DNA of 64,000 nucleotides, taken from NCBI GenBank assembly GCA_965231155.1, contig OZ246418.1:302850-366849 (forward strand), written 5' to 3'. The translations under genes were made by a program, and so were the position numbers. The DNA is from an uncultured Candidatus Saccharibacteria bacterium (GTDB taxonomy: Bacteria > Patescibacteriota > Minisyncoccia > UBA6257 > 2-01-FULL-56-20). The notes below the pieces were generated by a model, which was given only the letters and a program-made list of their open reading frames with translations, was not told where the DNA came from and searched no databases. Positions 1 through 64,000 of the stretch are shown here, one piece after another; the stretch's first letter is position 1, and every line of letters begins with the position of its first letter.

Positions 1-1
1 A

Positions 2-2050
2 GATGAGTGGAGTAAGGTCTACTGGGATGGAATACTCTCTGGTATTCCAAGTTTTCGTGGTGATGTAGAGATACTCTCCTGGAGCACCTCCGTCCTTCCA
101 GCGCTGGCTCGAGCGATTCTCAAAACTGCCACACCAAAAAATTTAGAGGTCATCTATCGATCACTTTCCCTAGAACGGGCCCGAAGCCTCCACGCTCTTT
201 TAATAGCGAGTGTGCCGGGAAACGATCTGCTCAAAAAAAAGGTGTGGCTCCAGGAGCAGAATCTGAACCTTCTCAAGTTTTTCAACACCAATACTGCCGG
301 CCTCTCTTTCGAAGCGCCAAACGAAAACCTCCTCTCTCGCCAAGGATTCGCACGAGCCCAGGTCTTACCTGAAAACCTTCTTAGCACCCTCTTCTCTGCC
401 GAAGTAGCTGGAAAAATCAGTGAGCTTGGTGGAGACAACAAACTCACCGAAGAACAGACAAGAAACGTAGCAGTAGTTTGTGGTTCGGTTGTCTTGGGGC
501 TTACCAAAATGGCCGATCTCTTGAAAATTGTAAAAGAAAAATGTCACACGGAAGAGTCTTTAAGTGTCATTATTCAAAAATCCCTCGAAGAAAAAATACT
601 TTCCCCTCTTAAGAAAGACATTGACGCCTCAGCTCCGCCAAATCCTTTTGCGGTCGGTGAAAATACATCAGCAACAGAAGGTGGGGGGGTAAACATTAAA
701 CCAGAGGTTCTCCCTACTAGCCCACGTATTCCTGAGGAAGGAAAGAAAAATCCGATCTTCTCTCCGCTTCCCGCAACAAACTCATCAGCAATTCCTCAGA
801 CACTTACCCAAAAAGCAAGCGAGCCATTTTTCAAAAAGTGGACCGGGGAAGAAAACACGAACCAACCGAAAGAAAAAGAGCCTCCAGTTGGACCAAAGAT
901 CATTCAGGAGGAGATGCGAGCACAGTCGTTGTCTGCAGCACCCAAACTAGGTTTCCGCGTATCTAACGATAAACTGGGAGAGGTGCAGGAAAAAGCGGCA
1001 CCTCTCAGAGCCGCCGAACTCACCATGTCAAACTCTTCGGGAGAGGCAGAACCATTAGCATCTTCTTCTCCCCGTGAAACTGGCCAAAAACTAGGTACAC
1101 CCATCTCTCCACTAGGGGCAAAACTCTCTATGGGCGGAGAGGGTTTTCCTAAGACAGCGGGATCCTCTTCTGGGTTTTTAGGGAAAATTCGAAATACTCT
1201 TTCTCTAAACAACACAAAGCCTTCAGAAGTCGCTAGTCAGATCTCAGAGCTAAAAGTTCCATTGCCACCGCCAGAGGCCACTTCGCCTATTTCCAAAATG
1301 GAGACAAAACCAAATGAACCAGTAAAGATTGCAGTTGCTGTTCCAGAAAAAGAAAAAGGATTTATGCCTTCTCAAGCAATACCCCTTTCTCCTGTGGAAA
1401 AAGAACCGGCACCAGTCACCCTTGCGACTTTAGAAGTTAAAAAAGAAACTCTCCAGGAAGCTCCTCTTATCACTGCACCAAAAGAGACTCCACCGCCACC
1501 GCCCTCAAAAATATCGCCTTCACCAACGCCCTTCAAAAATCCAACAGTTTCCGAGTCAGCGCTTCAACCAAAGACTTCTTCTGTAATGCCACGAATCGAC
1601 CTCAGAAAGATGAGCGATATTACTATTGAAAAAGTTCCCGCTCCAAAACCAGAAAGACAACCAGGATTTTTTAGTCGTTTGTTTAAAAAAGAATCGGCTG
1701 GTCAGAAAATTATCGTTAGCCCAGAAATAGAGAAGAAGCCAACACTCTCGCCTACAGCTACTAATACACCGAGAGAAGTGGTGCCACAAGAACACCCTAA
1801 CGCCCCGCTGCCTCCACCGCCACCGGCGCCACTGAAGACTCCTGAACTTCCAAAATCGATTGGAGAAAGTGCGGCTCGTCCTCTTCCCGTCCAAAAAGTT
1901 TCTCCGCTCACTAGCTTCCAGAAAAAACCAGAAGGACAACCTCCTCCACAGAATCCAGCTAAAGTAGTGGAAACAGTTTCTAGCACTCCTCGAGTGGTTA
2001 ACTACAGTGAGTACCCACTGCGAGACAATCCACTAAAACAATCTAATTAG
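2..2050 (+). CDS. Large proline-rich low-complexity protein (likely surface or secreted). The reading frame is open upstream of the track start at 212 (a GTG) all the way to the window edge, so the gene is probably 5'-truncated here.
   Basis: Frame of the 212..2050 ORF has no stop back to nt 2. It contains PPPP/SPSPTP-type Pro/Ser/Thr/Lys-rich segments and has no recognizable catalytic motif. It heads a same-strand array with the T4SS-like genes. Confidence 0.45.
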   Translation, partial: DEWSKVYWDGILSGIPSFRGDVEILSWSTSVLPALARAILKTATPKNLEVIYRSLSLERARSLHALLIASVPGNDLLKKKVWLQEQNLNLLKFFNTNTAGLSFEAPNENLLSRQGFARAQVLPENLLSTLFSAEVAGKISELGGDNKLTEEQTRNVAVVCGSVVLGLTKMADLLKIVKEKCHTEESLSVIIQKSLEEKILSPLKKDIDASAPPNPFAVGENTSATEGGGVNIKPEVLPTSPRIPEEGKKNPIFSPLPATNSSAIPQTLTQKASEPFFKKWTGEENTNQPKEKEPPVGPKIIQEEMRAQSLSAAPKLGFRVSNDKLGEVQEKAAPLRAAELTMSNSSGEAEPLASSSPRETGQKLGTPISPLGAKLSMGGEGFPKTAGSSSGFLGKIRNTLSLNNTKPSEVASQISELKVPLPPPEATSPISKMETKPNEPVKIAVAVPEKEKGFMPSQAIPLSPVEKEPAPVTLATLEVKKETLQEAPLITAPKETPPPPPSKISPSPTPFKNPTVSESALQPKTSSVMPRIDLRKMSDITIEKVPAPKPERQPGFFSRLFKKESAGQKIIVSPEIEKKPTLSPTATNTPREVVPQEHPNAPLPPPPPAPLKTPELPKSIGESAARPLPVQKVSPLTSFQKKPEGQPPPQNPAKVVETVSSTPRVVNYSEYPLRDNPLKQSN

Positions 2051-2110
2051 AATCTGCTTCCGAGGCCTGTTTTTCAGATGAGAATGAGCTAGTATATATA
2101 GGAAGCTCTC

Positions 2111-2635
2111 ATGCAATTTCAAGTTCCACAGTTTATCGAGGGAGAGGATATGATCATCGGCCCACTGAGCCTTCGCCAGTTCGGCTATCTCTGTCTGGCT
2201 GGTGTATTTAGCGCCATCCTCTATCTCACTATCGATCTTATCCCCTGGATACTTTTCTCGGTCGTCCTTTTTGCGATTGCTCTCGTTATTGGTTTTGTAC
2301 AGATTCAGGGACAGAGCATGTTCCGAATTATTGGCGCGTATCTTCGTTACTTCTGGCGTCCTCAGCACTATGTCTGGCAAGCACAGAAGCAAACAGCGAG
2401 TCAAAAAGATGAAGAACTTCGACTACTTGCCCCTCAGGGTTCGCCCCTGGAAAAAGTAGTTCTTGGTCTCTTTCTTCGCCAAAGCTGGCGAGAACTCCAG
2501 ACTGGCGAGACTAATGCAGCAGGGGAGAAAACTCCTGATGAAAAGATTAAAGAAACGGCCAAACAAGAACAGTACAAGATCTTCCGTCGTTTGACCGGAG
2601 AAAGAAATGCGGCCCGAAGGATCGACTATCGTTAG
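2111..2635 (+). CDS. PrgI-family (VirB3-like) T4SS membrane protein
   Basis: N-terminus QVPQFIEGEDMIIGPLSLRQFGYLCLAG is followed by two TM helices and a YxRYFWRPQHYVW-type segment. This matches the conserved pattern of the PrgI/VirB3-analog family of Gram-positive T4SSs. It sits directly upstream of the VirB4 homolog. Confidence 0.6.
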   Translation: MQFQVPQFIEGEDMIIGPLSLRQFGYLCLAGVFSAILYLTIDLIPWILFSVVLFAIALVIGFVQIQGQSMFRIIGAYLRYFWRPQHYVWQAQKQTASQKDEELRLLAPQGSPLEKVVLGLFLRQSWRELQTGETNAAGEKTPDEKIKETAKQEQYKIFRRLTGERNAARRIDYR

Positions 2636-2695
2636 GAGTAGTTTCTCTGGGGTCTGGCGATAGAATAATTAAGGGTTAGCTATTATACTTTAGAC

Positions 2696-3454
2696 ATGCC
2701 TCTTGATGCTCCCGCAAATAGTTTAAACCTCCTGGCCATACAGGAGATTCATCATGACTGTCTCGTCCTTAAAAGTGGCGGCTTGGTTCAGGTGCTTATG
2801 GTTGGAGGTACCAACTTCTCTTTGAAGCCAGAAAGTGAGCAAAATCTTCTCACTGCCTCCTACCAGAGATTTCTTAATAGTCTTGGCTTCCCAATTCAGA
2901 TTATCGTACACTCTCGAAAAGTTAACATCCAAAAATATTTAAGCAATCTAGAGAAACGACAGAATGAGGAGGTGACGCCACTTCTCCAAAGTCAGATATC
3001 GGAGTACCGCCAGTTTGTTGAGTCTTTCGTCAAAGAGAATCCGATTATGACCAAATCTTTCTTCGTGGTCGTTCCTTATTACGGCGCTGGCATCCAAATT
3101 TCTAAAAAAACAAGCGACGAGGCGGGCAAGAAGAAAGAGAAGTCGAGTTCTCCATTCAGCTTCCTTCCTTTCTTCAAGAAAAAAGAAGTGGAGGAAAAAC
3201 CTGTAGATGAGACAGCTCCCCAGGCCGGCGCGAACGAACCAATAGCCGATCTCAGCAAAGAAGAAGAGCAGAACTTTGCCAAGAGCCTTCTCCAGATGAA
3301 ACAACGAGTCAATCACGTAGTCCAAGGACTCGAGGCCATTGGCTTGCCGGTAAAGATACTCAACGACGAACAACTGATTGAACTTCTTTATAACTTCTAC
3401 AATCCAGAAACAACTGAGAAACGAGAAATGTCACTACCCGCTCACGGCGCCTAA
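2696..3454 (+). CDS. VirB4/TrbE-like N-terminal domain, as a separate ORF or 5' fragment of a split or frameshifted virB4
   Basis: The segment LVLKSGGLVQVLMVGGTNFSLKPESEQNLLTASYQRFLNSLGFPIQIIV resembles the N-terminal domain of Gram-positive VirB4 ATPases (PrgJ/TraE type). The ORF ends 2 nt before the ATPase ORF, which is in a different frame. Confidence 0.45.
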   Translation: MPLDAPANSLNLLAIQEIHHDCLVLKSGGLVQVLMVGGTNFSLKPESEQNLLTASYQRFLNSLGFPIQIIVHSRKVNIQKYLSNLEKRQNEEVTPLLQSQISEYRQFVESFVKENPIMTKSFFVVVPYYGAGIQISKKTSDEAGKKKEKSSSPFSFLPFFKKKEVEEKPVDETAPQAGANEPIADLSKEEEQNFAKSLLQMKQRVNHVVQGLEAIGLPVKILNDEQLIELLYNFYNPETTEKREMSLPAHGA

Positions 3455-3456
3455 CT

Positions 3457-5178
3457 ATGTCTGACTATAATTTTGAACACATTAAGAAAATCATCAGCCC
3501 TTCGGGCGCTGAAGTGAGTTCTAATCATCTTAAACTTGGGAGTAAATATCTGAAGACAATGTTTATTCACTCCTACCCTCGCTATCTGGCGACCGGCTGG
3601 TTTGAAGAACTGATCAACCTCCCAAACATTTTTGATATTTCCATCTTCGTTACTCCAGTAGAAACTGGCATCGCTATAAAAAAACTAAGGAAAAAAGCCA
3701 CCCAGCTAGAAGCGGAGCTTAATGACCGGGAAGAAAAGGGATTGGTGCGTGATCCCGTGTTAGAGACCGCCCTCCAGGACGTAGACACGCTTCGAGACTC
3801 ATTACAACAATCGACAGAAAAATTCTTTCAGATTGGTGTCTATCTGACTATCTATGCCGAAAGTCTTGAGGAGCTTTCCCAACTTGAGAGTCAGATTACT
3901 GGCATGATGGAAGCAAAGCTTATCTATATGAAGCACGCTATCTTCCAACAACTTGAAGGATTCTTCTCGATACTGCCATTCGTGGATGATCAGATTAATA
4001 TCACGACGCCAATGAACTCGGCGCCAATCTCTTCCTTCTTTCCATTCGTATCTGAAGATCTCACCTCAGATACTGGCATTATGTATGGCGTGAATCGTCA
4101 CAACAACAACCTCGTTATCTTCGATCGCTTCACGTTAGAGAATGCCAACCAGGTGGTCTTCGCTAAGTCTGGTGGTGGTAAATCCTATTCGACAAAGCTG
4201 GAACTGATCCGCCAGCTAATGATGGGCGTGGAAATCATTGTTATTGATCCAGAAAACGAATACAAGAAACTGGCCGAGGCTTTCGGGGGAAGTTTCTTTA
4301 ATATCTCGCTCTCCTCCCACGAGCATATTAATCCTTTTGATATTCCGATTATTCCCCAGGGGGAGTCTCCCGAGGATGTTCTTCGATCGCACATCGTCAC
4401 GATGGCCGGCCTGATTAAGCTCATGCTCGGAGGCACCGTAACCGCCGAAGAGGATGCCATCATCGACCGAGCGGTCACTGAAACCTACGCCTCTCGAGAA
4501 ATTGTTCCGGGACGTGATTTCTCGAAAGCCGAGCCGCCTCTCTTGGGGGACATGGAAACGGTTCTTAGGAATATGGAGGGTGGTCGACCAATTGCCGAAC
4601 GACTGTATAAGTTCACTCAAGGAAGCTTTGCTGGGTTTATCAACCAACCGACAAACATTGATGTGAACAACCGCCTGATCATCTTTTCTATTCGAGACCT
4701 CGAAGAGGAACTCCGACCAATTGCCATGTATGTCGTTTTAAACTTCATCTGGAATATCGTCCGAGCAGAACTCAAGAAACGTATCATGATGATCGACGAA
4801 GCCTGGATTATGATGAAACACGAAGACAGCGCTTCGTTCTTGTTTGGTCTCGTGAAGCGGGGCAGAAAATATTATTTAGGCATCACCACCATCACACAAG
4901 ACGTCGAAGACTTCCTGCGTTCTCCCTACGGCCGGCCGATTATCACCAACTCCTCCCTCCAGCTCCTTCTGAAACAGGCGCCGGCTTCTATCGATATTGT
5001 CGGGAAAGCATTCGATCTCAATGAAACAGAAAAAAATCTCATCCTCGCTGCCGAAGTAGGTACCGGACTATTCTTTGCCGGCAAGCGTCATGTCGCCATC
5101 CAGATTATTCCTTCTTACTTTGAAGACAAAATCATCACTACCAACCCAAAGGCCCTCCTGGAGGACGAGAAAAAATAG
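3457..5178 (+). CDS. virB4: VirB4/TrbE/CagE-family T4SS ATPase (C-terminal ATPase portion)
   Basis: Walker A motif VFAKSGGGKSYSTK. Hydrophobic stretch ending in Asp (MMIDEAW) consistent with Walker B. Overall VirB4-like C-terminal domain architecture. Length 573 aa, versus ~800 aa for a full VirB4. Confidence 0.85.
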   Translation: MSDYNFEHIKKIISPSGAEVSSNHLKLGSKYLKTMFIHSYPRYLATGWFEELINLPNIFDISIFVTPVETGIAIKKLRKKATQLEAELNDREEKGLVRDPVLETALQDVDTLRDSLQQSTEKFFQIGVYLTIYAESLEELSQLESQITGMMEAKLIYMKHAIFQQLEGFFSILPFVDDQINITTPMNSAPISSFFPFVSEDLTSDTGIMYGVNRHNNNLVIFDRFTLENANQVVFAKSGGGKSYSTKLELIRQLMMGVEIIVIDPENEYKKLAEAFGGSFFNISLSSHEHINPFDIPIIPQGESPEDVLRSHIVTMAGLIKLMLGGTVTAEEDAIIDRAVTETYASREIVPGRDFSKAEPPLLGDMETVLRNMEGGRPIAERLYKFTQGSFAGFINQPTNIDVNNRLIIFSIRDLEEELRPIAMYVVLNFIWNIVRAELKKRIMMIDEAWIMMKHEDSASFLFGLVKRGRKYYLGITTITQDVEDFLRSPYGRPIITNSSLQLLLKQAPASIDIVGKAFDLNETEKNLILAAEVGTGLFFAGKRHVAIQIIPSYFEDKIITTNPKALLEDEKK

Positions 5179-5181
5179 TGT

Positions 5182-6054
5182 ATGGAACGGGTTGAAAATG
5201 TAAGTTATCAGCTTGAAATAGATCAGATTAGAAACGCAACGGAGGCAGCTGCGGAGGAGCTTCGGGAGGAAATCCGGCGCAGCCATCATCCAACCGCCTT
5301 CTTTATCGTACTCTGTGTTGCGCTTCTAAAAGACTTCGGCGAAGGAGTTCTCACTCTTTTTATAATTGGTCTGATTGCTTCTCCTATCCTTGGTTTGGCT
5401 ATTGATCTTTTTTTGCGCCACCTAATGAAAAAATATGGGTGGTTTGAAACAAAAGCAGAGGTGGTGAAAAAAATTAAGTTCGTTTTTTACGGATTGAGTT
5501 TCTTCTTTGACAACCTTCCGGCTATTGGCGCCTTACCTCTTACTACTATTACCGTATTTTATATCCACCATCAAATCAAAAACCGAGGAAAAGAAGCTGT
5601 CGAAGAATTGGCGGAGTTGGAATATAGAATGTCTCAAGAGGTTGAGCGAGTTCGTGAGCAAATCGAGGAAGAAACACGAAGAAGGTCAGTGGAAGAGACG
5701 GAATTTCCTGAGGAGACAGAGTCTGAAACCTCAAGAAAAGAGCAAGCGACCCAATCCAGCGTAGCAATGAGACACCAAGCTGAAGAAACTGGAACGGAGA
5801 AACCAACGAACTCGAGAAATCAAACAGGAGAAAATACAGAAGAAACACCTGAAGAAATATTTATTCCCCAGGAAGTTCGAGATCCTCTTGGTAAACTGAA
5901 GCGAGACTACTTTGAGACATCACCAGACCAACCTCGCGAAACTCCAGAGAAAGATTCTTCCGAAAAAACTGGGAGTACTCCTCATAAGCCAAAATCAAAA
6001 ATGGACTTAACAGTAGAAAACGAAGACCGCTTCAGAAATAATAAAGCTGCCTAA
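5182..6054 (+). CDS. Polytopic membrane protein with a Glu-rich C-terminal tail; possible T4SS channel component (VirB6-like role is my inference)
   Basis: Several hydrophobic helices (FFIVLCVALL, LFIIGLIASPILGLAIDLFL, FVFYGLSFFF) followed by an acidic low-complexity C-terminus. The start is 4 nt after the virB4 stop. Confidence 0.35.
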   Translation: MERVENVSYQLEIDQIRNATEAAAEELREEIRRSHHPTAFFIVLCVALLKDFGEGVLTLFIIGLIASPILGLAIDLFLRHLMKKYGWFETKAEVVKKIKFVFYGLSFFFDNLPAIGALPLTTITVFYIHHQIKNRGKEAVEELAELEYRMSQEVERVREQIEEETRRRSVEETEFPEETESETSRKEQATQSSVAMRHQAEETGTEKPTNSRNQTGENTEETPEEIFIPQEVRDPLGKLKRDYFETSPDQPRETPEKDSSEKTGSTPHKPKSKMDLTVENEDRFRNNKAA

Positions 6055-6056
6055 CA

Positions 6057-7118
6057 ATGTCATCCTTCTTAACAATACTCATCACTCTGACTTTTTTATC
6101 TCCGTTGGTAGTATTTGGTGCAGACTACGAACTCCCCGCTCGTACCGCCTCAGAGACACTGACGCTACTGACTGGAGCCAGTCCAGCACGGGCGGTGAGT
6201 GATCTTTATAATTTTGCCTTAGGCATAGGTGCAATTGCTGCCTTTGGGTTAATCGTCTACTCAGCCCTCCAATACACCACCACAGATAGTCCGGGGAAGA
6301 GACAGGAGGCGCAGGGGAGAATCTTCCAGTCTCTATTAGGTTTGCTTCTTCTTATTGGTGCAACCTTGGTGTTGAGGTTTATTAATCCTGATCTTCCCAA
6401 CCTCAAGAATCCTGAAGCTCCGCAGTTGGAGGCGATACAGCTGGATACCACGTCTGAATCCTACTGGGTTCTCCAGAAATGCCCGGCGCTTCTACAAGAT
6501 TGCTCAAACGACCTCTCGTACGCTTTGGCTAGTGATCGTGGAGAATACAGTTCGAGAGTTTTGTGCGCTGAAGCAGGTAGTAGTACTATTGGTGGTACTG
6601 AACCAGGCTGGTGGCGATGTGTCGAGAGAACAAGGGATACTTCGGGCCTTGGCGGTACAGCGGGACCAGGATGCGAACCTATCCCTAACCCTGGAGTAGG
6701 CTCTGTCCAGTACATAGAGGAAAAGTTAGCAGGCACGCCCTATGCTGGTTGTTTCGGAGATAAGATTGCAAAAGCTTCAGGAATCATTGGCATAGAAAGT
6801 GGCGGGCAAGAAACTATTGAGAGTCGAACTGACAAGTGCAATCCAGCGCCCCCACGCAGTGTTTCTATTGGATTGTTTCAGATTAATCTCAGCGCTCACC
6901 ACCTTGGTTCTTTGCAATGTGCAAATAAGGCTATCCGTGGACAACTCCGAACAAGTCCAAACGACTGCACTATTATTGACGAGGTCCAGTATGGGCTCTG
7001 TCTGGCCGAGGCGAAAAAAGCCACACCAAATATTATTGAAGCTTGCAAGACTTTTAGAATGAAGAATAATTCCTTTCAGCTCTGGGGACCACAAACCAAG
7101 GAGAAGTGTGGAATTTAG
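6057..7118 (+). CDS. Secreted fusion protein with three parts: signal peptide, a two-helix pilin-like module, and a Cys-rich linker leading to a lytic-transglycosylase-like (lysozyme-fold) C-terminal domain
   Basis: N-terminal hydrophobic leader. A 104-aa module (YELPARTASE...APQLEAI) is identical to the paralog at 8319. The C-terminus carries an SLT-like motif pair, IGIESGGQETIESRTD and SIGLFQINLSAHH (compare ES...GLMQ of family-1 lytic transglycosylases). Confidence 0.5.
   Translation: MSSFLTILITLTFLSPLVVFGADYELPARTASETLTLLTGASPARAVSDLYNFALGIGAIAAFGLIVYSALQYTTTDSPGKRQEAQGRIFQSLLGLLLLIGATLVLRFINPDLPNLKNPEAPQLEAIQLDTTSESYWVLQKCPALLQDCSNDLSYALASDRGEYSSRVLCAEAGSSTIGGTEPGWWRCVERTRDTSGLGGTAGPGCEPIPNPGVGSVQYIEEKLAGTPYAGCFGDKIAKASGIIGIESGGQETIESRTDKCNPAPPRSVSIGLFQINLSAHHLGSLQCANKAIRGQLRTSPNDCTIIDEVQYGLCLAEAKKATPNIIEACKTFRMKNNSFQLWGPQTKEKCGI
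6126..6437 (+). repeat. Copy 1 of a 312-bp perfect direct repeat (pilin-like module coding sequence)
   Basis: 100% identical to 8373..8684 by direct comparison of the sequence. Flanking bases differ on both sides. Confidence 0.9.
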
Positions 7119-7150
7119 CTCTTATACCATTTGCGGTATAATACAGTGGT

Positions 7151-7639
7151 ATGAGAAAACAAGTTATCACTCTTGTGGTTATCATTGCCATTTGTCTTGG
7201 TCTCCTTTTTTTCATCATCCAGTTTTCTGAAAAACCAACTAATAACGTTTCTGATGTCGACGATCTCTCTGTTTTAGGAGATCGACCGAATCAAGACGTG
7301 CCAACCGGAAAGACCTTTATAATCCCTACAGAACAAGGCGATGTGATGGTAAAAAACTTTTTCAAAACTGGCCAACCCCTCAAAGGAGAGGAACCCGGGG
7401 TTCTCATAGAAGAAACTCCCGATTACACGATACTTTTTTATACGAAACAAAAAGAGGTGCTTATCTCCCTCACATCAAAACCAGTAATAACCGCGAAACA
7501 GAAAGCCGAAGAAGCCCTTCTTCGTCTTTTGGGCACATCCCAAGAAGATGCTTGCAAACTATTCTCTTCTGTCCGCACCACCGTCTATGTCGATCCAGAC
7601 TTGGCAGGTAGAGAACTTGGGTTAAGTTTCTGTAAATAA
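7151..7639 (+). CDS. Membrane-anchored hypothetical protein (N-terminal TM helix plus ~130-aa domain); possible VirB8-like position
   Basis: N-terminal helix ITLVVIIAICLGLLFFII. In the same strand and array as the T4SS genes. No motif recognised. Confidence 0.3.
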   Translation: MRKQVITLVVIIAICLGLLFFIIQFSEKPTNNVSDVDDLSVLGDRPNQDVPTGKTFIIPTEQGDVMVKNFFKTGQPLKGEEPGVLIEETPDYTILFYTKQKEVLISLTSKPVITAKQKAEEALLRLLGTSQEDACKLFSSVRTTVYVDPDLAGRELGLSFCK

Positions 7640-7644
7640 TAACC

Positions 7645-8322
7645 ATGAAAAAACTTCTCGCTATCTTCACTCTCGTCTTAGCTCTCTCCTTCCAAAGAAC
7701 CGAAGCTGCTGCACCAACCATGTTCCTGACCTGGAGAACGAACACCTATACTCCGAAAGACTATCCCGGAAAGGCCTTGGTTACTCCCGGATCGAATGTC
7801 ATTTTTTCTATAGAAGTACTGCAAGATGGAAAAATTCTCCCTCTAAAGACCATGATGATCCGTTGGTATGTGCAAGGACATCTTTATAAGAGTGGCCTTG
7901 GTCTTCAGTCATTTAATACATCCGCCAAGGTTCTCTCTGGAAATGATCTGAAAGTACGCGTAGAGATTCCGGACCTCCCAGGAGGCCCTCTTTCTAAAAC
8001 TATGCTTCTTCGAGTAACCGATCCAAAAGTGGTTATCGAAGCACCCTTCCCTGGTCTTATAACTCCAATCAAAGATTTCTTCGTCAAAGCAACACCCTAC
8101 TTTTTTTCCGTCCCTTCTGAAAAAAATCTGTCCTATCGCTGGACGGTCAATGGTAATGTCTTGCCCGAAGGATCGGATCCCCAACTAGTTTCTATAACCG
8201 CCAAGAATCTTCGTCAGTCAACCATTCGAACGCTTTCTTTCCAGATATCAGTAAAGAATCCTAATGAGGACTTCGACCAAACCGATGCCATTAAAACAAT
8301 AACCATTAAGGACACGCCATGA
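7645..8322 (+). CDS. Secreted hypothetical protein
   Basis: Signal peptide MKKLLAIFTLVLALSFQRTEAAAP. Its stop overlaps the start of the next gene (ATGA), suggesting translational coupling. Confidence 0.35.
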   Translation: MKKLLAIFTLVLALSFQRTEAAAPTMFLTWRTNTYTPKDYPGKALVTPGSNVIFSIEVLQDGKILPLKTMMIRWYVQGHLYKSGLGLQSFNTSAKVLSGNDLKVRVEIPDLPGGPLSKTMLLRVTDPKVVIEAPFPGLITPIKDFFVKATPYFFSVPSEKNLSYRWTVNGNVLPEGSDPQLVSITAKNLRQSTIRTLSFQISVKNPNEDFDQTDAIKTITIKDTP

Positions 8323-9350
8323 TTTCTACCTTACTTTCCTTTTTGGGCGCGACAAGGGTCTTTGCAGCTCCTTACGAACTCCCCGCTCGTACCGCCTCAG
8401 AGACACTGACGCTACTGACTGGAGCCAGTCCAGCACGGGCGGTGAGTGATCTTTATAATTTTGCCTTAGGCATAGGTGCAATTGCTGCCTTTGGGTTAAT
8501 CGTCTACTCAGCCCTCCAATACACCACCACAGATAGTCCGGGGAAGAGACAGGAGGCGCAGGGGAGAATCTTCCAGTCTCTATTAGGTTTGCTTCTTCTT
8601 ATTGGTGCAACCTTGGTGTTGAGGTTTATTAATCCTGATCTTCCCAACCTCAAGAATCCTGAAGCTCCGCAGTTGGAGGCGATAGGGGTAGCGAGTAGTA
8701 CCGCAGAGGGAGAAACCTCTTATTGGACAATTCAAGTCTGCCCCAAAAGAGAAGATTGTAGTGAAGAAGACTACGAAGACCTCGCCCCTAGAGATGAGGG
8801 CCATTATACCGACAGAAACGCGTGCCTAGGAATGAATACCGCCATTGGCGAAGAACCGGCTCGCTGGCGATGTGTCGAGAGATTTACTGGCCAACCAAGC
8901 GCCCTGGTCCCTATCGATGACAGTGTGGCTCAGCAAAGAGAGGAGGCGGTTCGCGCTCAACTTCGAGGATATGGAATTGAGGTCAACAACAAGGCCTGCG
9001 TCCCTTATACTGCCCGCTACCAGGACGTACCTGGAAGTTGCACAAATGTTGGAGGCCTACCAAACGGAGTTCTTTCAAAACTAGGAGTTCTTAATCCGCA
9101 GTTTCCAATAATCATTACTGGGGGGTCTGAAGCCGGGCATCTCTCTCACGGAGTAGGGGAGCCTTCGGTGGATATAAAACCTGCTCGTCGTAGCTCGCCA
9201 CCATCGGCAGGTTGGTGTGAACTTGAGAGGTTGGTTAAAGAATTAGGGATTGATGAGGCTCGGTCACAGTTTGAGTTACGCGGGGTGCCGCTCGATGCGG
9301 GCTGTAGAGCTAATCCGCCACCAGACCACTATCATGTACGCTTTGATTAA
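8319..9350 (+). CDS. Secreted fusion protein with three parts: signal peptide, a two-helix pilin-like module, and a Cys-rich linker leading to an M15/LAS-type zinc peptidase-like cell-wall hydrolase domain
   Basis: Same 104-aa module as 6057..7118. The C-terminus has SHGVGEPSVDI (compare SxHxxGxAxD) and DHYHVRF (compare EPWHxRY), the two zinc-ligand motifs of VanY/M15 D-Ala-D-Ala carboxypeptidase-like enzymes. Confidence 0.5.
   Translation: MISTLLSFLGATRVFAAPYELPARTASETLTLLTGASPARAVSDLYNFALGIGAIAAFGLIVYSALQYTTTDSPGKRQEAQGRIFQSLLGLLLLIGATLVLRFINPDLPNLKNPEAPQLEAIGVASSTAEGETSYWTIQVCPKREDCSEEDYEDLAPRDEGHYTDRNACLGMNTAIGEEPARWRCVERFTGQPSALVPIDDSVAQQREEAVRAQLRGYGIEVNNKACVPYTARYQDVPGSCTNVGGLPNGVLSKLGVLNPQFPIIITGGSEAGHLSHGVGEPSVDIKPARRSSPPSAGWCELERLVKELGIDEARSQFELRGVPLDAGCRANPPPDHYHVRFD
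8373..8684 (+). repeat. Copy 2 of the 312-bp perfect direct repeat
   Basis: Identical to 6126..6437. Confidence 0.9.
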
Positions 9351-9362
9351 TTATTCGAATCC

Positions 9363-10613
9363 ATGCTAAAACGTCTTTCATTCTTCCTTTCTATATTCTT
9401 GATTATTGGACTGGTTATCGCGATCGGCTGGTTTATCCGCTACCGAAATGCCTCACCCTCTCCAGATGCTACGACTACTCAGCCAGATGACATTCTTCCG
9501 CCTACTGGTCAAAATATCCGACCAGCCACCTCATCGCAGAACAGAAGCTCGAGCTCTCCTTCGATAATCGCTCCAGGAGAAAAACCGTTTGGTATGGTTG
9601 CCGACCAAGAAGTTGCCGCCTACTACCCCTACGCAGACGGCTCAGTCGCTTTCATCCAACCAAGCGGACAGGTGATAAAGATAAGTGGAACCGAGGGAGT
9701 AGTCTTAAGTTCTTTAAATATCTCCGACCTCAGTTATGCTGCCTTTTCTTATGACGGAAAAAGGATTGTGGCCGCTTTTGGAAATCCATTAAACCGCCAG
9801 TTAAGCGTTTTTGATTTAGAAAAAAAATCTTGGAATCCAATATTTGCTCGACCCCTTTCTGCACCTCTTTGGGCGCCTCGCGACTATCGAATCACATTTC
9901 TTACCGCAAATACAAATAATGACCAGATCATTACTGTTGTAGACACTCAACCAAATACCCCAAAAACACAGGAAATCCTCTCTCTTTCCGGACAGGACCT
10001 TGTTCTCTCCTGGAAAAATGATAATGAAATCTTTGTCTCGGAAAAAACAAGCGTCTTTTCTTTAGGAAGTCTTTTTTCTTTGGATATTAGGAAAAATACG
10101 CTTTCCTCACTTATTAAAGACTGGCCTGGCCTAGACTTTTTATGGGACACCACCTCTCAGGCTGGTGTCGCCTTCCAAGCAAATAAGAATAGCGTAGGAG
10201 GAACGATGAGTCTCCTGGGAGAGACGGGGATTGTCGCAAGAAAATTTTCCTTCACCACACTCCCTAAAGAAAAATGTTTCTTTGGTCCCGAGCCTACTCC
10301 ATTAACAACTACGAGTACATCCTCTTCGAGGACTCCACAGAAAAACCCTTCACCAAGAACAAGCCTCCTCTTCTGTGCTGTTCCGAAGAATGCTGACAGC
10401 TTCCTTTCTTCCTATCTACCGGACGCCTATTTCCAAAAAGAAATTATGACCGACGATAATTTGGTCGGAATCAATCTGGAAACGGGAGCGGTAACGGATC
10501 TTTCAAAACCAATAAATGAAGTGGTTGATGCAACTGATCTAAAAGCGAGCCGCACCTACATCTACTTTATAAACAGATATAACAACAAGCTCTACCGACT
10601 TATTCGCGCCTAA
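9363..10613 (+). CDS. Membrane-anchored hypothetical protein with a Ser/Thr-rich linker and a beta-rich (possibly propeller-like) ectodomain
   Basis: N-terminal TM helix FFLSIFLIIGLVIAIGWFI. Last gene of the plus-strand array. No catalytic motif. Confidence 0.35.
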   Translation: MLKRLSFFLSIFLIIGLVIAIGWFIRYRNASPSPDATTTQPDDILPPTGQNIRPATSSQNRSSSSPSIIAPGEKPFGMVADQEVAAYYPYADGSVAFIQPSGQVIKISGTEGVVLSSLNISDLSYAAFSYDGKRIVAAFGNPLNRQLSVFDLEKKSWNPIFARPLSAPLWAPRDYRITFLTANTNNDQIITVVDTQPNTPKTQEILSLSGQDLVLSWKNDNEIFVSEKTSVFSLGSLFSLDIRKNTLSSLIKDWPGLDFLWDTTSQAGVAFQANKNSVGGTMSLLGETGIVARKFSFTTLPKEKCFFGPEPTPLTTTSTSSSRTPQKNPSPRTSLLFCAVPKNADSFLSSYLPDAYFQKEIMTDDNLVGINLETGAVTDLSKPINEVVDATDLKASRTYIYFINRYNNKLYRLIRA

Positions 10614-10622
10614 CAGGAAACG

Positions 10623-11060
10623 TTAGTCGGTAATGGGCTTGATCATCACGTAGCGATCGCGACCGGCACCAAGGCTTTCCGTGGCCACCTCTGGGTGAAG
10701 GGCAAGGGCGGTGTGCACAAGACGACGTTCGTATGAGTTCATTGGGGGGAGTGAAAGAGCATTTTTTGTCGCCAACACCTTCTGGGCTGCTGCTCTAGCT
10801 AACTCAGTAATCAAGGCTTCTCGTTCCCGGCGATAGTTGTTGATGTCGAAGAATATTGGTTGAACGCTATTTTTCTTGGCAACCAACTGAATAATATGAT
10901 TGATGTCTTCAACGAGGCGAGCAATGCCCTCTTTATTCAAGGGTTCAAAATCATCGATCACGGCTGAGCCATGTCGAAACTCCTCGTTTACTTCTATCTT
11001 AAAAGACTTAAACCCAAGACCTTCAAGTAATTTTTTTACGAACACATCCCATTGTTCCAT
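10623..11060 (-). CDS. jag: Jag/KhpB-like R3H-domain RNA-binding protein
   Basis: C-terminal R3H-type motif MNSYERRLVHTALA...GAGRDRYVMIKP. Located downstream of yidC in the conserved rnpA-yidC-jag arrangement. Confidence 0.7.
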   Translation of the reverse strand: MEQWDVFVKKLLEGLGFKSFKIEVNEEFRHGSAVIDDFEPLNKEGIARLVEDINHIIQLVAKKNSVQPIFFDINNYRREREALITELARAAAQKVLATKNALSLPPMNSYERRLVHTALALHPEVATESLGAGRDRYVMIKPITD

Positions 11061-11250
11061 ACTGTTTGTGATACACGATTATTTAGTCGGAGTCAACTAT
11101 TCTCACTTTTGCTTTCTAGGACTGACGTAAAATTCTGACTGAGTTTTCGCCCTCCTCAAGCCGTCGCTTTCCGTAAGGTTCTAGAGAAAAAAGGTTCACG
11201 CTGTGTTTAAGATACTACACAAAGAAACCTATCTGTTTTGCCTACAAGAA

Positions 11251-11949
11251 TCAGACCTTGTCTGACCCTCCCTCCTTAAGTTGACGGTTTACCACAACCT
11301 GTTGGATGAGCGAAAATAGGTTAGAGGTAAGCAGGTAGAGCCAGACGGCTGAAGGGGAGGACCACAAAACCAAAACAATGATAATTGGGCCGATAATCGC
11401 CATCTGTTTACTCATTGCCGTAACATTCTTCTGGACCGAGAGACTCAACTGTGTCTGAATATACTGCAAAAGAGAAGCGATAATAATCAGTACTAAGCTC
11501 TGCGCCTGGAGATCAATGATGCCCAAGAAAGAGTGATTGAACGCAGTTGGAGCGTTGATAAAGGAGTAGAATTCTTTTGCATTCAACGTAGCCGGAGCGC
11601 CATGAAAGATCTGAAAAAGAGGGATAAGGATAAGAATTTGCAAAAAAAGAATGAAAAACATCGAGAAGGGGTTCACCTGATGCTTCTTATAGAGCTCCAT
11701 CTGGGCCCGTCCCTTATTCTCTATATCTCCTTGGTATTCTTTATCAATTTTTTCAAGCTCTGGGCGTAATGTCTGAATGACTGCCTGTTGCCGCATCGCC
11801 TTCTGGAAAAGTGGCAGGAAAATCACCCGGATAATGACGGTGAGCATAATGATCGCAATTCCCAAATCCTTAAAGGCAATTGACTGGTAGAGAAAAACCA
11901 GCGCGTTTATAAGCGGTTGGTAGAGAATAACGTGATAGAGATATCCCAT
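11251..11949 (-). CDS. yidC: YidC/Oxa1-family membrane protein insertase (short form)
   Basis: Polytopic 232-aa protein directly downstream of rnpA. Conserved synteny with rpmH-rnpA-yidC. Confidence 0.75.
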   Translation of the reverse strand: MGYLYHVILYQPLINALVFLYQSIAFKDLGIAIIMLTVIIRVIFLPLFQKAMRQQAVIQTLRPELEKIDKEYQGDIENKGRAQMELYKKHQVNPFSMFFILFLQILILIPLFQIFHGAPATLNAKEFYSFINAPTAFNHSFLGIIDLQAQSLVLIIIASLLQYIQTQLSLSVQKNVTAMSKQMAIIGPIIIVLVLWSSPSAVWLYLLTSNLFSLIQQVVVNRQLKEGGSDKV

Positions 11950-11958
11950 AAGTTTTTT

Positions 11959-12273
11959 TTAAAAGAGGGGGGTTAGCGTTTTTTCTAGACCCTCATTAAT
12001 CATTGCTTTCGTAGCTCCCTCAGCAGGCTTCTGAACAAGGATGAGAATGTCCTTTCCTTTGTTCGGCTTCTGCGCTAACCAAGAAACAACTATTCTTTTT
12101 AGATAGTGCCTTCTGGTAGCCTTCTTAACGGCACTTTTCCCAATAACTACGGCAAACCGGTTATACGGCCAACTATTATCAGAGGCCTTAACACTAAAGA
12201 ACGCGGAACGGAGGCTAAGAGAGCCTCTCTGAGGGAACTCTTTTGCCGGTAACCGCTGTCTTCTTGCCAGCAT
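11959..12273 (-). CDS. rnpA: Ribonuclease P protein component
   Basis: The C-terminal ~105 aa of the 184-aa track ORF ([13 protein letters not shown]...VVIGKSAVKKATRRHYLKRIV) matches RnpA. The start is set at the internal Met, which overlaps the rpmH stop (TAATG). Confidence 0.7.
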   Translation of the reverse strand: MLARRQRLPAKEFPQRGSLSLRSAFFSVKASDNSWPYNRFAVVIGKSAVKKATRRHYLKRIVVSWLAQKPNKGKDILILVQKPAEGATKAMINEGLEKTLTPLF

Positions 12274-12422
12274 TAAAATTTCCGCGCCTTGATGGTGATC
12301 TTCTTTCTGCCCTTTTGCCGACGTCGCTTCAAAACACTCTTTCCGGTAGCCGTTTTTTGACGGGCTCGGAAACCATGTGTCTTCTTCCGCTTCTTCTTTT
12401 TTGGTGAATATGTTTGTGACAT
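12273..12422 (-). CDS. rpmH: 50S ribosomal protein L34
   Basis: Hand translation of the minus strand gives [49 protein letters not shown], 49 aa. This is too short for the ORF track. It shows the characteristic KRTHGFRAR core. Confidence 0.75.
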
Positions 12423-12553
12423 GGTATGACCTTGAGTATAATGGCCTCACATAAGTTATGAACAGGCCATCAACATTTTTTTCTATTCTACTCTTTTGAC
12501 TCGCAGAAGACAAGTATTACAATAAGAGCGCTTCTTATAAACATTTTTAACCT

Positions 12554-13930
12554 ATGAACCTTGAACAGCTATGGCAACTGACGTTAGCAGAGATGGAAGT
12601 ACAACTTTCTCACGCTAACTTTGCAACATGGCTGAAGAAAAGCCAGCTTCTGGAGAATAAGGATGGAACATATTCAATTGGTCTCCCAAATACTTTTGCA
12701 AAAGTGTGGGTTGAGGAGAAATACCACAAAAATCTCTTGGGGATCATGCGTAATTTCGATGATTCCGTTCGTAAACTTGAGTTCACCGTACTCAAAGAAG
12801 ACTCCTCTCAGGAAAAGAAGGCGCCGACTCAAAAAACTCTTCGCCACGATACGACTCCAGTACAACCAATACAAAACAATCGGCTTGATTTTCGTGTTGA
12901 TCCCGACACTAATCTAAACCCTCGCTATACACTCTCTTCTTTTGTGGTTGGTTCCTCAAACGAGCTGGCCTTTGCCGCAGCCGAAGCCATTATTAAGTCA
13001 GTGGGAACAAAATATAATCCCTTCTTTATCTATGGCGGTGTCGGCGTGGGTAAAACTCATCTCATTCAGGCTATTGGGAATGAAATTTATACTCGCTACG
13101 AAAAGAAAATAAAACCTCGTTATGTTTCTTCTGAGAAATTCACTAGTGATGTGGTCTGGGCTATTCGAAACAAACGAATGGAGGATATTAAAAAGAAATA
13201 TCGAGATGTTGATGTGTTGATTATCGACGATATTCAGTTCATTGGTGGCAAGGAAAAAACTGAACAGGAGTTTTTCCATACCTTTAATGCACTCTATGAG
13301 GTTAACAAACAAATTATCATCTCCTCTGATCGACCACCACAATCAATTCCTACGCTCGAGGATCGCCTGCGCTCGCGTTTTGAGGGCGGCCTGATTGCTG
13401 ACATCACCTATCCAGAATATGAGCTTCGCCTGGCCATCGTCAGTGGAAAACTTCAGGAGCTTGGACACAGCCTCTCTCCTCAGGTGGTGGAACTTATCGC
13501 CAAAAAAGTGCGGAAGAATGTGCGCGAGCTTGAAGGAATCCTCACTAAAATAATATTTTATCAAGAGAGTAAGGGAGTAGAAGTAAGCGAAAAGCTTATC
13601 GAGGAGATTATCGATAATTCGATTAATAACTTCTCCCACAAAGTAAGCCCTGAACAAGTACTGAACGCTGTTGCCGAGTTTTTCAACATACAAATGAGCG
13701 ATCTTATTGGTCGCCGAAGACAAAAAGAAGTGGTCGAACCACGACAGATAACCATGTATCTACTTCGGGATATTCTTGGTCTTTCATACCCATACATTGG
13801 GGAAAAGATGGGGAGAGACCACACTACTGCAATTCACGCCTTCGAGAAGATTAACCATGAGGTGAACAAGAATTCTGTGCTCAACCAAAAAATTCTAATG
13901 ATTAAAGATTTAATTAATAAGAATCCATAA
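12554..13930 (+). CDS. dnaA: Chromosomal replication initiator DnaA
   Basis: Walker A GGVGVGKTHL, the AAA+ core, and a C-terminal DnaA-box binding helix-turn-helix. Divergent from rpmH and upstream of dnaN. Confidence 0.95.
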   Translation: MNLEQLWQLTLAEMEVQLSHANFATWLKKSQLLENKDGTYSIGLPNTFAKVWVEEKYHKNLLGIMRNFDDSVRKLEFTVLKEDSSQEKKAPTQKTLRHDTTPVQPIQNNRLDFRVDPDTNLNPRYTLSSFVVGSSNELAFAAAEAIIKSVGTKYNPFFIYGGVGVGKTHLIQAIGNEIYTRYEKKIKPRYVSSEKFTSDVVWAIRNKRMEDIKKKYRDVDVLIIDDIQFIGGKEKTEQEFFHTFNALYEVNKQIIISSDRPPQSIPTLEDRLRSRFEGGLIADITYPEYELRLAIVSGKLQELGHSLSPQVVELIAKKVRKNVRELEGILTKIIFYQESKGVEVSEKLIEEIIDNSINNFSHKVSPEQVLNAVAEFFNIQMSDLIGRRRQKEVVEPRQITMYLLRDILGLSYPYIGEKMGRDHTTAIHAFEKINHEVNKNSVLNQKILMIKDLINKNP

Positions 13931-14049
13931 AGAGGTTCTCCCCGAGTTGTTCGAAAGTTATTCACACAAAAAGATTTAAAAAAGATAGATAACAACAGTA
14001 TTTTTCAAATGTATCCCCTTATTCACAACCCTAATAAACTATAACAATA
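13931..14049. promoter_or_regulatory. Candidate oriC / DnaA-box cluster in the dnaA-dnaN spacer
   Basis: Two TTATTCACA 9-mers at ~13958..13966 and ~14019..14027, each one mismatch from the TTATCCACA consensus. They sit in an AT-rich spacer (aaaaagatttaaaaaagatagataac). Confidence 0.5.
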
Positions 14050-15162
14050 ATGAAATTAATAGTTATTAAAGATAATCTAAAAGAAGCGGTGGGGGCAGCG
14101 GGGCAGATGAAACTAAGCGAGCAGAACCTCCCAATTCTTAAAAATTTTTTATTGTCGGCGGTGGATAATAAAATTTCTATGAAGGCGACGAATTTGGAAA
14201 TTGGAGTGGAGTATTCTATCTCGGGGAAAATTTTAGAGGATGGTGAAATTACTGTTCCGATTTCGGTTTTTTACACGATTATTAATTCACTACAAAGCGA
14301 TCGGATTAATTTAGAAACGAAAGGAACTCAGACAACTATCAAAACTGATAATTATGAAGCGGTTATACAAGGACTTCCGGCTGAAGATTTTCCGATCCTT
14401 CCCGAAGTGAGTGCTAAAGAGCAGTTTTTGGAAATTAAGGGAGGAGTGCTTCGAGAAGCTTTTCAACAAGTTTCCTTGGCTGGGCAGTTCTCGGATCTTC
14501 GGCCAGAGTTGTACAACTTGCTTTTCCACTTCACAACCAGCGATTTGATTTTTGCGGCAACTGATAGTTTCCGTTTGGCCGAAAAGACAATTTCGGCAAC
14601 TTCTTTTTCCACAAATTTTGCCGATGAGTTTAAGTTATTAATTCCACTTCCCACAGTACAGGGATTAATTCCACTCCTTACCGATGAGCCGGTTCAGATC
14701 AGAAAAGACGACCATCAGGTGGTTTTTTCAACAAAGAACTGGAAGATTGTTTCACGTCTCCATACGGGAACTTTTCCACACTATGAACCGATTATCCCCA
14801 GGGAGTTTAAGGCCGAGGTGGTGGTTAATCGAGTGGAGCTTCAGGAGGCTTTAAAGCTGAGTAGCGTATTCGGAGGACAACTCCAGGAGGTTGTTTTGAA
14901 AATGGCTGAGGGACAAAAATCGTTAGAGGTTTTTTCTCAGAATCAGGCAATCGGCCAGAATGCCTATCGGTTAGGTGCAAAAATAAATCAACCATTTTCT
15001 ATGGAGGCAGTTTTTAATTCCCGATATTTAGCCGATGTGCTAAAGGCAATTTCTGGAGAAGAAGTTTTCTTTGGTTTTAACGAAGAAGGAAGGCCAGTAC
15101 TTATCAAGTCACCTCGAGAGGTGTCTTATATTTATATCTTAATGCCAGTACTTAAAGGCTAG
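14050..15162 (+). CDS. dnaN: DNA polymerase III beta sliding clamp
   Basis: 370 aa. Position immediately after dnaA. N-terminus MKLIVIKDNLKEAV is typical of DnaN. Confidence 0.9.
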   Translation: MKLIVIKDNLKEAVGAAGQMKLSEQNLPILKNFLLSAVDNKISMKATNLEIGVEYSISGKILEDGEITVPISVFYTIINSLQSDRINLETKGTQTTIKTDNYEAVIQGLPAEDFPILPEVSAKEQFLEIKGGVLREAFQQVSLAGQFSDLRPELYNLLFHFTTSDLIFAATDSFRLAEKTISATSFSTNFADEFKLLIPLPTVQGLIPLLTDEPVQIRKDDHQVVFSTKNWKIVSRLHTGTFPHYEPIIPREFKAEVVVNRVELQEALKLSSVFGGQLQEVVLKMAEGQKSLEVFSQNQAIGQNAYRLGAKINQPFSMEAVFNSRYLADVLKAISGEEVFFGFNEEGRPVLIKSPREVSYIYILMPVLKG

Positions 15163-17308
15163 GCGCAGTGGAGGTTGGCGCAGAGAAGAGAGGAGTGCTC
15201 TGAGGGAAGGTTGTTTTGAACCAGTTTTGAATTCCTAGTTCCCAATTAGAGAACTGAGAATCGTCTGCTGGAATAGCTGGCGGTGGGCCGTTTGGATTGT
15301 TTCGGTCTACGTAGTAAAGAATGGTGTGGATCTGATTGTCGATAATATACTGTCCTTTGAGAATTGGTTTTTCAACAATTACTGGATCGGGACGATTGAA
15401 GCTCTCTACGGGGAATTCCTTTAGAGCCTCTCTCATAAAACTACTCCACATTGGAATGGCGGCAAGAATACTTGAACCACTTCGTTGCATTGGCGCGTTA
15501 TCGTTATTTCCAGCCCAGACGCCAGTTACTAGGTTTGGAGCGTACCCGAGAGCCCAGGCATCTCGGTAGTCGTTGCTTGTTCCGGTTTTTAAGGCAACAT
15601 CATAACCAGGGAAGATGGTGAGGTTAACGCTATTTTGTAATAGCCCAGAACGAGCTGAAACGTCACTGAGGACGTCGTTTGTGAGGCGGGGGTACTGTGG
15701 GTCAATCACGGTCGTTGCGACGTCCTTATATGCCTCTAATTGTTTATTGTTACTGTCGCGCACTTCGAGAATAATTGCTTGTTCGTGTTTCGCTCCTTCT
15801 TGTGCCAGCACTGAGTAGGCTTGCACAAGATCAATTAATCGAACCTCGCCACCACCTAAGACCAGAGAGAGTCCATAACGTGCTGGGTCGGTTAATGTTT
15901 TGAGTCCGAAGGCGTAGGTGTTTTTAAGAACATTCTCCATGCCGGCTAAGTAAAGCATTTTTACAGCCGGAATGTTTATTGATTGAGCGAGGGCGAGGCG
16001 GAGCGAGATTGGTCCTCGGAACAGGAGATCGTAGTTTTGTGGGTGGAAGCATCTCGTATCTTCACTACTAAAATCTGGCACAGAGGGACAGCCTGAATTT
16101 ACACTGAATTCGGTAGGGACATCAAAGAGGACTGTATCAGGAGAGAAGCCTCTCTGAAAACCAGTCATATAGACAAAAGGCTTGAGTGTTGAACCAGGTT
16201 GACGTAGTCCCTGTACCGCGGCATTAAAGTTTCCTTCCGCATCTTTTTCGAAATAATCATACGAACCAACAAGGGCTAGGATCTGTCCTGTTTTTGGATC
16301 CTGAGCAATAAGCGCCCCATTTTTTCCTTTGTATAGTTTTCGATTATTATCCACGCCGTCCTTCACTGATTTTTCAGCAATTTCCTGAAGCTTCCAGTTT
16401 AGGGTGGTAACTACTTTGAGTCCGCCTTTTTGGACAAATTCTTCGCCATATTTATTGATTAAATAATCCTGAACCATCATCACGAAGTGAGGTGCTTTGA
16501 GTCCTTCTGAGGGAGTAGCAATTTCTAGTTTTTCTTTAAGAGCGGCTTCAAGTTCTTGATCGGAAATTTTTCCTAGAGAGTGTAGTTTTTTAAGAATAAA
16601 CTGTTGACGAGTAATAAGTTCTTTGTAGTGGCTGCCCCAAGGAGAGTACCGACTTGGCGCTTTAGGGAGAGCGGCTAAAAGAGCGGATTCAGCGAGCGAG
16701 AGATCTTTTACTGACTTACTAAAGTACAGCTGACTGGCCGACTCAACGCCATAGGCGGTAGGTCCATAGGGGATTTCGTTAAGATAAAGTTCTAGAATTT
16801 TGTCTTTGGAATAGAAGTTACTCAGGCGGATAGCCAAGAGCAACTCTTTGATTTTTCTAGAGATGGTTTTGTCCGGAGTTAAAAAGGCGTTTTTAACAAG
16901 CTGTTGAGCAATTCCCGAACCACCCTGGACATAACTTCCGCTTCTCAGATTTGCAAAAACGGCGCGTACGATTGCCTGCCAGTCGAAGCCAGGTTGGGTA
17001 TAGAAATTTTCATCCTCAACTGCCACCGTGGCTTCTTTGAGATGACTAGGAATTTCCGCTAAGGGAACTACTGTTCTTTTTTGTCCGGCACTGATTTCAT
17101 ATAAGAGAACTTTTCCCTCTCGATCGAAAATTTTTGTTGACTGGGGAACTTGGCGATTTTCTATCTGACTGAGACTTGGGATGTCTTTGGCGAAATAAAG
17201 AAGGATAATTACACCACTTGCGACGGCGAGAAGAAGGAGACTACTGGCCCACACCAGCACCTTTTTTCGTGGCCAGTGCGCTACTTTTTTTATTTTTTGG
17301 TGAATCAT
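15152..17308 (-). CDS. Class A penicillin-binding protein (bifunctional transglycosylase/transpeptidase, PBP1A-type)
   Basis: GT51 motif QGGSGIAQQLVKN. N-terminal TM anchor. C-terminal transpeptidase domain. 718 aa. Confidence 0.9.
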   Translation of the reverse strand: MIHQKIKKVAHWPRKKVLVWASSLLLLAVASGVIILLYFAKDIPSLSQIENRQVPQSTKIFDREGKVLLYEISAGQKRTVVPLAEIPSHLKEATVAVEDENFYTQPGFDWQAIVRAVFANLRSGSYVQGGSGIAQQLVKNAFLTPDKTISRKIKELLLAIRLSNFYSKDKILELYLNEIPYGPTAYGVESASQLYFSKSVKDLSLAESALLAALPKAPSRYSPWGSHYKELITRQQFILKKLHSLGKISDQELEAALKEKLEIATPSEGLKAPHFVMMVQDYLINKYGEEFVQKGGLKVVTTLNWKLQEIAEKSVKDGVDNNRKLYKGKNGALIAQDPKTGQILALVGSYDYFEKDAEGNFNAAVQGLRQPGSTLKPFVYMTGFQRGFSPDTVLFDVPTEFSVNSGCPSVPDFSSEDTRCFHPQNYDLLFRGPISLRLALAQSINIPAVKMLYLAGMENVLKNTYAFGLKTLTDPARYGLSLVLGGGEVRLIDLVQAYSVLAQEGAKHEQAIILEVRDSNNKQLEAYKDVATTVIDPQYPRLTNDVLSDVSARSGLLQNSVNLTIFPGYDVALKTGTSNDYRDAWALGYAPNLVTGVWAGNNDNAPMQRSGSSILAAIPMWSSFMREALKEFPVESFNRPDPVIVEKPILKGQYIIDNQIHTILYYVDRNNPNGPPPAIPADDSQFSNWELGIQNWFKTTFPQSTPLFSAPTSTAPSL

Positions 17309-17399
17309 GGTTTCTTTTTATTATACTTCGCTTCCTTAGACGTGCGAAGCGCCGAGGGATTCTCGGCGCTTTTGCAAAACTGCTATAAAAAGATGAAGG

Positions 17400-17585
17400 C
17401 TAAAGAGATTCTTCCTCTTCGAATCCTTCAACGGGGTCTTCTTCGGCTGGAAGTCCAACCTCCTCAAAATCATCCTCATCACTTATTTCGGAGACAGTAT
17501 CTCCGAGGCCAGGCTCAAGCAGTTCTCCGGACAGTTCTTCCGCTTCGGTTTCTGAGGGAAGAGCAAAATCGTCAAATTGTTCCAT
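17400..17585 (-). CDS. Small highly acidic protein (61 aa). May not be a real gene.
   Basis: An Asp/Glu-rich ORF lying between PBP1A and ruvC on the same strand. No homology is recognisable. Confidence 0.2.
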   Translation of the reverse strand: MEQFDDFALPSETEAEELSGELLEPGLGDTVSEISDEDDFEEVGLPAEEDPVEGFEEEESL

Positions 17586-17714
17586 GCATCAGTAGTGTCT
17601 AGCGACCTTTTAAGATTTATTTTTTCAGTTTCTTGTTTCAAGAAGATTTTCTCAAAACAAAAAACGTTTTCCATCACTTATTTGGCAGTAAGTATACGGA
17701 AGGTGAAGTGAGTG

Positions 17715-18200
17715 TCAAGGTGTGGACAATGACATTTTTGTTTCAAAACTACAACAGAGTGCAATTGCCAGTGCATCCCAGGCATCATCAATGAGTTTTA
17801 GTTCTTTTTGTTGAAGAATAAGTCCAACCATTTTCTCTACGGCTTTTTTATTAGATAGGCCATAGCCGGTGATACGACTTTTTATTTCGTTAGGAGAGAA
17901 CTCTTTAATGGGCAATTTTGCTTCAGCCAGCGTCATTAGAATTACACCGCGTGTTTGACCAACGGCGATACCAGTGGTTTGGTTACGAACGAAATAAAGT
18001 TTTTCAATGCTGGCAATTTCTGGTTTGAATTCTTTAATTATTTTTTGGAGTTCTTGTTTTGTTTCAAGAAGCGCACCAATATCGTCTTTGCTTTTTATTT
18101 TAAGGAGACCAGCGGTGATAAAAGAAAGTTTCTGGCCCTTTTTTTCAATTAGGCCATAGCCAATGCGTCGTGATCCCGGATCGATGCCTAAGATAATCAT
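17715..18200 (-). CDS. ruvC: Holliday junction resolvase RuvC
   Basis: MIILGIDPGSRRIGYGLIE at the N-terminus. 161 aa. Confidence 0.9.
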   Translation of the reverse strand: MIILGIDPGSRRIGYGLIEKKGQKLSFITAGLLKIKSKDDIGALLETKQELQKIIKEFKPEIASIEKLYFVRNQTTGIAVGQTRGVILMTLAEAKLPIKEFSPNEIKSRITGYGLSNKKAVEKMVGLILQQKELKLIDDAWDALAIALCCSFETKMSLSTP

Positions 18201-18748
18201 TCTGCGTCTGGGGTATTAACATAGATAGCATGAATGTCATCGTGATCGTCAACTGCTTCTATCAATCGTTCAAGCTTAGTAGCACCTTCAGCGCTCACCG
18301 CTTGCGGGAACTTTGCTTTCCAATTACGCTCTCCCTTTTCATCTGTTGTTTGTTCGAAGGCCCACCGGACGCTTCCTGACTCCGCCCATTTTCCTTCGTG
18401 GTCATGGAGAATCTTTTTCACCTCAGCTACGGTGCGGTTGCGATTATCGGTGATGGCTTCAATAAGAATTGCTGATCCGCCTGGTCCATAGGATTCAAAG
18501 ATCAGCTCCTCGAGTACTGCACTTTTATCAGCCGCTTTTTTGATCGCTCGTTCGATATTGTCATTCGGCATCTGGAATTCACGCGCTTTATCGATAGCTG
18601 AGCGGAGACGAGGATTGAACTGGGGGTTTGGTTCGGTTTTAGCCGCTGCGGTAATCGCCGCGCCGAGCTTAGAGAAAAGCTGTCCCCGTTTTTTATCGGT
18701 GATGCCTTTTTGGTGTTTGATCTGACTCCACTTAGAGTGTCCGGACAT
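18197..18748 (-). CDS. yebC: YebC/PmpR-family DNA-binding regulator
   Basis: MSGHSKWSQIKHQKG motif. The start is taken at this internal Met rather than the longer track ORF. Confidence 0.85.
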   Translation of the reverse strand: MSGHSKWSQIKHQKGITDKKRGQLFSKLGAAITAAAKTEPNPQFNPRLRSAIDKAREFQMPNDNIERAIKKAADKSAVLEELIFESYGPGGSAILIEAITDNRNRTVAEVKKILHDHEGKWAESGSVRWAFEQTTDEKGERNWKAKFPQAVSAEGATKLERLIEAVDDHDDIHAIYVNTPDAE

Positions 18749-18850
18749 ACCTTTTATACTAGATTTTGTTTGCGTGTGGTCAAGTCTCTCGGGAAAGAAA
18801 AAGAGCCTTGCATTCCCGAAGGAAGGCAAGGCTCTGAAATGAAAATGGTA

Positions 18851-19285
18851 TTACCAACGTCTCCATCCTCGACTTCTGCCGACGTAGATGCTGACCCTCG
18901 GGGAAGCGTAGTATCCTCCCCAGCCTCCCCGACGGAATGCGCAGTGGCCGACCTGGGTCTGTCGGTCGAGTTCTTCCCGGGTGACTATCCAGGCCTCTCG
19001 TTGGCCCGGATAGGAGGGACAGTACTTGCGTACCGCCGTTCCGTGGGGGCTAGAAGCGACCAGCGTCAGCTCAGTAGGCGAATTACCTTCAACAGTAGCC
19101 GACTGGCCACTGGAGATGGTAATCCGTTCATCGCCGACGATCCCCAGCGCCATCGGGGCGCCGGTTTGGTTTTCTACCTGGACGACGAGAGTCGCCAGAA
19201 GAGATGATCCACCTCCTTCGGTGATGCGCTGGGTGGCACATCCCGAAAGAAGAAGACACAAGCCAATCAGAATTTTTAGGGCCAT
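18851..19285 (-). CDS. Putative lipoprotein
   Basis: MALKILIGLCLLLSGCATQ, a lipobox LSGC with Cys at +1. Confidence 0.4.
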   Translation of the reverse strand: MALKILIGLCLLLSGCATQRITEGGGSSLLATLVVQVENQTGAPMALGIVGDERITISSGQSATVEGNSPTELTLVASSPHGTAVRKYCPSYPGQREAWIVTREELDRQTQVGHCAFRRGGWGGYYASPRVSIYVGRSRGWRRW

Positions 19286-19423
19286 CTCGCCCTCCTTTCG
19301 TATTTGTGGGAGTTACTGTTTACATTATCACATTATTTTTGTAAGTAGTCAATAGTACTATAGCAAAGAATATTTTTTCGAGAAACGGATATTCATTGTA
19401 GGAAAACTCTTTTAGAACTAAAA

Positions 19424-21109
19424 TTGAACTACATGGTTCTTCAGCCAAGAGATATTCAACAGAAAGTTTCTCAGATTCGTCGCGAGGCGGAGGAGCGAGC
19501 GGCTCAGGCGCGTGCTAAGCAGGCCGGCGTTGGATATGTCGATGTTCGGAAATCGCCGACTTCTTTAGATGCGCTGAAACTTTTAACCGAAGAGCAGTCC
19601 AGAAAAGCTCAGGCGGTAGTCATTCAGAAAGGAAATGGCACAGCTGCCTTAGCCGCCTATGATCCGAAGAGTGAAGAGGTGGCGGGAGTTCTTAAGATTA
19701 TTGAAGAGAAGGGATTTAAGGTGAAACTTTTTACGGTTTCTGAAGACAGTCTTGAGGAGGTGTGGAAGATGTATCGTTTCGTGTCTCAGGAGGTAAAAGA
19801 TATTACAGGGAATGTTGAGGTTACGAAGGATAATTTTGAAGAGACCAAGGCGCGACTGAAGGATTTTCACGGAGTAGAAAAAGAGTTTGCCGATTTAGAT
19901 TATGACAATATTCCAACCACTAAGTTTTTTGAGTTGGTGCTGATTGGTGCGATTACTTCGCGTGCTTCAGATATTCACTTGGAGGCCGAAGAGAAGGGTG
20001 CGCGTTTTCGGTATCGTATCGATGGCGTGTTGCACGATGTTTCGGCCAAAGTGCCAACGAGAAATTATGAAAATATTGTGACGCGAGTGAAGTTGCTCTC
20101 GGGATTAAAGTTAAACATTAAAACAGAAACACAGGACGGACGTTTCACAATTCGTTTAGCTGAAAAAGATATTGAGATGCGCGTGTCGATTATTCCTTCT
20201 CAGTACGGAGAGACGATCGTGATGCGTATTTTGGATCCGGCTGGTATTAACGTGACTTTGGCTCAGCTTGGTTTTCGAGCAGATGATCTGGAGTTGGTAC
20301 AGCATGAGCTGAACCGCCCGAATGGACTGATTTTAAATACTGGCCCAACCGGTTCGGGAAAAACAACAACGCTGTATACTTTTTTGCGTACGGTCAGCAG
20401 CCCAGAGATGAAGGTAATTACTATTGAGGATCCGGTGGAGTATCACCTGCCGGGGATTTCTCAGACGCAGACCGATCCCAAGGCGGGATATACATTTGCC
20501 AGTGGTCTGAAGGCAATTCTCCGACAGGATCCGGATATAATTCTCGTTGGTGAAATTCGTGATTTAGAGACGGCGGAGATTGCTATGAACGCCTCGCTCA
20601 CCGGTCACTTGGTGTTTTCCACACTTCATACAAATGATGCCTTAGGAGCAGTGCCTCGTTTTGTGGACTTAGGTGTAAAACCAGCAATCTTGGGGCCGGG
20701 CTTGAGTTTGGTTATTGCGCAGCGTTTAGTTCGAAAGCTTTGTGAGAAGTGTAAAAAACTGACCACCCCAACCGAGGAGATGGTTCAGAAGATAAAAGTT
20801 TTTTTGGAGAAACTTCCAAAACGAGTAGCTCGCGAACCGTATCAGGATTTCAAGATTTATGAACCGGCTGGCTGTGACGCGTGTGGCAACTTTGGATACA
20901 AGGGTCGTGTGGGTATCTATGAGTTCTTTCGCAATACGCCAGAACTTCAGGAGCTAATCGCTCAAGGAGTTTCTGTGGTGGCGCTTCGTAAAGAAGCGGT
21001 CCGTCAGGAGATGATCTTTTTACAACAGGATGGGATTTTGAAAGTACTTCAGGGTATGACTACGTTTTCTGAAGTGGAGGACGTGACTGGCGAGATCGAG
21101 TGGACATAG
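19424..21109 (+). CDS. GspE/PilB-family secretion or type IV pilus assembly ATPase
   Basis: Walker A GPTGSGKTTTLYT. C-terminal tetracysteine (CEKCKK...CDACGN). GspE N-terminal-like domain. No pilC/pilM/pilin genes adjacent. Confidence 0.85.
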   Translation: MNYMVLQPRDIQQKVSQIRREAEERAAQARAKQAGVGYVDVRKSPTSLDALKLLTEEQSRKAQAVVIQKGNGTAALAAYDPKSEEVAGVLKIIEEKGFKVKLFTVSEDSLEEVWKMYRFVSQEVKDITGNVEVTKDNFEETKARLKDFHGVEKEFADLDYDNIPTTKFFELVLIGAITSRASDIHLEAEEKGARFRYRIDGVLHDVSAKVPTRNYENIVTRVKLLSGLKLNIKTETQDGRFTIRLAEKDIEMRVSIIPSQYGETIVMRILDPAGINVTLAQLGFRADDLELVQHELNRPNGLILNTGPTGSGKTTTLYTFLRTVSSPEMKVITIEDPVEYHLPGISQTQTDPKAGYTFASGLKAILRQDPDIILVGEIRDLETAEIAMNASLTGHLVFSTLHTNDALGAVPRFVDLGVKPAILGPGLSLVIAQRLVRKLCEKCKKLTTPTEEMVQKIKVFLEKLPKRVAREPYQDFKIYEPAGCDACGNFGYKGRVGIYEFFRNTPELQELIAQGVSVVALRKEAVRQEMIFLQQDGILKVLQGMTTFSEVEDVTGEIEWT

Positions 21110-21156
21110 TGTGTATGAGAAATACGGGTTTCTTTTAGTATTTCTCATACACACTA
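21109..21156. terminator. Bidirectional hairpin terminator between pilB (+) and the GFA-family gene (-)
   Basis: 18-bp perfect inverted repeat agtgtgtatgagaaatac / gtatttctcatacacact with a 12-nt loop. Confidence 0.6.
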
Positions 21157-21182
21157 TGTCCACTACTAAAGAGGAGGGGGGG

Positions 21183-21524
21183 TTAGAGATCTTTTCCGTT
21201 ATAAGGGGTGAGCGTGAGTTCGGAAATATTGATTCCGTCTAAACAGCGGACGTTGATAGAGACTTTTGGAAAGGTGACTCCTTCGGCAAACGACTGGACG
21301 CCACATATTCGACAAAAGAGATGGCGAATCATTTTTTTATTAAAATTGTATTCAGTTAATTGATCGGCACCAGAAAGGAGTCTGAATTTATCTTTATCAA
21401 CAAACCCAAGAAGGAGACCCTTCTTTTCACAGTGGGAGCAGTTGCAAACAAGAATTTTTTCGAGATCCATTTCCACTTCATATCGAACTGCACCACAATG
21501 GCAACCACCAGAGTATGTTTTCAT
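21183..21524 (-). CDS. GFA-family (glutathione-dependent formaldehyde-activating / CENP-V-like) zinc-binding protein
   Basis: CHCGAVRYE...CNCSHC...CRICG cysteine pattern. Only the 3' 113 codons of the 415-aa track ORF are taken as real. An alternative start lies 39 nt upstream. Confidence 0.6.
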   Translation of the reverse strand: MKTYSGGCHCGAVRYEVEMDLEKILVCNCSHCEKKGLLLGFVDKDKFRLLSGADQLTEYNFNKKMIRHLFCRICGVQSFAEGVTFPKVSINVRCLDGINISELTLTPYNGKDL

Positions 21525-21606
21525 GTTCTTATGGTATAGCGATTTCTTTTTTTCTACTACCATGGCTTGCTTTATATCTGATAAGAGTCTAGTGTAGAAA
21601 CCATAT

Positions 21607-22209
21607 ATGGCATTTTTTAAAAAACCAGGAGGATTTGGAGGTGGGCGAGGCGGTGATCGTGGGAACGATCGTGGGTCAAGTCGTTTTGGCGACAAACCAC
21701 GCTTTGGCGATAGGAAGCCGAGTTTTGGTGGTAAGCCAGGTGGGTTTCGAGGCGGGGATGACCGTGGGGGATTTGGGGGCCGACCGCCAGTACAACTTTT
21801 TAAGGCAACTTGCGCTGAGTGTGGAAATTCCTGTGAGGTGCCTTTCCGTCCATCAGGCGAGAAGCCAGTGTATTGCAACAACTGTTTCACCGGCAACAAG
21901 GATCGCGACGGTGGTCGTAGTTTTGAGAAGCGAGACTTTAAGCCACGAGATTCTTTTGCACCGGCCTCGTCAGCACCAGACAAGCGAATTGATGAGATAA
22001 AGAAACAGTTAGATGTGATGCAGGCGAAGATAAACGATATCTTGCAGATGCTCACCGTGTATAAGATTGATGAGGCGAGTAAGCGCCAGCCTGTCGTAGA
22101 ACCAAAGAAAAAAGTGGTGCCTATGTCTGCGCCGACTCTTACTCTAAAGAAGAAGGTGGTTGCGAGTGTAGTTACACCAAAAAAGAAAACTACTCCAAAG
22201 AAGAAGTAA
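21607..22209 (+). CDS. Gly/Arg-rich protein with a CxxC-x17-CxxC zinc ribbon and a Lys-rich tail
   Basis: FGG/RGG-type repeats, then CAECGNSCEVPFRPSGEKPVYCNNCF, then a coiled-coil segment, then KKKVV...PKKK. Confidence 0.45.
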   Translation: MAFFKKPGGFGGGRGGDRGNDRGSSRFGDKPRFGDRKPSFGGKPGGFRGGDDRGGFGGRPPVQLFKATCAECGNSCEVPFRPSGEKPVYCNNCFTGNKDRDGGRSFEKRDFKPRDSFAPASSAPDKRIDEIKKQLDVMQAKINDILQMLTVYKIDEASKRQPVVEPKKKVVPMSAPTLTLKKKVVASVVTPKKKTTPKKK

Positions 22210-22233
22210 GAGGGTGGGTTAGTATTTTTCCTG

Positions 22234-22740
22234 ATGCAAGTTCCCTGGCGACGATCAGACAAATTCAAAAAACCGGACCAAGGTCCGGTATACCTCACTT
22301 CCGAGGGACACGAGCGTCTTAAAAAAGAACTTCTTGAGTTGAAAAAGATTCTTCCCGCACGGATTGCCGAAACCGCTCGGACGGCGGCGTATGGTGATCG
22401 TTCAGATAATGCCGAATACAAACAGGCCAAAGGCGCGCTTCGTTGGACGAACTATCGAATTTTGGAAATTGAGGATCAGTTGAAACGAGTTTCTGTTATT
22501 GAAGTTGGTAAAAATAGGACTGGTCTAATTCGTCTCGGTTCAATCGTTACCTTAGAGACCAAGAGTAGGGACAAAAAAATTTTCCAAATAGTTGGAGACA
22601 AGGAAACAAGGCCTGAGCAGGGACGGATCTCTTATGAATCTCCGTTGGGAAGTTTATTAATGAACAAAAAAATTGGCGACATAGTTTTTCTTGAGACGAC
22701 TCACGGTACGCAGCAATTTCGTATTGTTGGGATAGGATAG
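22234..22740 (+). CDS. greA: Transcription elongation factor GreA
   Basis: LTSEGHERLKKEL...GDRSDNAEYKQAK...SYESPLGSLLMNKKIGD match GreA signature regions. Confidence 0.8.
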   Translation: MQVPWRRSDKFKKPDQGPVYLTSEGHERLKKELLELKKILPARIAETARTAAYGDRSDNAEYKQAKGALRWTNYRILEIEDQLKRVSVIEVGKNRTGLIRLGSIVTLETKSRDKKIFQIVGDKETRPEQGRISYESPLGSLLMNKKIGDIVFLETTHGTQQFRIVGIG

Positions 22741-22746
22741 ATTCTT

Positions 22747-23172
22747 TTGAGGAAGCTTTTGTTGTGTTTTGTTATACTGTTTCATATGAATGAAGACAAG
22801 CATCCTTTTGCTTTCTCCTTGGGAAGGTTTTTCTCTGGGCTGGTAGTGGGATGGGGCATACCACTTTTGCTGGCAGCTTTTTTAGGAAAGATAAGTGGCG
22901 AGTCGTTTGGATTATTTGTATTTTTGCCAAGCGGTTTTTTTTATAGTTTCACAGTTTTCTTTTTTCTCTTTATAACGAAGTGGTTCAAGAGTGGAAAGTT
23001 GCCGTTGTTTTATCTAGGGACTATTATTTCTTGTTTTTCTCTCCTTCCTATGATCTTGGCTACTTTCTTTGGGCCGGGTGATGAAGGTGTAATAGTCACC
23101 CATCTTGTTTCCTTGCTCAGGCTGGCTATAGTGTATCCGTTCGAGGCATTACTTAAGTTTGTTTTTAGGTAG
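22747..23172 (+). CDS. Hypothetical membrane protein
   Basis: Multiple hydrophobic helices. No motif. Confidence 0.3.
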   Translation: MRKLLLCFVILFHMNEDKHPFAFSLGRFFSGLVVGWGIPLLLAAFLGKISGESFGLFVFLPSGFFYSFTVFFFLFITKWFKSGKLPLFYLGTIISCFSLLPMILATFFGPGDEGVIVTHLVSLLRLAIVYPFEALLKFVFR

Positions 23173-23209
23173 ATTGTTCTTTAAAAGTATTTCTTCTATT
23201 ATCACGAAT

Positions 23210-23905
23210 ATGATTAAGGGCATCGCATTTGATCTCGAGGGGACGGTGGTAGATGTGGAGGCGGCGCACCATCAAGGACATTTTGTGGCAGCACGGGAGG
23301 TGGGGGTGGAGCTTGATTTAGATTCGGCGCTAGAGAAGCTTCCTCATTTTATTGGCGGTCCGGATGATCGGATTGCCGAGGAGATTCTGGCGCTTTCTCC
23401 GCAGAAAGATTCGATTACCGCTGAACAGATTTTAGTGCGGGATAAGTACTGGTATGAGATATATCTCAAAGAACTGCCAGTGGCGCCCCGACCAGGATTT
23501 TTGAGAGTTTTTAACGAGCTAAAGGAGCATGGCTTTTTGGTGAGTATCGGATCGTTAACGGCTGAGATTCAGGCCACTTTTCTTCTCGATCAGTCAGGAC
23601 TGAAGCAACTTTTTGGAGCAGAGAACATTGTTCTTCGTGAACATGTGGAAAATATGAAACCAGCTCCTGATGTTTTTTTGAAGACTGCGGCGATTATGGG
23701 GCTTGATCCTAAGGAACAGTTAGTTTTTGAGGACTCGTCAAATGGCGTGCGCGCCGCTCGGGCGGCGGGGTCGATAGCAATCGGGATGCCGGTCTACAAT
23801 CGCCCGGAAACAGTCCAGGCACTGACCGAGGCTGGGGCGTCCAAAATATTTACTTCCTGGGAGGAGATAAATATAGAGGAGTTGATTCGAGAACTTTCGT
23901 CCTAG
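23210..23905 (+). CDS. HAD-superfamily hydrolase (beta-phosphoglucomutase-like subfamily)
   Basis: Motif I IAFDLEGTVVD at the start (internal Met chosen). Later EDSSNGVRAARAAG, a motif III/IV-like region. Confidence 0.7.
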   Translation: MIKGIAFDLEGTVVDVEAAHHQGHFVAAREVGVELDLDSALEKLPHFIGGPDDRIAEEILALSPQKDSITAEQILVRDKYWYEIYLKELPVAPRPGFLRVFNELKEHGFLVSIGSLTAEIQATFLLDQSGLKQLFGAENIVLREHVENMKPAPDVFLKTAAIMGLDPKEQLVFEDSSNGVRAARAAGSIAIGMPVYNRPETVQALTEAGASKIFTSWEEINIEELIRELSS

Positions 23906-23908
23906 GTT

Positions 23909-24919
23909 CTACTCTGAGATAAGGACGGTGTTGCCTGTGGGTACAAACTGAAAATGTTCTTCTTTGAACTTGCGGAGCGCTTTTCTAATGGCACGGTGTT
24001 TTGAAGGAGGGGCGAGGAAGAACATAAATCCGCCGCCACCGGCTCCACTGACGCGGCCACCCCAAGCTCCCGCTTTTTTGGCTCGAGCGTACATAGTTTC
24101 AAGATGAGGAGTGGTTACGCCAGCCGTCAGATTTTTCTTTACTACCCACTCTTCTTCTAGGATTTCCGCAAAACGTTTGAGATTTCCACCTTTAAGGGCC
24201 TTAATCGCTGGCGGAATAAGAGCGGCCATTTGTTGGAGATAGGAGAAGTTATCTTTGTGTTTCTTTTTTTGCGCGCCAAGGATGGTAGTCGCGGAGTGAC
24301 CGTGGCCGGTATTAAAGACCAGGAAGTGCTTATAGAAATCTTTTGCAGCGTTTTGAGAGAGTTTAATTTCAGTGCGTTCGACGTAGCCGTCTTTTTTAAA
24401 AACCAGATAGTTGATTGCTCCAAAGGCGGCGCCATACTGATCCTGTTTGCCGATGGGCTCCTTGAGGATGTTAATTTCTAAATGAGAGGCGGCTTCGGCG
24501 AGTTCGCGAGGAGAGGGTTTTTTGCCGAGAAGAGTGGAGAGGGCAGAGATGATGGCTACACTGAAGCTGCTCGAGGAGCCGAGACCGGCGCTGCCGTGGA
24601 GATCAGCCAGAGAGATAATCTCGATGTTTTTTTTGATTCCGGCTTCGATTAACGCAGCCTGAGTCCGGGAACGGGGAAGTTTTTCCGCAGAAGAGACCTC
24701 TTTGATATCTTCATAGATAAAGCGGACTTTTGGTTCCTCGATTCTTCGCACGAGAACATAAATGTACTTATTGATTCCGGCGTTCAAGACGCGGCCGGTG
24801 GCGCGGGTATAAAAGGAAGCCATGTCGGTGCTGCCACCCAAGAACTCTAGGCGGAGAGGTACCCTCACTAGTGCCAGCTTTTTAGTTGTCGATTTTTTTC
24901 TTTGTTTCGCTTTTCTCAT
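23909..24919 (-). CDS. GHMP-family sugar kinase
   Basis: RLEFLGGSTD N-terminal motif and the GLGSSSSFSVAIISAL phosphate-binding motif. Confidence 0.7.
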   Translation of the reverse strand: MRKAKQRKKSTTKKLALVRVPLRLEFLGGSTDMASFYTRATGRVLNAGINKYIYVLVRRIEEPKVRFIYEDIKEVSSAEKLPRSRTQAALIEAGIKKNIEIISLADLHGSAGLGSSSSFSVAIISALSTLLGKKPSPRELAEAASHLEINILKEPIGKQDQYGAAFGAINYLVFKKDGYVERTEIKLSQNAAKDFYKHFLVFNTGHGHSATTILGAQKKKHKDNFSYLQQMAALIPPAIKALKGGNLKRFAEILEEEWVVKKNLTAGVTTPHLETMYARAKKAGAWGGRVSGAGGGGFMFFLAPPSKHRAIRKALRKFKEEHFQFVPTGNTVLISE

Positions 24920-25538
24920 AGCTCCATTATTTTACCACTTAATTAGTGGAAGATTCATAGGTGAAGTTGTCATAATATACAAAAATACCAGACGGATGTC
25001 TGGTAGAAGTAAAAACAGTCTTTCATCTGGGGGTAATCCTGCAAGCAGGAGAGTCTTTTCTAAAATAAATTTTAGAAAAGGTTAGAAGTGCTCCGAGGAG
25101 AGATTTCGCCGAAGCCAAACCGTCCTAAGACTAAGAGCAATTCCCGCCCCCTTATATAAAGAAAGGATTAGTTTCCTTATATAAGGGGGCCACCCCCAGA
25201 TGAAAAACCACTTTTCAGTTGTTGGCCCATTATAGCAGACATTCCCAATTTGTCAATACCTAGGGAATTCGGCTCGTTTCGGGGAGGATAACAGGGTTCA
25301 ATAATGCCCTAGTCGGTAAAAGCCGTCAAGGAGGGGTCTGGATAACAAGTGTATATGTTTTTTTGGGGCTATTTTTAAGACTCGGATGAAATATTGCTAT
25401 ATTTCTCCTTTGCTCCTGCCGTCGCAGTCCGCAAGGTCTTAAAAAAATAGCCCAGAAAAACAAGGGAGGGGAGGGATAGATAAAATGTATATACAAATTG
25501 GCAGGTTTTTGAGGGCTGGTTTACAATTCTGGCTATAG

Positions 25539-26540
25539 ATGACTACGAAACCAAATCCAGAAGAAAATATTGATTCCAGTGTTGATCAAGCTCTTCGGCC
25601 ACAGAAGTGGGCGGAGTATGTTGGTCAGGAGAAGATTAAGGAAAATCTGCGGATTATGATTGAGGCGGCCAAACAGCGGGGAGAGTCGGCAGACCATCTT
25701 TTGTTTTCTGGTCAGGCGGGTTTGGGAAAGACCACCCTGGCGAACTTGGTGGCGATGGAGCTGGGGAGTGGTTTGCGAATTACTTCTGGTCCGGCACTAG
25801 AGAAGATGGGTGATCTGGCAGCGATCTTAACCAACTTAGAAGCCGGGGATGTGCTTTTTATAGATGAAGCGCATCGCATGAACCGGATGATTGAGGAGGT
25901 GTTGTATCCAGCCATGGAGAGTCGGAAGTTACACCTGATGATTGGTAAGGGTCCGGCGGCGCGGAGTATTACTTTAGACTTACCGGCATTTACATTAATT
26001 GCGGCGACGACGCGAGAGAGTTTGTTGTCTGGTCCGCTTCGCTCGCGTTTCGGGGCAACGTTTCGGTTGGAGTATTACACGCCGGATGATGTTTCTACTA
26101 TTATTACCCGTTCCGCCGGTATTCTGAAGGTAAGGATTAATGAAAAAGCGGTGGAGATTCTTTCTCGAGCTTCTCGAGGAACTCCGCGATTGGCGAATCG
26201 TTTGTTACGACGCGCCCGCGACTACATGCAGGTGCAGGGTGAGTCGGAAATTACGGAGAAAATTGCGCGAGACACGTTGCAACTTTTAGAGATTGACGAG
26301 ATGGGACTTGAGCCACACGACCGGAAGATTTTGGAAGCGATTATTAATAAGTTCAGTGGTGGGCCAGTGGGATTAGGAACCTTGGCGGCGGCGCTTACGG
26401 AAGATCGTGGCACTCTTGAGGAAATCTTTGAACCATATTTAATGAAAATTGGATTTTTACAGCGCACGCCAGCTGGACGCATAGTTTTGCCTCCTGCCTA
26501 CGAGCATCTTAAAATTCGTCGCCACGGGGAGTTGTTATAA
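25539..26540 (+). CDS. ruvB: Holliday junction branch migration helicase RuvB
   Basis: LRPQKWAEYVGQE...GQAGLGKTTLA Walker A, DEAHRM Walker B, and a C-terminal winged helix. Confidence 0.95.
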   Translation: MTTKPNPEENIDSSVDQALRPQKWAEYVGQEKIKENLRIMIEAAKQRGESADHLLFSGQAGLGKTTLANLVAMELGSGLRITSGPALEKMGDLAAILTNLEAGDVLFIDEAHRMNRMIEEVLYPAMESRKLHLMIGKGPAARSITLDLPAFTLIAATTRESLLSGPLRSRFGATFRLEYYTPDDVSTIITRSAGILKVRINEKAVEILSRASRGTPRLANRLLRRARDYMQVQGESEITEKIARDTLQLLEIDEMGLEPHDRKILEAIINKFSGGPVGLGTLAAALTEDRGTLEEIFEPYLMKIGFLQRTPAGRIVLPPAYEHLKIRRHGELL

Positions 26541-26546
26541 GTTCTG

Positions 26547-27131
26547 ATGTTGCAGATTAGCGAGTGGTTGCCAAATCCAAAAGGTGTCGATTCCAAAGGG
26601 GAGTGGGTGGAGCTTCAGAATGGTAATACGACTTCCATCAACACGGCGGGGTGGGTTCTGAAAAATGAAAAAGGCGTGGGGTTTGTGTTGTCAGGTAGAA
26701 CGCTTTCTCCGGGGAATTTTTTGGTAATAAAGAAGCCTGAACTTTCTCTGTCACTTCGGAATTCAAATGGTGGTCTCGGTCTTTTTGATAGTTCTGGCAC
26801 ACTTGTTGATCAGATAAAGTTTTTAGGAACAGCGCCAGAAGGAAAAAGTTTCGGAAGGACTTCTCTGGGCAATTCCTGGATGACGCCAACGCCGGGAACT
26901 CCTAATCAAACTGCCAGTTCTTCTCTTACCGCCTCTGTCTTACCCCTCGAAAAGCCAATACACGATCCGTCTTTCCCCATAATTTCCTTTGTTTTCTTCC
27001 CTATTTTCATAACCGCCTTCCTTCTCTATACTGTTAAACAAGATGAAGTCTTATCCAAGCTCCTCCTTGAAGGAAACAGGCCAGATCGTGAAGACGAAGG
27101 TCTTGCCTATACTCTCAAAAAAGAAGAGTAA
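26547..27131 (+). CDS. Lamin-tail-domain (LTD) protein with a C-terminal TM segment
   Basis: ISEWLPNPKG...EWVELQN...AGWVL pattern typical of LTD domains. Hydrophobic C-terminal helix. The 3' end overlaps the tsaE track ORF. Confidence 0.5.
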   Translation: MLQISEWLPNPKGVDSKGEWVELQNGNTTSINTAGWVLKNEKGVGFVLSGRTLSPGNFLVIKKPELSLSLRNSNGGLGLFDSSGTLVDQIKFLGTAPEGKSFGRTSLGNSWMTPTPGTPNQTASSSLTASVLPLEKPIHDPSFPIISFVFFPIFITAFLLYTVKQDEVLSKLLLEGNRPDREDEGLAYTLKKEE

Positions 27132-27492
27132 GAAGGCCACGATTTTGGCGCTCACGGGCGACTTGGGGTCAGGCAAAACGGCTCTTACTCGGAGTCTTTT
27201 GAGAAATCTTGGTGTGAGAGGCCGGGTGACGAGTCCGACGTTTACTCTTATCCGTCACTATCGACTGAATAAAACAGCGCCTTTTACGGATGCCTATCAT
27301 ATGGATTGTTATCGTTTACGGAAGCCAGAAGAACTTCTTGTGCTGGGGTTCGAAGAGATTATTAATAATCCGAGCAATTTAGTAATTATCGAATGGCCAG
27401 AGTTGATGAAAAGCTACTTGTCCAAACAATCGACCGTAGAATTTTCTTTAGAACACGGCAAAGGAAAAAGTGAGCGGATTATACGTATATGA
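27043..27492 (+). CDS. tsaE: tRNA threonylcarbamoyladenosine biosynthesis protein TsaE
   Basis: P-loop LTGDLGSGKTALTR and TSPTFTL motif. The true start may lie downstream of the track start, given the ~90-nt overlap with the previous ORF. Confidence 0.75.
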   Translation: MKSYPSSSLKETGQIVKTKVLPILSKKKSKKATILALTGDLGSGKTALTRSLLRNLGVRGRVTSPTFTLIRHYRLNKTAPFTDAYHMDCYRLRKPEELLVLGFEEIINNPSNLVIIEWPELMKSYLSKQSTVEFSLEHGKGKSERIIRI

Positions 27493-28250
27493 AACTTATT
27501 TCGTTAAATATGTGGGCAGGAACTGTGTATGAGCCTCTCGTCAGGTTTATTAAAGAAGAAAGTATTAATACTGACATTTTTTGTTTTCAGGAGGTGCTGT
27601 TTGGTGATTCACCAGAATTCCTTCCAAAAACGAAAGCTCGGATAAACATTTTTCACGAAATAGAAAACGAATTAACGGACTTCACTTCATATACTCACTA
27701 TGCACCAACTGAATTTTTTCAGGACGAATCTTTACGGGGCGTGCGAATGGGGCAGGCAATCTTTGTGAGAAAATCGATTCTAGTCGATAGTTCCGGAGGA
27801 TTTCAGACGTATACTAAAGAAATTCCAAGCATGGAACTTGGTGGAAAAGCAACCGGAAATTGCCAGTGGATACATATTGGAGGGGATAACAAATTTCTTG
27901 TCGGGAACGTGCATGGTATGTGGCAGAGAGGAATAGGCAAGGCAGATACGCCAGAACGTATTGAACAGTCACAGATACTCAAAAACTTCCTAGCTAATTA
28001 TTCCGATAAAAAAATCTTGTGTGGGGACTTTAATCTTCTTCCGGACAGTAAAAGTGTCGCTATTATATCTGAAGGCATGAAGAATCTTATTCAGGAACAT
28101 GGCATCACTTCAACTCGTAGTGAATTTTATGAAAAACCAGATCGGTATGCAGACTATATATTCACCTCACCTGATACCTCGGTGTCTAGCTTTGTAGTTT
28201 CTCCTGCTGTTGTTTCTGATCATCTACCATTACTTTTGGAATTCAACTAG
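27489..28250 (+). CDS. Endonuclease/exonuclease/phosphatase (EEP) family protein
   Basis: MKLISLNMWAG N-terminus, internal GDFN, and a C-terminal SDHLP motif, consistent with the EEP fold. Confidence 0.65.
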   Translation: MKLISLNMWAGTVYEPLVRFIKEESINTDIFCFQEVLFGDSPEFLPKTKARINIFHEIENELTDFTSYTHYAPTEFFQDESLRGVRMGQAIFVRKSILVDSSGGFQTYTKEIPSMELGGKATGNCQWIHIGGDNKFLVGNVHGMWQRGIGKADTPERIEQSQILKNFLANYSDKKILCGDFNLLPDSKSVAIISEGMKNLIQEHGITSTRSEFYEKPDRYADYIFTSPDTSVSSFVVSPAVVSDHLPLLLEFN

Positions 28251-28252
28251 TT

Positions 28253-30742
28253 ATGAAAACACTTTTACTTATTGACTCGCATTCGCTCATTCATCGGGCG
28301 TATCATGCGTTGCCACCGATGACCTCGCCTGAAGGAACGCCAGCGCAGGCGCTCTATGGCCTTTCCAGCATTCTTTTAAAGATTCAGAAGGAGGATAAGC
28401 CAGATTATATCGCAGCCCTTTTTGATCGGCCGGAGCCGACATTTCGTAAAGAGAAATATGACGATTATAAGGCACAACGACCAAAGGCGGCCGATGAGCT
28501 GATTAGTCAGTTAATAGAAGCGCGTAATTTGTTTCAGGCCTTTGGCGTTCCGACTTTCGACTGCCCGAAGTTTGAGGCCGACGACTTAATCGTGACTTTC
28601 GCGAAGAGGTATGCGAAAGAAAAGAATTTGAGAGTGGTAATTCTCACGGGAGATTTGGATACATTGCAGATTGTGGACGGAGAGAAGATTGTGGTGAAGG
28701 TTTTAAAGAAGGGAGTCTCAGAAACGCTCACCTATAATGAAGCGGCAGTGAAGGAGCGGTATCAACTTTTGCCGAAACAGTTACTCGATTACAAGGCGTT
28801 GGTTGGCGACACTTCTGATAATGTGAAGGGTGTGCCGGGGATTGGGCCGAAGACGGCGACGGACTTATTGCTTCGATATGGAAGTCTGGAGGGTATTTTG
28901 AAAAGCAAGGATAAGAAGGATAAAAAAGCTCAGTTTATTCAGGCGCATGAAGCGGAGGCGCGCACGTCGTATGATTTAGTGTGGTTACGAAGTGATGCGC
29001 CGATCAAGATGCCTCAGTTAGAGGAGTTGACGTGTGCGCCAGACGCAGAGGTGATAAAAAAATACTTTGAAAAGTTTGGGTTTGGTAGTTTGTTGCGACG
29101 GATGGGCGCTGAGGAGGTGAAGAAGGCCGAGCCAAAGAGTCGTATCTCCCCGGCCGCCACGCTTTTTTCACAGATTCCTACGCCAACCAAGGCGACGAGT
29201 ACTGATGAAGCGATTTATTTTTTCTCGCCTGATTCAACCGCGACACTTACCGAACTGCGTTCTAAAAAAATAAAAATTGGGTTTGATCTGAAATATGCGA
29301 TTGAGAAGATTCGGTATACTGGCGGTGAGATTCGGCAACCATATTTTGATTTAGGCGTGGCGTTCTGGCTGACCGCGCCGGACTATAAAGCATATGATGC
29401 CGAGTCATTTTTTCAGAAGTTTTTTAAACGCTCGTTTCAGAAGACTGAAGCGGATCTGGTTTTAGCGAAAAATACGTTAGAAAAGAAACTAGCCGAGGAA
29501 GAACTGACCTATGTGTTCGAGGAGATTGAGATGCCGGTTCTGGACATCCTGGCGGATATGGAACGTTGGGGAATTACTACCAACGCCAGCGTGCTTCAGA
29601 AGGTGGAGGCGAAGATGACGAAGGTGATTGAGGGTTTAGAGAAGAAGATCTATGAGTCGGCGGGACGGGAGTTTAATATAAACTCTTCTTCGCAGTTGGG
29701 GGAGATTATTTTTGACACATTGGAATTGCATTTGCCGAGGAGTGTGAAAACTCCAGGCGGAGCGCGTTCAACGAAGGCGGAGGTGCTTGAGCTTTTAAAA
29801 GAGGCGCATCCGATTATTCCGGCCATTCTCGAGTATCGGGAGTTATTTAAGTTGAAAACGACGTATACGTCATCATTGCAAAAGCATATTCAGAGTGATG
29901 GACGTTTGCATACCGACTATATCCAGACTGGCGCCGGAACGGGTCGACTGAGTTCTGCGGCGCCTAACTTGCAGAACATTCCTCGAGAATCATTGTGGTC
30001 CCCGGAGATTCGGACAGCGTTTGAGGCGAGTAAGGGATATTCGTTGGTAGCTTTTGACTACTCGCAGATTGAGTTGCGACTTCTTGCGGCGCTCAGCGAG
30101 GACGAGGCGCTGATTCGGGCGTTTCGGGAAGGACAGGACATTCACACGCTTACCGCGTCGAAGGTGTTCGGACTCACACCCGCGGAGGTGAAGCCGGACG
30201 TACGACGGGTGGCGAAGATCTTAAACTTTGGGTTGATCTATGGAATGGGACCGCGGGCATTCGCGAAGACGAGCGGTTTTTCTCAGAGTGAGGCAGTGCA
30301 GTTTATTAAGACATATTTTGAAGCGTTTCCTCGAGTGCGGGAGTTTCAGGAAAAAGTGAAGGAGGAGGCGCGGACATTTGGCTATGTGAAAACACTGACC
30401 GGGCGACGACGGTATTTTCCGGACATCCATTCTTCTGGGCCACAGTTTATGGCGGCGGCCGAGCGTGAAGCGATGAATCATCCGCTTCAAGGCCTTGATG
30501 CGGATATTAATAAGTTGGCAATGATCAAAGTTGCCAACTGGCTTAAAGAAAAAGAGTACTGGGGTAATGAGGTGAAACTGCTTTTAGCGATTCACGACGA
30601 ATTGCTGTTCGAAATTCGCGATGATATGATGAGTGAGATCGTGCCTGTGATTCAGCGGTTAATGGAAGAGTCTTATGCACTTTCTGTGCCGTTAGTCGTC
30701 CAGGTATCTTCCGGAAAAAACTGGGGATCTTTAAAGGCTTAG
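28253..30742 (+). CDS. polA: DNA polymerase I
   Basis: N-terminal 5'-3' exonuclease domain. C-terminal family A polymerase motifs (RRxAKxxNFGxxYG motif B; HDELLFE motif C). 829 aa, with a short and probably inactive 3'-5' exonuclease region. Confidence 0.95.
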   Translation: MKTLLLIDSHSLIHRAYHALPPMTSPEGTPAQALYGLSSILLKIQKEDKPDYIAALFDRPEPTFRKEKYDDYKAQRPKAADELISQLIEARNLFQAFGVPTFDCPKFEADDLIVTFAKRYAKEKNLRVVILTGDLDTLQIVDGEKIVVKVLKKGVSETLTYNEAAVKERYQLLPKQLLDYKALVGDTSDNVKGVPGIGPKTATDLLLRYGSLEGILKSKDKKDKKAQFIQAHEAEARTSYDLVWLRSDAPIKMPQLEELTCAPDAEVIKKYFEKFGFGSLLRRMGAEEVKKAEPKSRISPAATLFSQIPTPTKATSTDEAIYFFSPDSTATLTELRSKKIKIGFDLKYAIEKIRYTGGEIRQPYFDLGVAFWLTAPDYKAYDAESFFQKFFKRSFQKTEADLVLAKNTLEKKLAEEELTYVFEEIEMPVLDILADMERWGITTNASVLQKVEAKMTKVIEGLEKKIYESAGREFNINSSSQLGEIIFDTLELHLPRSVKTPGGARSTKAEVLELLKEAHPIIPAILEYRELFKLKTTYTSSLQKHIQSDGRLHTDYIQTGAGTGRLSSAAPNLQNIPRESLWSPEIRTAFEASKGYSLVAFDYSQIELRLLAALSEDEALIRAFREGQDIHTLTASKVFGLTPAEVKPDVRRVAKILNFGLIYGMGPRAFAKTSGFSQSEAVQFIKTYFEAFPRVREFQEKVKEEARTFGYVKTLTGRRRYFPDIHSSGPQFMAAAEREAMNHPLQGLDADINKLAMIKVANWLKEKEYWGNEVKLLLAIHDELLFEIRDDMMSEIVPVIQRLMEESYALSVPLVVQVSSGKNWGSLKA

Positions 30743-30752
30743 TTACTGAGGG

Positions 30753-32120
30753 TTGTTAGATTTTTTATACATGAATTCTTTTTTTGAAAATTTCAGAAAT
30801 GCTTTTCGTCCAGAAGTAATCGCTCGCCCAGAAGGACGCCTGATTCTTTTTGTGTTGGTATTCTTCCTGGCGCTTTTAGGAGTGAGCGTGGTCTATTTCC
30901 CATTGCCATTAGTGCTTGCTTCCGGAGCGCTTTTTTTGCTGGCAAGTTTTACCTACTTCTTCCTTTTAGGAAAGTTGACTGGCGTGAAGCAGGATACACA
31001 AGCGGAGCGAGGAGAGTTAAAGGGAATTCTTTTAAATCTTGAGGATGCGCTTTTGGTCTACGACAAAGACTTCAAGATTATTTTCTTTAATCCCGCAGCG
31101 GAAAAACTTTTTAGAATTAAGAGGGAGGAGGTGGTAGGCAAGGTGGTGACTCCTCAGGACGTGGGTAAGGAGGCAATGAGATTGCTGGTCCAGGTGGTCT
31201 TTACCTCGCTTGCTCCAGTGATGGTCAGTCGTTCTGAGGCAGGGTCATATCCTCAGATTACCGATCTTTCTTGGGATGATCCATTTATTAGTTTACGTAC
31301 TTCGACCATGCCTCTCCGTGACGAGACAGGTGGCGTGGTCGGGTTTATGAAGATTGTGAAAGATCGGACACGGGAGATTTCTTTAATTAAATCGAAAAAC
31401 GAATTTATCGCGGTGGCTTCGCATCAACTGCGAACGCCAGTTACGAATATTAAGTGGTCGCTCGAGGCGTTGTCTGGTGAAACTGGGTTGTCTGATGCGG
31501 CGAAAGGCTTTTTGGGAAGTGCCATGGAAGGAGCAAAGTTGCTTTCGGCAGTTGTAGAGGATCTTCTGTCGACGAGCAAGATTGAGGATGGTCGGTTTGG
31601 CTACGAGATAAAAGAGACTGATTTAATTGAGTTCGTTTCGCAGATTTTACCACTGGCACTTTCTGAAGCAGAGCAGGTGGGGGTGAAGTTGTATTTTGAT
31701 CGACCGACCGAAGTGTTGCCGAAGGTGTTTATTGATCCAGCAAAGATCACTATGGTGTTCGAGAATCTTTTGGATAACGCATTGCGTTACAACGTCAAAG
31801 AGGGACAGGTGACGGTGAAGTTGGCGAAAGATCCGGCCAAACCATTTATCGAAGTCCAGATTAAAGATACCGGCGTGGGTATTCCTCCTTCGGCAGCCGA
31901 AAAATTGTTTACCAAGTTTTTCCGAGCCGAAAATGTAGTGAAATCACAAACTACTGGCACTGGCTTAGGTTTATATATCGTAAAAAATATTATTCAGGCC
32001 CACGGCGGAAAAATCTGGGTGGAGTCCGAGGAGAACCGCGGAACGACCATGCATTTCACTTTACCAACTGATCGCTCGGCGGTACCGACACATGAAGTGC
32101 CGTTGGATTTGATTGCTTAG
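30753..32120 (+). CDS. Sensor histidine kinase (two TM helices, PAS-like, HisKA, HATPase)
   Basis: H-box ASHQLRTPVT. N, G1 and G2 boxes (DNALRY, DTGVGI, GTGLGL). No response regulator adjacent. Confidence 0.85.
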   Translation: MLDFLYMNSFFENFRNAFRPEVIARPEGRLILFVLVFFLALLGVSVVYFPLPLVLASGALFLLASFTYFFLLGKLTGVKQDTQAERGELKGILLNLEDALLVYDKDFKIIFFNPAAEKLFRIKREEVVGKVVTPQDVGKEAMRLLVQVVFTSLAPVMVSRSEAGSYPQITDLSWDDPFISLRTSTMPLRDETGGVVGFMKIVKDRTREISLIKSKNEFIAVASHQLRTPVTNIKWSLEALSGETGLSDAAKGFLGSAMEGAKLLSAVVEDLLSTSKIEDGRFGYEIKETDLIEFVSQILPLALSEAEQVGVKLYFDRPTEVLPKVFIDPAKITMVFENLLDNALRYNVKEGQVTVKLAKDPAKPFIEVQIKDTGVGIPPSAAEKLFTKFFRAENVVKSQTTGTGLGLYIVKNIIQAHGGKIWVESEENRGTTMHFTLPTDRSAVPTHEVPLDLIA

Positions 32121-32146
32121 GGTGTTTTGAGATATCCTCCGAGCAT

Positions 32147-32995
32147 ATGCCGGAACTGCCAGAGGTAGAAACAATTAGAAGAGACTTAGAGAAGAAGCTC
32201 GTTGGCCAGACGATCCGTCGGGCAGAGATTCTGTCCTTTAATCGAGTCAGTCCAAAGGATCTGGCTAAGAGGTTGGTTGGTTTTCAAGTGCTGAAGGTTT
32301 CGCGTCGGGCAAAGTTATTGGCACTCGAAGGAAAGAACGATTTCCTTTTGTTTCATTTGAAGATGACAGGACAGATGGTTCTGAGACATAAGAAAGAAAT
32401 TGTGTTTGGTGGACATCCCATTGCAGGACTTGCTGAGTTGCCGAATAAATATACTCGAGCGATTTTTCATTTTAAAAATGGTGACACACTTTATTTCAAT
32501 GACTTGCGGAAGTTCGGGTATATCAAGTTGGTTTCGAAAAGAGAAGCAGAAGAGATTTTTAGTACATATGGTCCTGAGCCATTAGAAAAAGAATTTACGT
32601 ATAAACGATTTTTAGAAATTGTCGGCACCCGAAAAACAAGCAAGCTCAAACCGTTTCTTTTAGACCAGACAAAGATTGGTGGTTTGGGAAATATATATGT
32701 AGACGAGGCGTGTTTTATGTCTGGCATTCGACCAACAAGGCGAGTAGAAAGCTTGACCAGCGCCGAGAAGGAGAAGCTTTGGAAGGCGATTCGGGCGGTG
32801 CTCGCGAAGTCAGTTAAGCATCGGGGAACTTCGTTCAATAGCTATGTAGATAGCGATGGAAAAACTGGTGGTTTCTGGAAATATTTGCATGTGTATGGGA
32901 AGAAGGGGGAGTTGTGCAAGAGGTGTAAACACAATATTATCTACACAAAGCTGGCTGGTCGGGGGACGCACTACTGCCCTTACTGCCAGAAGTAG
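32147..32995 (+). CDS. mutM: Formamidopyrimidine-DNA glycosylase
   Basis: MPELPEVE N-terminus with catalytic Pro2/Glu3. C-terminal CxxC-x16-CxxC zinc finger. Confidence 0.9.
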   Translation: MPELPEVETIRRDLEKKLVGQTIRRAEILSFNRVSPKDLAKRLVGFQVLKVSRRAKLLALEGKNDFLLFHLKMTGQMVLRHKKEIVFGGHPIAGLAELPNKYTRAIFHFKNGDTLYFNDLRKFGYIKLVSKREAEEIFSTYGPEPLEKEFTYKRFLEIVGTRKTSKLKPFLLDQTKIGGLGNIYVDEACFMSGIRPTRRVESLTSAEKEKLWKAIRAVLAKSVKHRGTSFNSYVDSDGKTGGFWKYLHVYGKKGELCKRCKHNIIYTKLAGRGTHYCPYCQK

Positions 32996-33027
32996 CTCGT
33001 TGCTTCGATTGGCTAAACTTACTGCAA

Positions 33028-33807
33028 ATGATCCTTTCTCTTATTGGTCCAGATGATTATCGTCGCGAAAAGCGTCGTCGATTTTTAGTGGAGGAATTTC
33101 GGAAGAAGTATGGGTTACATGGAGTGGAGAAGTTTGTGGTCTCTAGTAAAGAAGGGCGAGAGAAGTTCCATGAATTGGTTATCTCGCCTTCGCTTTTCAG
33201 TCCGAAGCGGTTGGCGGTTTTAGAAGGAGTGTTTGAGGTGGAGGATAAGGAGTTTCTGTCTGACCTGAAACGAGTGGCCGTAGATCCAACGATGTGGGTG
33301 TTTGTTTCCGAAAGAGACAAGGTGCCGGCAGTTTTTAAGTTTATTACCAAAGCGCCTACTACCGTCGAAGAGTTTTCGTTTCTTGAAGGTGAGGCGTGGA
33401 AGAAGTTTGTGTTTGATGAGGCGAAGTCTCGAGAAGTGGTTTTTGATCAGGAGGCTTTTCGAGTTTTTCTTCGTAGCTATGAGAATGATACCTGGCGAAT
33501 GGCGACGGAGCTGGACCGCCTCGCTTCAAAGGGGGGAGTGATTTCAATAAATGATCTCAATTCTTTGGATGGTCAAACAGTGTTTAACTTGTGGGGGGCA
33601 CTGAACCAGTTGCGCGGATCTGTTCTCTCGCAACGTCTATACACGTTGGAGAAAATTTTTATGAACCAGGAGCCGGCAGCGAAGATTTTTAACATTATGG
33701 CAGCTCAGGCTGGCGGAGAGACTCCTCGGTTTGCAGAGTATGATGTCGCCATTAAGTCGGGTAAGCTAGAGTACGAAGAAGTATTGCTTGATTTTGTTTT
33801 GCGTTGA
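33028..33807 (+). CDS. Hypothetical protein; possibly a DNA polymerase III delta-like clamp-loader subunit (weak)
   Basis: The size and position next to repair genes are suggestive. No clear motif. Confidence 0.25.
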   Translation: MILSLIGPDDYRREKRRRFLVEEFRKKYGLHGVEKFVVSSKEGREKFHELVISPSLFSPKRLAVLEGVFEVEDKEFLSDLKRVAVDPTMWVFVSERDKVPAVFKFITKAPTTVEEFSFLEGEAWKKFVFDEAKSREVVFDQEAFRVFLRSYENDTWRMATELDRLASKGGVISINDLNSLDGQTVFNLWGALNQLRGSVLSQRLYTLEKIFMNQEPAAKIFNIMAAQAGGETPRFAEYDVAIKSGKLEYEEVLLDFVLR

Positions 33808-33832
33808 AGAGCGTGATATATATAATAGAACT

Positions 33833-34123
33833 ATGAGTGAAGGACACGGACATGGAGGACACGAGGCGCATGGTGGTGGACGTGAAGCACACGGCCACGA
33901 GTCTAAGGATTCATACGTAGGGAAAATGGTTGAGAAGTTGAGAAAGAAACTATCAGTAACCAGTCTTTTGAATAAGGTTTTTCGATCATTTCCTCTAAAG
34001 AATACGCCCTTGGGATGGCTTTGGAACTATGAGTCGGGCTGGAGTCCTGATAATCACGGGAAGGGCCATGGTGGCGGACACGGAGACGCACATGGTGGTG
34101 ATCATGGAGGAGGGCACCATTAA
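33833..34123 (+). CDS. Small His/Gly-rich putative metal-binding protein
   Basis: MSEGHGHGGHEAHGGGREAHGHE at the N-terminus and HGKGHGGGHGDAHGGDHGGGHH at the C-terminus. The start is set at the Met preceded by tatataatag. Confidence 0.45.
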   Translation: MSEGHGHGGHEAHGGGREAHGHESKDSYVGKMVEKLRKKLSVTSLLNKVFRSFPLKNTPLGWLWNYESGWSPDNHGKGHGGGHGDAHGGDHGGGHH

Positions 34124-34143
34124 GGGAAATCAAAAAACGGCGC

Positions 34144-34404
34144 TTAGGCCGTTTTTAGTTTCTTGGAGAGTCTTGATTTCATGCGACTGGCGGCATTTGG
34201 CTTGATAGTCTTCTTTTTTGCCGCTTTGTCTAATACCTGAAAGACCTGCGGGAGCTTCTCTTTAGCCTTGGTCCAGTCCTTGGCGGTCACGAGTTTGCGA
34301 AACTCCTTAACTGCTTTTTTGTAGGTATCTTTGGTCTTTATATTAAGCGCCCGACGGGTTTTGCTTTGTCGGAGGGCCTTTTTTGCTGAAGAAGTTTTTG
34401 GCAT
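34144..34404 (-). CDS. rpsT: 30S ribosomal protein S20
   Basis: MPKTSSAKKALRQSKTRRALN..., 87 aa taken from the internal Met of the track ORF. Confidence 0.8.
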   Translation of the reverse strand: MPKTSSAKKALRQSKTRRALNIKTKDTYKKAVKEFRKLVTAKDWTKAKEKLPQVFQVLDKAAKKKTIKPNAASRMKSRLSKKLKTA

Positions 34405-34502
34405 ATCTAATATATAGGTAGGGAGTGTATCAGTTTTACCACAGTCCGTCAATGCTGGTTTTTTGGCTTTGGGCTCGAGGAATACCCTGGTATAATAGGC
34501 TG

Positions 34503-35081
34503 GTGCTTTATAGTATCTCTGGAACATTAAAGTTGAAAGAGGGGAGTCTGGCGGTAGTTGAGACGGGTGGCGTGGCTTTTAAGGTTTTGACCAGCGCTCA
34601 GACGTTGAACCTTTTGCCGACAGTCGGTAGCCAGGTATTTCTTTTTACCCATCTTCATATGAGGGATGATGCTTTGGAGTTGTATGGTTTTTCTTCGACT
34701 GAGGAGTTGCGGTTTTTTGAACTTCTCATCTCTGTCTCTGGAGTCGGACCCAAGTCGGCCCTAGCGATTCTCGGTGTTTCCGATCTTCATTCTTTAGGGG
34801 CAGCTATTCAGGAGGGACGACCAGATCTTTTGACGCAGGTTTCTGGAGTGGGGAGAAAGACGGCTGAACGAATCATTGTGGAGCTACGAAGCAAGGTGGT
34901 GGTCAGCCAGTCGGCAAAGACAGTGGAAGGAATGGACTCCGATACTGATGTGCTGGATATGTTGGTAAGCTTGGGATACCGTCGTGATCAGGCGGCCCAA
35001 GCCCTGAGGGGTCTCGAAGAGAAAGTCCAGGGAACTGAGGCGCGACTGAAAATGGCATTAAAGATTCTCAGCGGAAAATGA
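34503..35081 (+). CDS. ruvA: Holliday junction DNA helicase RuvA
   Basis: GVAFKV...GFSSTEELRFFELLISVSGVGPKSALAIL (helix-hairpin-helix motifs). Probable GTG start at 34503. The track ORF begins at 34425 with no canonical RuvA N-terminus. Confidence 0.75.
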   Translation: MLYSISGTLKLKEGSLAVVETGGVAFKVLTSAQTLNLLPTVGSQVFLFTHLHMRDDALELYGFSSTEELRFFELLISVSGVGPKSALAILGVSDLHSLGAAIQEGRPDLLTQVSGVGRKTAERIIVELRSKVVVSQSAKTVEGMDSDTDVLDMLVSLGYRRDQAAQALRGLEEKVQGTEARLKMALKILSGK

Positions 35082-35125
35082 TCTGTGCGGTATACTTAAT
35101 TGCGTAACTGTTTTACATTAACACT

Positions 35126-36472
35126 ATGAAACTAACTTTTTGTGGGGGAGCGGGTGTGGTCACTGGTGCGAACTATCTTTTGGAATCTGGCAACACGAAG
35201 ATTCTTGTTGATTGTGGATTGGAACAGGGCGGGTCGTTTGTGGAAAAGAAAAACTTTGAACCATTTCCTTATGATCCGGCGACGATTACGGCGGTCTTTA
35301 TTACTCACGCCCATATTGATCACACCGGACTTTTACCGAAACTCTACAAAGATGGTTTTCGTGGGACGGTTTATTCGACGCCTCCGACAAAGGATTTTGC
35401 CGAACTTCTCCTTCTTGATTCGGAGCACATTCTTGGGCTTGAGGCCGAGCGCACGGGGCACTCGCCACTATATGGAACAGATGACATTGAAGGCATTATG
35501 AGTCACTGGAAGGGTATGCAGTACCATGAGGCTGTAAGCATAGGGGATTTTGAGGTGGAGCTTTTTGATGCCGGACACATCTTGGGTTCAGCGTTTATTC
35601 GAGTGAAGGCGGAGGGCAAGAAGGTGGTCTTCTCCGGAGATCTTGGAAATTATCCCGCGCCAGTTATTAAGCCAACCGAGTTTATTGATGAAGCGGACTA
35701 CTGTTTAATTGAGTCAACTTATGGAGGGCGTATTCATGAGGATTCAAGTCAGAGGGAACTTTCGTTAGAGCGGGCTATTGAAGATACTGTACGAGCTGGT
35801 GGAGTGCTCTTAATTCCAGCTTTTGCGTTAGAGCGGACACAGGAGTTGCTCTACCAATTAAATGATTTAGTAGAAGGTGGTCGAGTGCCTCGGGTGGCGA
35901 TGTATGTCGATAGTCCGTTAGCCATCAAGCTCACCACAATTTATAGAAAGTATCCAAAATATTTCAACAAAGAGACGCAGGAGCAGGTTCATGGTGGCGA
36001 CGATATTCTTAATTTTCCTGGACTTCGTTTTACCTTGACGCCTGAGGAGTCAAAGGAGATTAATACTGCACCGACTCCAAAGGTGATTATTGCTGGTTCG
36101 GGTATGTCTCATGGTGGACGCATCTTGCATCACGAGATCCGGTATCTTTCCGATGAGAAGAATATGCTTTTGATTATCGGTTATCAGGCCCGTGGTTCTA
36201 TGGGGCGACGATTGCTTGAGGGCGCTTCTTCAGTAAACATTTTTGGTGAACATGTGCCGGTTCGTTGTCAGGTTCGTTCGGTGTCTGCCTACTCAGCGCA
36301 TGCCGATCAGCCTCGACTAGTGAACTGGTTAAAGCCGATGCAAACTTCTTTAAAAAAGGTTTTCTTGATTCAGGGAGAGGAAGAGCAGAGTCTGGCATTA
36401 GGCGAGAAGGTAAGGGCTGAGCTTGGTCTTGAGGCTATTATCCCAAAGATGGGAGACTCGTTTGAGCTTTAG
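35126..36472 (+). CDS. Metallo-beta-lactamase-fold / beta-CASP ribonuclease (RNase J/CPSF-like)
   Basis: ITHAHIDHTG (HxHxDH). beta-CASP region with conserved His near the C-terminus (SAYSAHAD). Confidence 0.8.
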   Translation: MKLTFCGGAGVVTGANYLLESGNTKILVDCGLEQGGSFVEKKNFEPFPYDPATITAVFITHAHIDHTGLLPKLYKDGFRGTVYSTPPTKDFAELLLLDSEHILGLEAERTGHSPLYGTDDIEGIMSHWKGMQYHEAVSIGDFEVELFDAGHILGSAFIRVKAEGKKVVFSGDLGNYPAPVIKPTEFIDEADYCLIESTYGGRIHEDSSQRELSLERAIEDTVRAGGVLLIPAFALERTQELLYQLNDLVEGGRVPRVAMYVDSPLAIKLTTIYRKYPKYFNKETQEQVHGGDDILNFPGLRFTLTPEESKEINTAPTPKVIIAGSGMSHGGRILHHEIRYLSDEKNMLLIIGYQARGSMGRRLLEGASSVNIFGEHVPVRCQVRSVSAYSAHADQPRLVNWLKPMQTSLKKVFLIQGEEEQSLALGEKVRAELGLEAIIPKMGDSFEL

Positions 36473-36503
36473 TTTTTTGGTTTCTTAAAAAATATTTTCT
36501 GGA

Positions 36504-37607
36504 ATGACACAACCTTCTTTTTTCTTCCGCGGGTCGGCAATGGTTTTGGCAGCCACTATGGGTGTGGGTATTTTTGCCTTGCCGTATGTAGTTCAGCAGT
36601 CTGGTTGGCTGACCAGTCTCATCTACTTTTGTCTCATGACCCTGGTGATTATTCAGGTGCATTCCTGGTACTGGCGAGTGCTTGAGCGAGCAGAGGGACA
36701 GCGACTTCTTGGTCTTGTGCATCGTTATGGTGGTCGTGTTCTTTTTCTGATCGCCTTTCTTTCTATTGTTCTTGGTCTTCTCTTAGTTTTACTTGCCTAC
36801 ATGGCGATGGCCGGATCATTTTTTTCACTTCTTTTTCCTGCACAGAATCCAGCCATTGGAGTTCTGATTGTTTGGGTTCTTGGATCCCTCCCTCTCTTAA
36901 TGGGAGTCCGTCGGATGATGACCCTTGAGTTTTTTGGCGTGGTGGCGATGCTCGCGATTCTTCTTGGTTTGTTTTGTTTAGCTTTGTTTGAGAGGGGGTC
37001 TTTTCCACTCCTGCCGGCAGTGACGAAAGATTTTCTTCTCCCGTTTGGACCGTTCCTTTTTGCACTTGCTGGCTGGACAGCACTTGAGCCAACCTATGAT
37101 ACCGAGGAGCGAAAGAAGTTGGGCGATGGTTTCCGGGGGGTGGCCTGGGGTACCGTTTTTTCCGTTTTCTTTTACGCCGTTTTCATCGCGTCGATGTTCC
37201 TTCTGGCTACGGAAATTACTCCTGATACCGCTTCAGGATTAGCAGCCTGGCCACTTTGGGAGCGATCACTGCTTAGTTTTTTTGGACTAATTCTCATCGT
37301 GAAATCGTTTGTAATTGTGGCCTGGGAGGTACACACAGCGCTTGATCGAGACCTGAGTCTTGGCCGAGGTTCTTTTTTGATTCCCATGCTTGTTCCCATC
37401 ACCCTTTTCTTTCTCGGCTTCAACAACTTTCTTGTGGCAGTCAGTTTGGCGGGAGGACTTTTTCTTAGCCTTCAGTATCTCTCAATTATTTTCGTAGCCC
37501 ATAGAACTTTGCAGTTTTCAAAGAGAGAAAAATTCTTGACCGGACTCATTTCTTTTGTATTTGCCTTGGCTGCGATTTACGAAGTCTTTGTGTTTCTTCT
37601 GAAATAA
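36504..37607 (+). CDS. Polytopic membrane protein; putative amino-acid transporter
   Basis: ~10 predicted TM helices. The N-terminus resembles amino-acid permease family openings (AATMGVGIFALPYVV). Confidence 0.4.
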   Translation: MTQPSFFFRGSAMVLAATMGVGIFALPYVVQQSGWLTSLIYFCLMTLVIIQVHSWYWRVLERAEGQRLLGLVHRYGGRVLFLIAFLSIVLGLLLVLLAYMAMAGSFFSLLFPAQNPAIGVLIVWVLGSLPLLMGVRRMMTLEFFGVVAMLAILLGLFCLALFERGSFPLLPAVTKDFLLPFGPFLFALAGWTALEPTYDTEERKKLGDGFRGVAWGTVFSVFFYAVFIASMFLLATEITPDTASGLAAWPLWERSLLSFFGLILIVKSFVIVAWEVHTALDRDLSLGRGSFLIPMLVPITLFFLGFNNFLVAVSLAGGLFLSLQYLSIIFVAHRTLQFSKREKFLTGLISFVFALAAIYEVFVFLLK

Positions 37608-37616
37608 TACTCTCGG

Positions 37617-37688
37617 TGCCCTCGGCAGGAATCGAACCTGCACCACCTCCTTCGGAGGGAGATATTCTATCCATTGAACTACGAGGGC
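37617..37688 (-). tRNA. tRNA-Arg (anticodon CCG)
   Basis: Hand-folded cloverleaf: acceptor GCCCTCG/CGAGGGC, anticodon loop CTCCGAA, T-loop GGTTCGATTCC. CCA is not encoded. Confidence 0.8.
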
Positions 37689-37733
37689 TAGTTGTCCTAA
37701 TATACCTGTCTTTTTCAGTTTGCTCAATGAGTA

Positions 37734-37765
37734 ATAAAAAACACCGAGTATTCGGTGTTTTTTGT
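37734..37765. terminator. Bidirectional rho-independent terminator
   Basis: aaaaa-acaccga-gtat-tcggtgt-tttttt between rpsA and tRNA-Arg. Confidence 0.6.
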
Positions 37766-37786
37766 AGGAAGTACTTTTCCTGAGAC

Positions 37787-38911
37787 TTACTTCTTCAGCT
37801 TCAGAGAGATTCTCTTTTCTTCAGTTTTCACTGAGTCGATAATAAACGAGTGCTTCTGATCAAGGACGAGGGCTTTTTTCATTTCATCAACACCACCGAA
37901 CTCAGAAACGTGAATCATTCCCTGGAGTCCGTGGTCGAGATTGATGATGGCACCATACTGGTTGAACTGATAGACCGAACCAGAGACATCCTGACCAGCG
38001 GTGAAAAGTTTTTCGGCATCTTTCCAAGGATCTTCCTGGAGAGCTTTTAAGGAAAGGAAGAGACGATCCTCTTTGATATCGATAATCTTTGCTTCGATAA
38101 CTTCGTTTACCTGGACGATTTCTTTAGGGTTACCAACGATGCGGTGACTGAGCTCGGAGATGTGAATCAAGCCTTCCACTCGTGGGTTGTCGACGAAGCG
38201 GATGAAGACGCCGAAGTTGGCAAGGCTAGTGACGAGCACTTTGACCAACTGGCCAACCTGGTACTGAGAGACCAACTCTTTCATATTTGAAGCCAAGGTT
38301 TCGCGCTCGGAGATGATGAGCTTGCCCAGGCGGGGATTGATATCGATAACCTTAACGCTCAACTCCTGACCAATGAACTTCTTGAGTTCCTCGCCGATCT
38401 TTTGTTTGTCGCCATCTTCTATTTTTGGATAGTTTTCAGCGGAGAGCTGGGAGACTGGCAAAAAGGCCTTGAGATCAAAAAGACTCGCGGTCAGTCCGCC
38501 GGTATTTGAACCATCAATTTTTACTTTGATGACTGCGCCTTCTTCCTGGACTTCTTTAATCTTCTGCCAGAGCTGCTGCTTGCCGGCTTCGGCCAGGGAG
38601 ATTTCGATGTAGCCCTGTTTGTTCTCGAGAGAGAGAATCTTTGCTGGAATTTTGTCTCCTGGCTTGGCTTTCTTGAGGAGTTCTTTGGCGTTACCAATTT
38701 CTCCACCAGAGACGACACCAGTGCCAAAACGACCAAGATCAAAGAATACACCACGAGAGTTCTTGCTGAGGAACTCGGCATCGACGACTTCACCTTCCTT
38801 TATATACTTCACAGCCTGGAGCTGATTTTTGAGGAGTTGTGCCATTGTTGGTGGCTGGCTGGCTTTGGCGTCCTCGGTCGCGGTATTAATCTTTGTTTCT
38901 TCGTTTGACAT
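37787..38911 (-). CDS. rpsA: 30S ribosomal protein S1 (short four-S1-domain form)
   Basis: Repeated S1 domain pattern (GxV.G.V..i..fGaFV.l). 374 aa. Confidence 0.8.
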   Translation of the reverse strand: MSNEETKINTATEDAKASQPPTMAQLLKNQLQAVKYIKEGEVVDAEFLSKNSRGVFFDLGRFGTGVVSGGEIGNAKELLKKAKPGDKIPAKILSLENKQGYIEISLAEAGKQQLWQKIKEVQEEGAVIKVKIDGSNTGGLTASLFDLKAFLPVSQLSAENYPKIEDGDKQKIGEELKKFIGQELSVKVIDINPRLGKLIISERETLASNMKELVSQYQVGQLVKVLVTSLANFGVFIRFVDNPRVEGLIHISELSHRIVGNPKEIVQVNEVIEAKIIDIKEDRLFLSLKALQEDPWKDAEKLFTAGQDVSGSVYQFNQYGAIINLDHGLQGMIHVSEFGGVDEMKKALVLDQKHSFIIDSVKTEEKRISLKLKK

Positions 38912-38973
38912 GTCGTTTTTAGATGGGTTGTAGTATAGGCGAGCCCTCTTGATAAATCAAGGGCTCTCGCTTT

Positions 38974-39594
38974 TTGTTATTCCTTGATTTGTTGAAAATG
39001 GAGTTGGTTTTGAGTATACTGATGGGCGTGATAATTACCTATTTCGGTGAACAGTGCTTCCGCGTGGAAAGTGGGAGTACTAGTATTTTAGTTGATCCAA
39101 CGAGTAATCGTCTGAAGGCGGATATTACCCTGCGTACTTCCGCAGCTCCTGATGTGTTGCCGGCCGAGCAGACCGATATTGTCTTTCCAGGTGAGTATGA
39201 GATCGGAGGAATCGAAATTCGAGGATTTCAGGTGGCCGGGGAATCAGACGCCAAAATCCTTCGTACGATATACGAAATAATTTGGGAGGGGATTCGTTTG
39301 GTATTTCCAGGTGCGCTTAAGGAGGCGATACCAGCCGAGATTATTGATCAGTTTGGCGAAACAGATGTGTTGTTTGTACCGACCGGTGGTGAGTATCTTT
39401 CTCCAGAAGCCGCAGTTTCTTTGGTCAAGAAAATCGACCCCAAGTTTATTATTCCTTTTGGCGCGAAGGCCGGAGGTGAGTTTTTGAAAAAAATTGGACA
39501 GTCAGCAGAAACTCAGGAGAAATTAGTGTTCAAGAAAAAAGAGTTGGAGGAGATTGAGCAAAAAGTAGTACTTCTTTCCTCATATGGCGGATAG
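38974..39594 (+). CDS. Hypothetical protein; possible degenerate MBL-fold hydrolase
   Basis: ITYFGEQCFRVESGSTSILVDP resembles the first beta-strands of MBL-fold proteins, but no HxHxDH motif is present. Confidence 0.3.
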   Translation: MLFLDLLKMELVLSILMGVIITYFGEQCFRVESGSTSILVDPTSNRLKADITLRTSAAPDVLPAEQTDIVFPGEYEIGGIEIRGFQVAGESDAKILRTIYEIIWEGIRLVFPGALKEAIPAEIIDQFGETDVLFVPTGGEYLSPEAAVSLVKKIDPKFIIPFGAKAGGEFLKKIGQSAETQEKLVFKKKELEEIEQKVVLLSSYGG

Positions 39595-39910
39595 CACACT
39601 TTTTAGTGGACAACAGTTTTTGAATAATTTGCAGGCTGCCGATCATCGTCGGAAACAGCGTTTTGTTGTCTTCGCGAGCATGTTTTTTGTGACACTCGTG
39701 ATTTTTGTCTGGTTTTCTTCCCCGTTTTTTTTCAAGAATGGTATGGCGCGAGTCGAGGGCATGGTGGAGCCTGATTTCTCACTCTGGCAAACAGTAAAAA
39801 GTGGGAGTATGCTGATGACTCAGAATCTAACCGAACAGGTTCGTTCGATTAAAAATCCTTTTGCGGTAGCCGAGAAGAACTATATTATTACGCCTTCAGC
39901 AACACAGTAA
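39584..39910 (+). CDS. Small membrane protein, hypothetical
   Basis: Single TM helix (VVFASMFFVTLVIFVWF). Overlaps the previous gene by 11 nt. Confidence 0.3.
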   Translation: MADSTLFSGQQFLNNLQAADHRRKQRFVVFASMFFVTLVIFVWFSSPFFFKNGMARVEGMVEPDFSLWQTVKSGSMLMTQNLTEQVRSIKNPFAVAEKNYIITPSATQ

Positions 39911-39916
39911 TTTATT

Positions 39917-42364
39917 ATGTCTAAGATAGAAAAAAGAGAAATAACTGGAGAGCTCCAAGATTCCTATTTGGAGTACGCCATGTCCGTCATCATTACGCGC
40001 GCTTTGCCGGACGTGCGAGACGGTATGAAGCCAGTGCATCGTCGTATTCTTTGGGATATGTGGGATAGTGGTTTGACCTATCAGGCGAAGACTCGAAAAT
40101 CTGCGAACGTGGTTGGTCAGGTATTAGGCCGGTACCATCCTCATGGCGACTCTTCTGTCTATGACGCCATGGTTCGTATGGCTCAGGATTTTTCTTTGCG
40201 CTATCCGTTAGTCTTGGGACAGGGAAACTTTGGTTCGATTGATGGTGATGGTCCCGCTGCCTATCGTTATACCGAAGCTAAACTGGCGAAGATTTCTTCC
40301 GAGGTACTGCTTGATATCGACAAGGAAACTGTAGACTGGCGTCCAAACTATGATGGCACCCGAGAGGAGCCAAGTGTTTTGCCAGCCAAACTACCAAACC
40401 TTCTCTTGAATGGTACGGTTGGTATTGCTGTTGGTATGGCGACGAATATTCCACCGCACAATCTTTCCGAAGTGTGCGATGCGACGTTACATTTAATCGA
40501 CGATCCGGATTCAACTGGGGAGGATCTTTTGCAGTTTGTTCAGGGACCAGACTTTCCAACTGGGGGAATTATTTTTGATAAAAAAGCTATTCGAGAAGCC
40601 TATCTTACCGGCAAGGGGAAGATTACCACTCGTGCCAAGGCGGAGATTGAGGAACGAAAAGGGAAGGGTTTTGATATTATAATTACCGAAATTCCGTATC
40701 AGGTGAACAAGTCTGACTTAGTGCAGAAGATGGCCGCTTTGGTGACGGATAAAAAGATCGAGGGTGTTCGTGATTTGCGTGATGAGTCAGACAAGGAAGG
40801 TTTGCGTATTGTAGTAGAGCTGAAGAATGATGCACCACCACAGAAGATTTTAAACCAGCTGTACTTACATACCGATCTGCAGAAGGATTTTCACTTGAAT
40901 ATGATTGCTCTGGCCAAGGGGATTGAGCCACGACTTTTTTCGCTCAAAGAAATTTTAGAGGCGTATCTTGAACACCGTAAAGAAGTTGTTCGTCGCCGGA
41001 CGATGTTTGATCTGAAGAAGGCCGAAGAGCGAGCGCACATTCTTGAGGGCTTAGCTCTGGCGCTTGGTTCTATCGACAAGGTCATCGCCATTATTAAGAA
41101 ATCTAAGGACAAGGAAGAGGCTCACCAGAACTTGCGTAAGACATTCAAGTTCAGCGATCTTCAGGCCAGCGCAATTTTAGAAATGCGTCTGCACGCTTTG
41201 GCTCGTTTGGAAAAAGAAAAGATTGATGCCGAACTCAAGGAGAAGCTGGCGCTGATTAAAGAACTAAATCTTATTCTGAAGAGCCCTGCGAGAATTTTAA
41301 AGATTATCAAAGACGAGTTGATAGAGTTGAAAGCCAAATATGGAGATGCGCGTCGCACCAAGGTGGTTGCTGGAGGATTATCTGCCTTCAACGAAGAGGA
41401 TCTGATTCCTGAGGAGCAGACAATCATCACTCTTTCTGCTGGTGGGTATATCAAGCGAGTAACCCCTGACACCTTCAAGGTGCAGCGACGCGGTGGAAAA
41501 GGTTTGATTGGTTCTGATGTGGCGGATGAGGACTTCCTTTCTCACTTTGTAACTGCCAGTACTCATGATTCTATTCTTTTCTTCACCGATCGCGGACGTG
41601 TGTTCCAGACTAAGGTCTATGAAATTCCTGTGGGCAGTCGTATTGCCAAGGGCCGCGCGATCCATAATTTCTTAGAACTTTCCTCCGAGGAGAAGGTCAG
41701 CGCTATTGTTACCTATAAGGAAGGCAGTGCTAAAGAAACAGCTGATAATCCAAAGCACTTGGTGATGACTACGAAAAACGGTTTGATTAAGCGCACGCCA
41801 CTTGAGGACTTTAAGAATATTCGTCGAACTGGCATTATCGCTATTTCGTTACAGAAAGGTGATGCCCTTCGTTGGGTTCGTCCTTCGCTTGGTAGTGATG
41901 AGATTATCATGGTCACCAAACAGGGTCAGTCGATTCGCTTCAAGGAGAATCAGGTTCGTTCTATGGGACGCACGGCGGCCGGTGTTCGTGGCATTCGTTT
42001 GAAGAGTAAGGATGAAGTGGTCGGTTTTGATATTATTGCTGCACTGAACAAAGGAAAAGCAGAAGAAGTGAACTTCTTGGTAGTTATGGAGCATGGTTTT
42101 GCCAAGCAGACGCCACTCTCCGACTACCGCCTTCAGAATCGTGGTGGGGGAGGTATTCGAACGGCGAAGATTACACCAAAGACGGGTGCTTTGGTTGCTG
42201 GGCAAATTATCTCTGAAGCAACTGAACTCCTCGCACTTTCTGAAAAAGGACAGATTATCCGAACCTTGCTTGAGAGTATTCGAACAGCTAGCCGTGGGAC
42301 TCAGGGAGTCCGCATTATGAGTGTGGCTGATAAGGACAGAGTGGCTGGTATTGTACTTATTTAA
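39917..42364 (+). CDS. gyrA: DNA gyrase subunit A
   Basis: [26 protein letters not shown] with the active-site Tyr region. C-terminal beta-pinwheel repeats. 815 aa. Confidence 0.95.
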
Positions 42365-42434
42365 GTCAGTATTCTAGAGATCAACTGCGTGAACTAGAGA
42401 CACCTTTTTCAAGGGCTGGTATACTTAATGACAT

Positions 42435-43721
42435 ATGCAATTTTCTAAAAGACAGATCTTTTTAGTTATCTCTCTGATCGCGGGTATTGGAATAACAATT
42501 TTTCTTTTGTATTCCAGCATAAAAACTGAGGATACTGGCCCTGGTTCTATTAACGCAGCGAAAAGGACAAATAAGTTGGTGGTGTGGGGAGTGGATGATT
42601 CGAGCGCTTTCGCCACGATTAAAAAGAATTTTGAAGCTACCTATAAAGACGCGTCTGTAAATTATGTGCAACTTGATGAGGCGGTTATTCAGAGTCAGTT
42701 AGTGCAGGCACTGGCCAACAATCAAGGTCCGGATGTAATTATGATTAAAAACCGGACGCTGGCGAGACAGAAAAACTTTTTAGCACCAGCACCGGCCACG
42801 AAGATGAGCCTATCTCGATTCCGAGGTCTTTTTCCTACCGTAGCCGAACAGGATTTCACCGATTCAGGTCGTCAGATTTATGCTCTGCCTTTGTCTATTG
42901 ATACCCTGGCCTTAATTTACAACAAAGATTTTTTTGATCAGGCGAGAATTATTCAGCCTCCAGCGACGTGGACGGAGTTGGCGGATATCGTTCCTCAGTT
43001 GGTAAAACCGGGGAAGGGAGGACAGTTTGATCGATCAGCCGTTGCTCTTGGTGGTTCGAATAAGTCGATGACGAATGCCGGTGATGTCCTGACACTTCTT
43101 TTCATGCAGAGCGGCGCACGACTTGCTTCGGGTGAATTGGGAGTTGATGGACCTGGTCGTAAGGCTCTCAATTTCTATCTTCAGTTCTCTAATCCTCGAT
43201 CGTTGGCCTATACCTGGAATGATCTCCAGTCTAATGATCTTCAGAGTTTCGCTAACCTTCGAGCTGCTATGGTTATTGCGTACAAGAGACAGATCCCTTT
43301 TATCACCAATCAGAATAGTTTTGTGAACTATGGGATCGCATCAGTTCCTCAGTTGAGTACAGACAGAGTTGATTATGCAAATAGTTGGGGGCTGGCCGTT
43401 ACTCGAAATAGTCGCTTTTCGGCGAGAGCTTGGGATTTTGTAGTCTATGCAACAACGGTACAGCAGAATGCTCAGGCGTATAGCCAGGCGACAAAACTTC
43501 CTCCAGCGCTTCGAGAGCTTTTGGCCACCAACTATAACGATCCTGAACTTGGTGTGTTTGCTCAGCAGGCCCTCACCGCTCGTTCTTGGAACTCTCCCGA
43601 CGAAAAGCAAACGAGAGATATCTTCTCCGGCATGGTTGATTCTTATCTGACTGGACAGATGGATCAGGAGTCAGCGCTTGGTCGAGCACAAAATATACTG
43701 TCTCAAATATTTAGAAAATAA
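42435..43721 (+). CDS. ABC transporter substrate-binding protein (family 1, sugar-type)
   Basis: N-terminal TM/signal anchor, then KLVVWGVDDS...YVQLDEAVIQSQL, typical of extracellular solute-binding proteins. Confidence 0.75.
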   Translation: MQFSKRQIFLVISLIAGIGITIFLLYSSIKTEDTGPGSINAAKRTNKLVVWGVDDSSAFATIKKNFEATYKDASVNYVQLDEAVIQSQLVQALANNQGPDVIMIKNRTLARQKNFLAPAPATKMSLSRFRGLFPTVAEQDFTDSGRQIYALPLSIDTLALIYNKDFFDQARIIQPPATWTELADIVPQLVKPGKGGQFDRSAVALGGSNKSMTNAGDVLTLLFMQSGARLASGELGVDGPGRKALNFYLQFSNPRSLAYTWNDLQSNDLQSFANLRAAMVIAYKRQIPFITNQNSFVNYGIASVPQLSTDRVDYANSWGLAVTRNSRFSARAWDFVVYATTVQQNAQAYSQATKLPPALRELLATNYNDPELGVFAQQALTARSWNSPDEKQTRDIFSGMVDSYLTGQMDQESALGRAQNILSQIFRK

Positions 43722-43725
43722 GACT

Positions 43726-44238
43726 ATGTTCTTGAAGCCATACTTTCTTTTTGTCGGAGTTCTCTTGGTTTTTGTTCTAACTCTTTCCATTCCTCAGGCG
43801 GCGCTTGCTGCAGGCGCGAATCAGTGCAAAGTAGAAACTCCCCAGTTCTTACCAGGCGGATACTGGGGTCAGAATCCGCCACTCCTTCCTTGTGGAATAG
43901 GTCCGATTGAAACACGAGTGGATTGTTTGGAGTGTGGCCTTTGTGGTCTTCTGATGCTGGGGCAGCGAATAATCTACCTCATGTTGAGCTTTCTTTTCTT
44001 CGTGGTGGCACCTATTCGATTTATTTGGGGAGGGTTTCTTATTCTTGTCTCTCGTGGATCAAGCGAAACCGTCGCGCAGGGGAGAAAGATGATATATTAC
44101 ACCGTGATCGGCCTAATGATTGGTCTGGGAGCGTTTCTCATCGTCCAGACATTTCTCTGGCTTCTTGGTAATCTGGGTGGCGATCAGATCGGCTGGCCCG
44201 ATATAAAATGTCAACGGAACATTCGCCCATTGAGTTGA
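43726..44238 (+). CDS. Pilin-like paralog 1 (VirB2/TrbC-like T4SS pilin candidate)
   Basis: Signal peptide, Cys-rich N-terminal region, and a C-terminal two-helix module (LLMLGQRIIYLMLSFLFFVV...SRGSSETVAQGRKMIYYTVIGLMIGLGAFLIV) with the same pattern as paralogs 2-8. Start set at the internal Met (MFLKPYF). Confidence 0.6.
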   Translation: MFLKPYFLFVGVLLVFVLTLSIPQAALAAGANQCKVETPQFLPGGYWGQNPPLLPCGIGPIETRVDCLECGLCGLLMLGQRIIYLMLSFLFFVVAPIRFIWGGFLILVSRGSSETVAQGRKMIYYTVIGLMIGLGAFLIVQTFLWLLGNLGGDQIGWPDIKCQRNIRPLS

Positions 44239-44272
44239 GGGTGTTTTATTCTCTGAAAATTGATTACAATGT

Positions 44273-44677
44273 GTGCATAAAGAAAATATGAAAAGTTTAC
44301 TGCCTGGAGCCGGATTAGTTTTTCTTCTGATAGTAGTCGCAATGCCACTGCACGTTCTTGGAGTGGGACCAGGAGATCCCGGCGATGGCACGATTAGTCT
44401 CGCCGATCCCTTTAACTGTAGTACTGCTACTTCTGATGCCCCTTGCTTGATTCAGGTTCTAGGAGGAATCATCGGTCGCTTCAGTCAGATCGTGGTGCCT
44501 GTTCTTGTGGCAATGATTTTGTACGGAGGATTTCAGATGATGGCTGCCCGGGGCAGTACTGAGAAGTATGGTGCAGGAAAGAAGACTATCACTTACGCCG
44601 TCATTGGTTTTGCGGTCATCCTGGTCTCTCAGGGGATTGGATATATCTTGATTGATCTCCTTACGAGGCGAGCCTGA
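44273..44677 (+). CDS. Pilin-like paralog 2
   Basis: Signal peptide. C-terminal module VLGGIIGRFSQIVVPVLVAMILYGGFQMMAARGSTEKYGAGKKTITYAVIGFAVILV. Confidence 0.6.
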   Translation: MHKENMKSLLPGAGLVFLLIVVAMPLHVLGVGPGDPGDGTISLADPFNCSTATSDAPCLIQVLGGIIGRFSQIVVPVLVAMILYGGFQMMAARGSTEKYGAGKKTITYAVIGFAVILVSQGIGYILIDLLTRRA

Positions 44678-44760
44678 GGATTTTTGATTTTGCTTCTTGA
44701 TATGCTATACTCTTTAAACATATAAAAGGTCGGTATTTCCTTATATTATTTTCAATTGTA

Positions 44761-45144
44761 ATGACAAAGAACTTTAAAATTACCTTAGGAGCAGCTTCGA
44801 CAGCTTTGGTGTCTTTGGTGCCAATGGCTACTTCGTTTGCCTTCGTGACCGCTACTTTGCCAACGTTTACTCAGGTTGAGGCGCCAAAGGGTGGTAACGA
44901 GATTACTTCCTTCAATGGCATCTTGGCTATCTTAGTAACCATTTTGGGTTACGTCCAAGCTTTGTTCTGGATTGCCGCTGTGTTTACTGGTCTCTATGCC
45001 GCTTTCATGTACCTCACTGCTGGTGGTGAAGGAGAAAAAATCTCCAAAGCTAACCAGATGTTGATCTACACTGTTGTCGCGGTTATCGTGGCTGTTATCG
45101 CTTACTCGATCCCGGCGTTCGTGAAGACGACTATCCAGTCATAG
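44761..45144 (+). CDS. Pilin-like paralog 3
   Basis: C-terminal module YVQALFWIAAVFTGLYAAFMYLTAGGEGEKISKANQMLIYTVVAVIVAVIAYSIP. Confidence 0.6.
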   Translation: MTKNFKITLGAASTALVSLVPMATSFAFVTATLPTFTQVEAPKGGNEITSFNGILAILVTILGYVQALFWIAAVFTGLYAAFMYLTAGGEGEKISKANQMLIYTVVAVIVAVIAYSIPAFVKTTIQS

Positions 45145-45166
45145 TATCTTTAGAGATTATCTCTAC

Positions 45167-45195
45167 AAAAAAGACCCTTTTTGGGTCTTTTTTGT
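45167..45195 (+). terminator. Rho-independent terminator after pilin paralog 3
   Basis: aaaaaagaccc-ttttt-gggtct-tttttg. Confidence 0.6.
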
Positions 45196-45317
45196 TTCCA
45201 CTTTTTGATTCACAACGAAGCTCCTAACTGGCCTCCCATTATGCCTCTTGGATATGGGAGGGCAGTTAGGAGCGAGTCACTTGTTGCTTTTTTTGTCTTA
45301 CGGTAGAATAAATACTA

Positions 45318-45665
45318 ATGAGAACTTATGCGTCTATTCTGTTTTTCATAATTCTTGGTGCGCCGTTAGTTTCTTTTGCAGTTGCAGTACCCACTTGTGG
45401 TCCTAGTACTTCTCCTCTCTGCAATGTGGATGATGTCATTAGCTTAATTACCGCATTGGTGAATTATATGCAGGTCGTGTTTTGGATTTTGGCGGCAGCC
45501 TCAGGGCTCTATGCAGGGATACTGTATCTTCGGAGTGGTGGTAAGCCAGAAATGTTAAAGAGTGCCGAGAAACAACTTATCTATACAGTAGTGGCGGTCG
45601 CTGTAGCCGTCATGGCATACGGCATTCCTAAGCTTGTCGATAGTTTCTTACGTCTTCGCGCTTAG
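45318..45665 (+). CDS. Pilin-like paralog 4
   Basis: C-terminal module YMQVVFWILAAASGLYAGILYLRSGGKPEMLKSAEKQLIYTVVAVAVAVMAYGIP. Confidence 0.6.
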   Translation: MRTYASILFFIILGAPLVSFAVAVPTCGPSTSPLCNVDDVISLITALVNYMQVVFWILAAASGLYAGILYLRSGGKPEMLKSAEKQLIYTVVAVAVAVMAYGIPKLVDSFLRLRA

Positions 45666-45677
45666 CTTGATCTTTTT

Positions 45678-46229
45678 ATGAACCTACAAGAGGTCATCCA
45701 GGTAAAGAAAGTGTCCTCGGTAGTATCTTTCCCGATTGTTTTTTCTTTCATTTTTTTTATAATCTTTTCTTCCGGAGCTTTTCCAGTTGCCAGAGCAGAC
45801 TATCGTTGCGAAATTGCCGGTCCAAGCTTTGGCAATGTGTATGGGAGTGCAATTGATTGCTCAACGAGCTGTGGTGGTGTATGTGCGTCAGTTCCTGGTG
45901 GGGGAGGATCTTCGGGTGGTTCCGGGTTCACTCCGAGATATCCAACCTCTCGGTTGCCAGAAGGTGGTAATGCACCCGTAACAAATGCCGGACAAGTTTT
46001 GGATGTCGTAGTAAATATGTTGAACTTTGCGCAGGCCGTGTTTTGGGTGATGGCCGCCGGCTTTGGTCTCTATGGCGCCTACCTCTATCTTTTCTCGCAG
46101 GGAAACAAGGAGAGTGTTACTCAGGCCAAGAATATGATGGTGTATACTGTAGTAGCAGTGATGATTGCCATAATTTCGTACGGTATCCCTGCAATTATTA
46201 ATAATTTTGTGGCAATTAGTACTTCTTAA
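45678..46229 (+). CDS. Pilin-like paralog 5
   Basis: Cys-rich N-terminal region (ADYRCEIAG...CSTSCGGVCAS) plus C-terminal module FAQAVFWVMAAGFGLYGAYLYLFSQGNKESVTQAKNMMVYTVVAVMIAIISYGIP. Confidence 0.6.
   Translation: MNLQEVIQVKKVSSVVSFPIVFSFIFFIIFSSGAFPVARADYRCEIAGPSFGNVYGSAIDCSTSCGGVCASVPGGGGSSGGSGFTPRYPTSRLPEGGNAPVTNAGQVLDVVVNMLNFAQAVFWVMAAGFGLYGAYLYLFSQGNKESVTQAKNMMVYTVVAVMIAIISYGIPAIINNFVAISTS
46053..46136 (+). repeat. 84-bp identical tract, copy 1 (inside pilin paralog 5)
   Basis: Identical to 46444..46527 by direct comparison; encodes AAGFGLYGAYLYLFSQGNKESVTQAKNM. Confidence 0.85.
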
Positions 46230-46230
46230 T

Positions 46231-46620
46231 ATGAAAAATTATTATAAATTAGTCGGTTTCTTGGGAGGAGTTGTTTCTTTGGGTGGTGTTTTCGTGAGTG
46301 CCACAACGGTTCAAGCAGTTTGGAATCAGTATCCAACGTTTAGCGATCCACCGAGAGGGAATGCGCCGATTACCAGCGTCAATGATTCTTTGAATATTAT
46401 TGTGAATATTATCGACTTTGCGCAGGTTGCGTTTTTCATTCTCGCCGCCGGCTTTGGTCTCTATGGCGCCTACCTCTATCTTTTCTCGCAGGGAAACAAG
46501 GAGAGTGTTACTCAGGCCAAGAATATGTTTATTTATATGGCCGTTGCCATCTTTGTGGCTATTATTGCCTATGGAATCCCTTCTATCGTTGTAAACTTTG
46601 TAGACATAAGTATTTCTTAA
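46231..46620 (+). CDS. Pilin-like paralog 6
   Basis: The track ORF starts at 46207 and overlaps paralog 5, so the start is taken at MKNYYKLV just after that gene's stop. The C-terminal module is nearly identical to paralog 5. Confidence 0.55.
   Translation: MKNYYKLVGFLGGVVSLGGVFVSATTVQAVWNQYPTFSDPPRGNAPITSVNDSLNIIVNIIDFAQVAFFILAAGFGLYGAYLYLFSQGNKESVTQAKNMFIYMAVAIFVAIIAYGIPSIVVNFVDISIS
46444..46527 (+). repeat. 84-bp identical tract, copy 2 (inside pilin paralog 6)
   Basis: Identical to 46053..46136. Confidence 0.85.
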
Positions 46621-46623
46621 ATC

Positions 46624-47220
46624 ATGATACTCAAACAAGAGATTCGTCTAATAGTTTGTGGAGTATTCCTTTCTTTTGCTTTTTTAGTTTTCCTGGGAGT
46701 AACTGCCCCTCAACTAGCCCGAGCCGATTTTGTGTGTGAGGCGTATGGTACTCGAGTAAGCGATGAGGTTGCTTGTAATCACGACTGTCCAGATGCTTGT
46801 GTGCCAGTCGGTCGTTCTGGAGGAAGTGTGGCAACTCCTCCTTCATCAGCACCAGCATCGACGCCAGCACCTTCTCGAACTCCTTCAAGGACTGCGCCGG
46901 GAGTGAATCGTTTTGCCAATGAAAATACCCCATACCCTCATAATGTTGCCGACCAGATTCCTCGAGGGGGCCCAATTAGTGATGTGGATAGTTTTTTGTA
47001 TATTCTTACGGCGATTATTGAGTTTGCGGAAGCAATATTTTGGATTCTCGCCGTTGGCTTCGGTCTCTATGGCGCCTATCTGTATCTCTTCTCTCAGGGA
47101 AATTCAGAAAAGGCGGGGCAGGCCAGGAAGATATTTATATATGCAGCCATTGCTTCACTTTTAGCCATTGTGTCGTACGGCATTCCTGGTCTTGTTGAAA
47201 GTTTTGTCTTAGGATATTAA
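46624..47220 (+). CDS. Pilin-like paralog 7
   Basis: Cys-rich N-terminal region (ADFVCEAYG...CNHDCPDACVP), a Pro/Ser/Thr linker, and C-terminal module FAEAIFWILAVGFGLYGAYLYLFSQGNSEKAGQARKIFIYAAIASLLAIVSYGIP. Confidence 0.6.
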   Translation: MILKQEIRLIVCGVFLSFAFLVFLGVTAPQLARADFVCEAYGTRVSDEVACNHDCPDACVPVGRSGGSVATPPSSAPASTPAPSRTPSRTAPGVNRFANENTPYPHNVADQIPRGGPISDVDSFLYILTAIIEFAEAIFWILAVGFGLYGAYLYLFSQGNSEKAGQARKIFIYAAIASLLAIVSYGIPGLVESFVLGY

Positions 47221-47738
47221 TGCAAACTATGAATATTTTTAAAAGAATAGGACTGTCGGTTTCTTTGCTTTTGATTGTTATTACGACATTTGCGCCAATA
47301 TCTGCAGGGGCTATTTCTCGTTCTCGTCCGGGAGAGAGTCGAGTTTGTTTTGGGGTGGGTAATACGATAATCGATCTGAGCGGTCTTCCTTGTTTTGCGG
47401 GAATCTGTCTTCAGGCTGATCTTGAAGATGGTTGTCGAAGACTTGGTGGAACGTATGGAGTGATGCCTCAGTATACCGGTCCAGCGAGAACCAATGCGCC
47501 AGTTCAAGACGTCAATGATTTCCTTCAGATTCTTACCGACCTGGTGAGACTTGCCCAGATGGTCTTTTGGATTTTTGCAGTCGGCTTTGGTCTCTATGCT
47601 GCCTATCTTTATCTCTTTTCTGGAGGGAGTAAGGAGAGTGTTAGCCAGGCGCACAAGATGTTGATTTATACTGCCGTGGCATCATTAGTGGCAATTCTTG
47701 CGTACGGTATTCCGGGAATCATCGACAGCTTCTTCTAA
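47220..47738 (+). CDS. Pilin-like paralog 8
   Basis: C-terminal module LAQMVFWIFAVGFGLYAAYLYLFSGGSKESVSQAHKMLIYTAVASLVAILAYGIP. Confidence 0.6.
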   Translation: MQTMNIFKRIGLSVSLLLIVITTFAPISAGAISRSRPGESRVCFGVGNTIIDLSGLPCFAGICLQADLEDGCRRLGGTYGVMPQYTGPARTNAPVQDVNDFLQILTDLVRLAQMVFWIFAVGFGLYAAYLYLFSGGSKESVSQAHKMLIYTAVASLVAILAYGIPGIIDSFF

Positions 47739-47761
47739 AATAGATTTTTGAGAGAAAGAAA

Positions 47762-47800
47762 AAAGGCCATCGCTCGGGGGTTACCCAGGCGATGGCCTTT
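47762..47800. terminator. Bidirectional hairpin terminator closing the pilin array
   Basis: 12-bp perfect inverted repeat aaaggccatcgc / gcgatggccttt, preceded by an A-run and followed by T-rich sequence. Confidence 0.6.
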
Positions 47801-47820
47801 GTATTTACCTGCAATGTGCT

Positions 47821-48255
47821 TTAACGGGGGAGTATGGAAACGGTAACTGGTTTGTTACCGTTCTTACTCCCGTCGTTCCGAAACCGAATCGCCGTAATCC
47901 GGCTTTTCGGTCTTGTGACTTTTTCCGGTTCGTAGAGAACCGCTGAGCTGTCGGGTGGCTCGCTTTCGTAGTATCTCACGACCCCTACTGGCAGGTCGTG
48001 GTCGATCCAGAATCGACCTGGGGGCATGAGGACCTTCCCGGTCTCGCACTCTCCAAGGACCGGAATGATGATTTTCCCGCCTCCGGCAGCCTGGATCTCT
48101 CGGACGTAGTCCCACTCTTTGCCGCAGCGAAGAGTGATGACTAGCTGTTGTTTCGGTGGCGGTGCCTCCTCTTTGTGGAGCAGGAGGATGGCCACCACGA
48201 TGGCGATTGTAATGACGACCGGAATGGCCGCCAGCTTCTTTTGCTGAGCAGTCAT
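47821..48255 (-). CDS. Membrane-anchored protein co-transcribed downstream of the SPFH gene; possible NfeD-like partner (weak)
   Basis: N-terminal TM helix LAAIPVVITIAIVVAILL plus a ~110-aa soluble domain. Its start overlaps the SPFH stop. Elevated GC. Confidence 0.35.
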   Translation of the reverse strand: MTAQQKKLAAIPVVITIAIVVAILLLHKEEAPPPKQQLVITLRCGKEWDYVREIQAAGGGKIIIPVLGECETGKVLMPPGRFWIDHDLPVGVVRYYESEPPDSSAVLYEPEKVTRPKSRITAIRFRNDGSKNGNKPVTVSILPR

Positions 48256-49268
48256 TATCTCCTCTCTCCTCTCATGAGGATCTCCTCAAGACTTCTCGCC
48301 CCGATAGCCTTCTCGAGCACCAGAGCGAATCCACCGATCGCCTGGACTAGCCCAGGAATCGTGAATCCCTTGCCTTCGCGAGTGGCCTTCCATTCCATCA
48401 CGATTCGAAGAGCTTCCGGGAGTGAAATATCCTGTCCAAGATTCTGAGCGACCTGGACGATCTGTTGGGCCTTGAGTAGATCAGTCTCTTGCTCGTAGGC
48501 CTCACCTCGCCGTTCCTCTTCCTCGACGGCGTGTCTCTCCGCGGCCTTAGCGAGGTCTCCTTCTGGAGCGATCTCGCCGATGTTGAGCCGTTTGATGATG
48601 ATGCCGAGCGATTCTTTGCAGAGTCGCCCGTTACCATTCATCGCCTCGACCATTTGTTCGTCGGTTATGTCTCCGACGATGGCCCGCAAGATTTGCTTGA
48701 TACCTTCTGTTTTTGTGGACGTCATGGTTTCCCATGTCATCCCTTCACCGAAGGCCCAGGTCCGGAGTTGCTGGCGAACGACGTCGGCGAGGATGTTGCT
48801 CACGCCAACCTCACCACCATTATCGAGATAGGTGATGGTGTTGCCTGGATCAGGAACCCAGGTCAACGACGTCGGCACCTTGACCTCGGCTCCGTCTCTC
48901 ACTCGGACCTTTTCGTCAGGAAGATCCTGGTTGACGGCCTGAACTTTGATGGGGATGAAGTCAAAAAAGAACGCTGGGAAGAATCGGAGTCCTTCCTTTT
49001 TTGTTCTCTTCAACCTTCTTCCCAGAAAGGTCACCTGTCCGACATGGGGCGGATTCGCCTCGATGGTTTTGAGGCTTAGGATGGCGTAGAACGCTGGGAG
49101 GTTGATTCCCAGCACAACGAAAAGAATTCTTGCCAAGAGAAGACTTCCGGTTGCCCAGAACATTCCTCCGGCAATTACACCACTGATGGTCACACAGGTG
49201 ACCAACAGGAAGAAGAAGATTAAGAACTCTCCTCCGTTCAGGGTTTCATCTTCCCTCCACCATTTCAT
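48255..49268 (-). CDS. SPFH/band-7 (flotillin/stomatin-like) membrane protein
   Basis: Two N-terminal TM helices followed by an SPFH-like region (VNQDLPDEKVRVRDGAEVKVPTSLTWVPDPGNTITYL...ADVVRQQLRTWAFG) and a coiled-coil Glu/Ala-rich C-terminus. Start set at the internal Met (MKWWRED). Confidence 0.65.
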   Translation of the reverse strand: MKWWREDETLNGGEFLIFFFLLVTCVTISGVIAGGMFWATGSLLLARILFVVLGINLPAFYAILSLKTIEANPPHVGQVTFLGRRLKRTKKEGLRFFPAFFFDFIPIKVQAVNQDLPDEKVRVRDGAEVKVPTSLTWVPDPGNTITYLDNGGEVGVSNILADVVRQQLRTWAFGEGMTWETMTSTKTEGIKQILRAIVGDITDEQMVEAMNGNGRLCKESLGIIIKRLNIGEIAPEGDLAKAAERHAVEEEERRGEAYEQETDLLKAQQIVQVAQNLGQDISLPEALRIVMEWKATREGKGFTIPGLVQAIGGFALVLEKAIGARSLEEILMRGERR

Positions 49269-49496
49269 GGCATGTCTCCTTCCGCGCTTTATGCGCATTG
49301 TTTTCAGTTGTCGAAATGTCCCACTGGGACGAACCGCAGGGACCATCCCTTTGGAACATTTACTGTTTATTATTATAACACTGATAAATAGATTAGTCAA
49401 ACACAGCATTTTCATTCTTTTCTTCTCGGAAAAGCGAGTTTTTTAGGTAAATAAAAACCCCGATAAAACTAGGTTTTATGGGGTTGATTGGGTTTG

Positions 49497-49537
49497 CCTA
49501 GGGTGTCGATCACTTTCGTGACGACACCCTAGGGCTT
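49497..49537. terminator. Hairpin terminator downstream of the GC-rich minus-strand gene
   Basis: 12-bp inverted repeat cctagggtgtcg / cgacaccctagg with a 14-nt loop. Confidence 0.5.
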
Positions 49538-49549
49538 GGCCGAGGCGAG

Positions 49550-50065
49550 CTACTGGAGCTCGGCCTCGGTGAAGTTGAAGGACTTGGCCTCGGTAACGAC
49601 TTTCGCCACCTCTCCCTTCACGGGAGACTTCTTCGCGGCCGCGTAGCGGTCGCGAAGATCGGCGAGGATGACCTGGCGGAAGCTGTCGAGGTCGCTGGCG
49701 CCGGGGATGTTCTCAACATCCTTCTTCCCGGCTTCCAGAATCCGCACGATGCGATCCACGATCGCGCGGGTCGAGCCGAACGAGATCGTCGTCGACCCAT
49801 TGACGCAGACCTCGGCGCGGTCGTCACCCCTGCTTTCCAGCAGGATGACCAGATCGCCGACGATAGCCTTACCATCGGTTTCTTCCGGGGGGGTCGACTC
49901 CCACGGCGTTTTCGCCGTCCAGCCGCGGAGCGCCTTGCAGAGCTCCGAAACGGGTGCGACCGTCTTGCCGTTGATGCCGTCCCGCAACGCTTTGTCAGCG
50001 TGCGCGGTGGCAGCGGTCAGAGTGATAGCCAAACCAATGGCCAGGGTTGTGACGAGCTTCGTCAT
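49550..50065 (-). CDS. Secreted hypothetical protein encoded by a strongly GC-rich gene
   Basis: Signal peptide MTKLVTTLAIGLAITLTAATAHA. The coding sequence is visibly above 60% GC with GC-rich third positions, which also creates spurious overlapping ORFs in other frames. Confidence 0.5.
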   Translation of the reverse strand: MTKLVTTLAIGLAITLTAATAHADKALRDGINGKTVAPVSELCKALRGWTAKTPWESTPPEETDGKAIVGDLVILLESRGDDRAEVCVNGSTTISFGSTRAIVDRIVRILEAGKKDVENIPGASDLDSFRQVILADLRDRYAAAKKSPVKGEVAKVVTEAKSFNFTEAELQ

Positions 50066-50259
50066 GGTAGTCTCCTTCTTCTTTCCCCTTATCAGTTGCT
50101 CCCCTTGCGGTGGAGTGCCTCGGGTTTGATTACTTCACAGCTGAAAATATATTAACCCATATATCACTATTTGTCAATAGCAAGGGATAAACCCTTCATT
50201 TTTTTCTAGGGAAAAGGGGATTGCCGGGGTCGTAAAAATAAGGCAAAATCTAGGTTATT

Positions 50260-50341
50260 GGGCAGGTGGCGAAATTGGCAGACGCACTGGCTTTAGGAGC
50301 CAGCGCCGCAAGGCATGAGGGTTCAAGTCCCTCCCTGCCCA
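50260..50341 (+). tRNA. tRNA-Leu (anticodon TAG), type II with long variable arm
   Basis: Acceptor GGGCAGG/CCTGCCC, anticodon loop TTTAGGA, variable arm CGCCGCAAGGCAT, T-loop GGTTCAAGTCC. Confidence 0.8.
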
Positions 50342-50351
50342 CACAAACTAT

Positions 50352-51413
50352 ATGAAAAAAATCATTCATCCCTGGCAGACTATCGTGTGGGTGTGTTGCA
50401 TCGGAACGGCGGCGCTGACTTCGATTCTGGCCATCGTTGGTCCCGTGGCCGATGAGTCTGATTTCTTCTCTTACTATATGAGACTGGCCGTTGGGCCACT
50501 TCTTGATGCCCTCGTGATGTTCTTTAATTTTTTCCTTGTGGCATCTTTGGTCTATGGGGCTTTTTATTTCTTCTATTCAGCTTTTTATATCAAGCGCGAT
50601 CCTTTTCAGTTTTTTTCGCGGAGGTTTTTAACTGATACCTTTTGGGCTGGCCTTCGGGAGTTATGGGCGATTATCACTCTCGTTTTGCCAATAGTCGCCA
50701 CCCTGCTTTTTGTGAGTATGAGTATGTCGTATATCAACCCAGTGAATGCTACTCGATTGATAGATATTGAGGTGTTGCGTTGGGATTCGTTCCTGTTTGG
50801 AAGCTATCCCTTTATCCAGTGGCAGGGGTTGGCCTACCCAGATCTATTTATTCAGGCGGTGAACTTTTCTTTTATGTACCTTCCGCTCTTTCTGATTGGT
50901 TTTTCTTTTTATGTGTTCTTTTGGCAACGGAAGGTTTTTGGGGAGATGGCCGCAGTGTTTTGTCTAAATCTCGTTTTGATGATTTTTTTCTGGCAGATAT
51001 TTCCGGTGATGAGTCCACACGATCGTTTCATTGATAATGTGTACGAACTGCCTGTCCCTTCAGCCATCGAAGAGCAATTGGCTTCAAATTATCATCCGCA
51101 TCCACTCATCCAGCAGTTCTTAGATCAGATGAGGGATAATAAAAATAGGAGTTTGAATGGTACGATGCCGACTTCAACCTTGCCGAGTGCTCACGTGGCT
51201 TGGGCAACCCTGTTAGTCTATTACGCCTATCGGACACGGAAGTGGTCGCTGGTTCTTTTCCTGCCGGTGGCAATATTTTCTAGCATTGGTACGTTTCTTT
51301 TTGCCCAGCATTATGTGGTGGACGTGCCAGCCGGAGTGGCAGTGCTTGCCCTGTCGGTTTTCTTGGTTCGACTCGCGGACAGAGCCTCACTTCCTCAAAC
51401 AAGATTTATCTAG
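50352..51413 (+). CDS. PAP2-superfamily membrane phosphatase/phosphotransferase-like protein
   Basis: Polytopic. C-terminal motifs PSAHVAW (compare PSGH) and FAQHYVVD (compare SRxxxxxHxxxD). Confidence 0.55.
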   Translation: MKKIIHPWQTIVWVCCIGTAALTSILAIVGPVADESDFFSYYMRLAVGPLLDALVMFFNFFLVASLVYGAFYFFYSAFYIKRDPFQFFSRRFLTDTFWAGLRELWAIITLVLPIVATLLFVSMSMSYINPVNATRLIDIEVLRWDSFLFGSYPFIQWQGLAYPDLFIQAVNFSFMYLPLFLIGFSFYVFFWQRKVFGEMAAVFCLNLVLMIFFWQIFPVMSPHDRFIDNVYELPVPSAIEEQLASNYHPHPLIQQFLDQMRDNKNRSLNGTMPTSTLPSAHVAWATLLVYYAYRTRKWSLVLFLPVAIFSSIGTFLFAQHYVVDVPAGVAVLALSVFLVRLADRASLPQTRFI

Positions 51414-52297
51414 TCGAGAGAGAGGGCAGGGGAGTAGTCGCCAATCTTTTCGAAATGAAAATTATCCAGAGTAGGAGCGATTTTTTCCATCAATTTTTGA
51501 GCTTCTGCTAGTTCATTTTCTAAATCAGCCAGATTGCCAATTTGGCCACTGATAAAGACGAGAAGCTCTTGGTTAACGATTTCAATATCGTATTTTAGGT
51601 TGTGGTCGAGAAGATAGGCTAGGAGGTCTGGACTGAAAATTTGGTGTGCTTCGATTTCGTATTTTCTCGGCGCGTACAGTGCAAACTTCTTTTCGAACTC
51701 TTCGGGAAGGGAGATTTTTTCGCCAATACTTCGGTTAAACCAATCCTTCTTATAATCAAGGTAGAAGTGAGGGAAGCGCCCGTTAAAGGTAAAACCAAAA
51801 ACGGTATATAGGTGGGTTTGTTTGTGTTTTCCAGAACCAGTGGTGAATGTGTAGCTAAAAATTCTCAAAGGATGATTTCCTATTGTACCAGAGAGAAAAT
51901 GGGTGATAGATTCGCTATGTCCTTGATCGAACATAAACGCTTTTTCTTTACTGTAGTCGGCGGCAGGCGTGTATGACAAATCATGTTTTTTGGCGAATTG
52001 TTGCCAGAAGATAGTTTCTATCATACTTCGTGCAATACCATAGAGAAGAAGTAGGACTATAAAAGGGAGGGCGATGATAATGCCAGGCCAAGCCCCGTCA
52101 GTATTTTCCAGAGGGAGAATGACGAAGAAGGTAAGACTGGCCCAGACAAGTAATCCAAGACAGACAAGAGCCCAGTATTTTTTAAGAATGCTTAAAAGAA
52201 GGACTTGGGCGCTTTTTGATACATCTGAAACAGGAAGGTCGTAGGAAAATCCTGAGGTGGCTTGAGTTGGCTCGGTTTCGACTGCTTCGTCTATCAT
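51410..52297 (-). CDS. Hypothetical membrane protein
   Basis: Two TM helices near the N-terminus and a large soluble domain. No motif. Confidence 0.35.
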   Translation of the reverse strand: MIDEAVETEPTQATSGFSYDLPVSDVSKSAQVLLLSILKKYWALVCLGLLVWASLTFFVILPLENTDGAWPGIIIALPFIVLLLLYGIARSMIETIFWQQFAKKHDLSYTPAADYSKEKAFMFDQGHSESITHFLSGTIGNHPLRIFSYTFTTGSGKHKQTHLYTVFGFTFNGRFPHFYLDYKKDWFNRSIGEKISLPEEFEKKFALYAPRKYEIEAHQIFSPDLLAYLLDHNLKYDIEIVNQELLVFISGQIGNLADLENELAEAQKLMEKIAPTLDNFHFEKIGDYSPALSLD

Positions 52298-52301
52298 TCT
52301 G

Positions 52302-52373
52302 TGCCGCGGGAGGGAATTGAACCCCCGACGCCAGCCTCTTCAGGGCTGCGCTCTACCACTGAGCTACCGCGGC
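52302..52373 (-). tRNA. tRNA-Phe (anticodon GAA)
   Basis: Reverse complement GCCGCGGTAGCTCAGTGGTAGAGCGCAGCCCTGAAGAGGCTG...GGTTCAATTCCC...CCGCGGCA; anticodon loop CTGAAGA. Confidence 0.8.
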
Positions 52374-52498
52374 GATACTACATAATGTAGCCGAATTCTT
52401 CTGAATATTCAATGTAGTGCCCTCGGTAGGAAGGCTCCGCTATTCCTACCTTAGCTCCTTAATCAAAAATAAGCCTCACGGCTTATTTTTGCTCTCGG

Positions 52499-52570
52499 TG
52501 CCCTCGGTAGGAATCGAACCTACATTAAGGGATTAGAAGTCCCTCGTTCTATCCATTGAACTACGGGGGC
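52499..52570 (-). tRNA. tRNA-Arg (anticodon TCT)
   Basis: Reverse complement GCCCCCGTAGTTCAATGGATAGAACGAGGGACTTCTAATCCCT...GGTTCGATTCC...CGAGGGCA; one C-A mismatch in the acceptor stem. Confidence 0.7.
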
Positions 52571-52646
52571 GTTGTTTTCGCCTCGCTCCCATTGTATGCT
52601 GGCCCCAGCGGTTATTCAACTGAATTCAAGAGAAAGGAGGCGGCAT

Positions 52647-53273
52647 ATGCTCGCCACTCATTTCGCGAAGTGTGAGGGTATTTTTTGCCGATGCGAAGTT
52701 CGGCGGTATGGCCTGGCGCTGTTCGTTGCTTCTCTAACGTTCTTGGTTGAGTTGGTTGGAAGCTACATCACTAATAGCGTCAGTCTACTTTCGGACGCCG
52801 TTCATCTCTTCACCGACTGTGTTGATCTGATGATCGGCCTATGGGTCAGCACCCTGGTCTGGTATCGCAGTCTTCACGAGAAGACCACCCGAGCCGAGGG
52901 AGGAATACTCAGTTCTTGTTTGCTCTTCGGCTTGGTCGGGTTCATTCTGTGGGAGAGTATTCCTCGACTTTTTCATCCCGAAGAGGTGTCTTCGATACCA
53001 ATGCTCATCATCGCAACAGCTGGTCTCTTGGGCAACGTCATCCAGCTGAAGATCATTGAAGCAGGGGAGGACAATCATCGGACACAAAAGTCGTTGATCC
53101 TTCACTTTGCGAGTGACGTGTTGATCTCGGTCGCCGTAATTCTTGGTGGACTTGCCACCTATTTCCTTGGGTGGCTTGTCGTCGATCCGATCATCTCGAT
53201 AGCTGTCGCCGTCTTCATCGGCTGGAAGAGCGCACAGCTCTTTCGTGACTCTTGGAGAGAGCTTTTTCCCTAA
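52647..53273 (+). CDS. Cation diffusion facilitator (CDF) family metal efflux protein, TM domain only
   Basis: HLFTDCVD and HFASDVLIS (HxxxD motifs in TM2 and TM5). Start set at the internal Met because the track start abuts the tRNA. Confidence 0.6.
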   Translation: MLATHFAKCEGIFCRCEVRRYGLALFVASLTFLVELVGSYITNSVSLLSDAVHLFTDCVDLMIGLWVSTLVWYRSLHEKTTRAEGGILSSCLLFGLVGFILWESIPRLFHPEEVSSIPMLIIATAGLLGNVIQLKIIEAGEDNHRTQKSLILHFASDVLISVAVILGGLATYFLGWLVVDPIISIAVAVFIGWKSAQLFRDSWRELFP

Positions 53274-53319
53274 CCCTTCCCATTCGAAGGGTTTTTTAAT
53301 AAGATGAAACGAGCTTAAT

Positions 53320-53390
53320 CGGGCTGTAGTATACCGGTAGTACGCCTGCTTTGGGAGCAGGTAGACAGGGTTCAATTCCCTGCAGCCCGA
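53320..53390 (+). tRNA. tRNA-Pro (anticodon TGG)
   Basis: Acceptor CGGGCTG/CAGCCCG, anticodon loop TTTGGGA, T-loop GGTTCAATTCC. Confidence 0.8.
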
Positions 53391-53405
53391 CAGATAGTGA
53401 TACAA

Positions 53406-53480
53406 GCGCCCTTAGCTCAGTGGTAGAGCGACTCGTTTACACCGAGTAGGCCGTGGGTTCAATCCCTACAGGGCGCACCA
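53406..53480 (+). tRNA. tRNA-Val (anticodon TAC), CCA encoded
   Basis: GCGCCCTTAGCTCAGTGGTAGAGCGACTCGTTTACACCGAGT...GGTTCAATCCC...AGGGCGCACCA. Confidence 0.85.
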
Positions 53481-53482
53481 TT

Positions 53483-54874
53483 ATGAAGTCTTTGTTTTCA
53501 GGGACCGCTTCTCGAATCTTTTCCTCCAGAGGGACATTCTTCTTTTTTCTAGTTGGTGCACTATTCTCCTTTTTTCTTTGGCAACAAAATATATCTTCAT
53601 CATTCTTTTATGATGAAGCAGTATATGTGAATCTCGCCGAGCATCCTTTCCGTAGTGATTATTACGCAGACAAGATCTTCTTTCGCCATCCACCCCTTTA
53701 TTATCTAATTCTTTCGGCAGTAGGTATTTTTTCTGGTTTCGGTGAGGTAGTAATGAGATTTCCTTCGTTGGTATTCTCTTTCTTCTCAATGGTCATACTT
53801 TATTTTTTGGGCAGGAGATTGCACTCTCCTGCTTTTGGTGTAGTGGTTAGCTCACTTCTTCTCCTTAGCACCCTCCAACAACAGTATGCCCAGGCAGCGA
53901 CTATGTATGCGCTTACGACGCTTTTGGTCACGATCTGTATCTATGGGCTTGTTGCCCGTCGCTATGCAGTAATGTGGGGAGCTTTTTTTGGAGCCCTTTT
54001 TTCTCATTTCTTTGCCTTTCTTCTCCTCGTTCCTATTATTATGGAGAATCGTTTTTTGAGTCACCTTAAAGAGAAGGCTTCATTCAAGATAAAAGTCATC
54101 TTTGGCATAAGCTTGTTTTTCCTTTTGCCGATTCTTCTGCCCGGTGCTTCATTCCATCTCTCTCGTGTCAGTTTTGATTACTGGTGGTTCCAACTTCTCA
54201 ATCTTTATTTTTCCCTTTCTCCAGTGCTTCTGGCTGGCTTTCTTTTTTATAGTTCTAGAAACAACAAGAACGAGCAAACTACCCCACTTATTTTTCTGTG
54301 TGTTTCATTCTTAATTTTCTCAGTTATCTTGCCTCCTTTTGTTCGTTATCTTGCCATCTTTTATCCGATCTTTCTTGCGCTCGGTACGTTGGGGGTTTGG
54401 AAGTTGATTCAGGAGGTTTTTTCCAGGGGAGATACTGGCCAGAAAATGATTTTTGGTATTCTTTTTGTTGCAACCTGCGTGCTTACATTTCCTGCGGGCA
54501 GTTTCGGAATCTATCCATTACAACACTCACCCATGATGGACATTGGAGATACTATTCACACGGAGAGCTGGCGGGAGATTGTTGCTGTTATGGCCAGTTC
54601 CGGTGGGGGGAGTGTGATGACCTCCCGTGTCGTGCCTTTTAAATATTATGCCGATAAGAGTGGCTTGCAGTATGTAGTAAGCGCTGAAGCAAAAGATTGG
54701 AACGAAACAGTATTTCGGGATCGGGTGTCTCGGGGCCTGGATAACTGGATAATTCTCCAATCCCTTTTTATTCCACAACGTTTCTATGATTTTCTCGAAG
54801 GGAGCTCACTGTATGAGCGTTATGCCGATTTTCCTTACTCGACTCTTTATCGAAAAAAGAACCTCGCTCAATAG
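53483..54874 (+). CDS. GT39/GT83-like (PMT/ArnT-type) polyprenyl-phosphate-sugar dependent glycosyltransferase
   Basis: Polytopic. FYDEAVYVNLAEHPF...FFRHPPLYYL is typical of the first periplasmic loop of ArnT/PMT-family enzymes. Start set at MKSLF, directly after tRNA-Val. Confidence 0.6.
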   Translation: MKSLFSGTASRIFSSRGTFFFFLVGALFSFFLWQQNISSSFFYDEAVYVNLAEHPFRSDYYADKIFFRHPPLYYLILSAVGIFSGFGEVVMRFPSLVFSFFSMVILYFLGRRLHSPAFGVVVSSLLLLSTLQQQYAQAATMYALTTLLVTICIYGLVARRYAVMWGAFFGALFSHFFAFLLLVPIIMENRFLSHLKEKASFKIKVIFGISLFFLLPILLPGASFHLSRVSFDYWWFQLLNLYFSLSPVLLAGFLFYSSRNNKNEQTTPLIFLCVSFLIFSVILPPFVRYLAIFYPIFLALGTLGVWKLIQEVFSRGDTGQKMIFGILFVATCVLTFPAGSFGIYPLQHSPMMDIGDTIHTESWREIVAVMASSGGGSVMTSRVVPFKYYADKSGLQYVVSAEAKDWNETVFRDRVSRGLDNWIILQSLFIPQRFYDFLEGSSLYERYADFPYSTLYRKKNLAQ

Positions 54875-54877
54875 TTT

Positions 54878-55798
54878 TTATTTTCTGCGTTTGCCGTGGA
54901 AGGCGCTATGAATTTCTTTGAGTTCTTTGTTGGTGAGATGGGTGTAGGTTTGAGTGGTGGTGATATTGGCGTGACCAAGTAAGGACTGTACTGAGCGCAG
55001 ATCAGCACCGTTGATTAAGAGGTCGGTGGCGAAAAGGTGGCGGAGTTGGTGAGGGTGGAGGCGTTTGGCGATACCGGCTTTGCGAGCCCAGAAGTCTACT
55101 AAGCGTTCGACGGCACGTGGCTGGATACGTCCAGTGATTTTTGGCTTTGCGCTTTTAGAAAAACTGACGAACATAGCATCTTCAGTATCGCCACGTAGTT
55201 TGAGATAGGTTTTGAGGGTGTTTCTGGCACCCTCGGATAAGAAGACGACACGAAGTTTGTTGCCCTTTCCACGGATAGTGAATTCGCCGCGATCGAGATC
55301 GATATCCCGGTTCAGGGAACAGAGTTCGGCTAGGCGGAGGCCGGTGGAGAAGAGGGTCTCTAGGATCGCTTTATCGCGGAGGGTTTTTATGTCGGTGGCT
55401 TGAGGAGCGGCGAGGAGTCGTTCGAGATCTTTGTATTCGATAATATCGATCTGTCGTTCGGGAATTTTGGGAAGTTCAATTTTTTCTGCGGCCAGGCTTT
55501 GAATATCTCTTTTGGCAAGATATTTCAGGAAGTTGCGAAGAGCGATCAGATAGTAGCTTTGGGTGATCTTCTTCATTTCGCCACCCTTCGGGGAGGTAGG
55601 GCGTCGTGCCAGGCCAATACGGAACTTGCGGACTATCTCTTCGGTAATCTGGTGCGGTGATTTCACGCCAGAAAACTTTATGAATTCTTTGAGATATCGT
55701 TCATAGTTCTCTCGGGTTTTTGGTGAGCGATTTTTTTCGATCTCTAAATAGTCGAGATATTCATTAAGGAGTTTCTGGACATCAGGCATACTGTTCAT
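54878..55798 (-). CDS. xerC: Tyrosine site-specific recombinase (XerC/XerD family)
   Basis: C-terminal catalytic motifs RAVERLVDFW...HQLRHLFAT...LGHANITTTQTYTHL (the R, H-x-x-R and Y of the catalytic pentad). N-terminal SAM-like domain. Confidence 0.85.
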   Translation of the reverse strand: MNSMPDVQKLLNEYLDYLEIEKNRSPKTRENYERYLKEFIKFSGVKSPHQITEEIVRKFRIGLARRPTSPKGGEMKKITQSYYLIALRNFLKYLAKRDIQSLAAEKIELPKIPERQIDIIEYKDLERLLAAPQATDIKTLRDKAILETLFSTGLRLAELCSLNRDIDLDRGEFTIRGKGNKLRVVFLSEGARNTLKTYLKLRGDTEDAMFVSFSKSAKPKITGRIQPRAVERLVDFWARKAGIAKRLHPHQLRHLFATDLLINGADLRSVQSLLGHANITTTQTYTHLTNKELKEIHSAFHGKRRK

Positions 55799-55915
55799 TC
55801 TAGCATTTTATTGTGCGACAGATGAGGTTTTCTCTGGAGATGTTTTTTCAAGTCCATCTTTAACTCTCAGTTTCTTTGTGTTTTAATCCAACCAGCTTTT
55901 TAGGAAGGGGAGCTT

Positions 55916-56617
55916 ATGAGCGAATTAGACCCTCTTGTGAGAAAGTTCCAAGTAGCCTTCGCTCGAAGAGCGAGGGGTTTAGGACGGAGGATTGCGAAAG
56001 ATCCCTCCATGGAAATTTCTGAAATCTGTAGGCTCGTTGACTGTTTACACGAGTTTATTGAGGGGATTAATAACATTTCAGCTCAGGATAACGTACTGCG
56101 GAATATCCTCATTGTGTCTTCGGTGAGAGCGCTTTGCGAACTGATTCCGGACACTGTGAGTGGTTTTTCAGTGGCGCTGGCCTTCTGCCGAAGAATCTCT
56201 TGCTACCGAGAGGATCAGGTTCTCGCAAAAGAATCTCGAGATGCACGGCTGACTCGACTGGGTCGGACAGCGTATATAAGGAGGTTGATTCGACGACGAA
56301 AATCTTCTTTGCAACTCGAACTTTTTGCCGAAGAGATTCCAGCTATTCCTTTGCCTCCAACGAAGACGGTGATGAGAAAGACCATTCTCGTTAGTGGCAT
56401 CAGGAATAGAGGAGCCACCCCTTTTCGGGCCATTGTTTTTTGGAAGGGCAACTTGAGTTCAAAAACTCACTATGCTGGTATTCCGGAGGTGACAACTCTT
56501 CTTGCCGCTAAGGTTGCCCGCGTGCTTACTCCTCTTTTGGGAGAACTTTCTGGAGAGACGCTTCGTCGTCCGACTACCAGAACTCGGCGGCGTCTTTCGG
56601 AGGAGTTGGCTGCTTAA
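55916..56617 (+). CDS. Arg-rich hypothetical protein
   Basis: Basic protein with no TM and no motif recognised. Divergent from the xer-like gene. Confidence 0.3.
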   Translation: MSELDPLVRKFQVAFARRARGLGRRIAKDPSMEISEICRLVDCLHEFIEGINNISAQDNVLRNILIVSSVRALCELIPDTVSGFSVALAFCRRISCYREDQVLAKESRDARLTRLGRTAYIRRLIRRRKSSLQLELFAEEIPAIPLPPTKTVMRKTILVSGIRNRGATPFRAIVFWKGNLSSKTHYAGIPEVTTLLAAKVARVLTPLLGELSGETLRRPTTRTRRRLSEELAA

Positions 56618-56834
56618 GACTTTTCACTTTCGAAGGAGTATTGCACATGCAAGCTCCTTTTTTTATTCCTTTTTCAATTTTTTTCGTAAATAACGAGAAG
56701 ATTCTTCCTCAGAGAATCTCACGCAGTTTAGTGAGTCGAGTGAATTAGAGGTCTAGCACGATTTTAATGTCGCTTCCGGAAAGAAAACTCGTAGCTCTTG
56801 CCTTTTTGTCGGACTTAGTGTACTATGGACCGAT

Positions 56835-57098
56835 ATGTTGACTAAAAGAGTCAAAGCCAAAGTGGCCAAAGAGGTCGAACGTCACGATAAGGACACCGGT
56901 TCTGCCGAGGTCCAGGTGGCTGTTTTGAGTCGTCAGATTGAAGAGCTGACTGCTCATCTTAAGAAGCATCGCAAGGATAACCACTCCCGTCGCGGTCTTT
57001 TGAAGATGGTCAATCAGCGTCGCCGACTCATGGCGTACCTGAAGCGTCGCGAACCTAAAATCTACGAGAAGACTTCTAAGAAGTTTGGCATCAAGTAG
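56835..57098 (+). CDS. rpsO: 30S ribosomal protein S15
   Basis: GSAEVQVAVLSRQIEELTAHLKKHRKDNHSRRGLLKMVNQRRRLMAYL. Confidence 0.9.
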   Translation: MLTKRVKAKVAKEVERHDKDTGSAEVQVAVLSRQIEELTAHLKKHRKDNHSRRGLLKMVNQRRRLMAYLKRREPKIYEKTSKKFGIK

Positions 57099-57232
57099 TA
57101 GTTTTTGGTTGCAAAATTTCTGATTGCTACCTTATATTCTCCACACTTTCCCCGATGTATAATCAGTACATCTCGGTTGGGGTATCGAGATAAGCTCCGC
57201 ATTCATTTTTTAAAAATCGAAACGATCATTTT

Positions 57233-57766
57233 ATGAAACCGAGGAGTTCTTTCGAAAATCAGCGAGTTGGTATCTTTATTGATGTACAAAATCTGTACCA
57301 TTCGGCCAAGAACTTGTATCACGGTCGGGTGAACTACCCAGAGCTTATTCGTCATCTGGTGGGTGAGCGACAACTTATTCGGGCGATGGCCTATGTGGTA
57401 AAGAGCGAGATTGGTGCTGATGCACCGAAGGGGAAGACAGGAGAGTCTTCTTTTTTTGAGGCGTTAGAAAAAGCTGGTCTTGAGTTGCGGTGTAAGGATT
57501 TGCAAGTCTATCCCGACGGCCTCAAGAAAGCCGACTGGGATGTCGGCATGGCCGTAGACGCCATTCGTATGTCATCTTTTCTTGATGTGGTGATTCTGGT
57601 GACAGGTGATGGAGACTTTCTTCCGTTAGTGGATTACTTGAAGTGGGGGCAGGGGAGGTATGTGGAAGTAGCAGCGTTTGAGGGAAGTGCTTCTGCGAAG
57701 CTTCAGGTGGCGCCAGATCAGTTCATCAACTTAGCGAGGATCCCCCGGATTATCATAAGAAAATAA
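57233..57766 (+). CDS. NYN/LabA-like (PIN-fold) domain protein
   Basis: VGIFIDVQNLYHSAK...VVILVTGDGDFLPLVDYLK, the conserved Asp-containing NYN motifs. Confidence 0.7.
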   Translation: MKPRSSFENQRVGIFIDVQNLYHSAKNLYHGRVNYPELIRHLVGERQLIRAMAYVVKSEIGADAPKGKTGESSFFEALEKAGLELRCKDLQVYPDGLKKADWDVGMAVDAIRMSSFLDVVILVTGDGDFLPLVDYLKWGQGRYVEVAAFEGSASAKLQVAPDQFINLARIPRIIIRK

Positions 57767-57785
57767 TATAAATTAATTATCAACT

Positions 57786-59891
57786 ATGGCTCGAAATAAA
57801 AAACAGTTTTCAATCGAAGTTGGCGGAAAAACATTAACCCTTGAGGTCTCGTCTTTAGCCGAACAGGCGAATGCCGCAGTCTTGGCAAAATATGGAGAGA
57901 CAATCGTCCTTGCCACTGTGGTTATGGGACGGGCCGATTCTTCGGCTGACTACATGCCTCTTCGCGTAGACTACGAAGAAAAGTTTTATGCTGCCGGAAA
58001 GATTCTCGGTAGTCGTTTTATGCGTCGTGAGAGCCGTCCTTCTGAAGATGCCATTCTCACTGGCCGATTGATTGATCGAGTGCTTCGTCCATTATTCGAC
58101 AATCGAATTCGTCGAGATATCCAGATTGTCACGACGGTACTTTCTTATGACGATGAGAACATTCCTGATTTTGTCGGCTTGATGGCTGCTTCGACTGCCT
58201 TGCATATTTCTGATGTGCCGTGGGCTGGTCCAGTGGCTGGTGTGCGTATCATGGAGACCGCTGGTCAGATAGTTATTAACCCCACCAACGCTCAGATAGA
58301 AGCTCCGGGACGGGTGTTTGAGAGTTTTGTGGCTGGGCCAAAGGGTACTATTAACATGATTGAGTTGGCCGGCAATGAAGCGCCGGAAGAAAAAGTAATG
58401 TCCGCTTTCGCTACTGCCCAGAACGAAATTGATCGATTAGCTGATTTTATTGAAGGTATTCGCACGGAGATTGGGAAACCAAAGGCAGAAGTGAAGTTGG
58501 CTGAACCAGACGAAGTGTTGAAGAAGGCGGTGGCTGATTTTATTTCACCTCGGATTCGCGAGGCAGTCTTTCATTCTCGAGATCCCAAGGAACATGGAAA
58601 AATTGGAGTTCTGAAGCACGAACTTTTTGAACACCTCAAGGAGACATTGGTGGTTCAGGGGGTGGCAGTGAATTTTAAGGCCGCTGATTTTTTGTACGAG
58701 GAAGCAGTGAACGATCTTGTACACGAAGAAGCAATTAAAAATGAGAAGCGTCCTGATGGTCGGCGACTCGATGAAGTTCGAGAGCTAAGCGCCGAAGTTG
58801 GACTTTTTGAACGTACTCACGGTTCAGCGCTTTTCGTGCGAGGCAGTACGCAGGCGTTGGCGGTAGTCACTTTAGCACCTCCGGGGAACGAGCAGATGAT
58901 TGAGACCATGGAAACAACCGAACGTCGTCACTTTTTACTGCACTATAACTTCCCGCCATTTTCTGTTGGCGAAGTCGGACCATTTCGTGGGCCGGGACGT
59001 CGAGAGATTGGCCATGGAGCGTTAGCCAACAAAGCAGTGCAGGCGGTGATTCCTACAGTAGAGGAGTTCCCGTATACCATCCGTGTGGTTTCTGAGGTAA
59101 TGTCTTCGAACGGCTCTTCCTCAATGGCCACTACCTGTGCCACGATTCTGTCTTTGATGGATGCTGGAGTACCGATTAAAAAACCAGTAGCCGGCATTGC
59201 CATGGGCTTGATGACTGATGAGGCAGGAAACTTCAAAGTCCTAACCGATATTCAGGGGCCAGAGGATCATCATGGTGATATGGATTTCAAAGTGGCTGGT
59301 ACTGATGCCGGGGTGACGGCGGTACAGCTCGATGTGAAGTTCCGTGGAGTTACCAAGGAGATGATTCAGGCGACGCTCGCTCAGGCGAAACAGGCCCGAC
59401 TTCATATTATGGAGACGATGACAAAGACGATCTCAGCTTCTCGCCCTGCACTTTCCAAGTACGCGCCGATTATTCAGATGATCCGCATCAACCCAGATAA
59501 GATTGGTATGGTGATTGGTCCTGGCGGAAAGATGATTAATGGTCTGATCAAGACGTACGAGTTGGTGGCTATTGATATCGAAGAGGATGGTCGCGTCTAT
59601 ATTTCCGCGAACACTCCTGAAAAAGTGGCTAAGGTAGTTGCCGAGATTCAGGGACTAACCAAAGAGTATTTGGTTGGCGATATTATCGAAGGAACTATTA
59701 TCAAAATTCTCGATTTCGGAGCGATTGTTGATCTGGGCGGTGGTCGCGATGGTATGATCCACGTTTCTGAGCTCAAGGAGGGTTTTGTAAAAGTGGTGAC
59801 TGATGTTGTGAAAGAAGGGGACTTTGTGCGGGCTAAGGTGATCAAAGTTGATCCAGAAGGCAAGATCGGTTTGTCGCTGAAACAGCTCTAA
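57786..59891 (+). CDS. pnp: Polynucleotide phosphorylase
   Basis: Two RNase PH domains plus KH and S1 domains. 701 aa. Confidence 0.95.
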   Translation: MARNKKQFSIEVGGKTLTLEVSSLAEQANAAVLAKYGETIVLATVVMGRADSSADYMPLRVDYEEKFYAAGKILGSRFMRRESRPSEDAILTGRLIDRVLRPLFDNRIRRDIQIVTTVLSYDDENIPDFVGLMAASTALHISDVPWAGPVAGVRIMETAGQIVINPTNAQIEAPGRVFESFVAGPKGTINMIELAGNEAPEEKVMSAFATAQNEIDRLADFIEGIRTEIGKPKAEVKLAEPDEVLKKAVADFISPRIREAVFHSRDPKEHGKIGVLKHELFEHLKETLVVQGVAVNFKAADFLYEEAVNDLVHEEAIKNEKRPDGRRLDEVRELSAEVGLFERTHGSALFVRGSTQALAVVTLAPPGNEQMIETMETTERRHFLLHYNFPPFSVGEVGPFRGPGRREIGHGALANKAVQAVIPTVEEFPYTIRVVSEVMSSNGSSSMATTCATILSLMDAGVPIKKPVAGIAMGLMTDEAGNFKVLTDIQGPEDHHGDMDFKVAGTDAGVTAVQLDVKFRGVTKEMIQATLAQAKQARLHIMETMTKTISASRPALSKYAPIIQMIRINPDKIGMVIGPGGKMINGLIKTYELVAIDIEEDGRVYISANTPEKVAKVVAEIQGLTKEYLVGDIIEGTIIKILDFGAIVDLGGGRDGMIHVSELKEGFVKVVTDVVKEGDFVRAKVIKVDPEGKIGLSLKQL

Positions 59892-59915
59892 GCATCTTTT
59901 GATAGTGGGTGATTT

Positions 59916-59946
59916 CGAAAAATGGGAGACATCTCCCATTTTTTGT
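59916..59946 (+). terminator. Rho-independent terminator after pnp
   Basis: aaaaatgggaga-cat-ctcccatttttt followed by a T-run. Confidence 0.6.
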
Positions 59947-59970
59947 TTGTTTTGAGGTACAATATTTCAT

Positions 59971-60957
59971 ATGGCTGACGATAATTCACAAAATCCATTT
60001 GCCAACATTCCTCAGTCGCCAACGATTGAGGTGCGGACTTTGCGTTCCGACGTGCAATCAATGAGCGATTCGGGAGGAGTTTCTATGCAGGTTGAGGAGG
60101 TTCGCGAGATGATTGGAAGAAAGGTGGCGGCGGAGAAATCTGCTCGCCAAGGAGGGAGTAATTTTCTTTTTACGATTATTGTTCTAGTCCTTATTATTCT
60201 CATCGCTGCCTTGGGGGTTGGGTTTGTGATGAGTACGGGAGCCGTTTCTTCTTTTTCTTTTGTTAAGAACCTTCTTCCGGGGAGCGCGACGACCACAACT
60301 ACTACTTCGACACCTGTCCCGGATTATGTTCCGTCTTCAGCGGTGAAGGATTTCGATCCGTATGCCGACATTGAAGAGATCCGGTTTTGGCGTATTCCTG
60401 CGGACACTCAGATAGATATCAAACTGAGTCGTGAAGCGGCGGTGACGGCAGAGGATTTACTGACCTTCCAACAGAAGGTGGCGGGAAAGATACAGGAACT
60501 TCCGGCTTCCGCTCGTTTTGTAGAGATTCGCTTGCGGAAGGATGGGGATAGGCCAGCTGATGGTTTGGTTTTCTCGTCGCTCACTGGTATCCGTATTTTT
60601 AACGACACATTTTTCTCTGAGAACTTCGAGCCAAACATCACGGCTTTTGTCTATCGAGACAAAAAAGGAAGCTGGCCGGGCTATGTCTTTAAGCTTCTCC
60701 CGAATAAGAGTTCGAAAACCCTTACCCCTGAGGTACAACTTTTAGAGCGTTCCTCCACGCTCACTTCTTTATTCTTAGAATCTCCAGGTTCGTCTCGTGG
60801 TCTTTTTAAGGATGGTACGCAACTGAATATTCCCACACGAGAACAGGAGTATACGATGCCTGGGGCAACTATCGGCTATGGTTGGCAGGATCGGTACTTT
60901 GTAATAAGCACCTCGGTAGATGGACTGAAGGAGGCCCTTCGTCGATTGCTCGGATAG
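59971..60957 (+). CDS. Hypothetical single-pass membrane protein
   Basis: TM helix FLFTIIVLVLIILIAALGVGFV, a Thr-rich linker and a large ectodomain. Confidence 0.35.
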   Translation: MADDNSQNPFANIPQSPTIEVRTLRSDVQSMSDSGGVSMQVEEVREMIGRKVAAEKSARQGGSNFLFTIIVLVLIILIAALGVGFVMSTGAVSSFSFVKNLLPGSATTTTTTSTPVPDYVPSSAVKDFDPYADIEEIRFWRIPADTQIDIKLSREAAVTAEDLLTFQQKVAGKIQELPASARFVEIRLRKDGDRPADGLVFSSLTGIRIFNDTFFSENFEPNITAFVYRDKKGSWPGYVFKLLPNKSSKTLTPEVQLLERSSTLTSLFLESPGSSRGLFKDGTQLNIPTREQEYTMPGATIGYGWQDRYFVISTSVDGLKEALRRLLG

Positions 60958-60969
60958 AGTTGCGTCTGC

Positions 60970-62040
60970 CTACTCTGCTTTTTCTTCAACCTCGCCAATG
61001 GTTGGACCGTTGGCGTTGAAATGAGTTTCAAAGGCCACGGCGGTCGCTTTCTCGATTTCTTTCAAGAGCTTCTTATCGTTCTTCACTTTTTCGGCCACGT
61101 TTGTAATACCACTTCCTAGTCGTTCGCCATTAAAGGAGTAGCTGGCACCAGACTTGGTGATTGTGCCGTACTTGAGGCCAGTGTTTAAGACATCAGATTC
61201 GTATAGGATTCCTCGGCCATAGCCAATATCGAACTCGGCGGCGCGGAATGGGGGAGCAACTTTATTCTTTACTACTTTCACTTTGGTGCGGTTACCAATA
61301 ACATCCTCGCCTTTTTTAACCTGAGCGATACGTCGGACATCAAGACGCACTGAGGCAGCAAACTTGAGTGCCATACCACCTGGCGTGGTTTCTGGATTGC
61401 CAAACATAATACCGATTTTCATTCTGATCTGGTTGATGAAAATAATGAGCGTACCACTTCTGGCGGCGAGCGCGGTCAGTTTACGAAGGGCCTGAGACAT
61501 CATGCGAGCTTGACGGCCGACATGCTGAGCACCCATCTCGCCTTCAATTTCCGCCTTCGGAGTGAGGGCGGCCACGGAGTCGACGACTACCACGGAAATA
61601 ATTTGTGAGCGCACTAAGCTTTCTAAAATGTTTAAGGCCTCCTCGCCACTTTCTGGCTGGGAGATTAAAAGTTCGTTGGTGTTTACACCAATGCGTTTGG
61701 CATACTCTGGATCCAAGGCGTGCTCGGCATCGATATAGGCAGTTTTCCCGCCCTGCTTCTGGGCTTCAGCCACGACATGTAAGGCGAGTGTTGTTTTTCC
61801 GCTGGACTCTGGACCAAAAACTTCGACCACGCGACCACGAGGCATACCACCCACGCCGAGTGCCAGATCGAGAGAGAAGGAGCCAGTGGGAATCACCGAG
61901 ACATCGACGTGTGGTGCTTCGCCGAGCATCATAATAGCGCCGTCCCCAAACTTATCCTGGAGATCTTTAATAAGACTAGTAAGTTCGCTTTTATTACTTT
62001 TCTTTTCTTTTTCTTCTTTGTTTTTTGCCATATCGCTCAT
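60970..62040 (-). CDS. recA: Recombinase RecA
   Basis: Walker [10 protein letters not shown], the L1/L2 loop regions, and [20 protein letters not shown]. Confidence 0.95.
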
Positions 62041-62150
62041 TGTATCACAAGGATTTTTTGATCCATAAAATGTATATAATCTTCGACGTGCTCTTATAGT
62101 AAGTCAGGGGATTATGTTGTCAATAGATGCCAACATAAACAAATTCTCGT

Positions 62151-62948
62151 CTAAAGACGAGAGGAGGTTTCCTTCTTGGTGCTGGTAGATCCTTCATTCC
62201 TAGTTGTAGAGGCTTTTTCGGTTGAGGAGGTGGTATCTTCTGTTGAGGAGGTGTTTCTGATAATAGGATCTGCGCCAGGGGAGTAGATCACCTGTCGGAG
62301 TACTCGAATCTCTCGGCCCAAGAACTTCTTAGCTTTGAGTTCGATCGTGTTCATCCCTTCCTGAAGATCGATATTTTTCTGCCAGACGCCATCCTGCTCG
62401 AGCGGTACACGTTCGCCATTTACAAAAAATTCGTCGCCATTTTTAACCGAGCCGATGATGGTGACCGGAGTGACGCTGACGGTGCTGACTGCTTCGGAAG
62501 GGAAGCCGATATCGAGACTTGGTTGCCCAACAATTTCTGGGAGACGGAAGAGAAGGTAGATTCCTATGATGAATGCTAGGACGCCGATCCAGATTATTTT
62601 TTTCTTTGAGGAGAAGTTGCTTAGTCTCTGAGGGAAGCGATCGTTCTGTGTTTCATCAACGGCCAGTTCATCAACGCGGATACGGTCCCAGAGTGCCTGT
62701 CCGTCAAAATCGAGCACCTCGCCAACAACCGCCATATAACTTCTGAGATAGGGTGCAGGGGGAAGCTTTTCGAGATTTCCTCCGGCCATATGTTCGAGGT
62801 GTTTGATGGCAATACCAGAAACATCAGCCAGCTTTTGCAGGGTTATTCCTTTGCGCTTGAGCCCTTCGTTGATAAGCAGAGCCAGCAAGGCTTCTGGGTG
62901 GGCGGTGTGTTCTATTTCAGGATTTTGTTCGGTAGCTCGGGCCATAGC
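62151..62948 (-). CDS. rodZ: RodZ-like cytoskeletal protein (HTH, TM, and a C-terminal domain)
   Basis: N-terminal helix-turn-helix (GITLQKLADVSGIAIKHLEHM), a central TM helix, and a Ser/Thr-rich C-terminus. Start set at MARATEQ. Confidence 0.5.
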   Translation of the reverse strand, partial: AMARATEQNPEIEHTAHPEALLALLINEGLKRKGITLQKLADVSGIAIKHLEHMAGGNLEKLPPAPYLRSYMAVVGEVLDFDGQALWDRIRVDELAVDETQNDRFPQRLSNFSSKKKIIWIGVLAFIIGIYLLFRLPEIVGQPSLDIGFPSEAVSTVSVTPVTIIGSVKNGDEFFVNGERVPLEQDGVWQKNIDLQEGMNTIELKAKKFLGREIRVLRQVIYSPGADPIIRNTSSTEDTTSSTEKASTTRNEGSTSTKKETSSRL

Positions 62949-63045
62949 CCTTAGCTTACTAAACCCTGTTGGGGAAATCCAATTCCTACAAAACATCACC
63001 TCTTTCGGCTACACCTCCTAAAAGGGCTTGGGCTTCACTTGTAAA

Positions 63046-64000
63046 TTAACTTTCGTGGCCAAAGCCTTCGTCGAACTTATCCATCAAAATCTCGCGAGGC
63101 TTAGCACCATCACCAGGACCAATGAGGCCATTTTCTTCCATCAGATCCAAGAGTCGGGCAGCGCGGGCATAACCAACTTTGAGGCGTCGCTGGAGAAGTG
63201 AGGCAGAAGCTTTACCGGCTTCAGTGACGATTTTGACTGCTTCATTATAGAGCTCGTCGTCGGTGCCACCATTGCTATCCATAAAGCTGTCGAAAACATC
63301 TCTTTTTTCGGAAGTGCCACCACCGTTATTTTCATCAAATGGCACATCACTCTCGTCTGCTTCGCCGTTATGTTCGCGAATAAAGTTGGCCACCTTGTGA
63401 ATCTCTTCTTCGGTGATATAGGTACCTTGGATTCTTTTTGGCTTGGAGTATTCAGAGGAGATGAAAAGAAGGTCGCCACCACCGAGCAGTTTTTCAGCAC
63501 CAGCGGTATCTAAGATTGTGCGTGAGTCGATCTGGCTCGCTACCTGCAAGGCGATGCGACTGGTGATGTTAGCTTTGATAAGACCAGTAATGACTTCAAC
63601 GGAAGGACGTTGAGTGGAGAGGATGAGATGGATACCGACGGCGCGGGCCATCTGAGAAAGACGGATGATAAACCCTTCAACCTCTCGGCCATAGGTGGTC
63701 ATCAGATCGGCGACTTCATCAACCACAATAACGACAAATGGTAATTTTTCTTCGTCACTGGCTTTGGCGTTGAAACTCTTCAGATCACGACAGCCGGCTT
63801 TCTGAAGTTGATCGTAGCGACCATCCATTTCGTTCACGGCCCAGCGGAAAACCGAGAGGGCTTTTTTGTTCTGAGTGATGACTGGTCCGACGAGATGGGG
63901 AATACCTTCATACATAGAAAGCTCCACGCGTTTTGGATCAATCATGATCATCTTCAGATCGGCGGGCGAGTTTTTATACAGTAATGAGGTGATGATCGAC
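63046..64000 (-). CDS. ftsK: DNA translocase FtsK/SpoIIIE, C-terminal part (gene continues past the window end)
   Basis: VVIVVDEVADLM (Walker B), STQRPSV, and a gamma-domain-like C-terminus. The frame is open to the window edge. Confidence 0.85.
   Translation of the reverse strand, partial: SIITSLLYKNSPADLKMIMIDPKRVELSMYEGIPHLVGPVITQNKKALSVFRWAVNEMDGRYDQLQKAGCRDLKSFNAKASDEEKLPFVVIVVDEVADLMTTYGREVEGFIIRLSQMARAVGIHLILSTQRPSVEVITGLIKANITSRIALQVASQIDSRTILDTAGAEKLLGGGDLLFISSEYSKPKRIQGTYITEEEIHKVANFIREHNGEADESDVPFDENNGGGTSEKRDVFDSFMDSNGGTDDELYNEAVKIVTEAGKASASLLQRRLKVGYARAARLLDLMEENGLIGPGDGAKPREILMDKFDEGFGHES

Follow-up and report, generated by a model that had tools for sequence, protein, structure and literature searches.

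A Chromosomal, Relaxase-Less Type IV Secretion Locus with Putative Pilin–Hydrolase Fusions Next to the Replication Origin of a Patescibacteria Genome

Relaxase-Less Type IV Secretion Systems of Patescibacteria

In 2025, Quinonero-Coronel et al. (PMC12102498) described in Patescibacteria a type IV secretion system (T4SS) that is distributed throughout the phylum, has no relaxase and lies in the proximity of dnaA. [quoted passage not shown] 2023, PMC10633639), and tubular structures seen at a parasite-host interface have been tentatively named T4SS pili (bioRxiv 10.64898/2026.06.21.733656). The locus studied here, found in a 64-kb window (the whole stretch of DNA that was analysed), agrees with the first two reports, and its main finding, a Patescibacteria-wide relaxase-less T4SS near dnaA, is already known, having been described in 2023-2025. 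It has in common with those systems a VirB4 with an adjacent TrsD-like gene, PrgI/VirB3, VirB6 and VirB2-like pilins that include a multi-gene array, the lack of a relaxase and of an adjacent coupling protein (T4CP), and a chromosomal position adjoining dnaA, dnaN, rnpA and ksgA. Its synteny is Paceibacteria-type, and by this locus the genome is of the Paceibacteria/Parcubacteria type. Nothing distinguishes it at the system level; in detail, two pilins of the operon share a 312-nt identical module, whereas the published pilin arrays (PMC12102498, PMC10633639) show at most 54% amino acid identity.

The reading favoured here, with a probability of about 0.88, is that of the chromosomal relaxase-less T4SS of the ultra-small Patescibacteria (CPR), related to the MPF-FATA systems of monoderms, which lost the conjugation parts or never had them and which serves passage upon host contact. 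Beyond the published accounts come the putative hydrolases encoded in the operon as pilin fusions (one SLT_3 lysozyme-like, the other with an unnamed Hedgehog/LAS-fold domain) on their common module, a TolB-like propeller as last gene and the direction of the operon toward oriC, no mention of which was found in PMC12102498 or PMC10633639. Eight further pilin genes at 43.7-47.7 kb are also added here.

Organization of the Locus and Its Surroundings

Ten co-directional, tightly packed genes occupy positions 1-10613 of the window (+ strand), nine of them being complete ORFs within 2111-10613, with intergenic gaps of -4 to 60 nt, and one running off the window start. The earlier note had counted eleven; its description of the genes as co-directional and tightly spaced was correct, the number was not. 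It had also let the array begin at the window start, whereas in L001, a Logan contig from this genome, the cluster continues upstream for at least 8.6 kb. This contig carries two paralogous secreted proteins, U1/U2 (at least 617 aa and 818 aa), a VirB6-like protein and the full Pro-rich U4 (734 aa). Every product of the locus other than the ATPase and U4 has a signal peptide or a membrane anchor.

The array ends 10 nt from jag-yidC-rnpA (10623-12513, - strand), housekeeping genes convergent with the operon that encode Jag/R3H (10623-11060), YidC (11251-11949) and RnpA (11959-12513), as identified by the Pfam models R3H, 60KD_IMP and Ribonuclease_P. About 3.3 kb separate it from the dnaA-dnaN origin. 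There, dnaA (12554-13930, + strand), a spacer carrying DnaA-box-like sites at 13958 and 14019 and dnaN (14050-15162, + strand), both genes recognised by Pfam, form the likely oriC region (12554-15162). Cumulative GC skew is lowest at 12-14 kb, and 7 of the 22 DnaA-box-like 9-mers in the window fall within 13958-15345, including the two of the spacer. The adjacency to the origin claimed from the sequence thus stands. The operon points toward oriC and is transcribed against the direction of replication.

Core Machine Genes

The first complete gene (2111-2635, + strand) encodes a PrgI/VirB3-like small membrane protein matching Pfam PF12666 PrgI (E 1.7e-7, 32.1 bits, cutoff 27); tblastn found a PrgI homolog upstream of VirB4 in 73/82 related loci. 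The following two genes correspond to a split VirB4. The TrsD-like protein (2696-3454, + strand) represents the N-terminal part of VirB4 as an independent gene, with matches to NCBIfam TrsD/TraD (E 3.8e-9) and to positions 103-232 of the VirB4_plasma model (E 9e-12) and a precomputed Pfam TraC-like assignment. Such separation was seen in 80 of the 82 loci, and a fused form of 793 aa also occurs (P0058). The C-terminal motor part (3457-5178, + strand) is a VirB4-family ATPase with Pfam P-loop_TraG, AAA_10 and DUF87 matches, scoring above the cutoff of the NCBIfam conju_CD1110 VirB4-like ATPase model (E 7.7e-116, 388 bits, cutoff 325) and showing readable Walker A (SGGGKS) and Walker B (MMIDEAW) motifs. 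It has more than 8000 homologs, of which the best 120 are 72-84% identical and come almost entirely from Patescibacteria MAGs; the named relatives in this range are Parcubacteria, Patescibacteria and Liptonbacteria.

The VirB6-like gene of L001 carries a precomputed Pfam TrbL_3 assignment that was not reproduced for this protein with the current Pfam copy, and 6 of the 33 members of its family match TrbL or TrbL_4 weakly. Family searches of the locus identified no VirB8-like component. With the VirB3, VirB4 and pilin matches all above curated cutoffs, the T4SS-like apparatus proposed in the earlier note, including its PrgI/VirB3-like protein and VirB4 ATPase, is confirmed, and the interpretation given to it is supported.

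Pilin–Hydrolase Fusions and Accessory Proteins

Two genes that had been noted as wall-hydrolase fusions indeed encode hydrolase-like domains; their fusion partners are VirB2-like pilin modules. Both products, fusion A (6057-7118, + strand) and fusion B (8319-9350, + strand), consist of a signal peptide, a VirB2-like hairpin, a Cys-rich linker and a C-terminal domain, and their N termini match Pfam T4SS_pilin PF18895 above the cutoff (E about 3.5e-7; 3.4e-7 for fusion A). The mature pilin modules correspond to a direct repeat of 312 nt with 100% identity (6126-6437 and 8373-8684, + strand). A positively charged pilin loop (TTDSPGKRQEAQGR) and the abundance of Cys in the linker would fit a location of the enzyme domains outside the cell.

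The C-terminal domain of fusion A is probably a lysozyme or lytic-transglycosylase-like (SLT_3) putative enzyme. Searched alone it remains below the SLT_3 cutoff (E 0.016, 16 bits, cutoff 27), although it presents an ES...GLFQI motif and its ortholog in a related locus (L084) matches SLT_3 (4e-6, 27.6 bits, cutoff 27) together with T4SS_pilin and TrbC. The C-terminal domain of fusion B, a protein for which a pilin fold is found as well, has no Pfam model and is predicted to adopt the Hedgehog/DD-peptidase (LAS) fold, which suggests a zinc-peptidase-like function. It differs from the LAS metallopeptidases (MEROPS M15, VanX/VanY, phage endolysins, ShhN) in its H-x7-D spacing, as opposed to the usual H-x3-6-D, in an invariant Glu within GGTE and in having no sequence-level match to any Pfam M15/M23 model or any PDB sequence.

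In addition, eight free VirB2-like pilin genes, encoding 115-198 aa, are arrayed in tandem at 43678-47738 (+ strand), separate from the operon. PF18895 is detected in 7 of the 8 at E <= 0.03, one of them above the cutoff (40.3 bits), and the operon modules align with all eight, but with only about 21-29% identity.

The remaining genes are less readily classified. U4, the 3' part of which occupies positions 1-2050 (+ strand; full gene at 6390-8594 of L001), separates the VirB6-like gene from PrgI. Its N-terminal region is folded and gives way to a long Pro-rich tail of low complexity; U4 has no significant Pfam or NCBIfam match and is weakly conserved, with tblastn matches in 10 loci. The gene at 5182-6054 (+ strand) encodes a polytopic membrane protein whose tail is acidic and disordered; it has no Pfam or NCBIfam match either, and its slot is occupied in relatives by a gene of non-conserved sequence. 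The same lack of family matches applies to the small protein with an N-terminal hydrophobic anchor at 7151-7639 (+ strand), whose sole homolog found is in L084 (29% identity). The secreted beta-rich protein G7 (7645-8322, + strand; signal peptide) has homologs in 58 loci, mostly directly upstream of a pilin gene, and is thus a conserved partner of the in-operon pilin; its family profile matches nothing in Pfam or the PDB. The last operon gene (G9; 9363-10613, + strand), with homologs in 44 loci, encodes a membrane-anchored TolB-like beta-propeller, as supported by a profile match to TolB chains (E 7.5e-7) and by an AF2 model (pLDDT 74) in which a disordered linker joins a TM helix to a propeller, for which the best Foldseek matches are tricorn, DPP-IV and TolB propellers.

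Proposed Mechanism and Function

In the proposed model, a VirB4 hexamer would dock on PrgI and VirB6 in the single membrane, pull the Sec-inserted VirB2-like pilins from it and polymerise them into a pilus or tube, as in other T4SSs, a task for which no coupling protein would be needed. The two pilin-module proteins would carry extracytoplasmic enzymes, lysozyme/lytic-transglycosylase-like and LAS-fold zinc-peptidase-like, respectively, thereby supplying a glycan-cutting and a peptide-cutting activity, which in the VirB1-type hydrolases of monoderms (PrgK, TraG, CwlT) reside in a single protein. Whether attached to the machine or built into the filament, the two enzymes may breach the wall of the producing cell and perhaps also that of the host, with U1/U2, G7 and the TolB-like G9 forming the extracellular part. 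Pilus building, with host contact or transfer as function, may be inferred. The most likely role is not conjugation but the passage, upon contact with the host, of macromolecules required for epibiotic growth. The options of DNA uptake, pilus display and effector delivery raised in the earlier note are the same as those discussed in PMC12102498 and PMC10633639.

A dedicated machine for nucleic acid import, comparable to Helicobacter ComB or Sulfolobales Ced and bringing host DNA/RNA to a cell devoid of nucleotide synthesis, is possible, at odds well short of even. Import is the function favoured in PMC12102498, host-RNA feeding has been proposed (bioRxiv 10.64898/2026.06.21.733656), and the recruitment parts typical of export (T4CP, relaxase) are absent from the window. 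However, Pfam and NCBIfam reveal no nuclease, DNA-binding or ComEC-like gene in the block, and the ATPase matches to NCBIfam CedB (E 4e-12) and CedD (E 0.018), weak and far below cutoffs, reflect generic P-loop similarity. Moreover, the T4SS of S. epibionticum is essential and its comEC is not (PMC10633639); import would therefore require a different, unknown inner-membrane route.

Tentative to a similar degree is the idea of a coupling-protein-independent exporter or contact weapon, resembling Bordetella Ptl or Brucella VirB, that pushes Sec-exported products of the locus (hydrolase-pilins, U1/U2 and G7) onto or into the host envelope so as to breach it. The prevalence of signal peptides and anchors among the products and the two wall-degrading folds would fit such a device, and export of periplasmic substrates is established for T4SSs that lack a T4CP (review PMC12857230). 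Yet no recognisable toxin/immunity pair was found, U1/U2 and G7 are without an assigned fold, and the hydrolases may serve self-wall remodelling only, as VirB1.

A Core-Genome System

In 37 of the 39 related Patescibacteria loci with dnaA in reach, the block occupies the interval from ksgA to jag with conserved gene order and orientation, its bounds in the closest relatives being pcrA/uvrD-ksgA upstream and jag downstream. A set of 80 related loci covers Paceibacterota, Wolfebacteria, Harrisonbacteria, CPR2, Berkelbacteria, WWE3 and Saccharibacteria. Median identity across loci is 73% for VirB4, a value inflated relative to the other genes by the sampling of loci through VirB4 peptides, 65% for DnaA, 46% for DnaN and 40% for YidC. 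Because of this shared ksgA-jag block and the approximately 73% identity of VirB4, sequence comparison indicates a core-genome system, not an integrative element, in line with the stable placement proposed earlier. The GC and GC3 of the array genes are indistinguishable from those of housekeeping genes.

Neither a coupling ATPase nor a relaxase was found in the 64-kb window, where the 30 other scanned ORFs of at least 200 aa are housekeeping genes or without match; the flanks of the closest relatives likewise lack both, as well as a nearby integrase. The sole FtsK/HerA-type ATPase of the window is a genuine FtsK with a gamma domain (63046-63951), and the sole tyrosine recombinase is a XerC/D-like gene 44 kb away (54878-55798). 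The absence of VirD4 and relaxase stated in the earlier note is thus upheld, and the relaxase or VirD4 with att sites, named there as the contrary outcome, was searched for and not found. The T4CP search covered the window and the 8.6 kb of L001; a T4CP elsewhere in the genome is possible, as reported for many Patescibacteria (PMC12102498).

That an integrated conjugative element or plasmid remnant (ICE) came to lie near the origin by chance is very improbable. The best NCBIfam VirB4 model belongs to the CD1110 (CTn2 ICE) family and the next to that of Mycoplasma ICEs, and transcription against replication is common for insertions; but the conserved block and flanks (ksgA ... jag-yidC-rnpA-dnaA) across several candidate phyla, the core-like composition, a VirB4 conserved above DnaA and window searches that found no integrase near the block, relaxase, T4CP, tRNA target or long flanking repeats have already largely refuted this explanation.

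An assembly artefact (collapsed or chimeric repeat) behind the two fusion genes and their identical tract is hardly credible, for although mis-joins can yield perfect identity flanked by unrelated sequence, two independent Logan contigs from short reads both stop exactly 30 nt inside the first repeat copy, as a genuine repeat should cause in a k=31 graph, both fusion ORFs are uninterrupted and in frame, a fusion B ortholog of the same architecture occurs in a second species (P0122), and L084 carries a fusion A ortholog followed by a second pilin gene.

Comparison with Other Known Systems

Among systems without coupling protein or relaxase, the T4CP-less Bordetella Ptl and Brucella VirB and the DNA uptake systems ComB of Helicobacter and Ced of Sulfolobales also rely on a VirB4 motor, but they are diderm or archaeal and have other accessory sets; no homology of the locus to them was found beyond VirB3, VirB4, VirB6 and VirB2.

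The MPF-FATA conjugative T4SSs of monoderms (pCF10 Prg/Pcf, pGO1 Trs, CTn2/CD1110, Mycoplasma ICE) resemble it in the VirB4 above the CD1110-family cutoff, the TrsD and PrgI homologs, the lack of outer-membrane core parts and the use of wall hydrolases as glycosidase plus peptidase, here predicted. In contrast to them, the present locus is without T4CP, relaxase, oriT and PrgB-type adhesin, has VirB2-like pilins, which are unusual for monoderm systems, and distributes the putative hydrolase pair over two pilin-anchored proteins instead of one of PrgK/TraG/CwlT type, in a system that is chromosomal, immobile and phylum-wide.

Gene content of the array

Positions 1-10613 (+ strand) of the window are occupied by ten co-directional open reading frames, nine of which are complete (2111-10613), with spacings ranging from -4 to 60 nt. 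The earlier note had described eleven genes forming a type IV secretion (T4SS)-like array; ORF calls bore out the layout and HMM matches the families, the count alone needing correction. The first ORF, U4, ends at 2050 (+) and is open at the window start, its full gene, found in the Logan short-read contig L001 of the same genome, encoding a Pro-rich protein of 734 aa. It is followed by PrgI/VirB3 (2111-2635, +; Pfam PF12666, E 1.7e-7), a TrsD-like protein (2696-3454, +; NCBIfam TrsD, 3.8e-9; VirB4_plasma at positions 103-232) that the VirB4 models matched over its N-terminal part only, and the VirB4 ATPase (3457-5178, +; conju_CD1110, E 7.7e-116, 388 bits against a cutoff of 325; also P-loop_TraG, AAA_10 and DUF87). 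The HMM searches on the array ORFs for VirB3 and VirB4 families, on which the T4SS assignment had been made to depend, thus placed both PrgI and conju_CD1110 above cutoff. The location of the PrgI/VirB3 and TrsD-like genes (2111-3454) immediately 5' of virB4 is that of the Patescibacteria-clade T4SS, and VirB2-like pilins, including an array of them, are present as in that clade. Two further genes, G5 (6057-7118, +) and G8 (8319-9350, +), carry an N-terminal T4SS_pilin (PF18895) module above cutoff. The ORFs starting at 5182, 7151, 7645 and 9363 gave no significant family match in HMM searches, and no VirB8-like (PrgL/TcpC, NTF2-like) component was found among G4 (5182-6054, +), G6 (7151-7639, +) and G7 (7645-8322, +) by Pfam, NCBIfam or PDB-profile matches. 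A promoter scan showed no enrichment (14 found versus 18.9 expected), terminator-like sites fell within genes and were left unused, and Rfam returned only tRNAs for the window.

L001, which contains an identical VirB4, adds 8.6 kb upstream, with genes co-directional with the array. These include those of two paralogous secreted proteins, U1 and U2 (L001 1-4408; at least 617 aa and 818 aa, respectively, 38% identical). This family, that of the first operon gene, has two copies in this genome alone and is single-copy in 37 other loci; its members are secreted proteins of 700-850 aa with a conserved Cys-containing core and a C terminus weakly matching PKD-like sequences (E 0.008, family profile against PDB sequences), a match beyond which the family profiles of G7, U1/U2 and the VirB6-like protein found nothing convincing among PDB sequences. 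The latter is a co-directional polytopic protein of 649 aa encoded 3 kb upstream of virB4, outside the window. Both it and its ortholog in a related locus (L083) have a precomputed Pfam TrbL_3 assignment, which for the former was not reproduced by hmmscan with the current Pfam copy, and weak matches to TrbL or TrbL_4 (E 2e-4 or weaker) were obtained for 6 of the 33 members of its family. Its identification as VirB6 is likely but not proven.

The array closes with G9 (9363-10613, +), a membrane-anchored TolB-like beta-propeller according to its profile match to TolB (E 7.5e-7) and to an AF2 model (pLDDT 74, built from 8 sequences) for which Foldseek returned propellers. G7, present in 58 loci, is a secreted and conserved protein rich in beta structure, whose family profile detected no relative of known structure among PDB sequences. 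Eight free VirB2-like pilin genes stand in tandem at 43678-47738 (+), directly 3' of a solute-binding protein gene; they are on the other replichore, with 33 kb between them and the T4SS operon. Each encodes 115-198 aa with a signal peptide and a VirB2-like two-helix hairpin, and PF18895 matches seven of the eight, one above cutoff. Next to this array, the segment 47800-50100 has a G+C content of 0.51-0.55 against a background of 0.46 and adjoins tRNA-Leu(tag) at 50260-50342; its three - strand genes encode an SPFH/Band7 protein of 386 aa and two unknowns of 144 and 171 aa. Possibly, this segment is a small island that was acquired next to the tRNA gene. Elsewhere in the window, five ORFs of 233-367 aa (33028-33807, 36504-37607, 51410-52297, 55916-56617 and 59971-60957) lack a Pfam match at E <= 0.001, a typical situation for Patescibacteria, whose proteome is poorly annotated.

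The predicted pilin-hydrolase fusions G5 and G8

The two proteins previously regarded as wall-hydrolase fusions are, by their sequence features, pilin fusions. Both follow the same plan: a signal peptide leads into a VirB2-like helical hairpin whose loop is positively charged, and a Cys-rich linker joins this hairpin to an enzyme-like domain at the C terminus. The latter domain yielded no matches to PDB sequences in either protein. The C domain of G5 would be lysozyme-like: it carries an IES...GLFQI motif and matches SLT_3 below cutoff (16.1 bits versus 27, E 0.016), while a 38% identical ortholog (L084) reaches 27.6 bits, above cutoff, and also matches T4SS_pilin and TrbC. Nothing in Pfam matched the C domain of G8. 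A word-indexed homolog search with this domain retrieved only itself and one relative, and an exhaustive HMMER search 110 representative relatives, with PF18895 (66/110) or TrbC (11/110) at the N terminus and the common motif GGTExGHxxHGxGxxxVD...HWHV. In the AF2 model of G8 (83 sequences), hairpin and C domain are both predicted with confidence, the latter matching the LAS/Hedgehog-DD-peptidase fold and conserving the His/Asp/His zinc triad, so that a LAS-fold peptidase-like domain is predicted. This domain has no Pfam model, yet at least 66 protein clusters contain it fused to a pilin. The VirB1-type hydrolases of monoderm T4SSs are bifunctional, combining glycan-cutting and peptide-cutting activities, and we infer by analogy that G5 and G8 may mirror them as a glycan-cutting/peptide-cutting pair.

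G5 and G8 share a direct repeat of 312 nt with 100% identity (6126-6437 and 8373-8684) that encodes the mature pilin module; its flanks are at chance-level identity, and beyond this tract the two catalytic domains are unrelated. As would be expected of a real repeat, L001 and a second, independent short-read Logan contig, L002, both break exactly 30 nt into the first copy. In a second species the pilin module is ~96% identical and the C domain only 62%. The identity of the 312-nt tract is most simply read as the work of gene conversion or of a recent, strongly constrained swap of the module. Elsewhere, 43 loci have a single-copy in-operon pilin gene encoding 117-614 aa, often with a Cys-rich tail only. 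Among NCBIfam models, the pilin modules of G5 and G8 have a weak, below-cutoff match (E 3e-4) to Mbov_0395, a pilin-like conjugal transfer protein of a Mycoplasma ICE, and VirB4 strongly matches the neighbouring Mbov_0397 family. Taken together, these matches may point to a pilin that is ancestral in the FATA-like lineage (that of the monoderm conjugative class MPF-FATA) and not borrowed from diderm systems.

Conservation of the locus beside the replication origin

VirB4 has more than 8000 homologs, the best 120 of which are 72-84% identical and ~570-580 aa long, a size indicating that the split between VirB4 and the TrsD-like piece is the norm; one fused form of 793 aa was found. Among those best 120, the named homologs are nearly all from Patescibacteria/Parcubacteria, with one labelled Anaplasmataceae by its source. 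As judged by identity and homolog taxonomy, VirB4 belongs to the Patescibacteria clade.

A scan with one genome per species recovered 80 loci, exclusively from Patescibacteria MAGs, against which every window gene was run by tblastn. At least 8 kb of downstream sequence was available for 46 loci, and dnaA was within reach in 39 of these. The canonical order U - VirB6 - PrgI - TrsD - VirB4 - ... - G7 - pilin - G9, followed 3' by convergent jag, yidC and rnpA and then by dnaA and dnaN, was observed in 37 of the 39. Median identities across loci were 73% for VirB4, 65% for DnaA, 55% for Jag, 46% for DnaN and 40% for YidC, the retrieval of loci through VirB4 peptides biasing the set toward high VirB4 identity. 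Upstream, the block is bounded by pcrA/uvrD and ksgA, both in the closest relatives with data (VirB4 91% and 84% identical) and in five genomes further removed. In GC and GC3 the array equals the core genes. The block is therefore a core-genome system, and the stable placement suggested earlier holds: its order beside dnaA is the same in 37/39 loci and its composition is core-like.

In the window, jag, yidC and rnpA (- strand) begin 10 nt past the last array gene and are followed by dnaA and dnaN (+), all five being confirmed by Pfam. The mechanically called rnpA ORF of 184 aa (11959-12513, -) matches Ribonuclease_P at residues 100-181 only, its true start probably being internal (MLARRQ...); rpmH was not located. 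The cumulative GC skew has its minimum at 12-14 kb and DnaA-box-like 9-mers cluster at 13958-15345, two of them within the dnaA-dnaN spacer, which together place oriC at about 13.9-14.1 kb, ~3.3 kb from the array end. A PilB-type T2SSE ATPase (19424-21109, +; E 1e-115), encoded apart from the T4SS and 5 kb right of the origin, indicates type IV pilus or competence-pilus machinery.

Transcription of the operon runs toward oriC, that is, head-on to replication. This orientation is kept in 37/39 loci, and in the two exceptions, where dnaA is inverted, the operon is still aimed at dnaA. Origin dosage brings little gain to slow-growing cells, and a need for maximal expression would not lead one to expect head-on placement, so that the gene-dosage rationale for the position of the locus merits testing. 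The consistent head-on orientation, which is not addressed in the published gene-dosage argument (PMC12102498), qualifies that explanation.

Possible mode of action

Combining the demonstrated parts list, conserved position and absence of conjugation parts with what is established for model T4SSs, in which pilin extraction and polymerisation do not require a coupling protein, a working scheme can be proposed. PrgI and VirB6 would anchor VirB4 with its TrsD-like piece, and VirB4 would pull out Sec-inserted pilins to be polymerised into a filament or tube. The pilin-anchored hydrolases would open the wall of the cell itself, and possibly that of the host, with U1/U2, G7 and G9 perhaps forming an extracellular accessory layer. 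As regards cargo and direction, roughly equal weight can be given to the import of nucleic acids or other macromolecules from the host and to the export of proteins delivered by Sec.

A more specific and rather improbable reading is that the VirB2-like modules of the lysozyme-like and LAS-fold peptidase-like fusions are genuine pilus subunits, co-polymerising together or with the eight free pilins into an enzyme-decorated T4SS filament that would cut host peptidoglycan at the contact site. Gene conversion would then keep the 312-nt tract identical, since a shared assembly interface would have to accommodate both enzymes. If true, such a filament would deliver wall-degrading enzymes in a new way and would for the first time give the pili of a monoderm T4SS a functional rationale. 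The two predicted pilin-anchored wall hydrolases, the TolB-like propeller and the eight-gene pilin array are concrete parts suited to biochemistry and cryo-ET.

Absence of conjugation functions

No VirD4/TcpA-type ATPase or relaxase was found among those ORFs of the 64-kb window that reach 200 aa, where the earlier note had seen none either, and neither a relaxase nor a coupling ATPase among the proteins of the 8.6 kb upstream (L001) or in the flanks of relatives. In the family scan, thirty further window ORFs of at least 200 aa were housekeeping (PBP1A, YebC, PilB, RuvAB, PolA, Fpg, RNase J, GyrA, PNPase, RecA and a true FtsK among them) or without match. The sole recombinase among the scanned ORFs is XerC/D-like and lies 44 kb from the array, with no integrase within that distance of the block; the closest tRNA is 27 kb off, and no long direct or inverted repeats were found flanking the block. 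An oriT is not recognisable without a known relaxase family. An integrative conjugative element (ICE), the outcome that would have contradicted the earlier note, was sought through a relaxase or VirD4 with att sites, an integrase, a tRNA target and flanking repeats and left no trace in the window, L001 or the relatives' flanks, and it is rejected on the conserved site and order, which contradict the patchy distribution of ICEs, and on the core-like GC and GC3.

Relation to known systems

A large part of bacterial diversity belongs to the Patescibacteria, which lead a life attached to other microbes. The origin-proximal T4SS is among the few machines shown essential for this attached lifestyle (PMC10633639): by Tn-seq, Wang et al. 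[quoted passage not shown] Quinonero-Coronel et al. (2025; PMC12102498) described a Patescibacteria-wide VirB4 clade related to MPF-FATA, with adjacent TrsD, PrgI/VirB3, VirB6 and VirB2-like pilins (including PF18895 pilins and arrays of 2-11 genes), with VirB1 and VirB8 rare, relaxases almost absent and coupling ATPase (T4CP) genes mostly distant from virB4. They located the T4SS near dnaA, dnaN, rnpA and ksgA in Paceibacteria and Microgenomatia and proposed gene-dosage-driven expression and import of host macromolecules, and a 2025 review (PMC12857230) treats the Patescibacteria systems as a recognised T4SS type.

The main finding is accordingly already published and the window adds no new system; the interpretation reached in the earlier note is correct and not new, agreeing with both PMC12102498 and PMC10633639. 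A conjugative MPF-FATA T4SS or ICE would bring a relaxase with a coupling ATPase, and an integrase with att repeats, none of which is found here. Like the Patescibacteria-clade T4SS (PMC12102498), the system is chromosomal, lies near dnaA and has no relaxase or coupling protein nearby, whether in the window, in the 8.6 kb upstream or in the flanks of relatives, and the window can be viewed as a clean and complete Paceibacteria-type example of the published Patescibacteria T4SS.

What the first reader, a model, noticed from the sequence alone, without database searches (positions are those of the whole stretch)
6057..9350. Two paralogous secreted proteins share a 312-bp, 100% identical pilin-like module fused to different peptidoglycan-hydrolase-like domains
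nt 6126..6437 and 8373..8684 are identical over 312 bp (104 codons). The bases immediately outside differ, and the signal peptides are unrelated. The shared module encodes two hydrophobic helices separated by a short polar loop (FALGIGAIAAFGLIVYSAL, then TDSPGKRQEAQGR, then IFQSLLGLLLLIGATLVL), the topology of VirB2/TrbC-type pilins. Downstream, both proteins have related but diverged Cys-rich linkers (SYW.(L/I)Q.CP...DCS...WRCVER), then entirely different C-terminal domains. One has ES...GLFQI lytic-transglycosylase-like motifs. The other has SHGVGEPSVDI / DHYHVRF, reminiscent of the two zinc-ligand motifs of M15 (VanY-type) peptidases. A pilin-like anchor carrying wall-degrading enzymes suggests VirB1-like hole-punching activities delivered on or with the pilus. 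The perfect identity of the module against diverged linkers implies recent gene conversion.
Basis: seen in the sequence. Interest (0 to 1): 0.85.

Follow-up and report, generated by a model that had tools for sequence, protein, structure and literature searches.

The report
Pilin-anchored cell-wall enzyme pair, gene-converted
Two neighbouring genes of an ultra-small (Patescibacteria) bacterium's type IV secretion cluster each fuse the same pilin-like membrane module to a different cell-wall-cutting enzyme, and repeated gene conversion keeps the shared module identical; this may explain where the system's apparently missing wall-breaching enzymes are.

Summary
Window 6126-6437 and 8373-8684 are identical over 312 nt, while the flanks are only about 46% identical. 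Both genes (6057-7118 'A', 8319-9350 'B') sit just downstream of a PrgI/VirB4 type IV secretion (T4SS) cluster next to dnaA in a Patescibacteria-type genome.

- **Shared module:** it passes Pfam T4SS_pilin (VirB2-like).

Three syntenic relatives show concerted evolution. Their pilin modules group by genome (100%, 82% and 65% nt identity) rather than by enzyme type. One relative has an independent 560-nt exact tract, and two separate assemblies break exactly at its edge.

The pilin-LAS fusion is widespread: 95 of 137 family representatives carry it. I did not find it described in the literature.

Best reading: a pilin-tethered glycosidase-plus-peptidase kit for breaching the wall, serving the T4SS. 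Whether the enzymes ride on a pilus, or act on the cell's own wall or the host's, is untested. This is a new variant of a known kind.

The parts
2111..2635 (+). PrgI / VirB3-like T4SS membrane protein
   Evidence: Pfam PF12666 PrgI, E 1.7e-7, above cutoff. Same position in the syntenic loci L003, L014, L017 and L018.
2696..3454 (+). Separate ORF encoding the TraC-like/TrsD-like N-terminal part of VirB4
   Evidence: NCBIfam VirB4_plasma N-part E 9e-12 and TrsD E 4e-9. The orthologues carry PF26593 TraC-like and are also separate 250-253-aa ORFs in every relative, so the split is genuine and not a frameshift.
3457..5178 (+). VirB4-type T4SS ATPase (CD1110 / MPF-FATA-like)
   Evidence: NCBIfam conju_CD1110 E 8e-116, 388 bits, above cutoff 325. 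Pfam P-loop_TraG, AAA_10 and DUF87. It is 92.5-94% aa identical in L014, L017 and L018.
5182..6054 (+). Conserved cluster gene g5 (290 aa; membrane segments plus an acidic low-complexity tail); function unknown
   Evidence: No family hit. Syntenic 255-300-aa gene in all relatives, but only 39-44% identical.
6057..7118 (+). Gene A: leader + VirB2-like pilin module + 4-Cys linker + lysozyme/SLT_3-like domain (353 aa)
6057..6122 (+). A leader peptide (predicted signal-peptidase site V-F-G|A; inferred only)
   Evidence: Hydrophobic N-terminus. The alignment with relatives shows AxA-type sites just before the conserved xxLPxR mature N-terminus. Cleavage itself was not tested.
6126..6437 (+). Copy 1 of the 312-nt exact tract = pilin module (two TM helices, basic loop TDSPGKRQEAQGR)
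6438..6656 (+). A linker: small 4-Cys beta/alpha domain (SYW..C..C..C..WRC); function unknown
   Evidence: Cys 142, 149, 170, 188. AF2 strands and helix at pLDDT 50-70. Only 37% aa identical to B's linker. Absent from L017 A.
6663..7115 (+). A catalytic domain: lysozyme-like / lytic-transglycosylase-like (SLT_3 family)
7151..7639 (+). g7: 162-aa exported/anchored protein; function unknown; conserved position between A and B
   Evidence: No family hit. Syntenic in L003, L014, L017 and L018 at 31-49% identity.
7645..8322 (+). g8: 225-aa secreted protein; function unknown; its stop overlaps B's start
   Evidence: No family hit. Syntenic in all relatives and in L001/L002.
8319..9350 (+). Gene B: leader + the same pilin module + 4-Cys linker + LAS-type zinc-peptidase domain (343 aa)
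8373..8684 (+). Copy 2 of the 312-nt exact tract = pilin module
   Evidence: PF18895 residues 40-104. pLDDT 84-97.
8685..8909 (+). B linker: 4-Cys domain paralogous to A's
8931..9347 (+). B catalytic domain: LAS (Hedgehog/DD-peptidase fold) putative zinc peptidase; motifs TGGSEAGH274-x2-H277-x7-D285 and H337-Y-H339
9363..10613 (+). g10: 416-aa membrane-anchored protein ending the cluster; function unknown
   Evidence: No family hit. Syntenic 409-413-aa gene in relatives at 52-56% identity.
43678..47738 (+). Separate tandem array of 8 small stand-alone VirB2-like pilin genes (115-198 aa), the likely bulk pilins of the same system
   Evidence: Local pilin-module HMM hits. PF18895 hits range from E 3e-10 to 0.03 for 6 of the genes. 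ORFs. It contains the window's only other long exact repeat, 46053-46136 = 46444-46527.

Best explanation
A and B are the dedicated peptidoglycan-cutting pair of a Patescibacteria type IV secretion system. One is a lysozyme/lytic-transglycosylase-like glycan cutter (A). The other is a LAS-type zinc peptidase that would cut peptide stems or cross-links (B). Each is built onto the same VirB2-like pilin module.

Shown here:
- The domain identities and the conserved catalytic-type residues.
- The position immediately downstream of PrgI and VirB4.
- The wide recurrence of the fusion.
- Homogenisation of the module by gene conversion.

Inferred:
- Each protein is exported by Sec and its leader is cleaved.
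- The two helices sit as an N-out/C-out hairpin with the basic loop in the cytoplasm.
- This places a disulfide-bonded stalk and the enzyme outside the membrane.
- Because the anchor is a pilin, both enzymes are handled by the same VirB4/VirB6 pilin platform as the stand-alone pilins encoded at 43.7-47.7 kb. Glycan strands and peptide links would then be cut where the T4SS or pilus has to cross a wall: the cell's own wall, and possibly that of the host cell it lives on.

Recurrent non-reciprocal recombination between the two direct copies, 2.2 kb apart, keeps the modules matched to each other. Meanwhile the module diverges quickly between lineages.
For: - **Repeat:** exact over 312 nt with 46% identical flanks.
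- **Pilin module:** PF18895 above cutoff in both proteins.
- **Context:** the PrgI, TraC-like and VirB4 (388 bits) genes lie directly upstream. DnaA, DnaN, YidC and Jag lie directly downstream. Published Patescibacteria T4SS loci show the same layout (PMC12102498).
- **A is lysozyme-like:**
- **B has the LAS fold with invariant H/D/H:**
- **Precedent:** in the cultivated Saccharibacterium S. epibionticum, the two genes beside virB4 are annotated 'Lysozyme-like' (SEML1_0006) and 'Hedgehog/DD-peptidase' (SEML1_0007). Both are essential for epibiotic growth (supplement of PMC10633639; PMC12102498). The same enzyme pair is therefore already tied to this T4SS.
- **The fusion is common:** 95 of 137 top representatives of the LAS family carry PF18895 and 14 carry TrbC/VirB2. 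In other Patescibacteria, pilin-LAS genes head arrays of small pilins.
- **Extracytoplasmic location:** A has 12 Cys and B has 8 (even numbers), and the loop is positively charged.
- **Gene conversion:**
  - 0 of 80 synonymous sites differ between A and B, while the module has dS of about 1.1 against the closest orthologue.
  - Modules cluster by genome in all four syntenic genomes, at 100, 100, 82 and 65% nt identity within genomes against 57-66% between them.
  - L014 has an independent 560-nt exact tract with different boundaries.
  - Two independent assemblies end exactly k-1 = 30 nt into that tract.
- **The organism makes peptidoglycan:** a class A PBP lies at 15152-17308.
Against: - No enzymatic activity, export, processing or pilus association has been tested.
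- A itself scores below the Pfam cutoff for SLT_3.
- B has Ala at position 327, where at least 90% of the family has Glu, although Asp326 is adjacent. Its catalytic competence is therefore uncertain.
- B matches no curated peptidase model. Its nearest solved fold is hedgehog, which acts mainly as a ligand.
- In L017 the two modules have drifted to 65% nt identity, so identity is not obligatory.
- Read support for this particular assembly could not be examined.
Confidence: 0.7

Rival explanations
1. Enzyme-tipped pilus used as a weapon or feeding tool. A and B are true minor pilins that co-polymerise with each other and with the array pilins. They decorate or cap an extracellular T4SS pilus and digest the wall of the host bacterium rather than the cell's own wall. 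Identical modules are favoured because both subunits must fit the same filament lattice.
For: - The pilin module passes PF18895.
- Pilin-LAS genes commonly sit at the head of small-pilin arrays, and stand-alone pilins exist in this genome.
- The extracytoplasmic cluster proteins evolve far faster (31-56% identity) than VirB4 (92-94%), as expected for surface or host-contact parts.
- The Patescibacteria T4SS and its pilins are essential for epibiotic growth, and reviewers speculate that a pilus conduit reaches the host (PMC10633639; PMC12857230).
Against: - No pilus has been seen.
- A globular load of about 230 aa on every subunit would be hard to pack, so at best they are minor subunits.
- Nothing here distinguishes the host wall from the cell's own wall.
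- L017 tolerates 65% nt / 68% aa module identity.
Confidence: 0.2
2. Pro-protein model. The pilin module and the enzyme are separated by proteolysis after export, as C-terminal peptides are trimmed from TrbC-type propilins. A and B would then each yield the same mature pilin plus a free, locally released hydrolase.
For: - The conversion tract ends at a defined point (…PQLEAI|) between the module and the linker.
- C-terminal processing of TrbC/VirB2 propilins is established biology (from my own knowledge, not tested here).
- Identical modules would give one homogeneous pilin species.
Against: - No cleavage motif is conserved at the junction across relatives.
- In L014 the identical tract runs on through the whole linker.
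- The genome already encodes 8 stand-alone pilins.
Confidence: 0.1
3. The perfect identity is an assembly or polishing artefact, or simply a very recent duplication or domain swap, rather than gene conversion.
For: - The reads of this assembly could not be inspected.
- Polishing with multi-mapping reads can erase small differences between near-identical repeats.
Against: - Both copies have distinct flanks and intact reading frames.
- The A/B gene pair and its two intervening genes are syntenic in four genomes, so the duplication is old.
- Even so, the modules group by genome.
- An independent genome has a 560-nt exact tract. Two independent read sets break exactly at its boundary.
- Intermediate states (82% and 65%) exist.
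- A polishing artefact could only remove a few differences. It could not create an island of 100% identity inside 46% identity.
Confidence: 0.05
4. A and B are ordinary housekeeping autolysins with a two-helix membrane anchor, unrelated to secretion.
For: Cell-wall hydrolases with membrane anchors are common. The helical-hairpin fold is generic.
Against: - PF18895 scores above cutoff.
- Strict synteny with PrgI and VirB4 in every relative.
- Pilin-LAS genes sit beside small pilins in distant Patescibacteria.
- The same enzyme pair flanks virB4 and is essential in S. epibionticum.
Confidence: 0.05

Closest known systems
Patescibacteria (CPR) T4SS with VirB2-like pilin arrays (Wang et al. 2023, PMC10633639; Quinonero-Coronel et al. 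2025, PMC12102498)
   Same: - Chromosomal PrgI, TrsD/TraC-like and VirB4 cluster next to dnaA, with no relaxase or coupling protein seen in the cluster.
- PF18895 pilins, including a tandem array.
- A lysozyme-like protein and a Hedgehog/DD-peptidase protein beside virB4.
   Different: - Here the two hydrolase domains are each fused to a pilin module. In S. epibionticum they are annotated within larger proteins of about 640 and 1110 aa.
- Published arrays show pilin paralogues averaging 25% identity, with a maximum of 54%. Here the two modules are 100% identical.
- I found no published mention of pilin-hydrolase fusions or of gene conversion.
VirB1-type and Gram-positive T4SS peptidoglycan hydrolases (PrgK of pCF10, TraG of pIP501, CwlT of ICEBs1)
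   Same: A glycan-cutting domain plus a peptidase domain, encoded in the T4SS cluster and needed to cross a thick wall. PrgK also includes a LAS (LytM) domain. This comes from my own knowledge and from the references listed.
   Different: - Those enzymes combine the domains in one polypeptide with a plain TM anchor, and the peptidase is usually CHAP or NlpC/P60.
- Here the activities are on two proteins, each on a VirB2-like module, and the peptidase has a hedgehog-like LAS fold.
- The CONJScan VirB1 profiles were not run.
FlgJ (flagellar rod cap fused to muramidase) and VgrG3-type 'evolved' T6SS spikes
   Same: A structural assembly module is covalently fused to a peptidoglycan hydrolase, so the enzyme acts where the machine meets a wall. 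FlgJ acts on the cell's own wall and VgrG3 on the target's wall. This is an analogy from my own knowledge.
   Different: Unrelated folds and machines. No homology is claimed and nothing was tested here.
LAS metallopeptidases: M15 VanX/VanY and D-Ala-D-Ala carboxypeptidases, M23 lysostaphin/LytM, Hedgehog N-domain
   Different: - No significant sequence match to any Pfam M15 or M23 model.
- The spacing is H-x7-D.
- A conserved TGGxE motif and conserved cysteines are present.
- The usual Glu is missing at its column in this particular protein.
Concerted evolution of pilin or surface-protein paralogues by gene conversion (for example Neisseria pilE/pilS; the tandem VirB2 paralogues of Bartonella and Anaplasma cited)
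   Same: Non-reciprocal recombination between nearby paralogous pilin sequences, with sharp tract boundaries.
   Different: In those systems conversion creates diversity (antigenic variation). Here it erases diversity between two paralogues that carry different enzymes, while the module diverges between lineages.

Membership tests
VirB2/TrbC-like T4SS pilin (Pfam PF18895 T4SS_pilin) | Profile match above the curated gathering score | tested here: met
   30.7 bits (A) and 30.6 bits (B) against a cutoff of 26.6. There is also a weak NCBIfam Mbov_0395 pilin-like hit, below cutoff.
VirB2/TrbC-like T4SS pilin (Pfam PF18895 T4SS_pilin) | Leader peptide followed by two hydrophobic helices joined by a short basic loop | tested here: met
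   Hydropathy scan. AF2 helices with pLDDT 84-97 in B. The loop is TDSPGKRQEAQGR.
VirB2/TrbC-like T4SS pilin (Pfam PF18895 T4SS_pilin) | Encoded with VirB4 and VirB3-type genes | tested here: met
   PrgI, TraC-like and VirB4 lie 1-4 kb upstream. The synteny is conserved.
VirB2/TrbC-like T4SS pilin (Pfam PF18895 T4SS_pilin) | Small stand-alone subunit (about 70-130 aa mature) that polymerises into a pilus | tested here: not met
   A is 353 aa and B is 343 aa, each with a C-terminal enzyme-bearing extension of about 230 aa. Polymerisation cannot be tested with these tools. They are therefore pilin-module fusion proteins, not canonical pilins.
Lysozyme-like / lytic transglycosylase (Pfam SLT_3 PF18896; SLT PF01464) | Profile match above the gathering score | tested here: inconclusive
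   A itself scores 14-17 bits against a cutoff of 27. All 7 aligned homologues hit SLT_3 (best E 1.4e-8) and 3 hit SLT. Those homologues match A at E 1e-17 to 1e-75.
Lysozyme-like / lytic transglycosylase (Pfam SLT_3 PF18896; SLT PF01464) | Catalytic Glu in an E-S motif, followed by a GLxQ motif | tested here: met
   E247-S248 and G272-L-F-Q-I-N-L are invariant in the 7-sequence alignment.
Lysozyme-like / lytic transglycosylase (Pfam SLT_3 PF18896; SLT PF01464) | Lysozyme-like fold | tested here: met
Lysozyme-like / lytic transglycosylase (Pfam SLT_3 PF18896; SLT PF01464) | Cleaves peptidoglycan glycan strands (hydrolase versus lytic transglycosylase chemistry) | not testable with these tools
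   Requires enzyme assays and muropeptide analysis.
LAS zinc metallopeptidases (M15 VanY/VanX-type; Hedgehog/DD-peptidase fold) | Hedgehog/DD-peptidase fold | tested here: met
LAS zinc metallopeptidases (M15 VanY/VanX-type; Hedgehog/DD-peptidase fold) | Zinc-ligand pattern His-x(n)-Asp plus a C-terminal His-x-His | tested here: met
   H274 and D285 are invariant in both alignments. H277 and H337 are invariant across 23 sequences and at least 90% conserved across 137. The profile aligns H277 and D285 to the hedgehog LHYEGRAVD stretch, whose His and Asp I recall as the zinc ligands. H339 is present in B, while some family members have Asp there.
LAS zinc metallopeptidases (M15 VanY/VanX-type; Hedgehog/DD-peptidase fold) | Catalytic Glu preceding the HxH motif | tested here: inconclusive
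   The column is Glu in at least 90% of 137 family members, but Ala327 in this protein, with Asp326 adjacent. The closest orthologue has Glu.
LAS zinc metallopeptidases (M15 VanY/VanX-type; Hedgehog/DD-peptidase fold) | Sequence membership of a curated M15 or M23 family model | tested here: not met
   No Pfam hit at E<=10 for the domain or its homologues. None of 137 representatives hits a peptidase model. PDB sequence hits reach only E about 0.7-1. It should therefore be filed under the LAS fold or superfamily, not as a VanY/M15 member.
T4SS-associated wall hydrolase (VirB1 functional class) | [quoted passage not shown] | tested here: met
   A and B are the 2nd and 5th genes after virB4, in one co-directional run with short (1-60 nt) or overlapping gaps between the cluster genes. 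The same enzyme classes flank virB4 in S. epibionticum.
T4SS-associated wall hydrolase (VirB1 functional class) | Match to VirB1/TrsG/CD419 profiles (CONJScan) | not tested
   Those profiles are not available in the tools used.
Concerted evolution by gene conversion | Paralogous segments are more alike within a genome than orthologous segments between genomes, while the flanking domains follow orthology | tested here: met
   Module nt identity between A and B within a genome is 100, 100, 82 and 65%, against 57-66% between genomes. UPGMA pairs A with B in all four genomes. The catalytic domains group by type.
Concerted evolution by gene conversion | Sharp tract boundaries, and independent tracts in different lineages | tested here: met
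   The tract is 312 nt here and 560 nt in L014, with different end points. dS is 0 within the genome and about 1.1 to the nearest orthologue.

The most novel reading that the evidence does not exclude
Patescibacteria build a T4SS pilus in a single-membrane cell. Its subunits include enzyme-bearing pilins: a glycan cutter and a LAS peptidase mounted on identical pilin modules. These co-polymerise as a drill head that opens, or feeds on, the host bacterium's wall. Gene conversion keeps the two enzyme carriers lattice-compatible while the module races ahead between lineages under host or phage pressure. This would also explain why most Patescibacteria with VirB2-like genes appear to lack VirB1: the hydrolases are hidden inside 'pilin' genes.
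Probability: 0.2. Interest if true: 0.85.

Novelty: new variant of a known kind. Interest (0 to 1): 0.62.

Why it matters
The Patescibacteria T4SS is the first T4SS shown to be essential for its owner's growth, and its function is unknown (PMC10633639; PMC12857230).

A recent survey concluded that most Patescibacteria with VirB2-like pilins lack a VirB1 hydrolase (PMC12102498). The present analysis suggests the hydrolases are often there, but fused to the pilin-like module and invisible to the curated (Pfam) models tried here. Of 137 representatives of a family with about 2,500 clusters and no Pfam model, 95 carry the pilin domain.

This gives concrete things to test:
- Two small enzymes with predicted catalytic residues.
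- A predicted topology.
- A prediction that the pilin module is the targeting or assembly element.

The pattern of homogenisation within genomes against rapid divergence between them (VirB4 about 93% identical, module 51-64%) marks the module as an interaction surface under unusual selection.

Tried and rejected
- **phmmer of whole A and B against PDB sequences:** only spurious Arl2 hits to the helical region for A, and nothing for B.
- **Profile of A's catalytic domain against PDB sequences:** no hits.
- **Pfam on B's C-terminal domain and its homologues, up to E 10:** nothing.
- **The search for related loci with the 23-sequence alignment:** failed for lack of a conserved stretch. The 4-sequence alignment worked, but did not recover the window's own genome, which is not among the species representatives.
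- **tblastn of the LAS domain against plasmid and phage collections:** no match. There is thus no sign of a mobile-element or endolysin origin at that sensitivity.
- **Comparison of the L020 A-fragment with the L001 B gene (different samples):** about 89% nt identity in the module. Because the contigs may come from different strains, this says nothing about within-genome identity.
- **VirB4 'frameshift' idea:** rejected, because the split into a 250-aa ORF and a 573-aa ORF is conserved in all relatives.
- **The 612-aa ORF at 212-2050 as VirB6:** not supported. The TrbL_3-positive gene of relatives lies one gene further upstream, outside this window.

Full report
**Observation**

The two tracts 6126-6437 and 8373-8684 are identical at all 312 positions. 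Identity stops at the very next base on both sides. Only one other exact repeat of 25 nt or more exists in the 64-kb window (84 nt at 46053/46444).

Both tracts lie in frame in two intact ORFs: A (6057-7118, 353 aa) and B (8319-9350, 343 aa). Around the tract the two genes are far apart. The leaders are 46% nt identical, and the Cys-rich linkers are 46.7% nt / 36.9% aa identical. The C-terminal domains are unrelated. The feature is real and far beyond chance.

**Genomic setting**

The genes form one co-directional, tightly packed run:
- a PrgI/VirB3-like gene (2111-2635);
- a TraC-like/TrsD-like ORF (2696-3454);
- a VirB4 ATPase of the CD1110 / Gram-positive type (3457-5178, 388 bits);
- an unknown membrane protein (5182-6054);
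- A;
- two unknown exported proteins (7151-7639 and 7645-8322);
- B;
- a 416-aa unknown protein (9363-10613).

Immediately beyond lie jag (R3H), yidC, rnpA, dnaA, dnaN and a class A PBP. The proteins occur on one 808-kb NCBI contig. Close VirB4 relatives are labelled 'Patescibacteria group bacterium'. All related loci recovered from species-representative genomes are Patescibacteria.

This layout matches the published description of the Patescibacteria T4SS: chromosomal, next to dnaA, of Gram-positive (MPF-FATA) ancestry, usually lacking a relaxase, and accompanied by VirB2-like PF18895 pilins (PMC12102498).

**The shared module**

Both proteins exceed the gathering score of Pfam PF18895 T4SS_pilin. 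The module has a leader, two hydrophobic helices and a short basic loop. AF2 models it as a confident helical hairpin, with pLDDT 84-97 in B.

The proteins are not canonical pilins. Each carries about 230 further residues. The window also holds a separate tandem array of eight small stand-alone pilin-like genes at 43678-47738. These are better candidates for bulk pilus subunits.

**A's C-terminal domain**

**B's C-terminal domain**

No Pfam model matches it or its relatives. A profile built from 22 homologues finds 2,547 cluster representatives (1,752 at E<=1e-10) in a 1.8-billion-protein library. Most are 260-340 aa long with the domain at the C-terminus.

Invariant or near-invariant residues are G269, E271, H274, H277, D285 and H337. 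The only PDB sequences the profile touches are hedgehog N-domains. There the family motif TGG-sE-gH…sH-x7-D aligns with TEGwDEDGHH…LHYEGRAVD, whose His and Asp I recall from the literature as two of the Shh zinc ligands (hhalign E 3.6e-4, using a Shh sequence I supplied from memory).

Membership of the VanY/M15 sequence families is not demonstrated.

One caveat applies. The Glu that precedes the HxH motif in at least 90% of the family is Ala327 in this protein, with Asp326 next to it.

**Link to known biology**

In the only genetically studied Patescibacterium, S. epibionticum ML1, the two genes beside virB4 are annotated by structure as 'Lysozyme-like (x2) + cysteine proteinase' (SEML1_0006) and 'Hedgehog/DD-peptidase' (SEML1_0007). 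Both are essential for epibiotic growth (supplement of PMC10633639; PMC12102498). The same two enzyme classes thus accompany this T4SS across a wide phylogenetic distance. Here they are mounted on pilin modules.

The fusion is common:
- 95 of 137 top representatives of the LAS family carry PF18895, and 14 carry TrbC/VirB2.
- In Saccharibacteria, Paceibacterota, Azambacteria and Kaiserbacteria MAGs, most of the pilin-LAS genes recovered are followed directly by one or two small pilin genes.
- Some SLT_3 proteins also carry PF18895 (P0007).

I found no paper describing these fusions. The 2025 survey inferred that the putative pilus does not need a VirB1 homologue because most genomes lack one. 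Hydrolase domains hidden inside 'pilin' genes offer an alternative reading.

**Gene conversion**

Four syntenic genomes with VirB4 92.5-94% identical to the window's (L014, L017 and L018/L003, plus the window itself) all have the arrangement A, two genes, B. The duplication therefore predates their divergence.

Yet the pilin modules pair by genome, not by enzyme type. Identity between A and B within a genome is 100% (window), 100% (L014), 82% (L018) and 65% (L017) at the nucleotide level. Between genomes it is 57-66%.

In the window, 0 of 80 synonymous sites differ between A and B. The same module shows dS of about 1.1 (dN 0.08) against its closest orthologue, L001.

L014 has its own exact tract of 560 nt. 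It starts inside the leader and runs through the linker. It is thus a separate event with different end points. Two independent short-read assemblies of that species (L015 and L016) both terminate 30 nt (k-1) into this tract. A de Bruijn graph does exactly this at a true repeat with two different left flanks, so this is read-level support from other data sets.

The 84-nt exact repeat inside the stand-alone pilin array (ORFs) suggests the same process acts there.

An assembly or polishing artefact cannot create a 100% island between flanks of 46% identity. At most it could remove a few residual differences. I could not inspect the reads of this assembly.

**Evolutionary rate**

Between these genomes VirB4 is about 93% identical, PrgI about 70% and the TraC-like ORF about 75%. 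A is only 42-46% identical, B 35-42%, and the three unknown exported proteins 31-51%. Module identity between genomes is 51-64% aa. The extracytoplasmic parts of the system therefore evolve several times faster than its motor, while the two enzyme carriers are repeatedly re-synchronised with each other.

**Mechanism (inferred)**

Sec export and leader cleavage would leave an N-out/C-out hairpin. Alignment suggests the site VF[G/A]|A, two codons before the tract. The Lys/Arg-rich loop would face the cytoplasm, and a disulfide-bonded stalk plus the enzyme would sit outside (A has 12 Cys and B has 8).

As pilin-like substrates, both proteins would be gathered at the VirB4/VirB6 platform together with the array pilins. 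This would concentrate a glycan cutter and a peptide cutter where the apparatus must cross a wall. Gram-positive conjugation systems (PrgK, TraG of pIP501, CwlT) achieve this with multidomain hydrolases (my own knowledge, and references listed).

Two questions remain open. One is whether the enzymes stay in the membrane, ride on a pilus, or are clipped off. The other is whether the target is the cell's own wall or the host's. I rate the general statement at about 0.7. Within it, the specific pilus-borne, host-directed version is at about 0.2.

**Verdict**

- The system belongs to a known kind (the Patescibacteria T4SS with VirB2-like pilins and adjacent wall hydrolases).
- The pilin-hydrolase fusion pair and its concerted evolution appear undescribed, and they give a testable handle on an essential system whose function is unknown.

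Noticed in passing
window 43678-47738: A tandem array of eight small (115-198 aa) stand-alone VirB2-like pilin genes lies about 34 kb from the VirB4 cluster, directly after gyrA and a solute-binding protein gene. Several have Cys-rich N-terminal regions.
   Followed up: partly
window 46053-46136 and 46444-46527: The window's only other long exact repeat (84 nt) lies in two adjacent array pilins (ORFs 45678-46229 and 46207-46620). It encodes AAGFGLYGAYLYLFSQGNKESVTQAKNM in both. This is probably a short gene-conversion tract like the one in A and B.
   Followed up: partly
window 2696-3454 and 3457-5178: VirB4 is encoded as two ORFs in different frames: a TraC-like/TrsD-like N-domain of about 250 aa and a 573-aa ATPase. 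The split is conserved in every relative examined, so it is not a frameshift error.
   Followed up: yes
window 2111-10613 versus L014, L017, L018: There is an extreme rate disparity within one operon. VirB4 is 92.5-94% identical between genomes, while the exported proteins downstream (g5, A, g7, g8, B) are only 31-51% identical and g10 is 52-56%.
   Followed up: partly
L015 and L016 (ends), relative to L014 9648-10207: Two independent Logan assemblies of the L014 species stop exactly 30 nt into the 560-nt A/B repeat. L019 and L020 also end inside gene A, and P0002 (JGI) starts inside the pilin module. Short-read contigs of this clade seem to break systematically at this repeat, so the fusion genes are probably under-represented in MAGs.
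   Followed up: partly
L017 8161-9078: In this relative the A-type protein (305 aa) lacks the 4-Cys linker domain entirely, while its B-type partner keeps it. The linker is therefore dispensable for the SLT_3 enzyme.
   Followed up: no
window 9297-9299 (B residue 327): B has Ala where at least 90% of the LAS-like family, including its nearest orthologue, has Glu. Asp326 is adjacent. This may be an altered or weakened catalytic site.
   Followed up: partly
window 6438-6656 and 8685-8909: The 4-Cys linker (SYW..C..C..C..WRC, predicted small beta/alpha domain) matches no family and its function is unknown. It could be a spacer or a wall-binding element.
   Followed up: no
window 10623-17308: The T4SS cluster directly adjoins the replication-origin gene set (jag, yidC, rnpA, dnaA, dnaN), which is followed by a class A penicillin-binding protein. 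This agrees with the reported origin-proximal placement of Patescibacteria T4SS loci, and shows that the organism makes peptidoglycan.
   Followed up: yes
window 212-2050: A 612-aa ORF upstream of PrgI has no family hit. In relatives a 588-736-aa gene holds this position, and the TrbL_3 (VirB6-like) gene lies one further upstream, which would be beyond the start of this window.
   Followed up: partly

Follow-up and report, generated by a model that had tools for sequence, protein, structure and literature searches.

Probable VirB2-like pilin kinship between hydrolase fusions at a VirB4 locus and a distant pilin array in a Candidatus Saccharibacteria chromosome

The window analyzed here, 64,000 nucleotides from an uncultured Candidatus Saccharibacteria bacterium, contains a VirB4 locus with two hydrolase fusions and, 38 kb from VirB4, an array of eight pilin-like genes. 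According to the initial annotation, the N-terminal modules of the fusions and the C-terminal modules of the array proteins appear to be homologous, in which case both loci would belong to one functional system. Are the modules indeed related, and do the two loci serve the same machine? The ATPase and the PrgI protein described near the fusions were correctly placed, as Pfam identified VirB4 and PrgI in a locus consisting of the following elements:

2111-2635, + strand: PrgI/VirB3-like small membrane protein (PF12666 PrgI, 32.1 bits, cut-off 27)
2696-3454, + strand: conserved 252-aa protein, immediately preceding VirB4 (weak TraC-like match, PF11130 TraC_F_IV)
3457-5178, + strand: VirB4-type T4SS ATPase (PF19044 TraG P-loop, 85.9 bits; PF12846 AAA_10; PF03135 CagE_TrbE_VirB, 20.3 bits, slightly under the 21-bit cut-off)
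5182-6054, + strand: 290-aa membrane protein with acidic tail (no Pfam family)
6057-7118, + strand: hydA (PF18895, 30.7 bits, cut-off 26.6; PF18896 SLT_3 weak, 14-15 bits)
6126-6437, + strand: 312-nt repeat, copy 1, encoding the 104-aa pilin module (exact match to 8373-8684, diverged flanks)
7151-7639, + strand: 162-aa secreted or anchored protein (no Pfam match)
7645-8322, + strand: 225-aa secreted protein, invariably in front of the locus pilin (56 related loci have homologues)
8319-9350, + strand: hydB (PF18895, 30.6 bits; synteny; predicted structure)
8373-8684, + strand: 312-nt repeat, copy 2 (exact match to 6126-6437)
9363-10613, + strand: 416-aa anchored protein closing the conserved T4SS block (homologues in 42 related loci)
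12554-13930, + strand: dnaA (PF00308, PF08299, PF11638)

The window belongs to a Patescibacteria (Paceibacteria-like) chromosome, and its T4SS is the chromosomal one of the lineage. PrgI, VirB4 and the pilin-hydrolases are followed by oriC and dnaA and, farther on, by gyrA, the gene of a solute-binding protein (SBP) and the pilin array. At 12-14 kb the GC skew turns, and the T4SS locus is immediately adjacent to the replication origin. No VirB6, coupling protein or relaxase was identified in the window. Proteins with 45-94% identity to VirB4 occur in 80 Patescibacteria genomes, and the order PrgI, orf252, VirB4, orf225, N-type pilin, orf416, jag, yidC, dnaA recurs in dozens of genomes. In 72 related loci VirB4 is preceded by a PrgI homologue, and homologues of the 252-aa protein (76 of 80 loci) are always found between PrgI and VirB4. 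The 225-aa homologues immediately precede the N-type pilin gene, and the 416-aa homologues directly follow the locus pilin, before jag/yidC/dnaA. In 43 related loci dnaA is located downstream of the T4SS genes, in most of them in the same order as in the window. Among the related loci, the 290-aa protein has a sequence homologue only in the closest relative (L001) and may be a fast-evolving locus member; the gap of about 0.8 kb between VirB4 and the orf225 homologue in relatives could accommodate an equivalent. The 162-aa protein, which has no homologue in the 80 related loci, is lineage-specific and was inserted together with hydA. Judged by its neighbors, the locus pilin gene is conserved and invariably situated between the 225-aa and the 416-aa genes downstream of VirB4, next to oriC; hydB can be assigned as its positional orthologue and hydA as a second, inserted copy with a lysozyme-like glycosidase as predicted cargo.

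The hydA protein (353 aa) consists of a signal peptide, an N-type VirB2-like pilin module (aa 45-109), a Cys-rich linker (aa 128-191), and a C-terminal lysozyme-like/SLT-type domain (aa ~200-353) with a GIES motif containing E247 and the motif GLFQINL at 272. Its PF18896 SLT_3 score falls under the cut-off of the Pfam search; PF18896 or SLT matches occur in the homologues P0006, P0007, P0009, P0013, and P0015. In hydB (343 aa), a signal peptide, an N-type pilin module (aa 40-104) and a Cys-rich linker precede a C-domain (aa 188-343), which is probably a LAS-type (Hedgehog/DD-peptidase-like) zinc peptidase. The putative motif comprises E271, H274, H277-x7-D285, and H337-x-H339; the H, D and H residues of this H..D..HxH pattern are invariant in 12 homologues. 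Searches of Pfam and PDB gave no sequence match for the domain, and its fold matches are weak: for the AF2 model (pLDDT 83 in this domain), the best PDB structure match is the LAS L,D-endopeptidase VldE (E 0.06), and BFVD matches reach E 1.7e-4, with M15A and 'hedgehog' entries among them. The module was modeled as a helical hairpin (38-70 and 74-104, pLDDT 87-90). Cargo domains seen in relatives are SLT, SLT_3, M15_4, VanY or Tlde1.

That the two proteins have a 104-aa module in common (residues 24-127 of hydA, residues 19-122 of hydB) had been noticed before; the underlying 312 nt turned out to be 100% identical, with zero mismatches. Across 60-nt flanks ungapped identity drops to 40% and 18%; overall, hydA and hydB are 73% identical across 190 aa, with unrelated domains at the C-terminus. 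The tracts have apparently been homogenized through gene conversion, an interpretation of the sequence for which an assembly artefact could in principle be substituted.

The second locus consists of eight tandem same-strand genes (43678-47738) with an SBP gene directly upstream:

42435-43721, + strand: orphan membrane-anchored SBP (PF01547 SBP_bac_1, 87.7 bits)
43678-44238, likely start 43726, + strand: array pilin 1 (PF18895 19.0; N-family profile 23.2; array profile 88 bits)
44273-44677, + strand: array pilin 2 (PF18895 40.3 bits, exceeding the cut-off of 26.6; N-family profile 22.5 bits)
44761-45144, + strand: array pilin 3 (PF18895 11.2 bits; N-family profile 9.6 bits, shuffled maximum 6.3)
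45318-45665, + strand: array pilin 4 (PF18895 21.0 bits; N-family profile 15.5 bits)
45678-46229, + strand: array pilin 5 (PF18895 14.7; N-family profile 19.5 bits; linked to the N-module by P0038)
46207-46620, likely start 46231, + strand: array pilin 6 (PF18895 22.8 bits; N-family profile 9.5 bits over the full protein, best domain 11.7 bits)
46624-47220, + strand: array pilin 7 (PF18895 20.5 bits; N-family profile 15.7 bits)
47220-47738, + strand: array pilin 8 (PF18895 16.9 bits; N-family profile 12.5 bits)

Each array protein has a hydrophobic, signal-like stretch at the N-terminus, followed by a variable region and, at the C-terminus, by two hydrophobic helices with a short polar loop (type S-x-G-x-x-E) between them; the helix-loop-helix ending ascribed to these genes was recovered in all eight. 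The paralogues are 25-50% identical to one another. Pilin 1 (signal peptide, Cys-containing variable region, C-terminal pilin module) is the most divergent member, and the module DNA of pilin 6 is 77% identical to that of pilin 5. The variable region is Cys-rich and Gly/Ser-rich in pilin 5, Cys-rich and Pro/Ser/Thr-rich in pilin 7. The SBP gene is possibly co-transcribed with the array, and the order gyrA, SBP, array is kept in four contigs of relatives (L081, L082, L086, L090). This conserved site could point to independent regulation or to a separate role.

Are these modules homologous to those of hydA and hydB? A signal-like segment plus two helices was found in all ten proteins by hydrophobicity, and PF18895 (T4SS_pilin) matches all ten over the same profile positions. 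Both hydrolase N-modules and one of the eight array genes score above the cut-off; the other seven array proteins stay under the Pfam gathering score. It could be argued that any hydrophobic helix pair with a polar loop would look alike through convergence, and several observations fit this view: phmmer comparisons of the N-module with the array proteins gave 0-7 bits only, hhalign of the bare 104-aa sequence against the eight array modules yielded a probability of 3% (E 0.013, in register), and Foldseek with the hairpin returned non-specific helical matches only. However, once the N-module had been replaced by a profile comprising 166 modules related to it, hhalign aligned 67 columns with a probability of 96.4% and an E-value of 1.1e-9, pairing helix 1 with helix 1 and loop with loop. 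The score was 53.0, compared with 13.9 for the reversed and at most 16.6 for 30 column-shuffled alignments, all controls having E-values of 0.02 or worse. The HHalign check proposed at the outset is thus positive after profile expansion and weak in its single-sequence version.

The N-family profile, moreover, scored the real array proteins with 9.5-23.2 bits (shuffled array proteins: 6.3 bits at most) and retrieved exactly the eight array ORFs among the 283 ORFs of the window, the runner-up reaching 6.9 bits. In the reciprocal search, the narrow profile of the eight array sequences failed to match hydA or hydB. The N-module matches the intermediate sequence P0038 at 3.8e-15, and array genes 5 and 6 match it at about 1e-9; the N-module search alone yields 5088 relatives, among them stand-alone pilins of 111-166 aa, and some relatives also match PF04956 (TrbC/VirB2). 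The profile-profile E-value, the common Pfam match, the intermediates and the specificity within the window contradict convergence without homology, which we regard as highly improbable. Hence, the proposed homology is supported; the postulated two-helix pilin-like kinship holds, but the superfamily is not new, as it corresponds to the existing family PF18895. Most likely, the ten modules are VirB2-like T4SS pilins of this family, falling into two distinct subfamilies, locus and array.

Whether the array also works with the VirB4 machine is a separate question. The separation of the loci by about 34 kb of housekeeping DNA is borne out by gene content (dnaA, dnaN, a class A PBP, ruvB, polA, fpg, an RNase J-like gene, an S1-domain gene and gyrA); a PilB-type ATPase (19424-21109) is encoded there as well. 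Given the distance of 38 kb from VirB4 and the conserved gyrA/SBP position, the array could belong to a structure or function that has nothing to do with the VirB4 machine, such as an envelope layer or an adhesin whose partner is the neighboring SBP or the PilB-type ATPase. In L083 and L089, about 2 kb separate an array from the orthologue of this ATPase. We consider such a separate role of the array unlikely. The array proteins carry Sec-type signals and no type IV prepilin leaders, as judged from sequence, and pilin genes are found near virB4 in 1135 of 1948 assemblies (PMC12102498). A single system is also backed by gene context elsewhere: in L065, L066, and L075, which belong to other Patescibacteria lineages, VirB4 and array-type pilins are no more than 10 kb apart; L083 and L089 have an array headed by an N-type pilin fusion; and the PF18895 array of S. 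epibionticum ML1 (SEML1_0014-0019) is part of an essential T4SS cluster. Therefore, the VirB4 locus and the array likely form one functional system.

Even then, the hairpin of hydA and hydB might be a mere membrane anchor, and the two proteins ordinary VirB1/PrgK-like hydrolases of the cell's own wall, which never polymerize or meet the array pilins. In Gram-positive T4SS, hydrolases such as PrgK and the TraG protein of pIP501 are anchored in the membrane and attack the wall of the donor; hydA and hydB are encoded in the core locus, and the cell has a wall of its own, since the window encodes a class A PBP. On the other hand, the part following the module may, in relatives, be absent altogether or extend over as many as several hundred variable, Cys-rich residues: of 55 N-type pilins in their loci, 21 carry at least 90 residues after the module and 15 at most 20. 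The cargo-free modules at the locus position are highly conserved (E 1e-30 to 1e-36), which argues for a role of the module independent of cargo, because a cargo-free anchor would have no reason to persist. The occurrence of tandem, covalently joined modules (e.g. P0012) and the perfect homogenization of both copies further suggest that module-module contacts matter. We therefore regard a mere anchor as disfavored, though less implausible than an array serving a different structure.

The reading we prefer, with a probability of roughly 0.7, is that hydA and hydB are pilin-anchored wall hydrolases which, like the array pilins, serve the chromosomal VirB4 T4SS, the locus pilins co-assembling or docking. 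After Sec export and signal-peptide cleavage, each module would insert as a hairpin with both ends outside; in the locus pilin, whose module is near the N-terminus, the part after helix 2 would thus lie outside the membrane. The VirB4/PrgI machine would extract and assemble the modules. Array pilins would be the bulk, surface-variable subunits with an exposed variable N-terminal region, and the locus pilin would co-assemble or dock at the same site via its homologous hairpin, which would position the glycosidase and the peptidase precisely at the point of passage of the structure through peptidoglycan. The wall being cut would certainly be that of the cell itself, as with VirB1, PrgK, and TraG, and possibly also that of the host bacterium. 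Gene conversion of the 312-nt tracts would keep hydA and hydB compatible with the same assembly partners.

VirB1, PrgK (pCF10) and TraG (pIP501) are likewise wall-degrading enzymes encoded in a T4SS locus, but in the window the anchor is formed by a pilin module with homology to the pilins of the system itself. The Gram-positive enzymes PrgK and TraG, also membrane-anchored, combine glycosidase and peptidase, whereas the predicted activities are split over two proteins here; the predicted peptidase is LAS-like and not CHAP. VirB2/TrbC proteins (PF04956) resemble the window modules in signal peptide, two hydrophobic helices and short polar loop, with some cross-matches. Classical VirB2, however, is short, stand-alone and part of diderm systems, whereas the window modules carry a 60-100-aa N-terminal variable region or a predicted 220-aa C-terminal enzyme in a monoderm-type system with putative pilus formation; a demonstration of a filament made of PF18895 proteins was not found in the literature consulted. 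The VirB2 arrays of Bartonella and Anaplasma, too, are tandem amplified, diversified T4SS pilins, read as surface variation, but they belong to a different pilin family with animal-cell hosts and diderm machinery.

In the S. epibionticum cluster, an unfused protein of lysozyme-like type and a Hedgehog/DD-peptidase are encoded beside VirB4 as well. These proteins, SEML1_0006 (two lysozyme-like domains and a cysteine proteinase) and SEML1_0007 (Hedgehog/DD-peptidase), are reported to be essential for epibiotic growth. As in the window, a lysozyme-like enzyme and a LAS-fold peptidase are paired immediately beside VirB4; however, they are large and without PF18895 domain in the published table, whereas the window enzymes are small and pilin-fused.

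PF18895, pilin arrays and oriC-proximal T4SS have already been published (Wang 2023; Quinonero-Coronel 2025), including 441 Patescibacteria arrays of 2-11 genes and T4SS near dnaA (PMC12102498). The window agrees with these in its tandem, highly divergent PF18895 array (reported mean identity 25%), its monoderm-type VirB4/PrgI system and the proximity of the T4SS to dnaA. It differs in the remote position of the array within a conserved gyrA, SBP, array block and in a core locus that keeps a distinct pilin subfamily with predicted enzymatic cargo; descriptions of this block and of the cargo-bearing subfamily were not found in the pilin-array literature. Less described in the literature consulted are a conserved locus pilin with lysozyme-like or LAS-peptidase-like cargo, two copies of it homogenized by apparent gene conversion, and the division into locus pilins and array pilins as two distinct subfamilies.

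Two genes of the left locus, hydA and hydB, each combine a pilin module of 104 residues (the N-module) with a C-terminal domain, and eight genes of a distant array carry a pilin module at the C-terminus of their products. The features concerned are:

Features of the pilin loci
6057-7118, plus strand: hydA, 353 residues, N-module and C-terminal domain
8319-9350, plus strand: hydB, 343 residues, N-module and C-terminal domain
43678-47738, plus strand: array pilins 1-8, eight genes encoding proteins of 115-198 residues
48255-49415, minus strand: SPFH/Band 7 protein, within a high-GC stretch (47821-50065)

Each array protein consists of a hydrophobic, signal-like N-terminal segment, a variable region, which is Cys-rich in four of the eight, and the C-terminal helix-loop-helix module; the true starts of genes 1 and 6 are likely at positions 43726 and 46231, respectively. 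The hydropathy profiles of all ten proteins (hydA, hydB, and the array pilins) contain a predicted signal and two hydrophobic helices with a short polar loop between them, which bears out the common arrangement that the initial annotation had proposed for both module types. In an AF2 model of hydB, the helices span residues 38-70 and 74-104 with pLDDT values of 87-90. A promoter and terminator scan of the array yielded fewer sites than were found in shuffled sequence and was thus uninformative.

Members of both module types match the Pfam family PF18895 (T4SS_pilin) above its gathering score of 26.6 bits, namely hydA (30.7 bits), hydB (30.6 bits), and array pilin 2 (40.3 bits). The remaining seven array proteins reach 11.2-22.8 bits, which is below the cut-off, at the same profile positions; for five of these seven, PF18895 is the top-scoring Pfam family. 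All eight array modules align with one another, including that of pilin 2, which exceeds the cut-off.

Pairwise phmmer comparison of the 104-residue module with the eight array proteins gave negligible scores of 0-7 bits, and hhalign aligned the bare 104-residue sequence with the array modules in the correct register, though only weakly (E 0.013, probability 3 %). An exhaustive phmmer search with the N-module against 1.84 billion representatives detected 5088 relatives at E <= 1e-3, and 166 modules taken from the best 156 of these constitute the N-family profile. Aligned to the eight array modules by means of hhalign, as the initial annotation had suggested, this profile gave a probability of 96.4 % and an E-value of 1.1e-9 over 67 columns; helix 1 was matched to helix 1, loop to loop, and helix 2 to helix 2. 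As controls, the reversed alignment scored 13.9 (E 0.076), 30 column shuffles scored at most 16.6 (E >= 0.021), and with swapped halves only one helix was matched. Scores of the N-family profile were 9.5-23.2 bits for the array proteins and at most 6.3 bits among 168 shuffled or reversed controls. When the profile was run over all 283 six-frame ORFs of the window, the ten highest-ranking were hydA, hydB, and the full set of eight array genes, the next ORF following at 6.9 bits. Conversely, a narrow profile of the eight array sequences did not match hydA or hydB at E < 0.1; thus, only searches from the broader, N-family side reveal the relation. The gap between N-module and array modules is closed by intermediate sequences such as P0038, a stand-alone pilin of 124 residues from the protein library, which was found library-wide by the N-module (3.8e-15) and is also hit by array genes 5 and 6 (about 1e-9).

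Judged by these sequence comparisons, i.e. the PF18895 matches, the hhalign result with its clean controls, and the N-family profile, N-modules and array modules are very probably homologous, and we put the probability of this reading at roughly 93 %. Of the superfamily postulated initially, the shared family stands; it is not new but corresponds to PF18895, which Pfam already lists. Within this single pilin family, two subfamilies are distinguished, a locus type and an array type. PF04956 (VirB2/TrbC) matched none of the ten window proteins at E <= 1 and only some of the relatives (4 of 94, 3 of 15, and 1 of 18). When the PDB was searched with full-length hydB in Foldseek, all matches were non-specific helical hairpins; among pilus structures, 8dft ranked best (E 2.1). 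An alternative assignment of the proteins to the type IV (PilA-like) pilins, with the PilB-type ATPase encoded at 19424-21109 serving them, was rejected on the basis of their Sec-type signals and the PF18895 matches.

The two N-modules are encoded by identical DNA: positions 6126-6437 and 8373-8684 comprise 312 nt each with 0 mismatches, exactly as first annotated. The tract corresponds to residues 24-127 of hydA and residues 19-122 of hydB, and the ungapped identity of its 60-nt flanks is only 40 % and 18 %. Beyond the module, both proteins continue with a diverged Cys-rich linker and then with unrelated C-terminal domains. Such an identical tract in otherwise diverged genes looks like the result of recent gene conversion that homogenised both pilin modules, which is the best reading; a collapse during assembly could also be the source of the identity. 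Gene conversion would keep hydA and hydB compatible with the same assembly partners. Elsewhere, hydA-type orthologues have N-modules of their own with 56-63 % identity. Moreover, hydA and the following gene for 162 residues (7151-7639) are absent from the syntenic block in 80 of 80 related genomes and look like a lineage-specific insertion separating the genes for 290 and 225 residues.

The linkers of hydA (residues 128-191; 6438-6630) and hydB (residues 123-188; 8685-8880) have in common the pattern SYW..Q.CP..C...Y....G.Y....C.......W.C, which also occurs in the library relatives P0002, P0005, P0011, and P0017. No known family matches this linker, and AF2 models it with a confidence of only 54-77.

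The C-terminal domain of hydA scores 14-15 bits against PF18896 (SLT_3), which is below the cut-off of 27 bits. It contains the SLT-type motif GIES (E247) and the sequence GLFQINL, and PF18896 or SLT matches are present in the homologues that it finds at 1e-11 to 1e-52. With good confidence, we regard the domain as a predicted lysozyme-like muramidase or lytic transglycosylase. For the C-terminal domain of hydB, no match was found in Pfam, PDB sequence, and PDB profile searches. Among 12 hydB homologues, residues E271, H274, H277, D285, and H337 are conserved, the last three being invariant, and H339 is nearly invariant. Among PDB structures, the AF2 model of this domain (pLDDT 83, pTM 0.80) comes closest to VldE (E 0.06, probability 0.69), an L,D-endopeptidase of the LAS fold in which the zinc ligands are arranged alike, as H-x6-D ... 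H-x-H. The top BFVD match is an uncharacterised phage protein (E 1.7e-4); further matches are a GH19-annotated phage protein, 'Sonic hedgehog', and Peptidase M15A entries. From motif and model, we regard hydB, with moderate confidence, as a probable LAS-type peptidoglycan peptidase. Word-indexed homologue searches with hydA and hydB found few relatives (9, 4, and 9 proteins). The same enzyme pair lies next to VirB4 in S. epibionticum ML1, within its essential T4SS cluster, but there as unfused proteins, the lysozyme-like SEML1_0006 and the Hedgehog/DD-peptidase SEML1_0007.

The left locus further encodes a PrgI/VirB3-like protein (PF12666), a conserved protein of 252 residues, and a VirB4-type ATPase, which matches PF19044 and PF12846 above the cut-offs and PF03135 just below. 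The occurrence of VirB4 and a PrgI/VirB3-like protein in one locus marks it as a monoderm, MPF-FATA-like T4SS of the Patescibacteria clade. Neither a coupling protein (VirD4) nor a relaxase was seen among the ORFs scanned in the window (64 kb of the 808-kb contig), and according to the literature, most T4SS of Patescibacteria lack these (PMC12102498). Upstream of PrgI, positions 212-2050 encode a low-complexity, Pro/Ser/Thr/Lys-rich protein of 612 residues, which has no Pfam match and homologues in three related loci only; possibly, it is a surface protein or associated with the T4SS, and evolves fast.

The genes hydA and hydB are located 0.9-3.1 kb downstream of VirB4, and the array is 38 kb away. 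At 12-14 kb the GC skew turns, and the minus-strand genes jag, yidC, and rnpA meet the plus-strand genes dnaA and dnaN, which indicates that the T4SS locus abuts oriC. The interval of about 34 kb between the loci, initially described as housekeeping, indeed contains genes for class A PBP, ruvB, polA, fpg, gyrA, a histidine kinase, an RNase J-like and an S1-domain protein, and also the PilB/GspE-type (T2SSE) ATPase (19424-21109). In two metagenome contigs, orthologues of this ATPase (L083, 4058-5734; L089, 1246-2916) lie about 2 kb from an N-type fusion that heads an array.

A genome scan with VirB4 detected 80 loci, all from Patescibacteria and mostly labelled Paceibacterota or Parcubacteria, the closest relative being 94 % identical. 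The synteny of VirB4 and PrgI is common to at least 70 Patescibacteria loci, and dozens of the 80 have the order PrgI, orf252, VirB4, orf225, pilin, orf416, jag, yidC, dnaA (numbers denote protein lengths; jag and yidC on the minus strand); homologues of dnaA occur in 43 and of orf416 in 42 of them. At this position, every pilin belongs to the N-module type (E 1e-19 to 1e-36); by position, hydB is thus orthologous to a conserved core pilin and carries a predicted enzyme as cargo. Among 55 locus pilins, 15 are plain pilins (117-142 residues, at most 20 of them after helix 2), and 21 possess at least 90 residues after helix 2. The longer tails are mostly Cys-rich, and a Pfam scan of the relatives' C-terminal extensions detected no domains. 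An extension of at least 100 residues is present in 63 of the 156 best library relatives of the N-module, and all recognisable cargos among these best relatives are peptidoglycan-acting: SLT_3 (8), SLT (5), Peptidase_M15_4, VanY, and Tlde1. For the relative P0007, the architecture precomputed by Pfam is PF18895 plus PF18896.

When metagenomes were scanned with a four-member alignment of array modules, 11 contigs were retrieved. The gene order gyrA, SBP, array recurs in four of them, all long (L081, L082, L086, L090), where the arrays comprise 6-10 pilins; the separation of array and T4SS locus is thus a conserved feature of this lineage rather than a peculiarity of the present genome. In the window, the SBP gene (SBP_bac_1, 42435-43721) is located 4-5 bp upstream of the array and encodes a membrane-anchored, orphan solute-binding protein with no ABC permease nearby; because of the order conserved in the four contigs, it may belong with the array. 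Behind the array, a 2-kb stretch (47821-50065) has a GC content of 0.55, compared to about 0.45 elsewhere, and contains three minus-strand genes. Homologues of these genes are likewise located behind the arrays of L081, L085, and L086, so this neighbourhood is conserved despite its odd composition.

In three loci (L065, L066, L075), array-type pilins occur at most 10 kb upstream of PrgI/VirB4: L065 has three of them plus one N-type fusion, and L075, labelled Saccharibacteria, has seven. In L083 and L089, an N-type fusion (324 and 304 residues, respectively) directly heads an array of array-type pilins. The proximity to VirB4 and these fusions are evidence that both pilin types work together, and we infer that the T4SS locus and the array are likely to form a single functional system.

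In the mechanism we propose, all modules would insert as hairpins after Sec export and would be handled by the VirB4/PrgI machine. The array pilins, whose variable regions are N-terminal, would serve as variable bulk subunits; the locus pilin would dock or co-assemble via its homologous hairpin, placing glycosidase and peptidase where the structure must traverse peptidoglycan. By analogy with the hairpin topology of VirB2-type pilins, the C-terminal cargo of the locus pilin would be extracytoplasmic. The enzymes may attack the cell's own wall alone, as do VirB1, PrgK, and TraG, or that of the host as well. Cargo-less orthologues and covalently concatenated modules speak for a role of the module beyond that of an anchor.

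Six library proteins (P0012, P0010, P0016, P0020, P0014, P0022) are predicted covalent 'poly-pilins', single polypeptides in which 3 to about 18 PF18895 hairpins are arranged in tandem and no signal peptide occurs internally. In P0012, an SLT-like domain follows three such modules; P0014, with 1775 residues, contains about 18.

Reviews ascribe to the T4SS of Patescibacteria only the 'potential to elaborate conjugative pili'. A bolder version of our mechanism, which we consider rather unlikely, is that locus pilins polymerise with the array pilins to an 'armed' pilus or conduit with a mixed core of hairpins, in which subunits displaying muramidase and LAS peptidase on the outer surface would cut the wall of the host bacterium on contact, gene conversion keeping them compatible for assembly. 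If this were true, the essential, functionally unexplained T4SS of Patescibacteria would obtain a concrete job, namely breaching the host envelope for epibiotic feeding.

PF18895, arrays of 2-11 pilin genes, the monoderm-type T4SS, and the proximity to dnaA have been published (Wang 2023; Quinonero-Coronel 2025; PMC12102498), as has the essentiality of pilin arrays in S. epibionticum. The homology as initially formulated is already captured by Pfam and two recent papers. In the literature that we searched, we found no description of pilin-hydrolase fusions, of a distinction between locus-type and array-type subfamilies, or of the conserved block of gyrA, SBP, and array. Current surveys group under PF18895 both the 'locus' and the 'array' pilins, which are separated here. 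In the only species tested, epibiotic growth requires the T4SS of Patescibacteria. The core locus of this system keeps a conserved pilin subfamily of its own, which in some lineages is covalently joined to a predicted peptidoglycan-attacking glycosidase or peptidase; this opens the hypothesis that the pilin module may recruit wall-degrading enzymes either to the place of assembly or to the filament itself.
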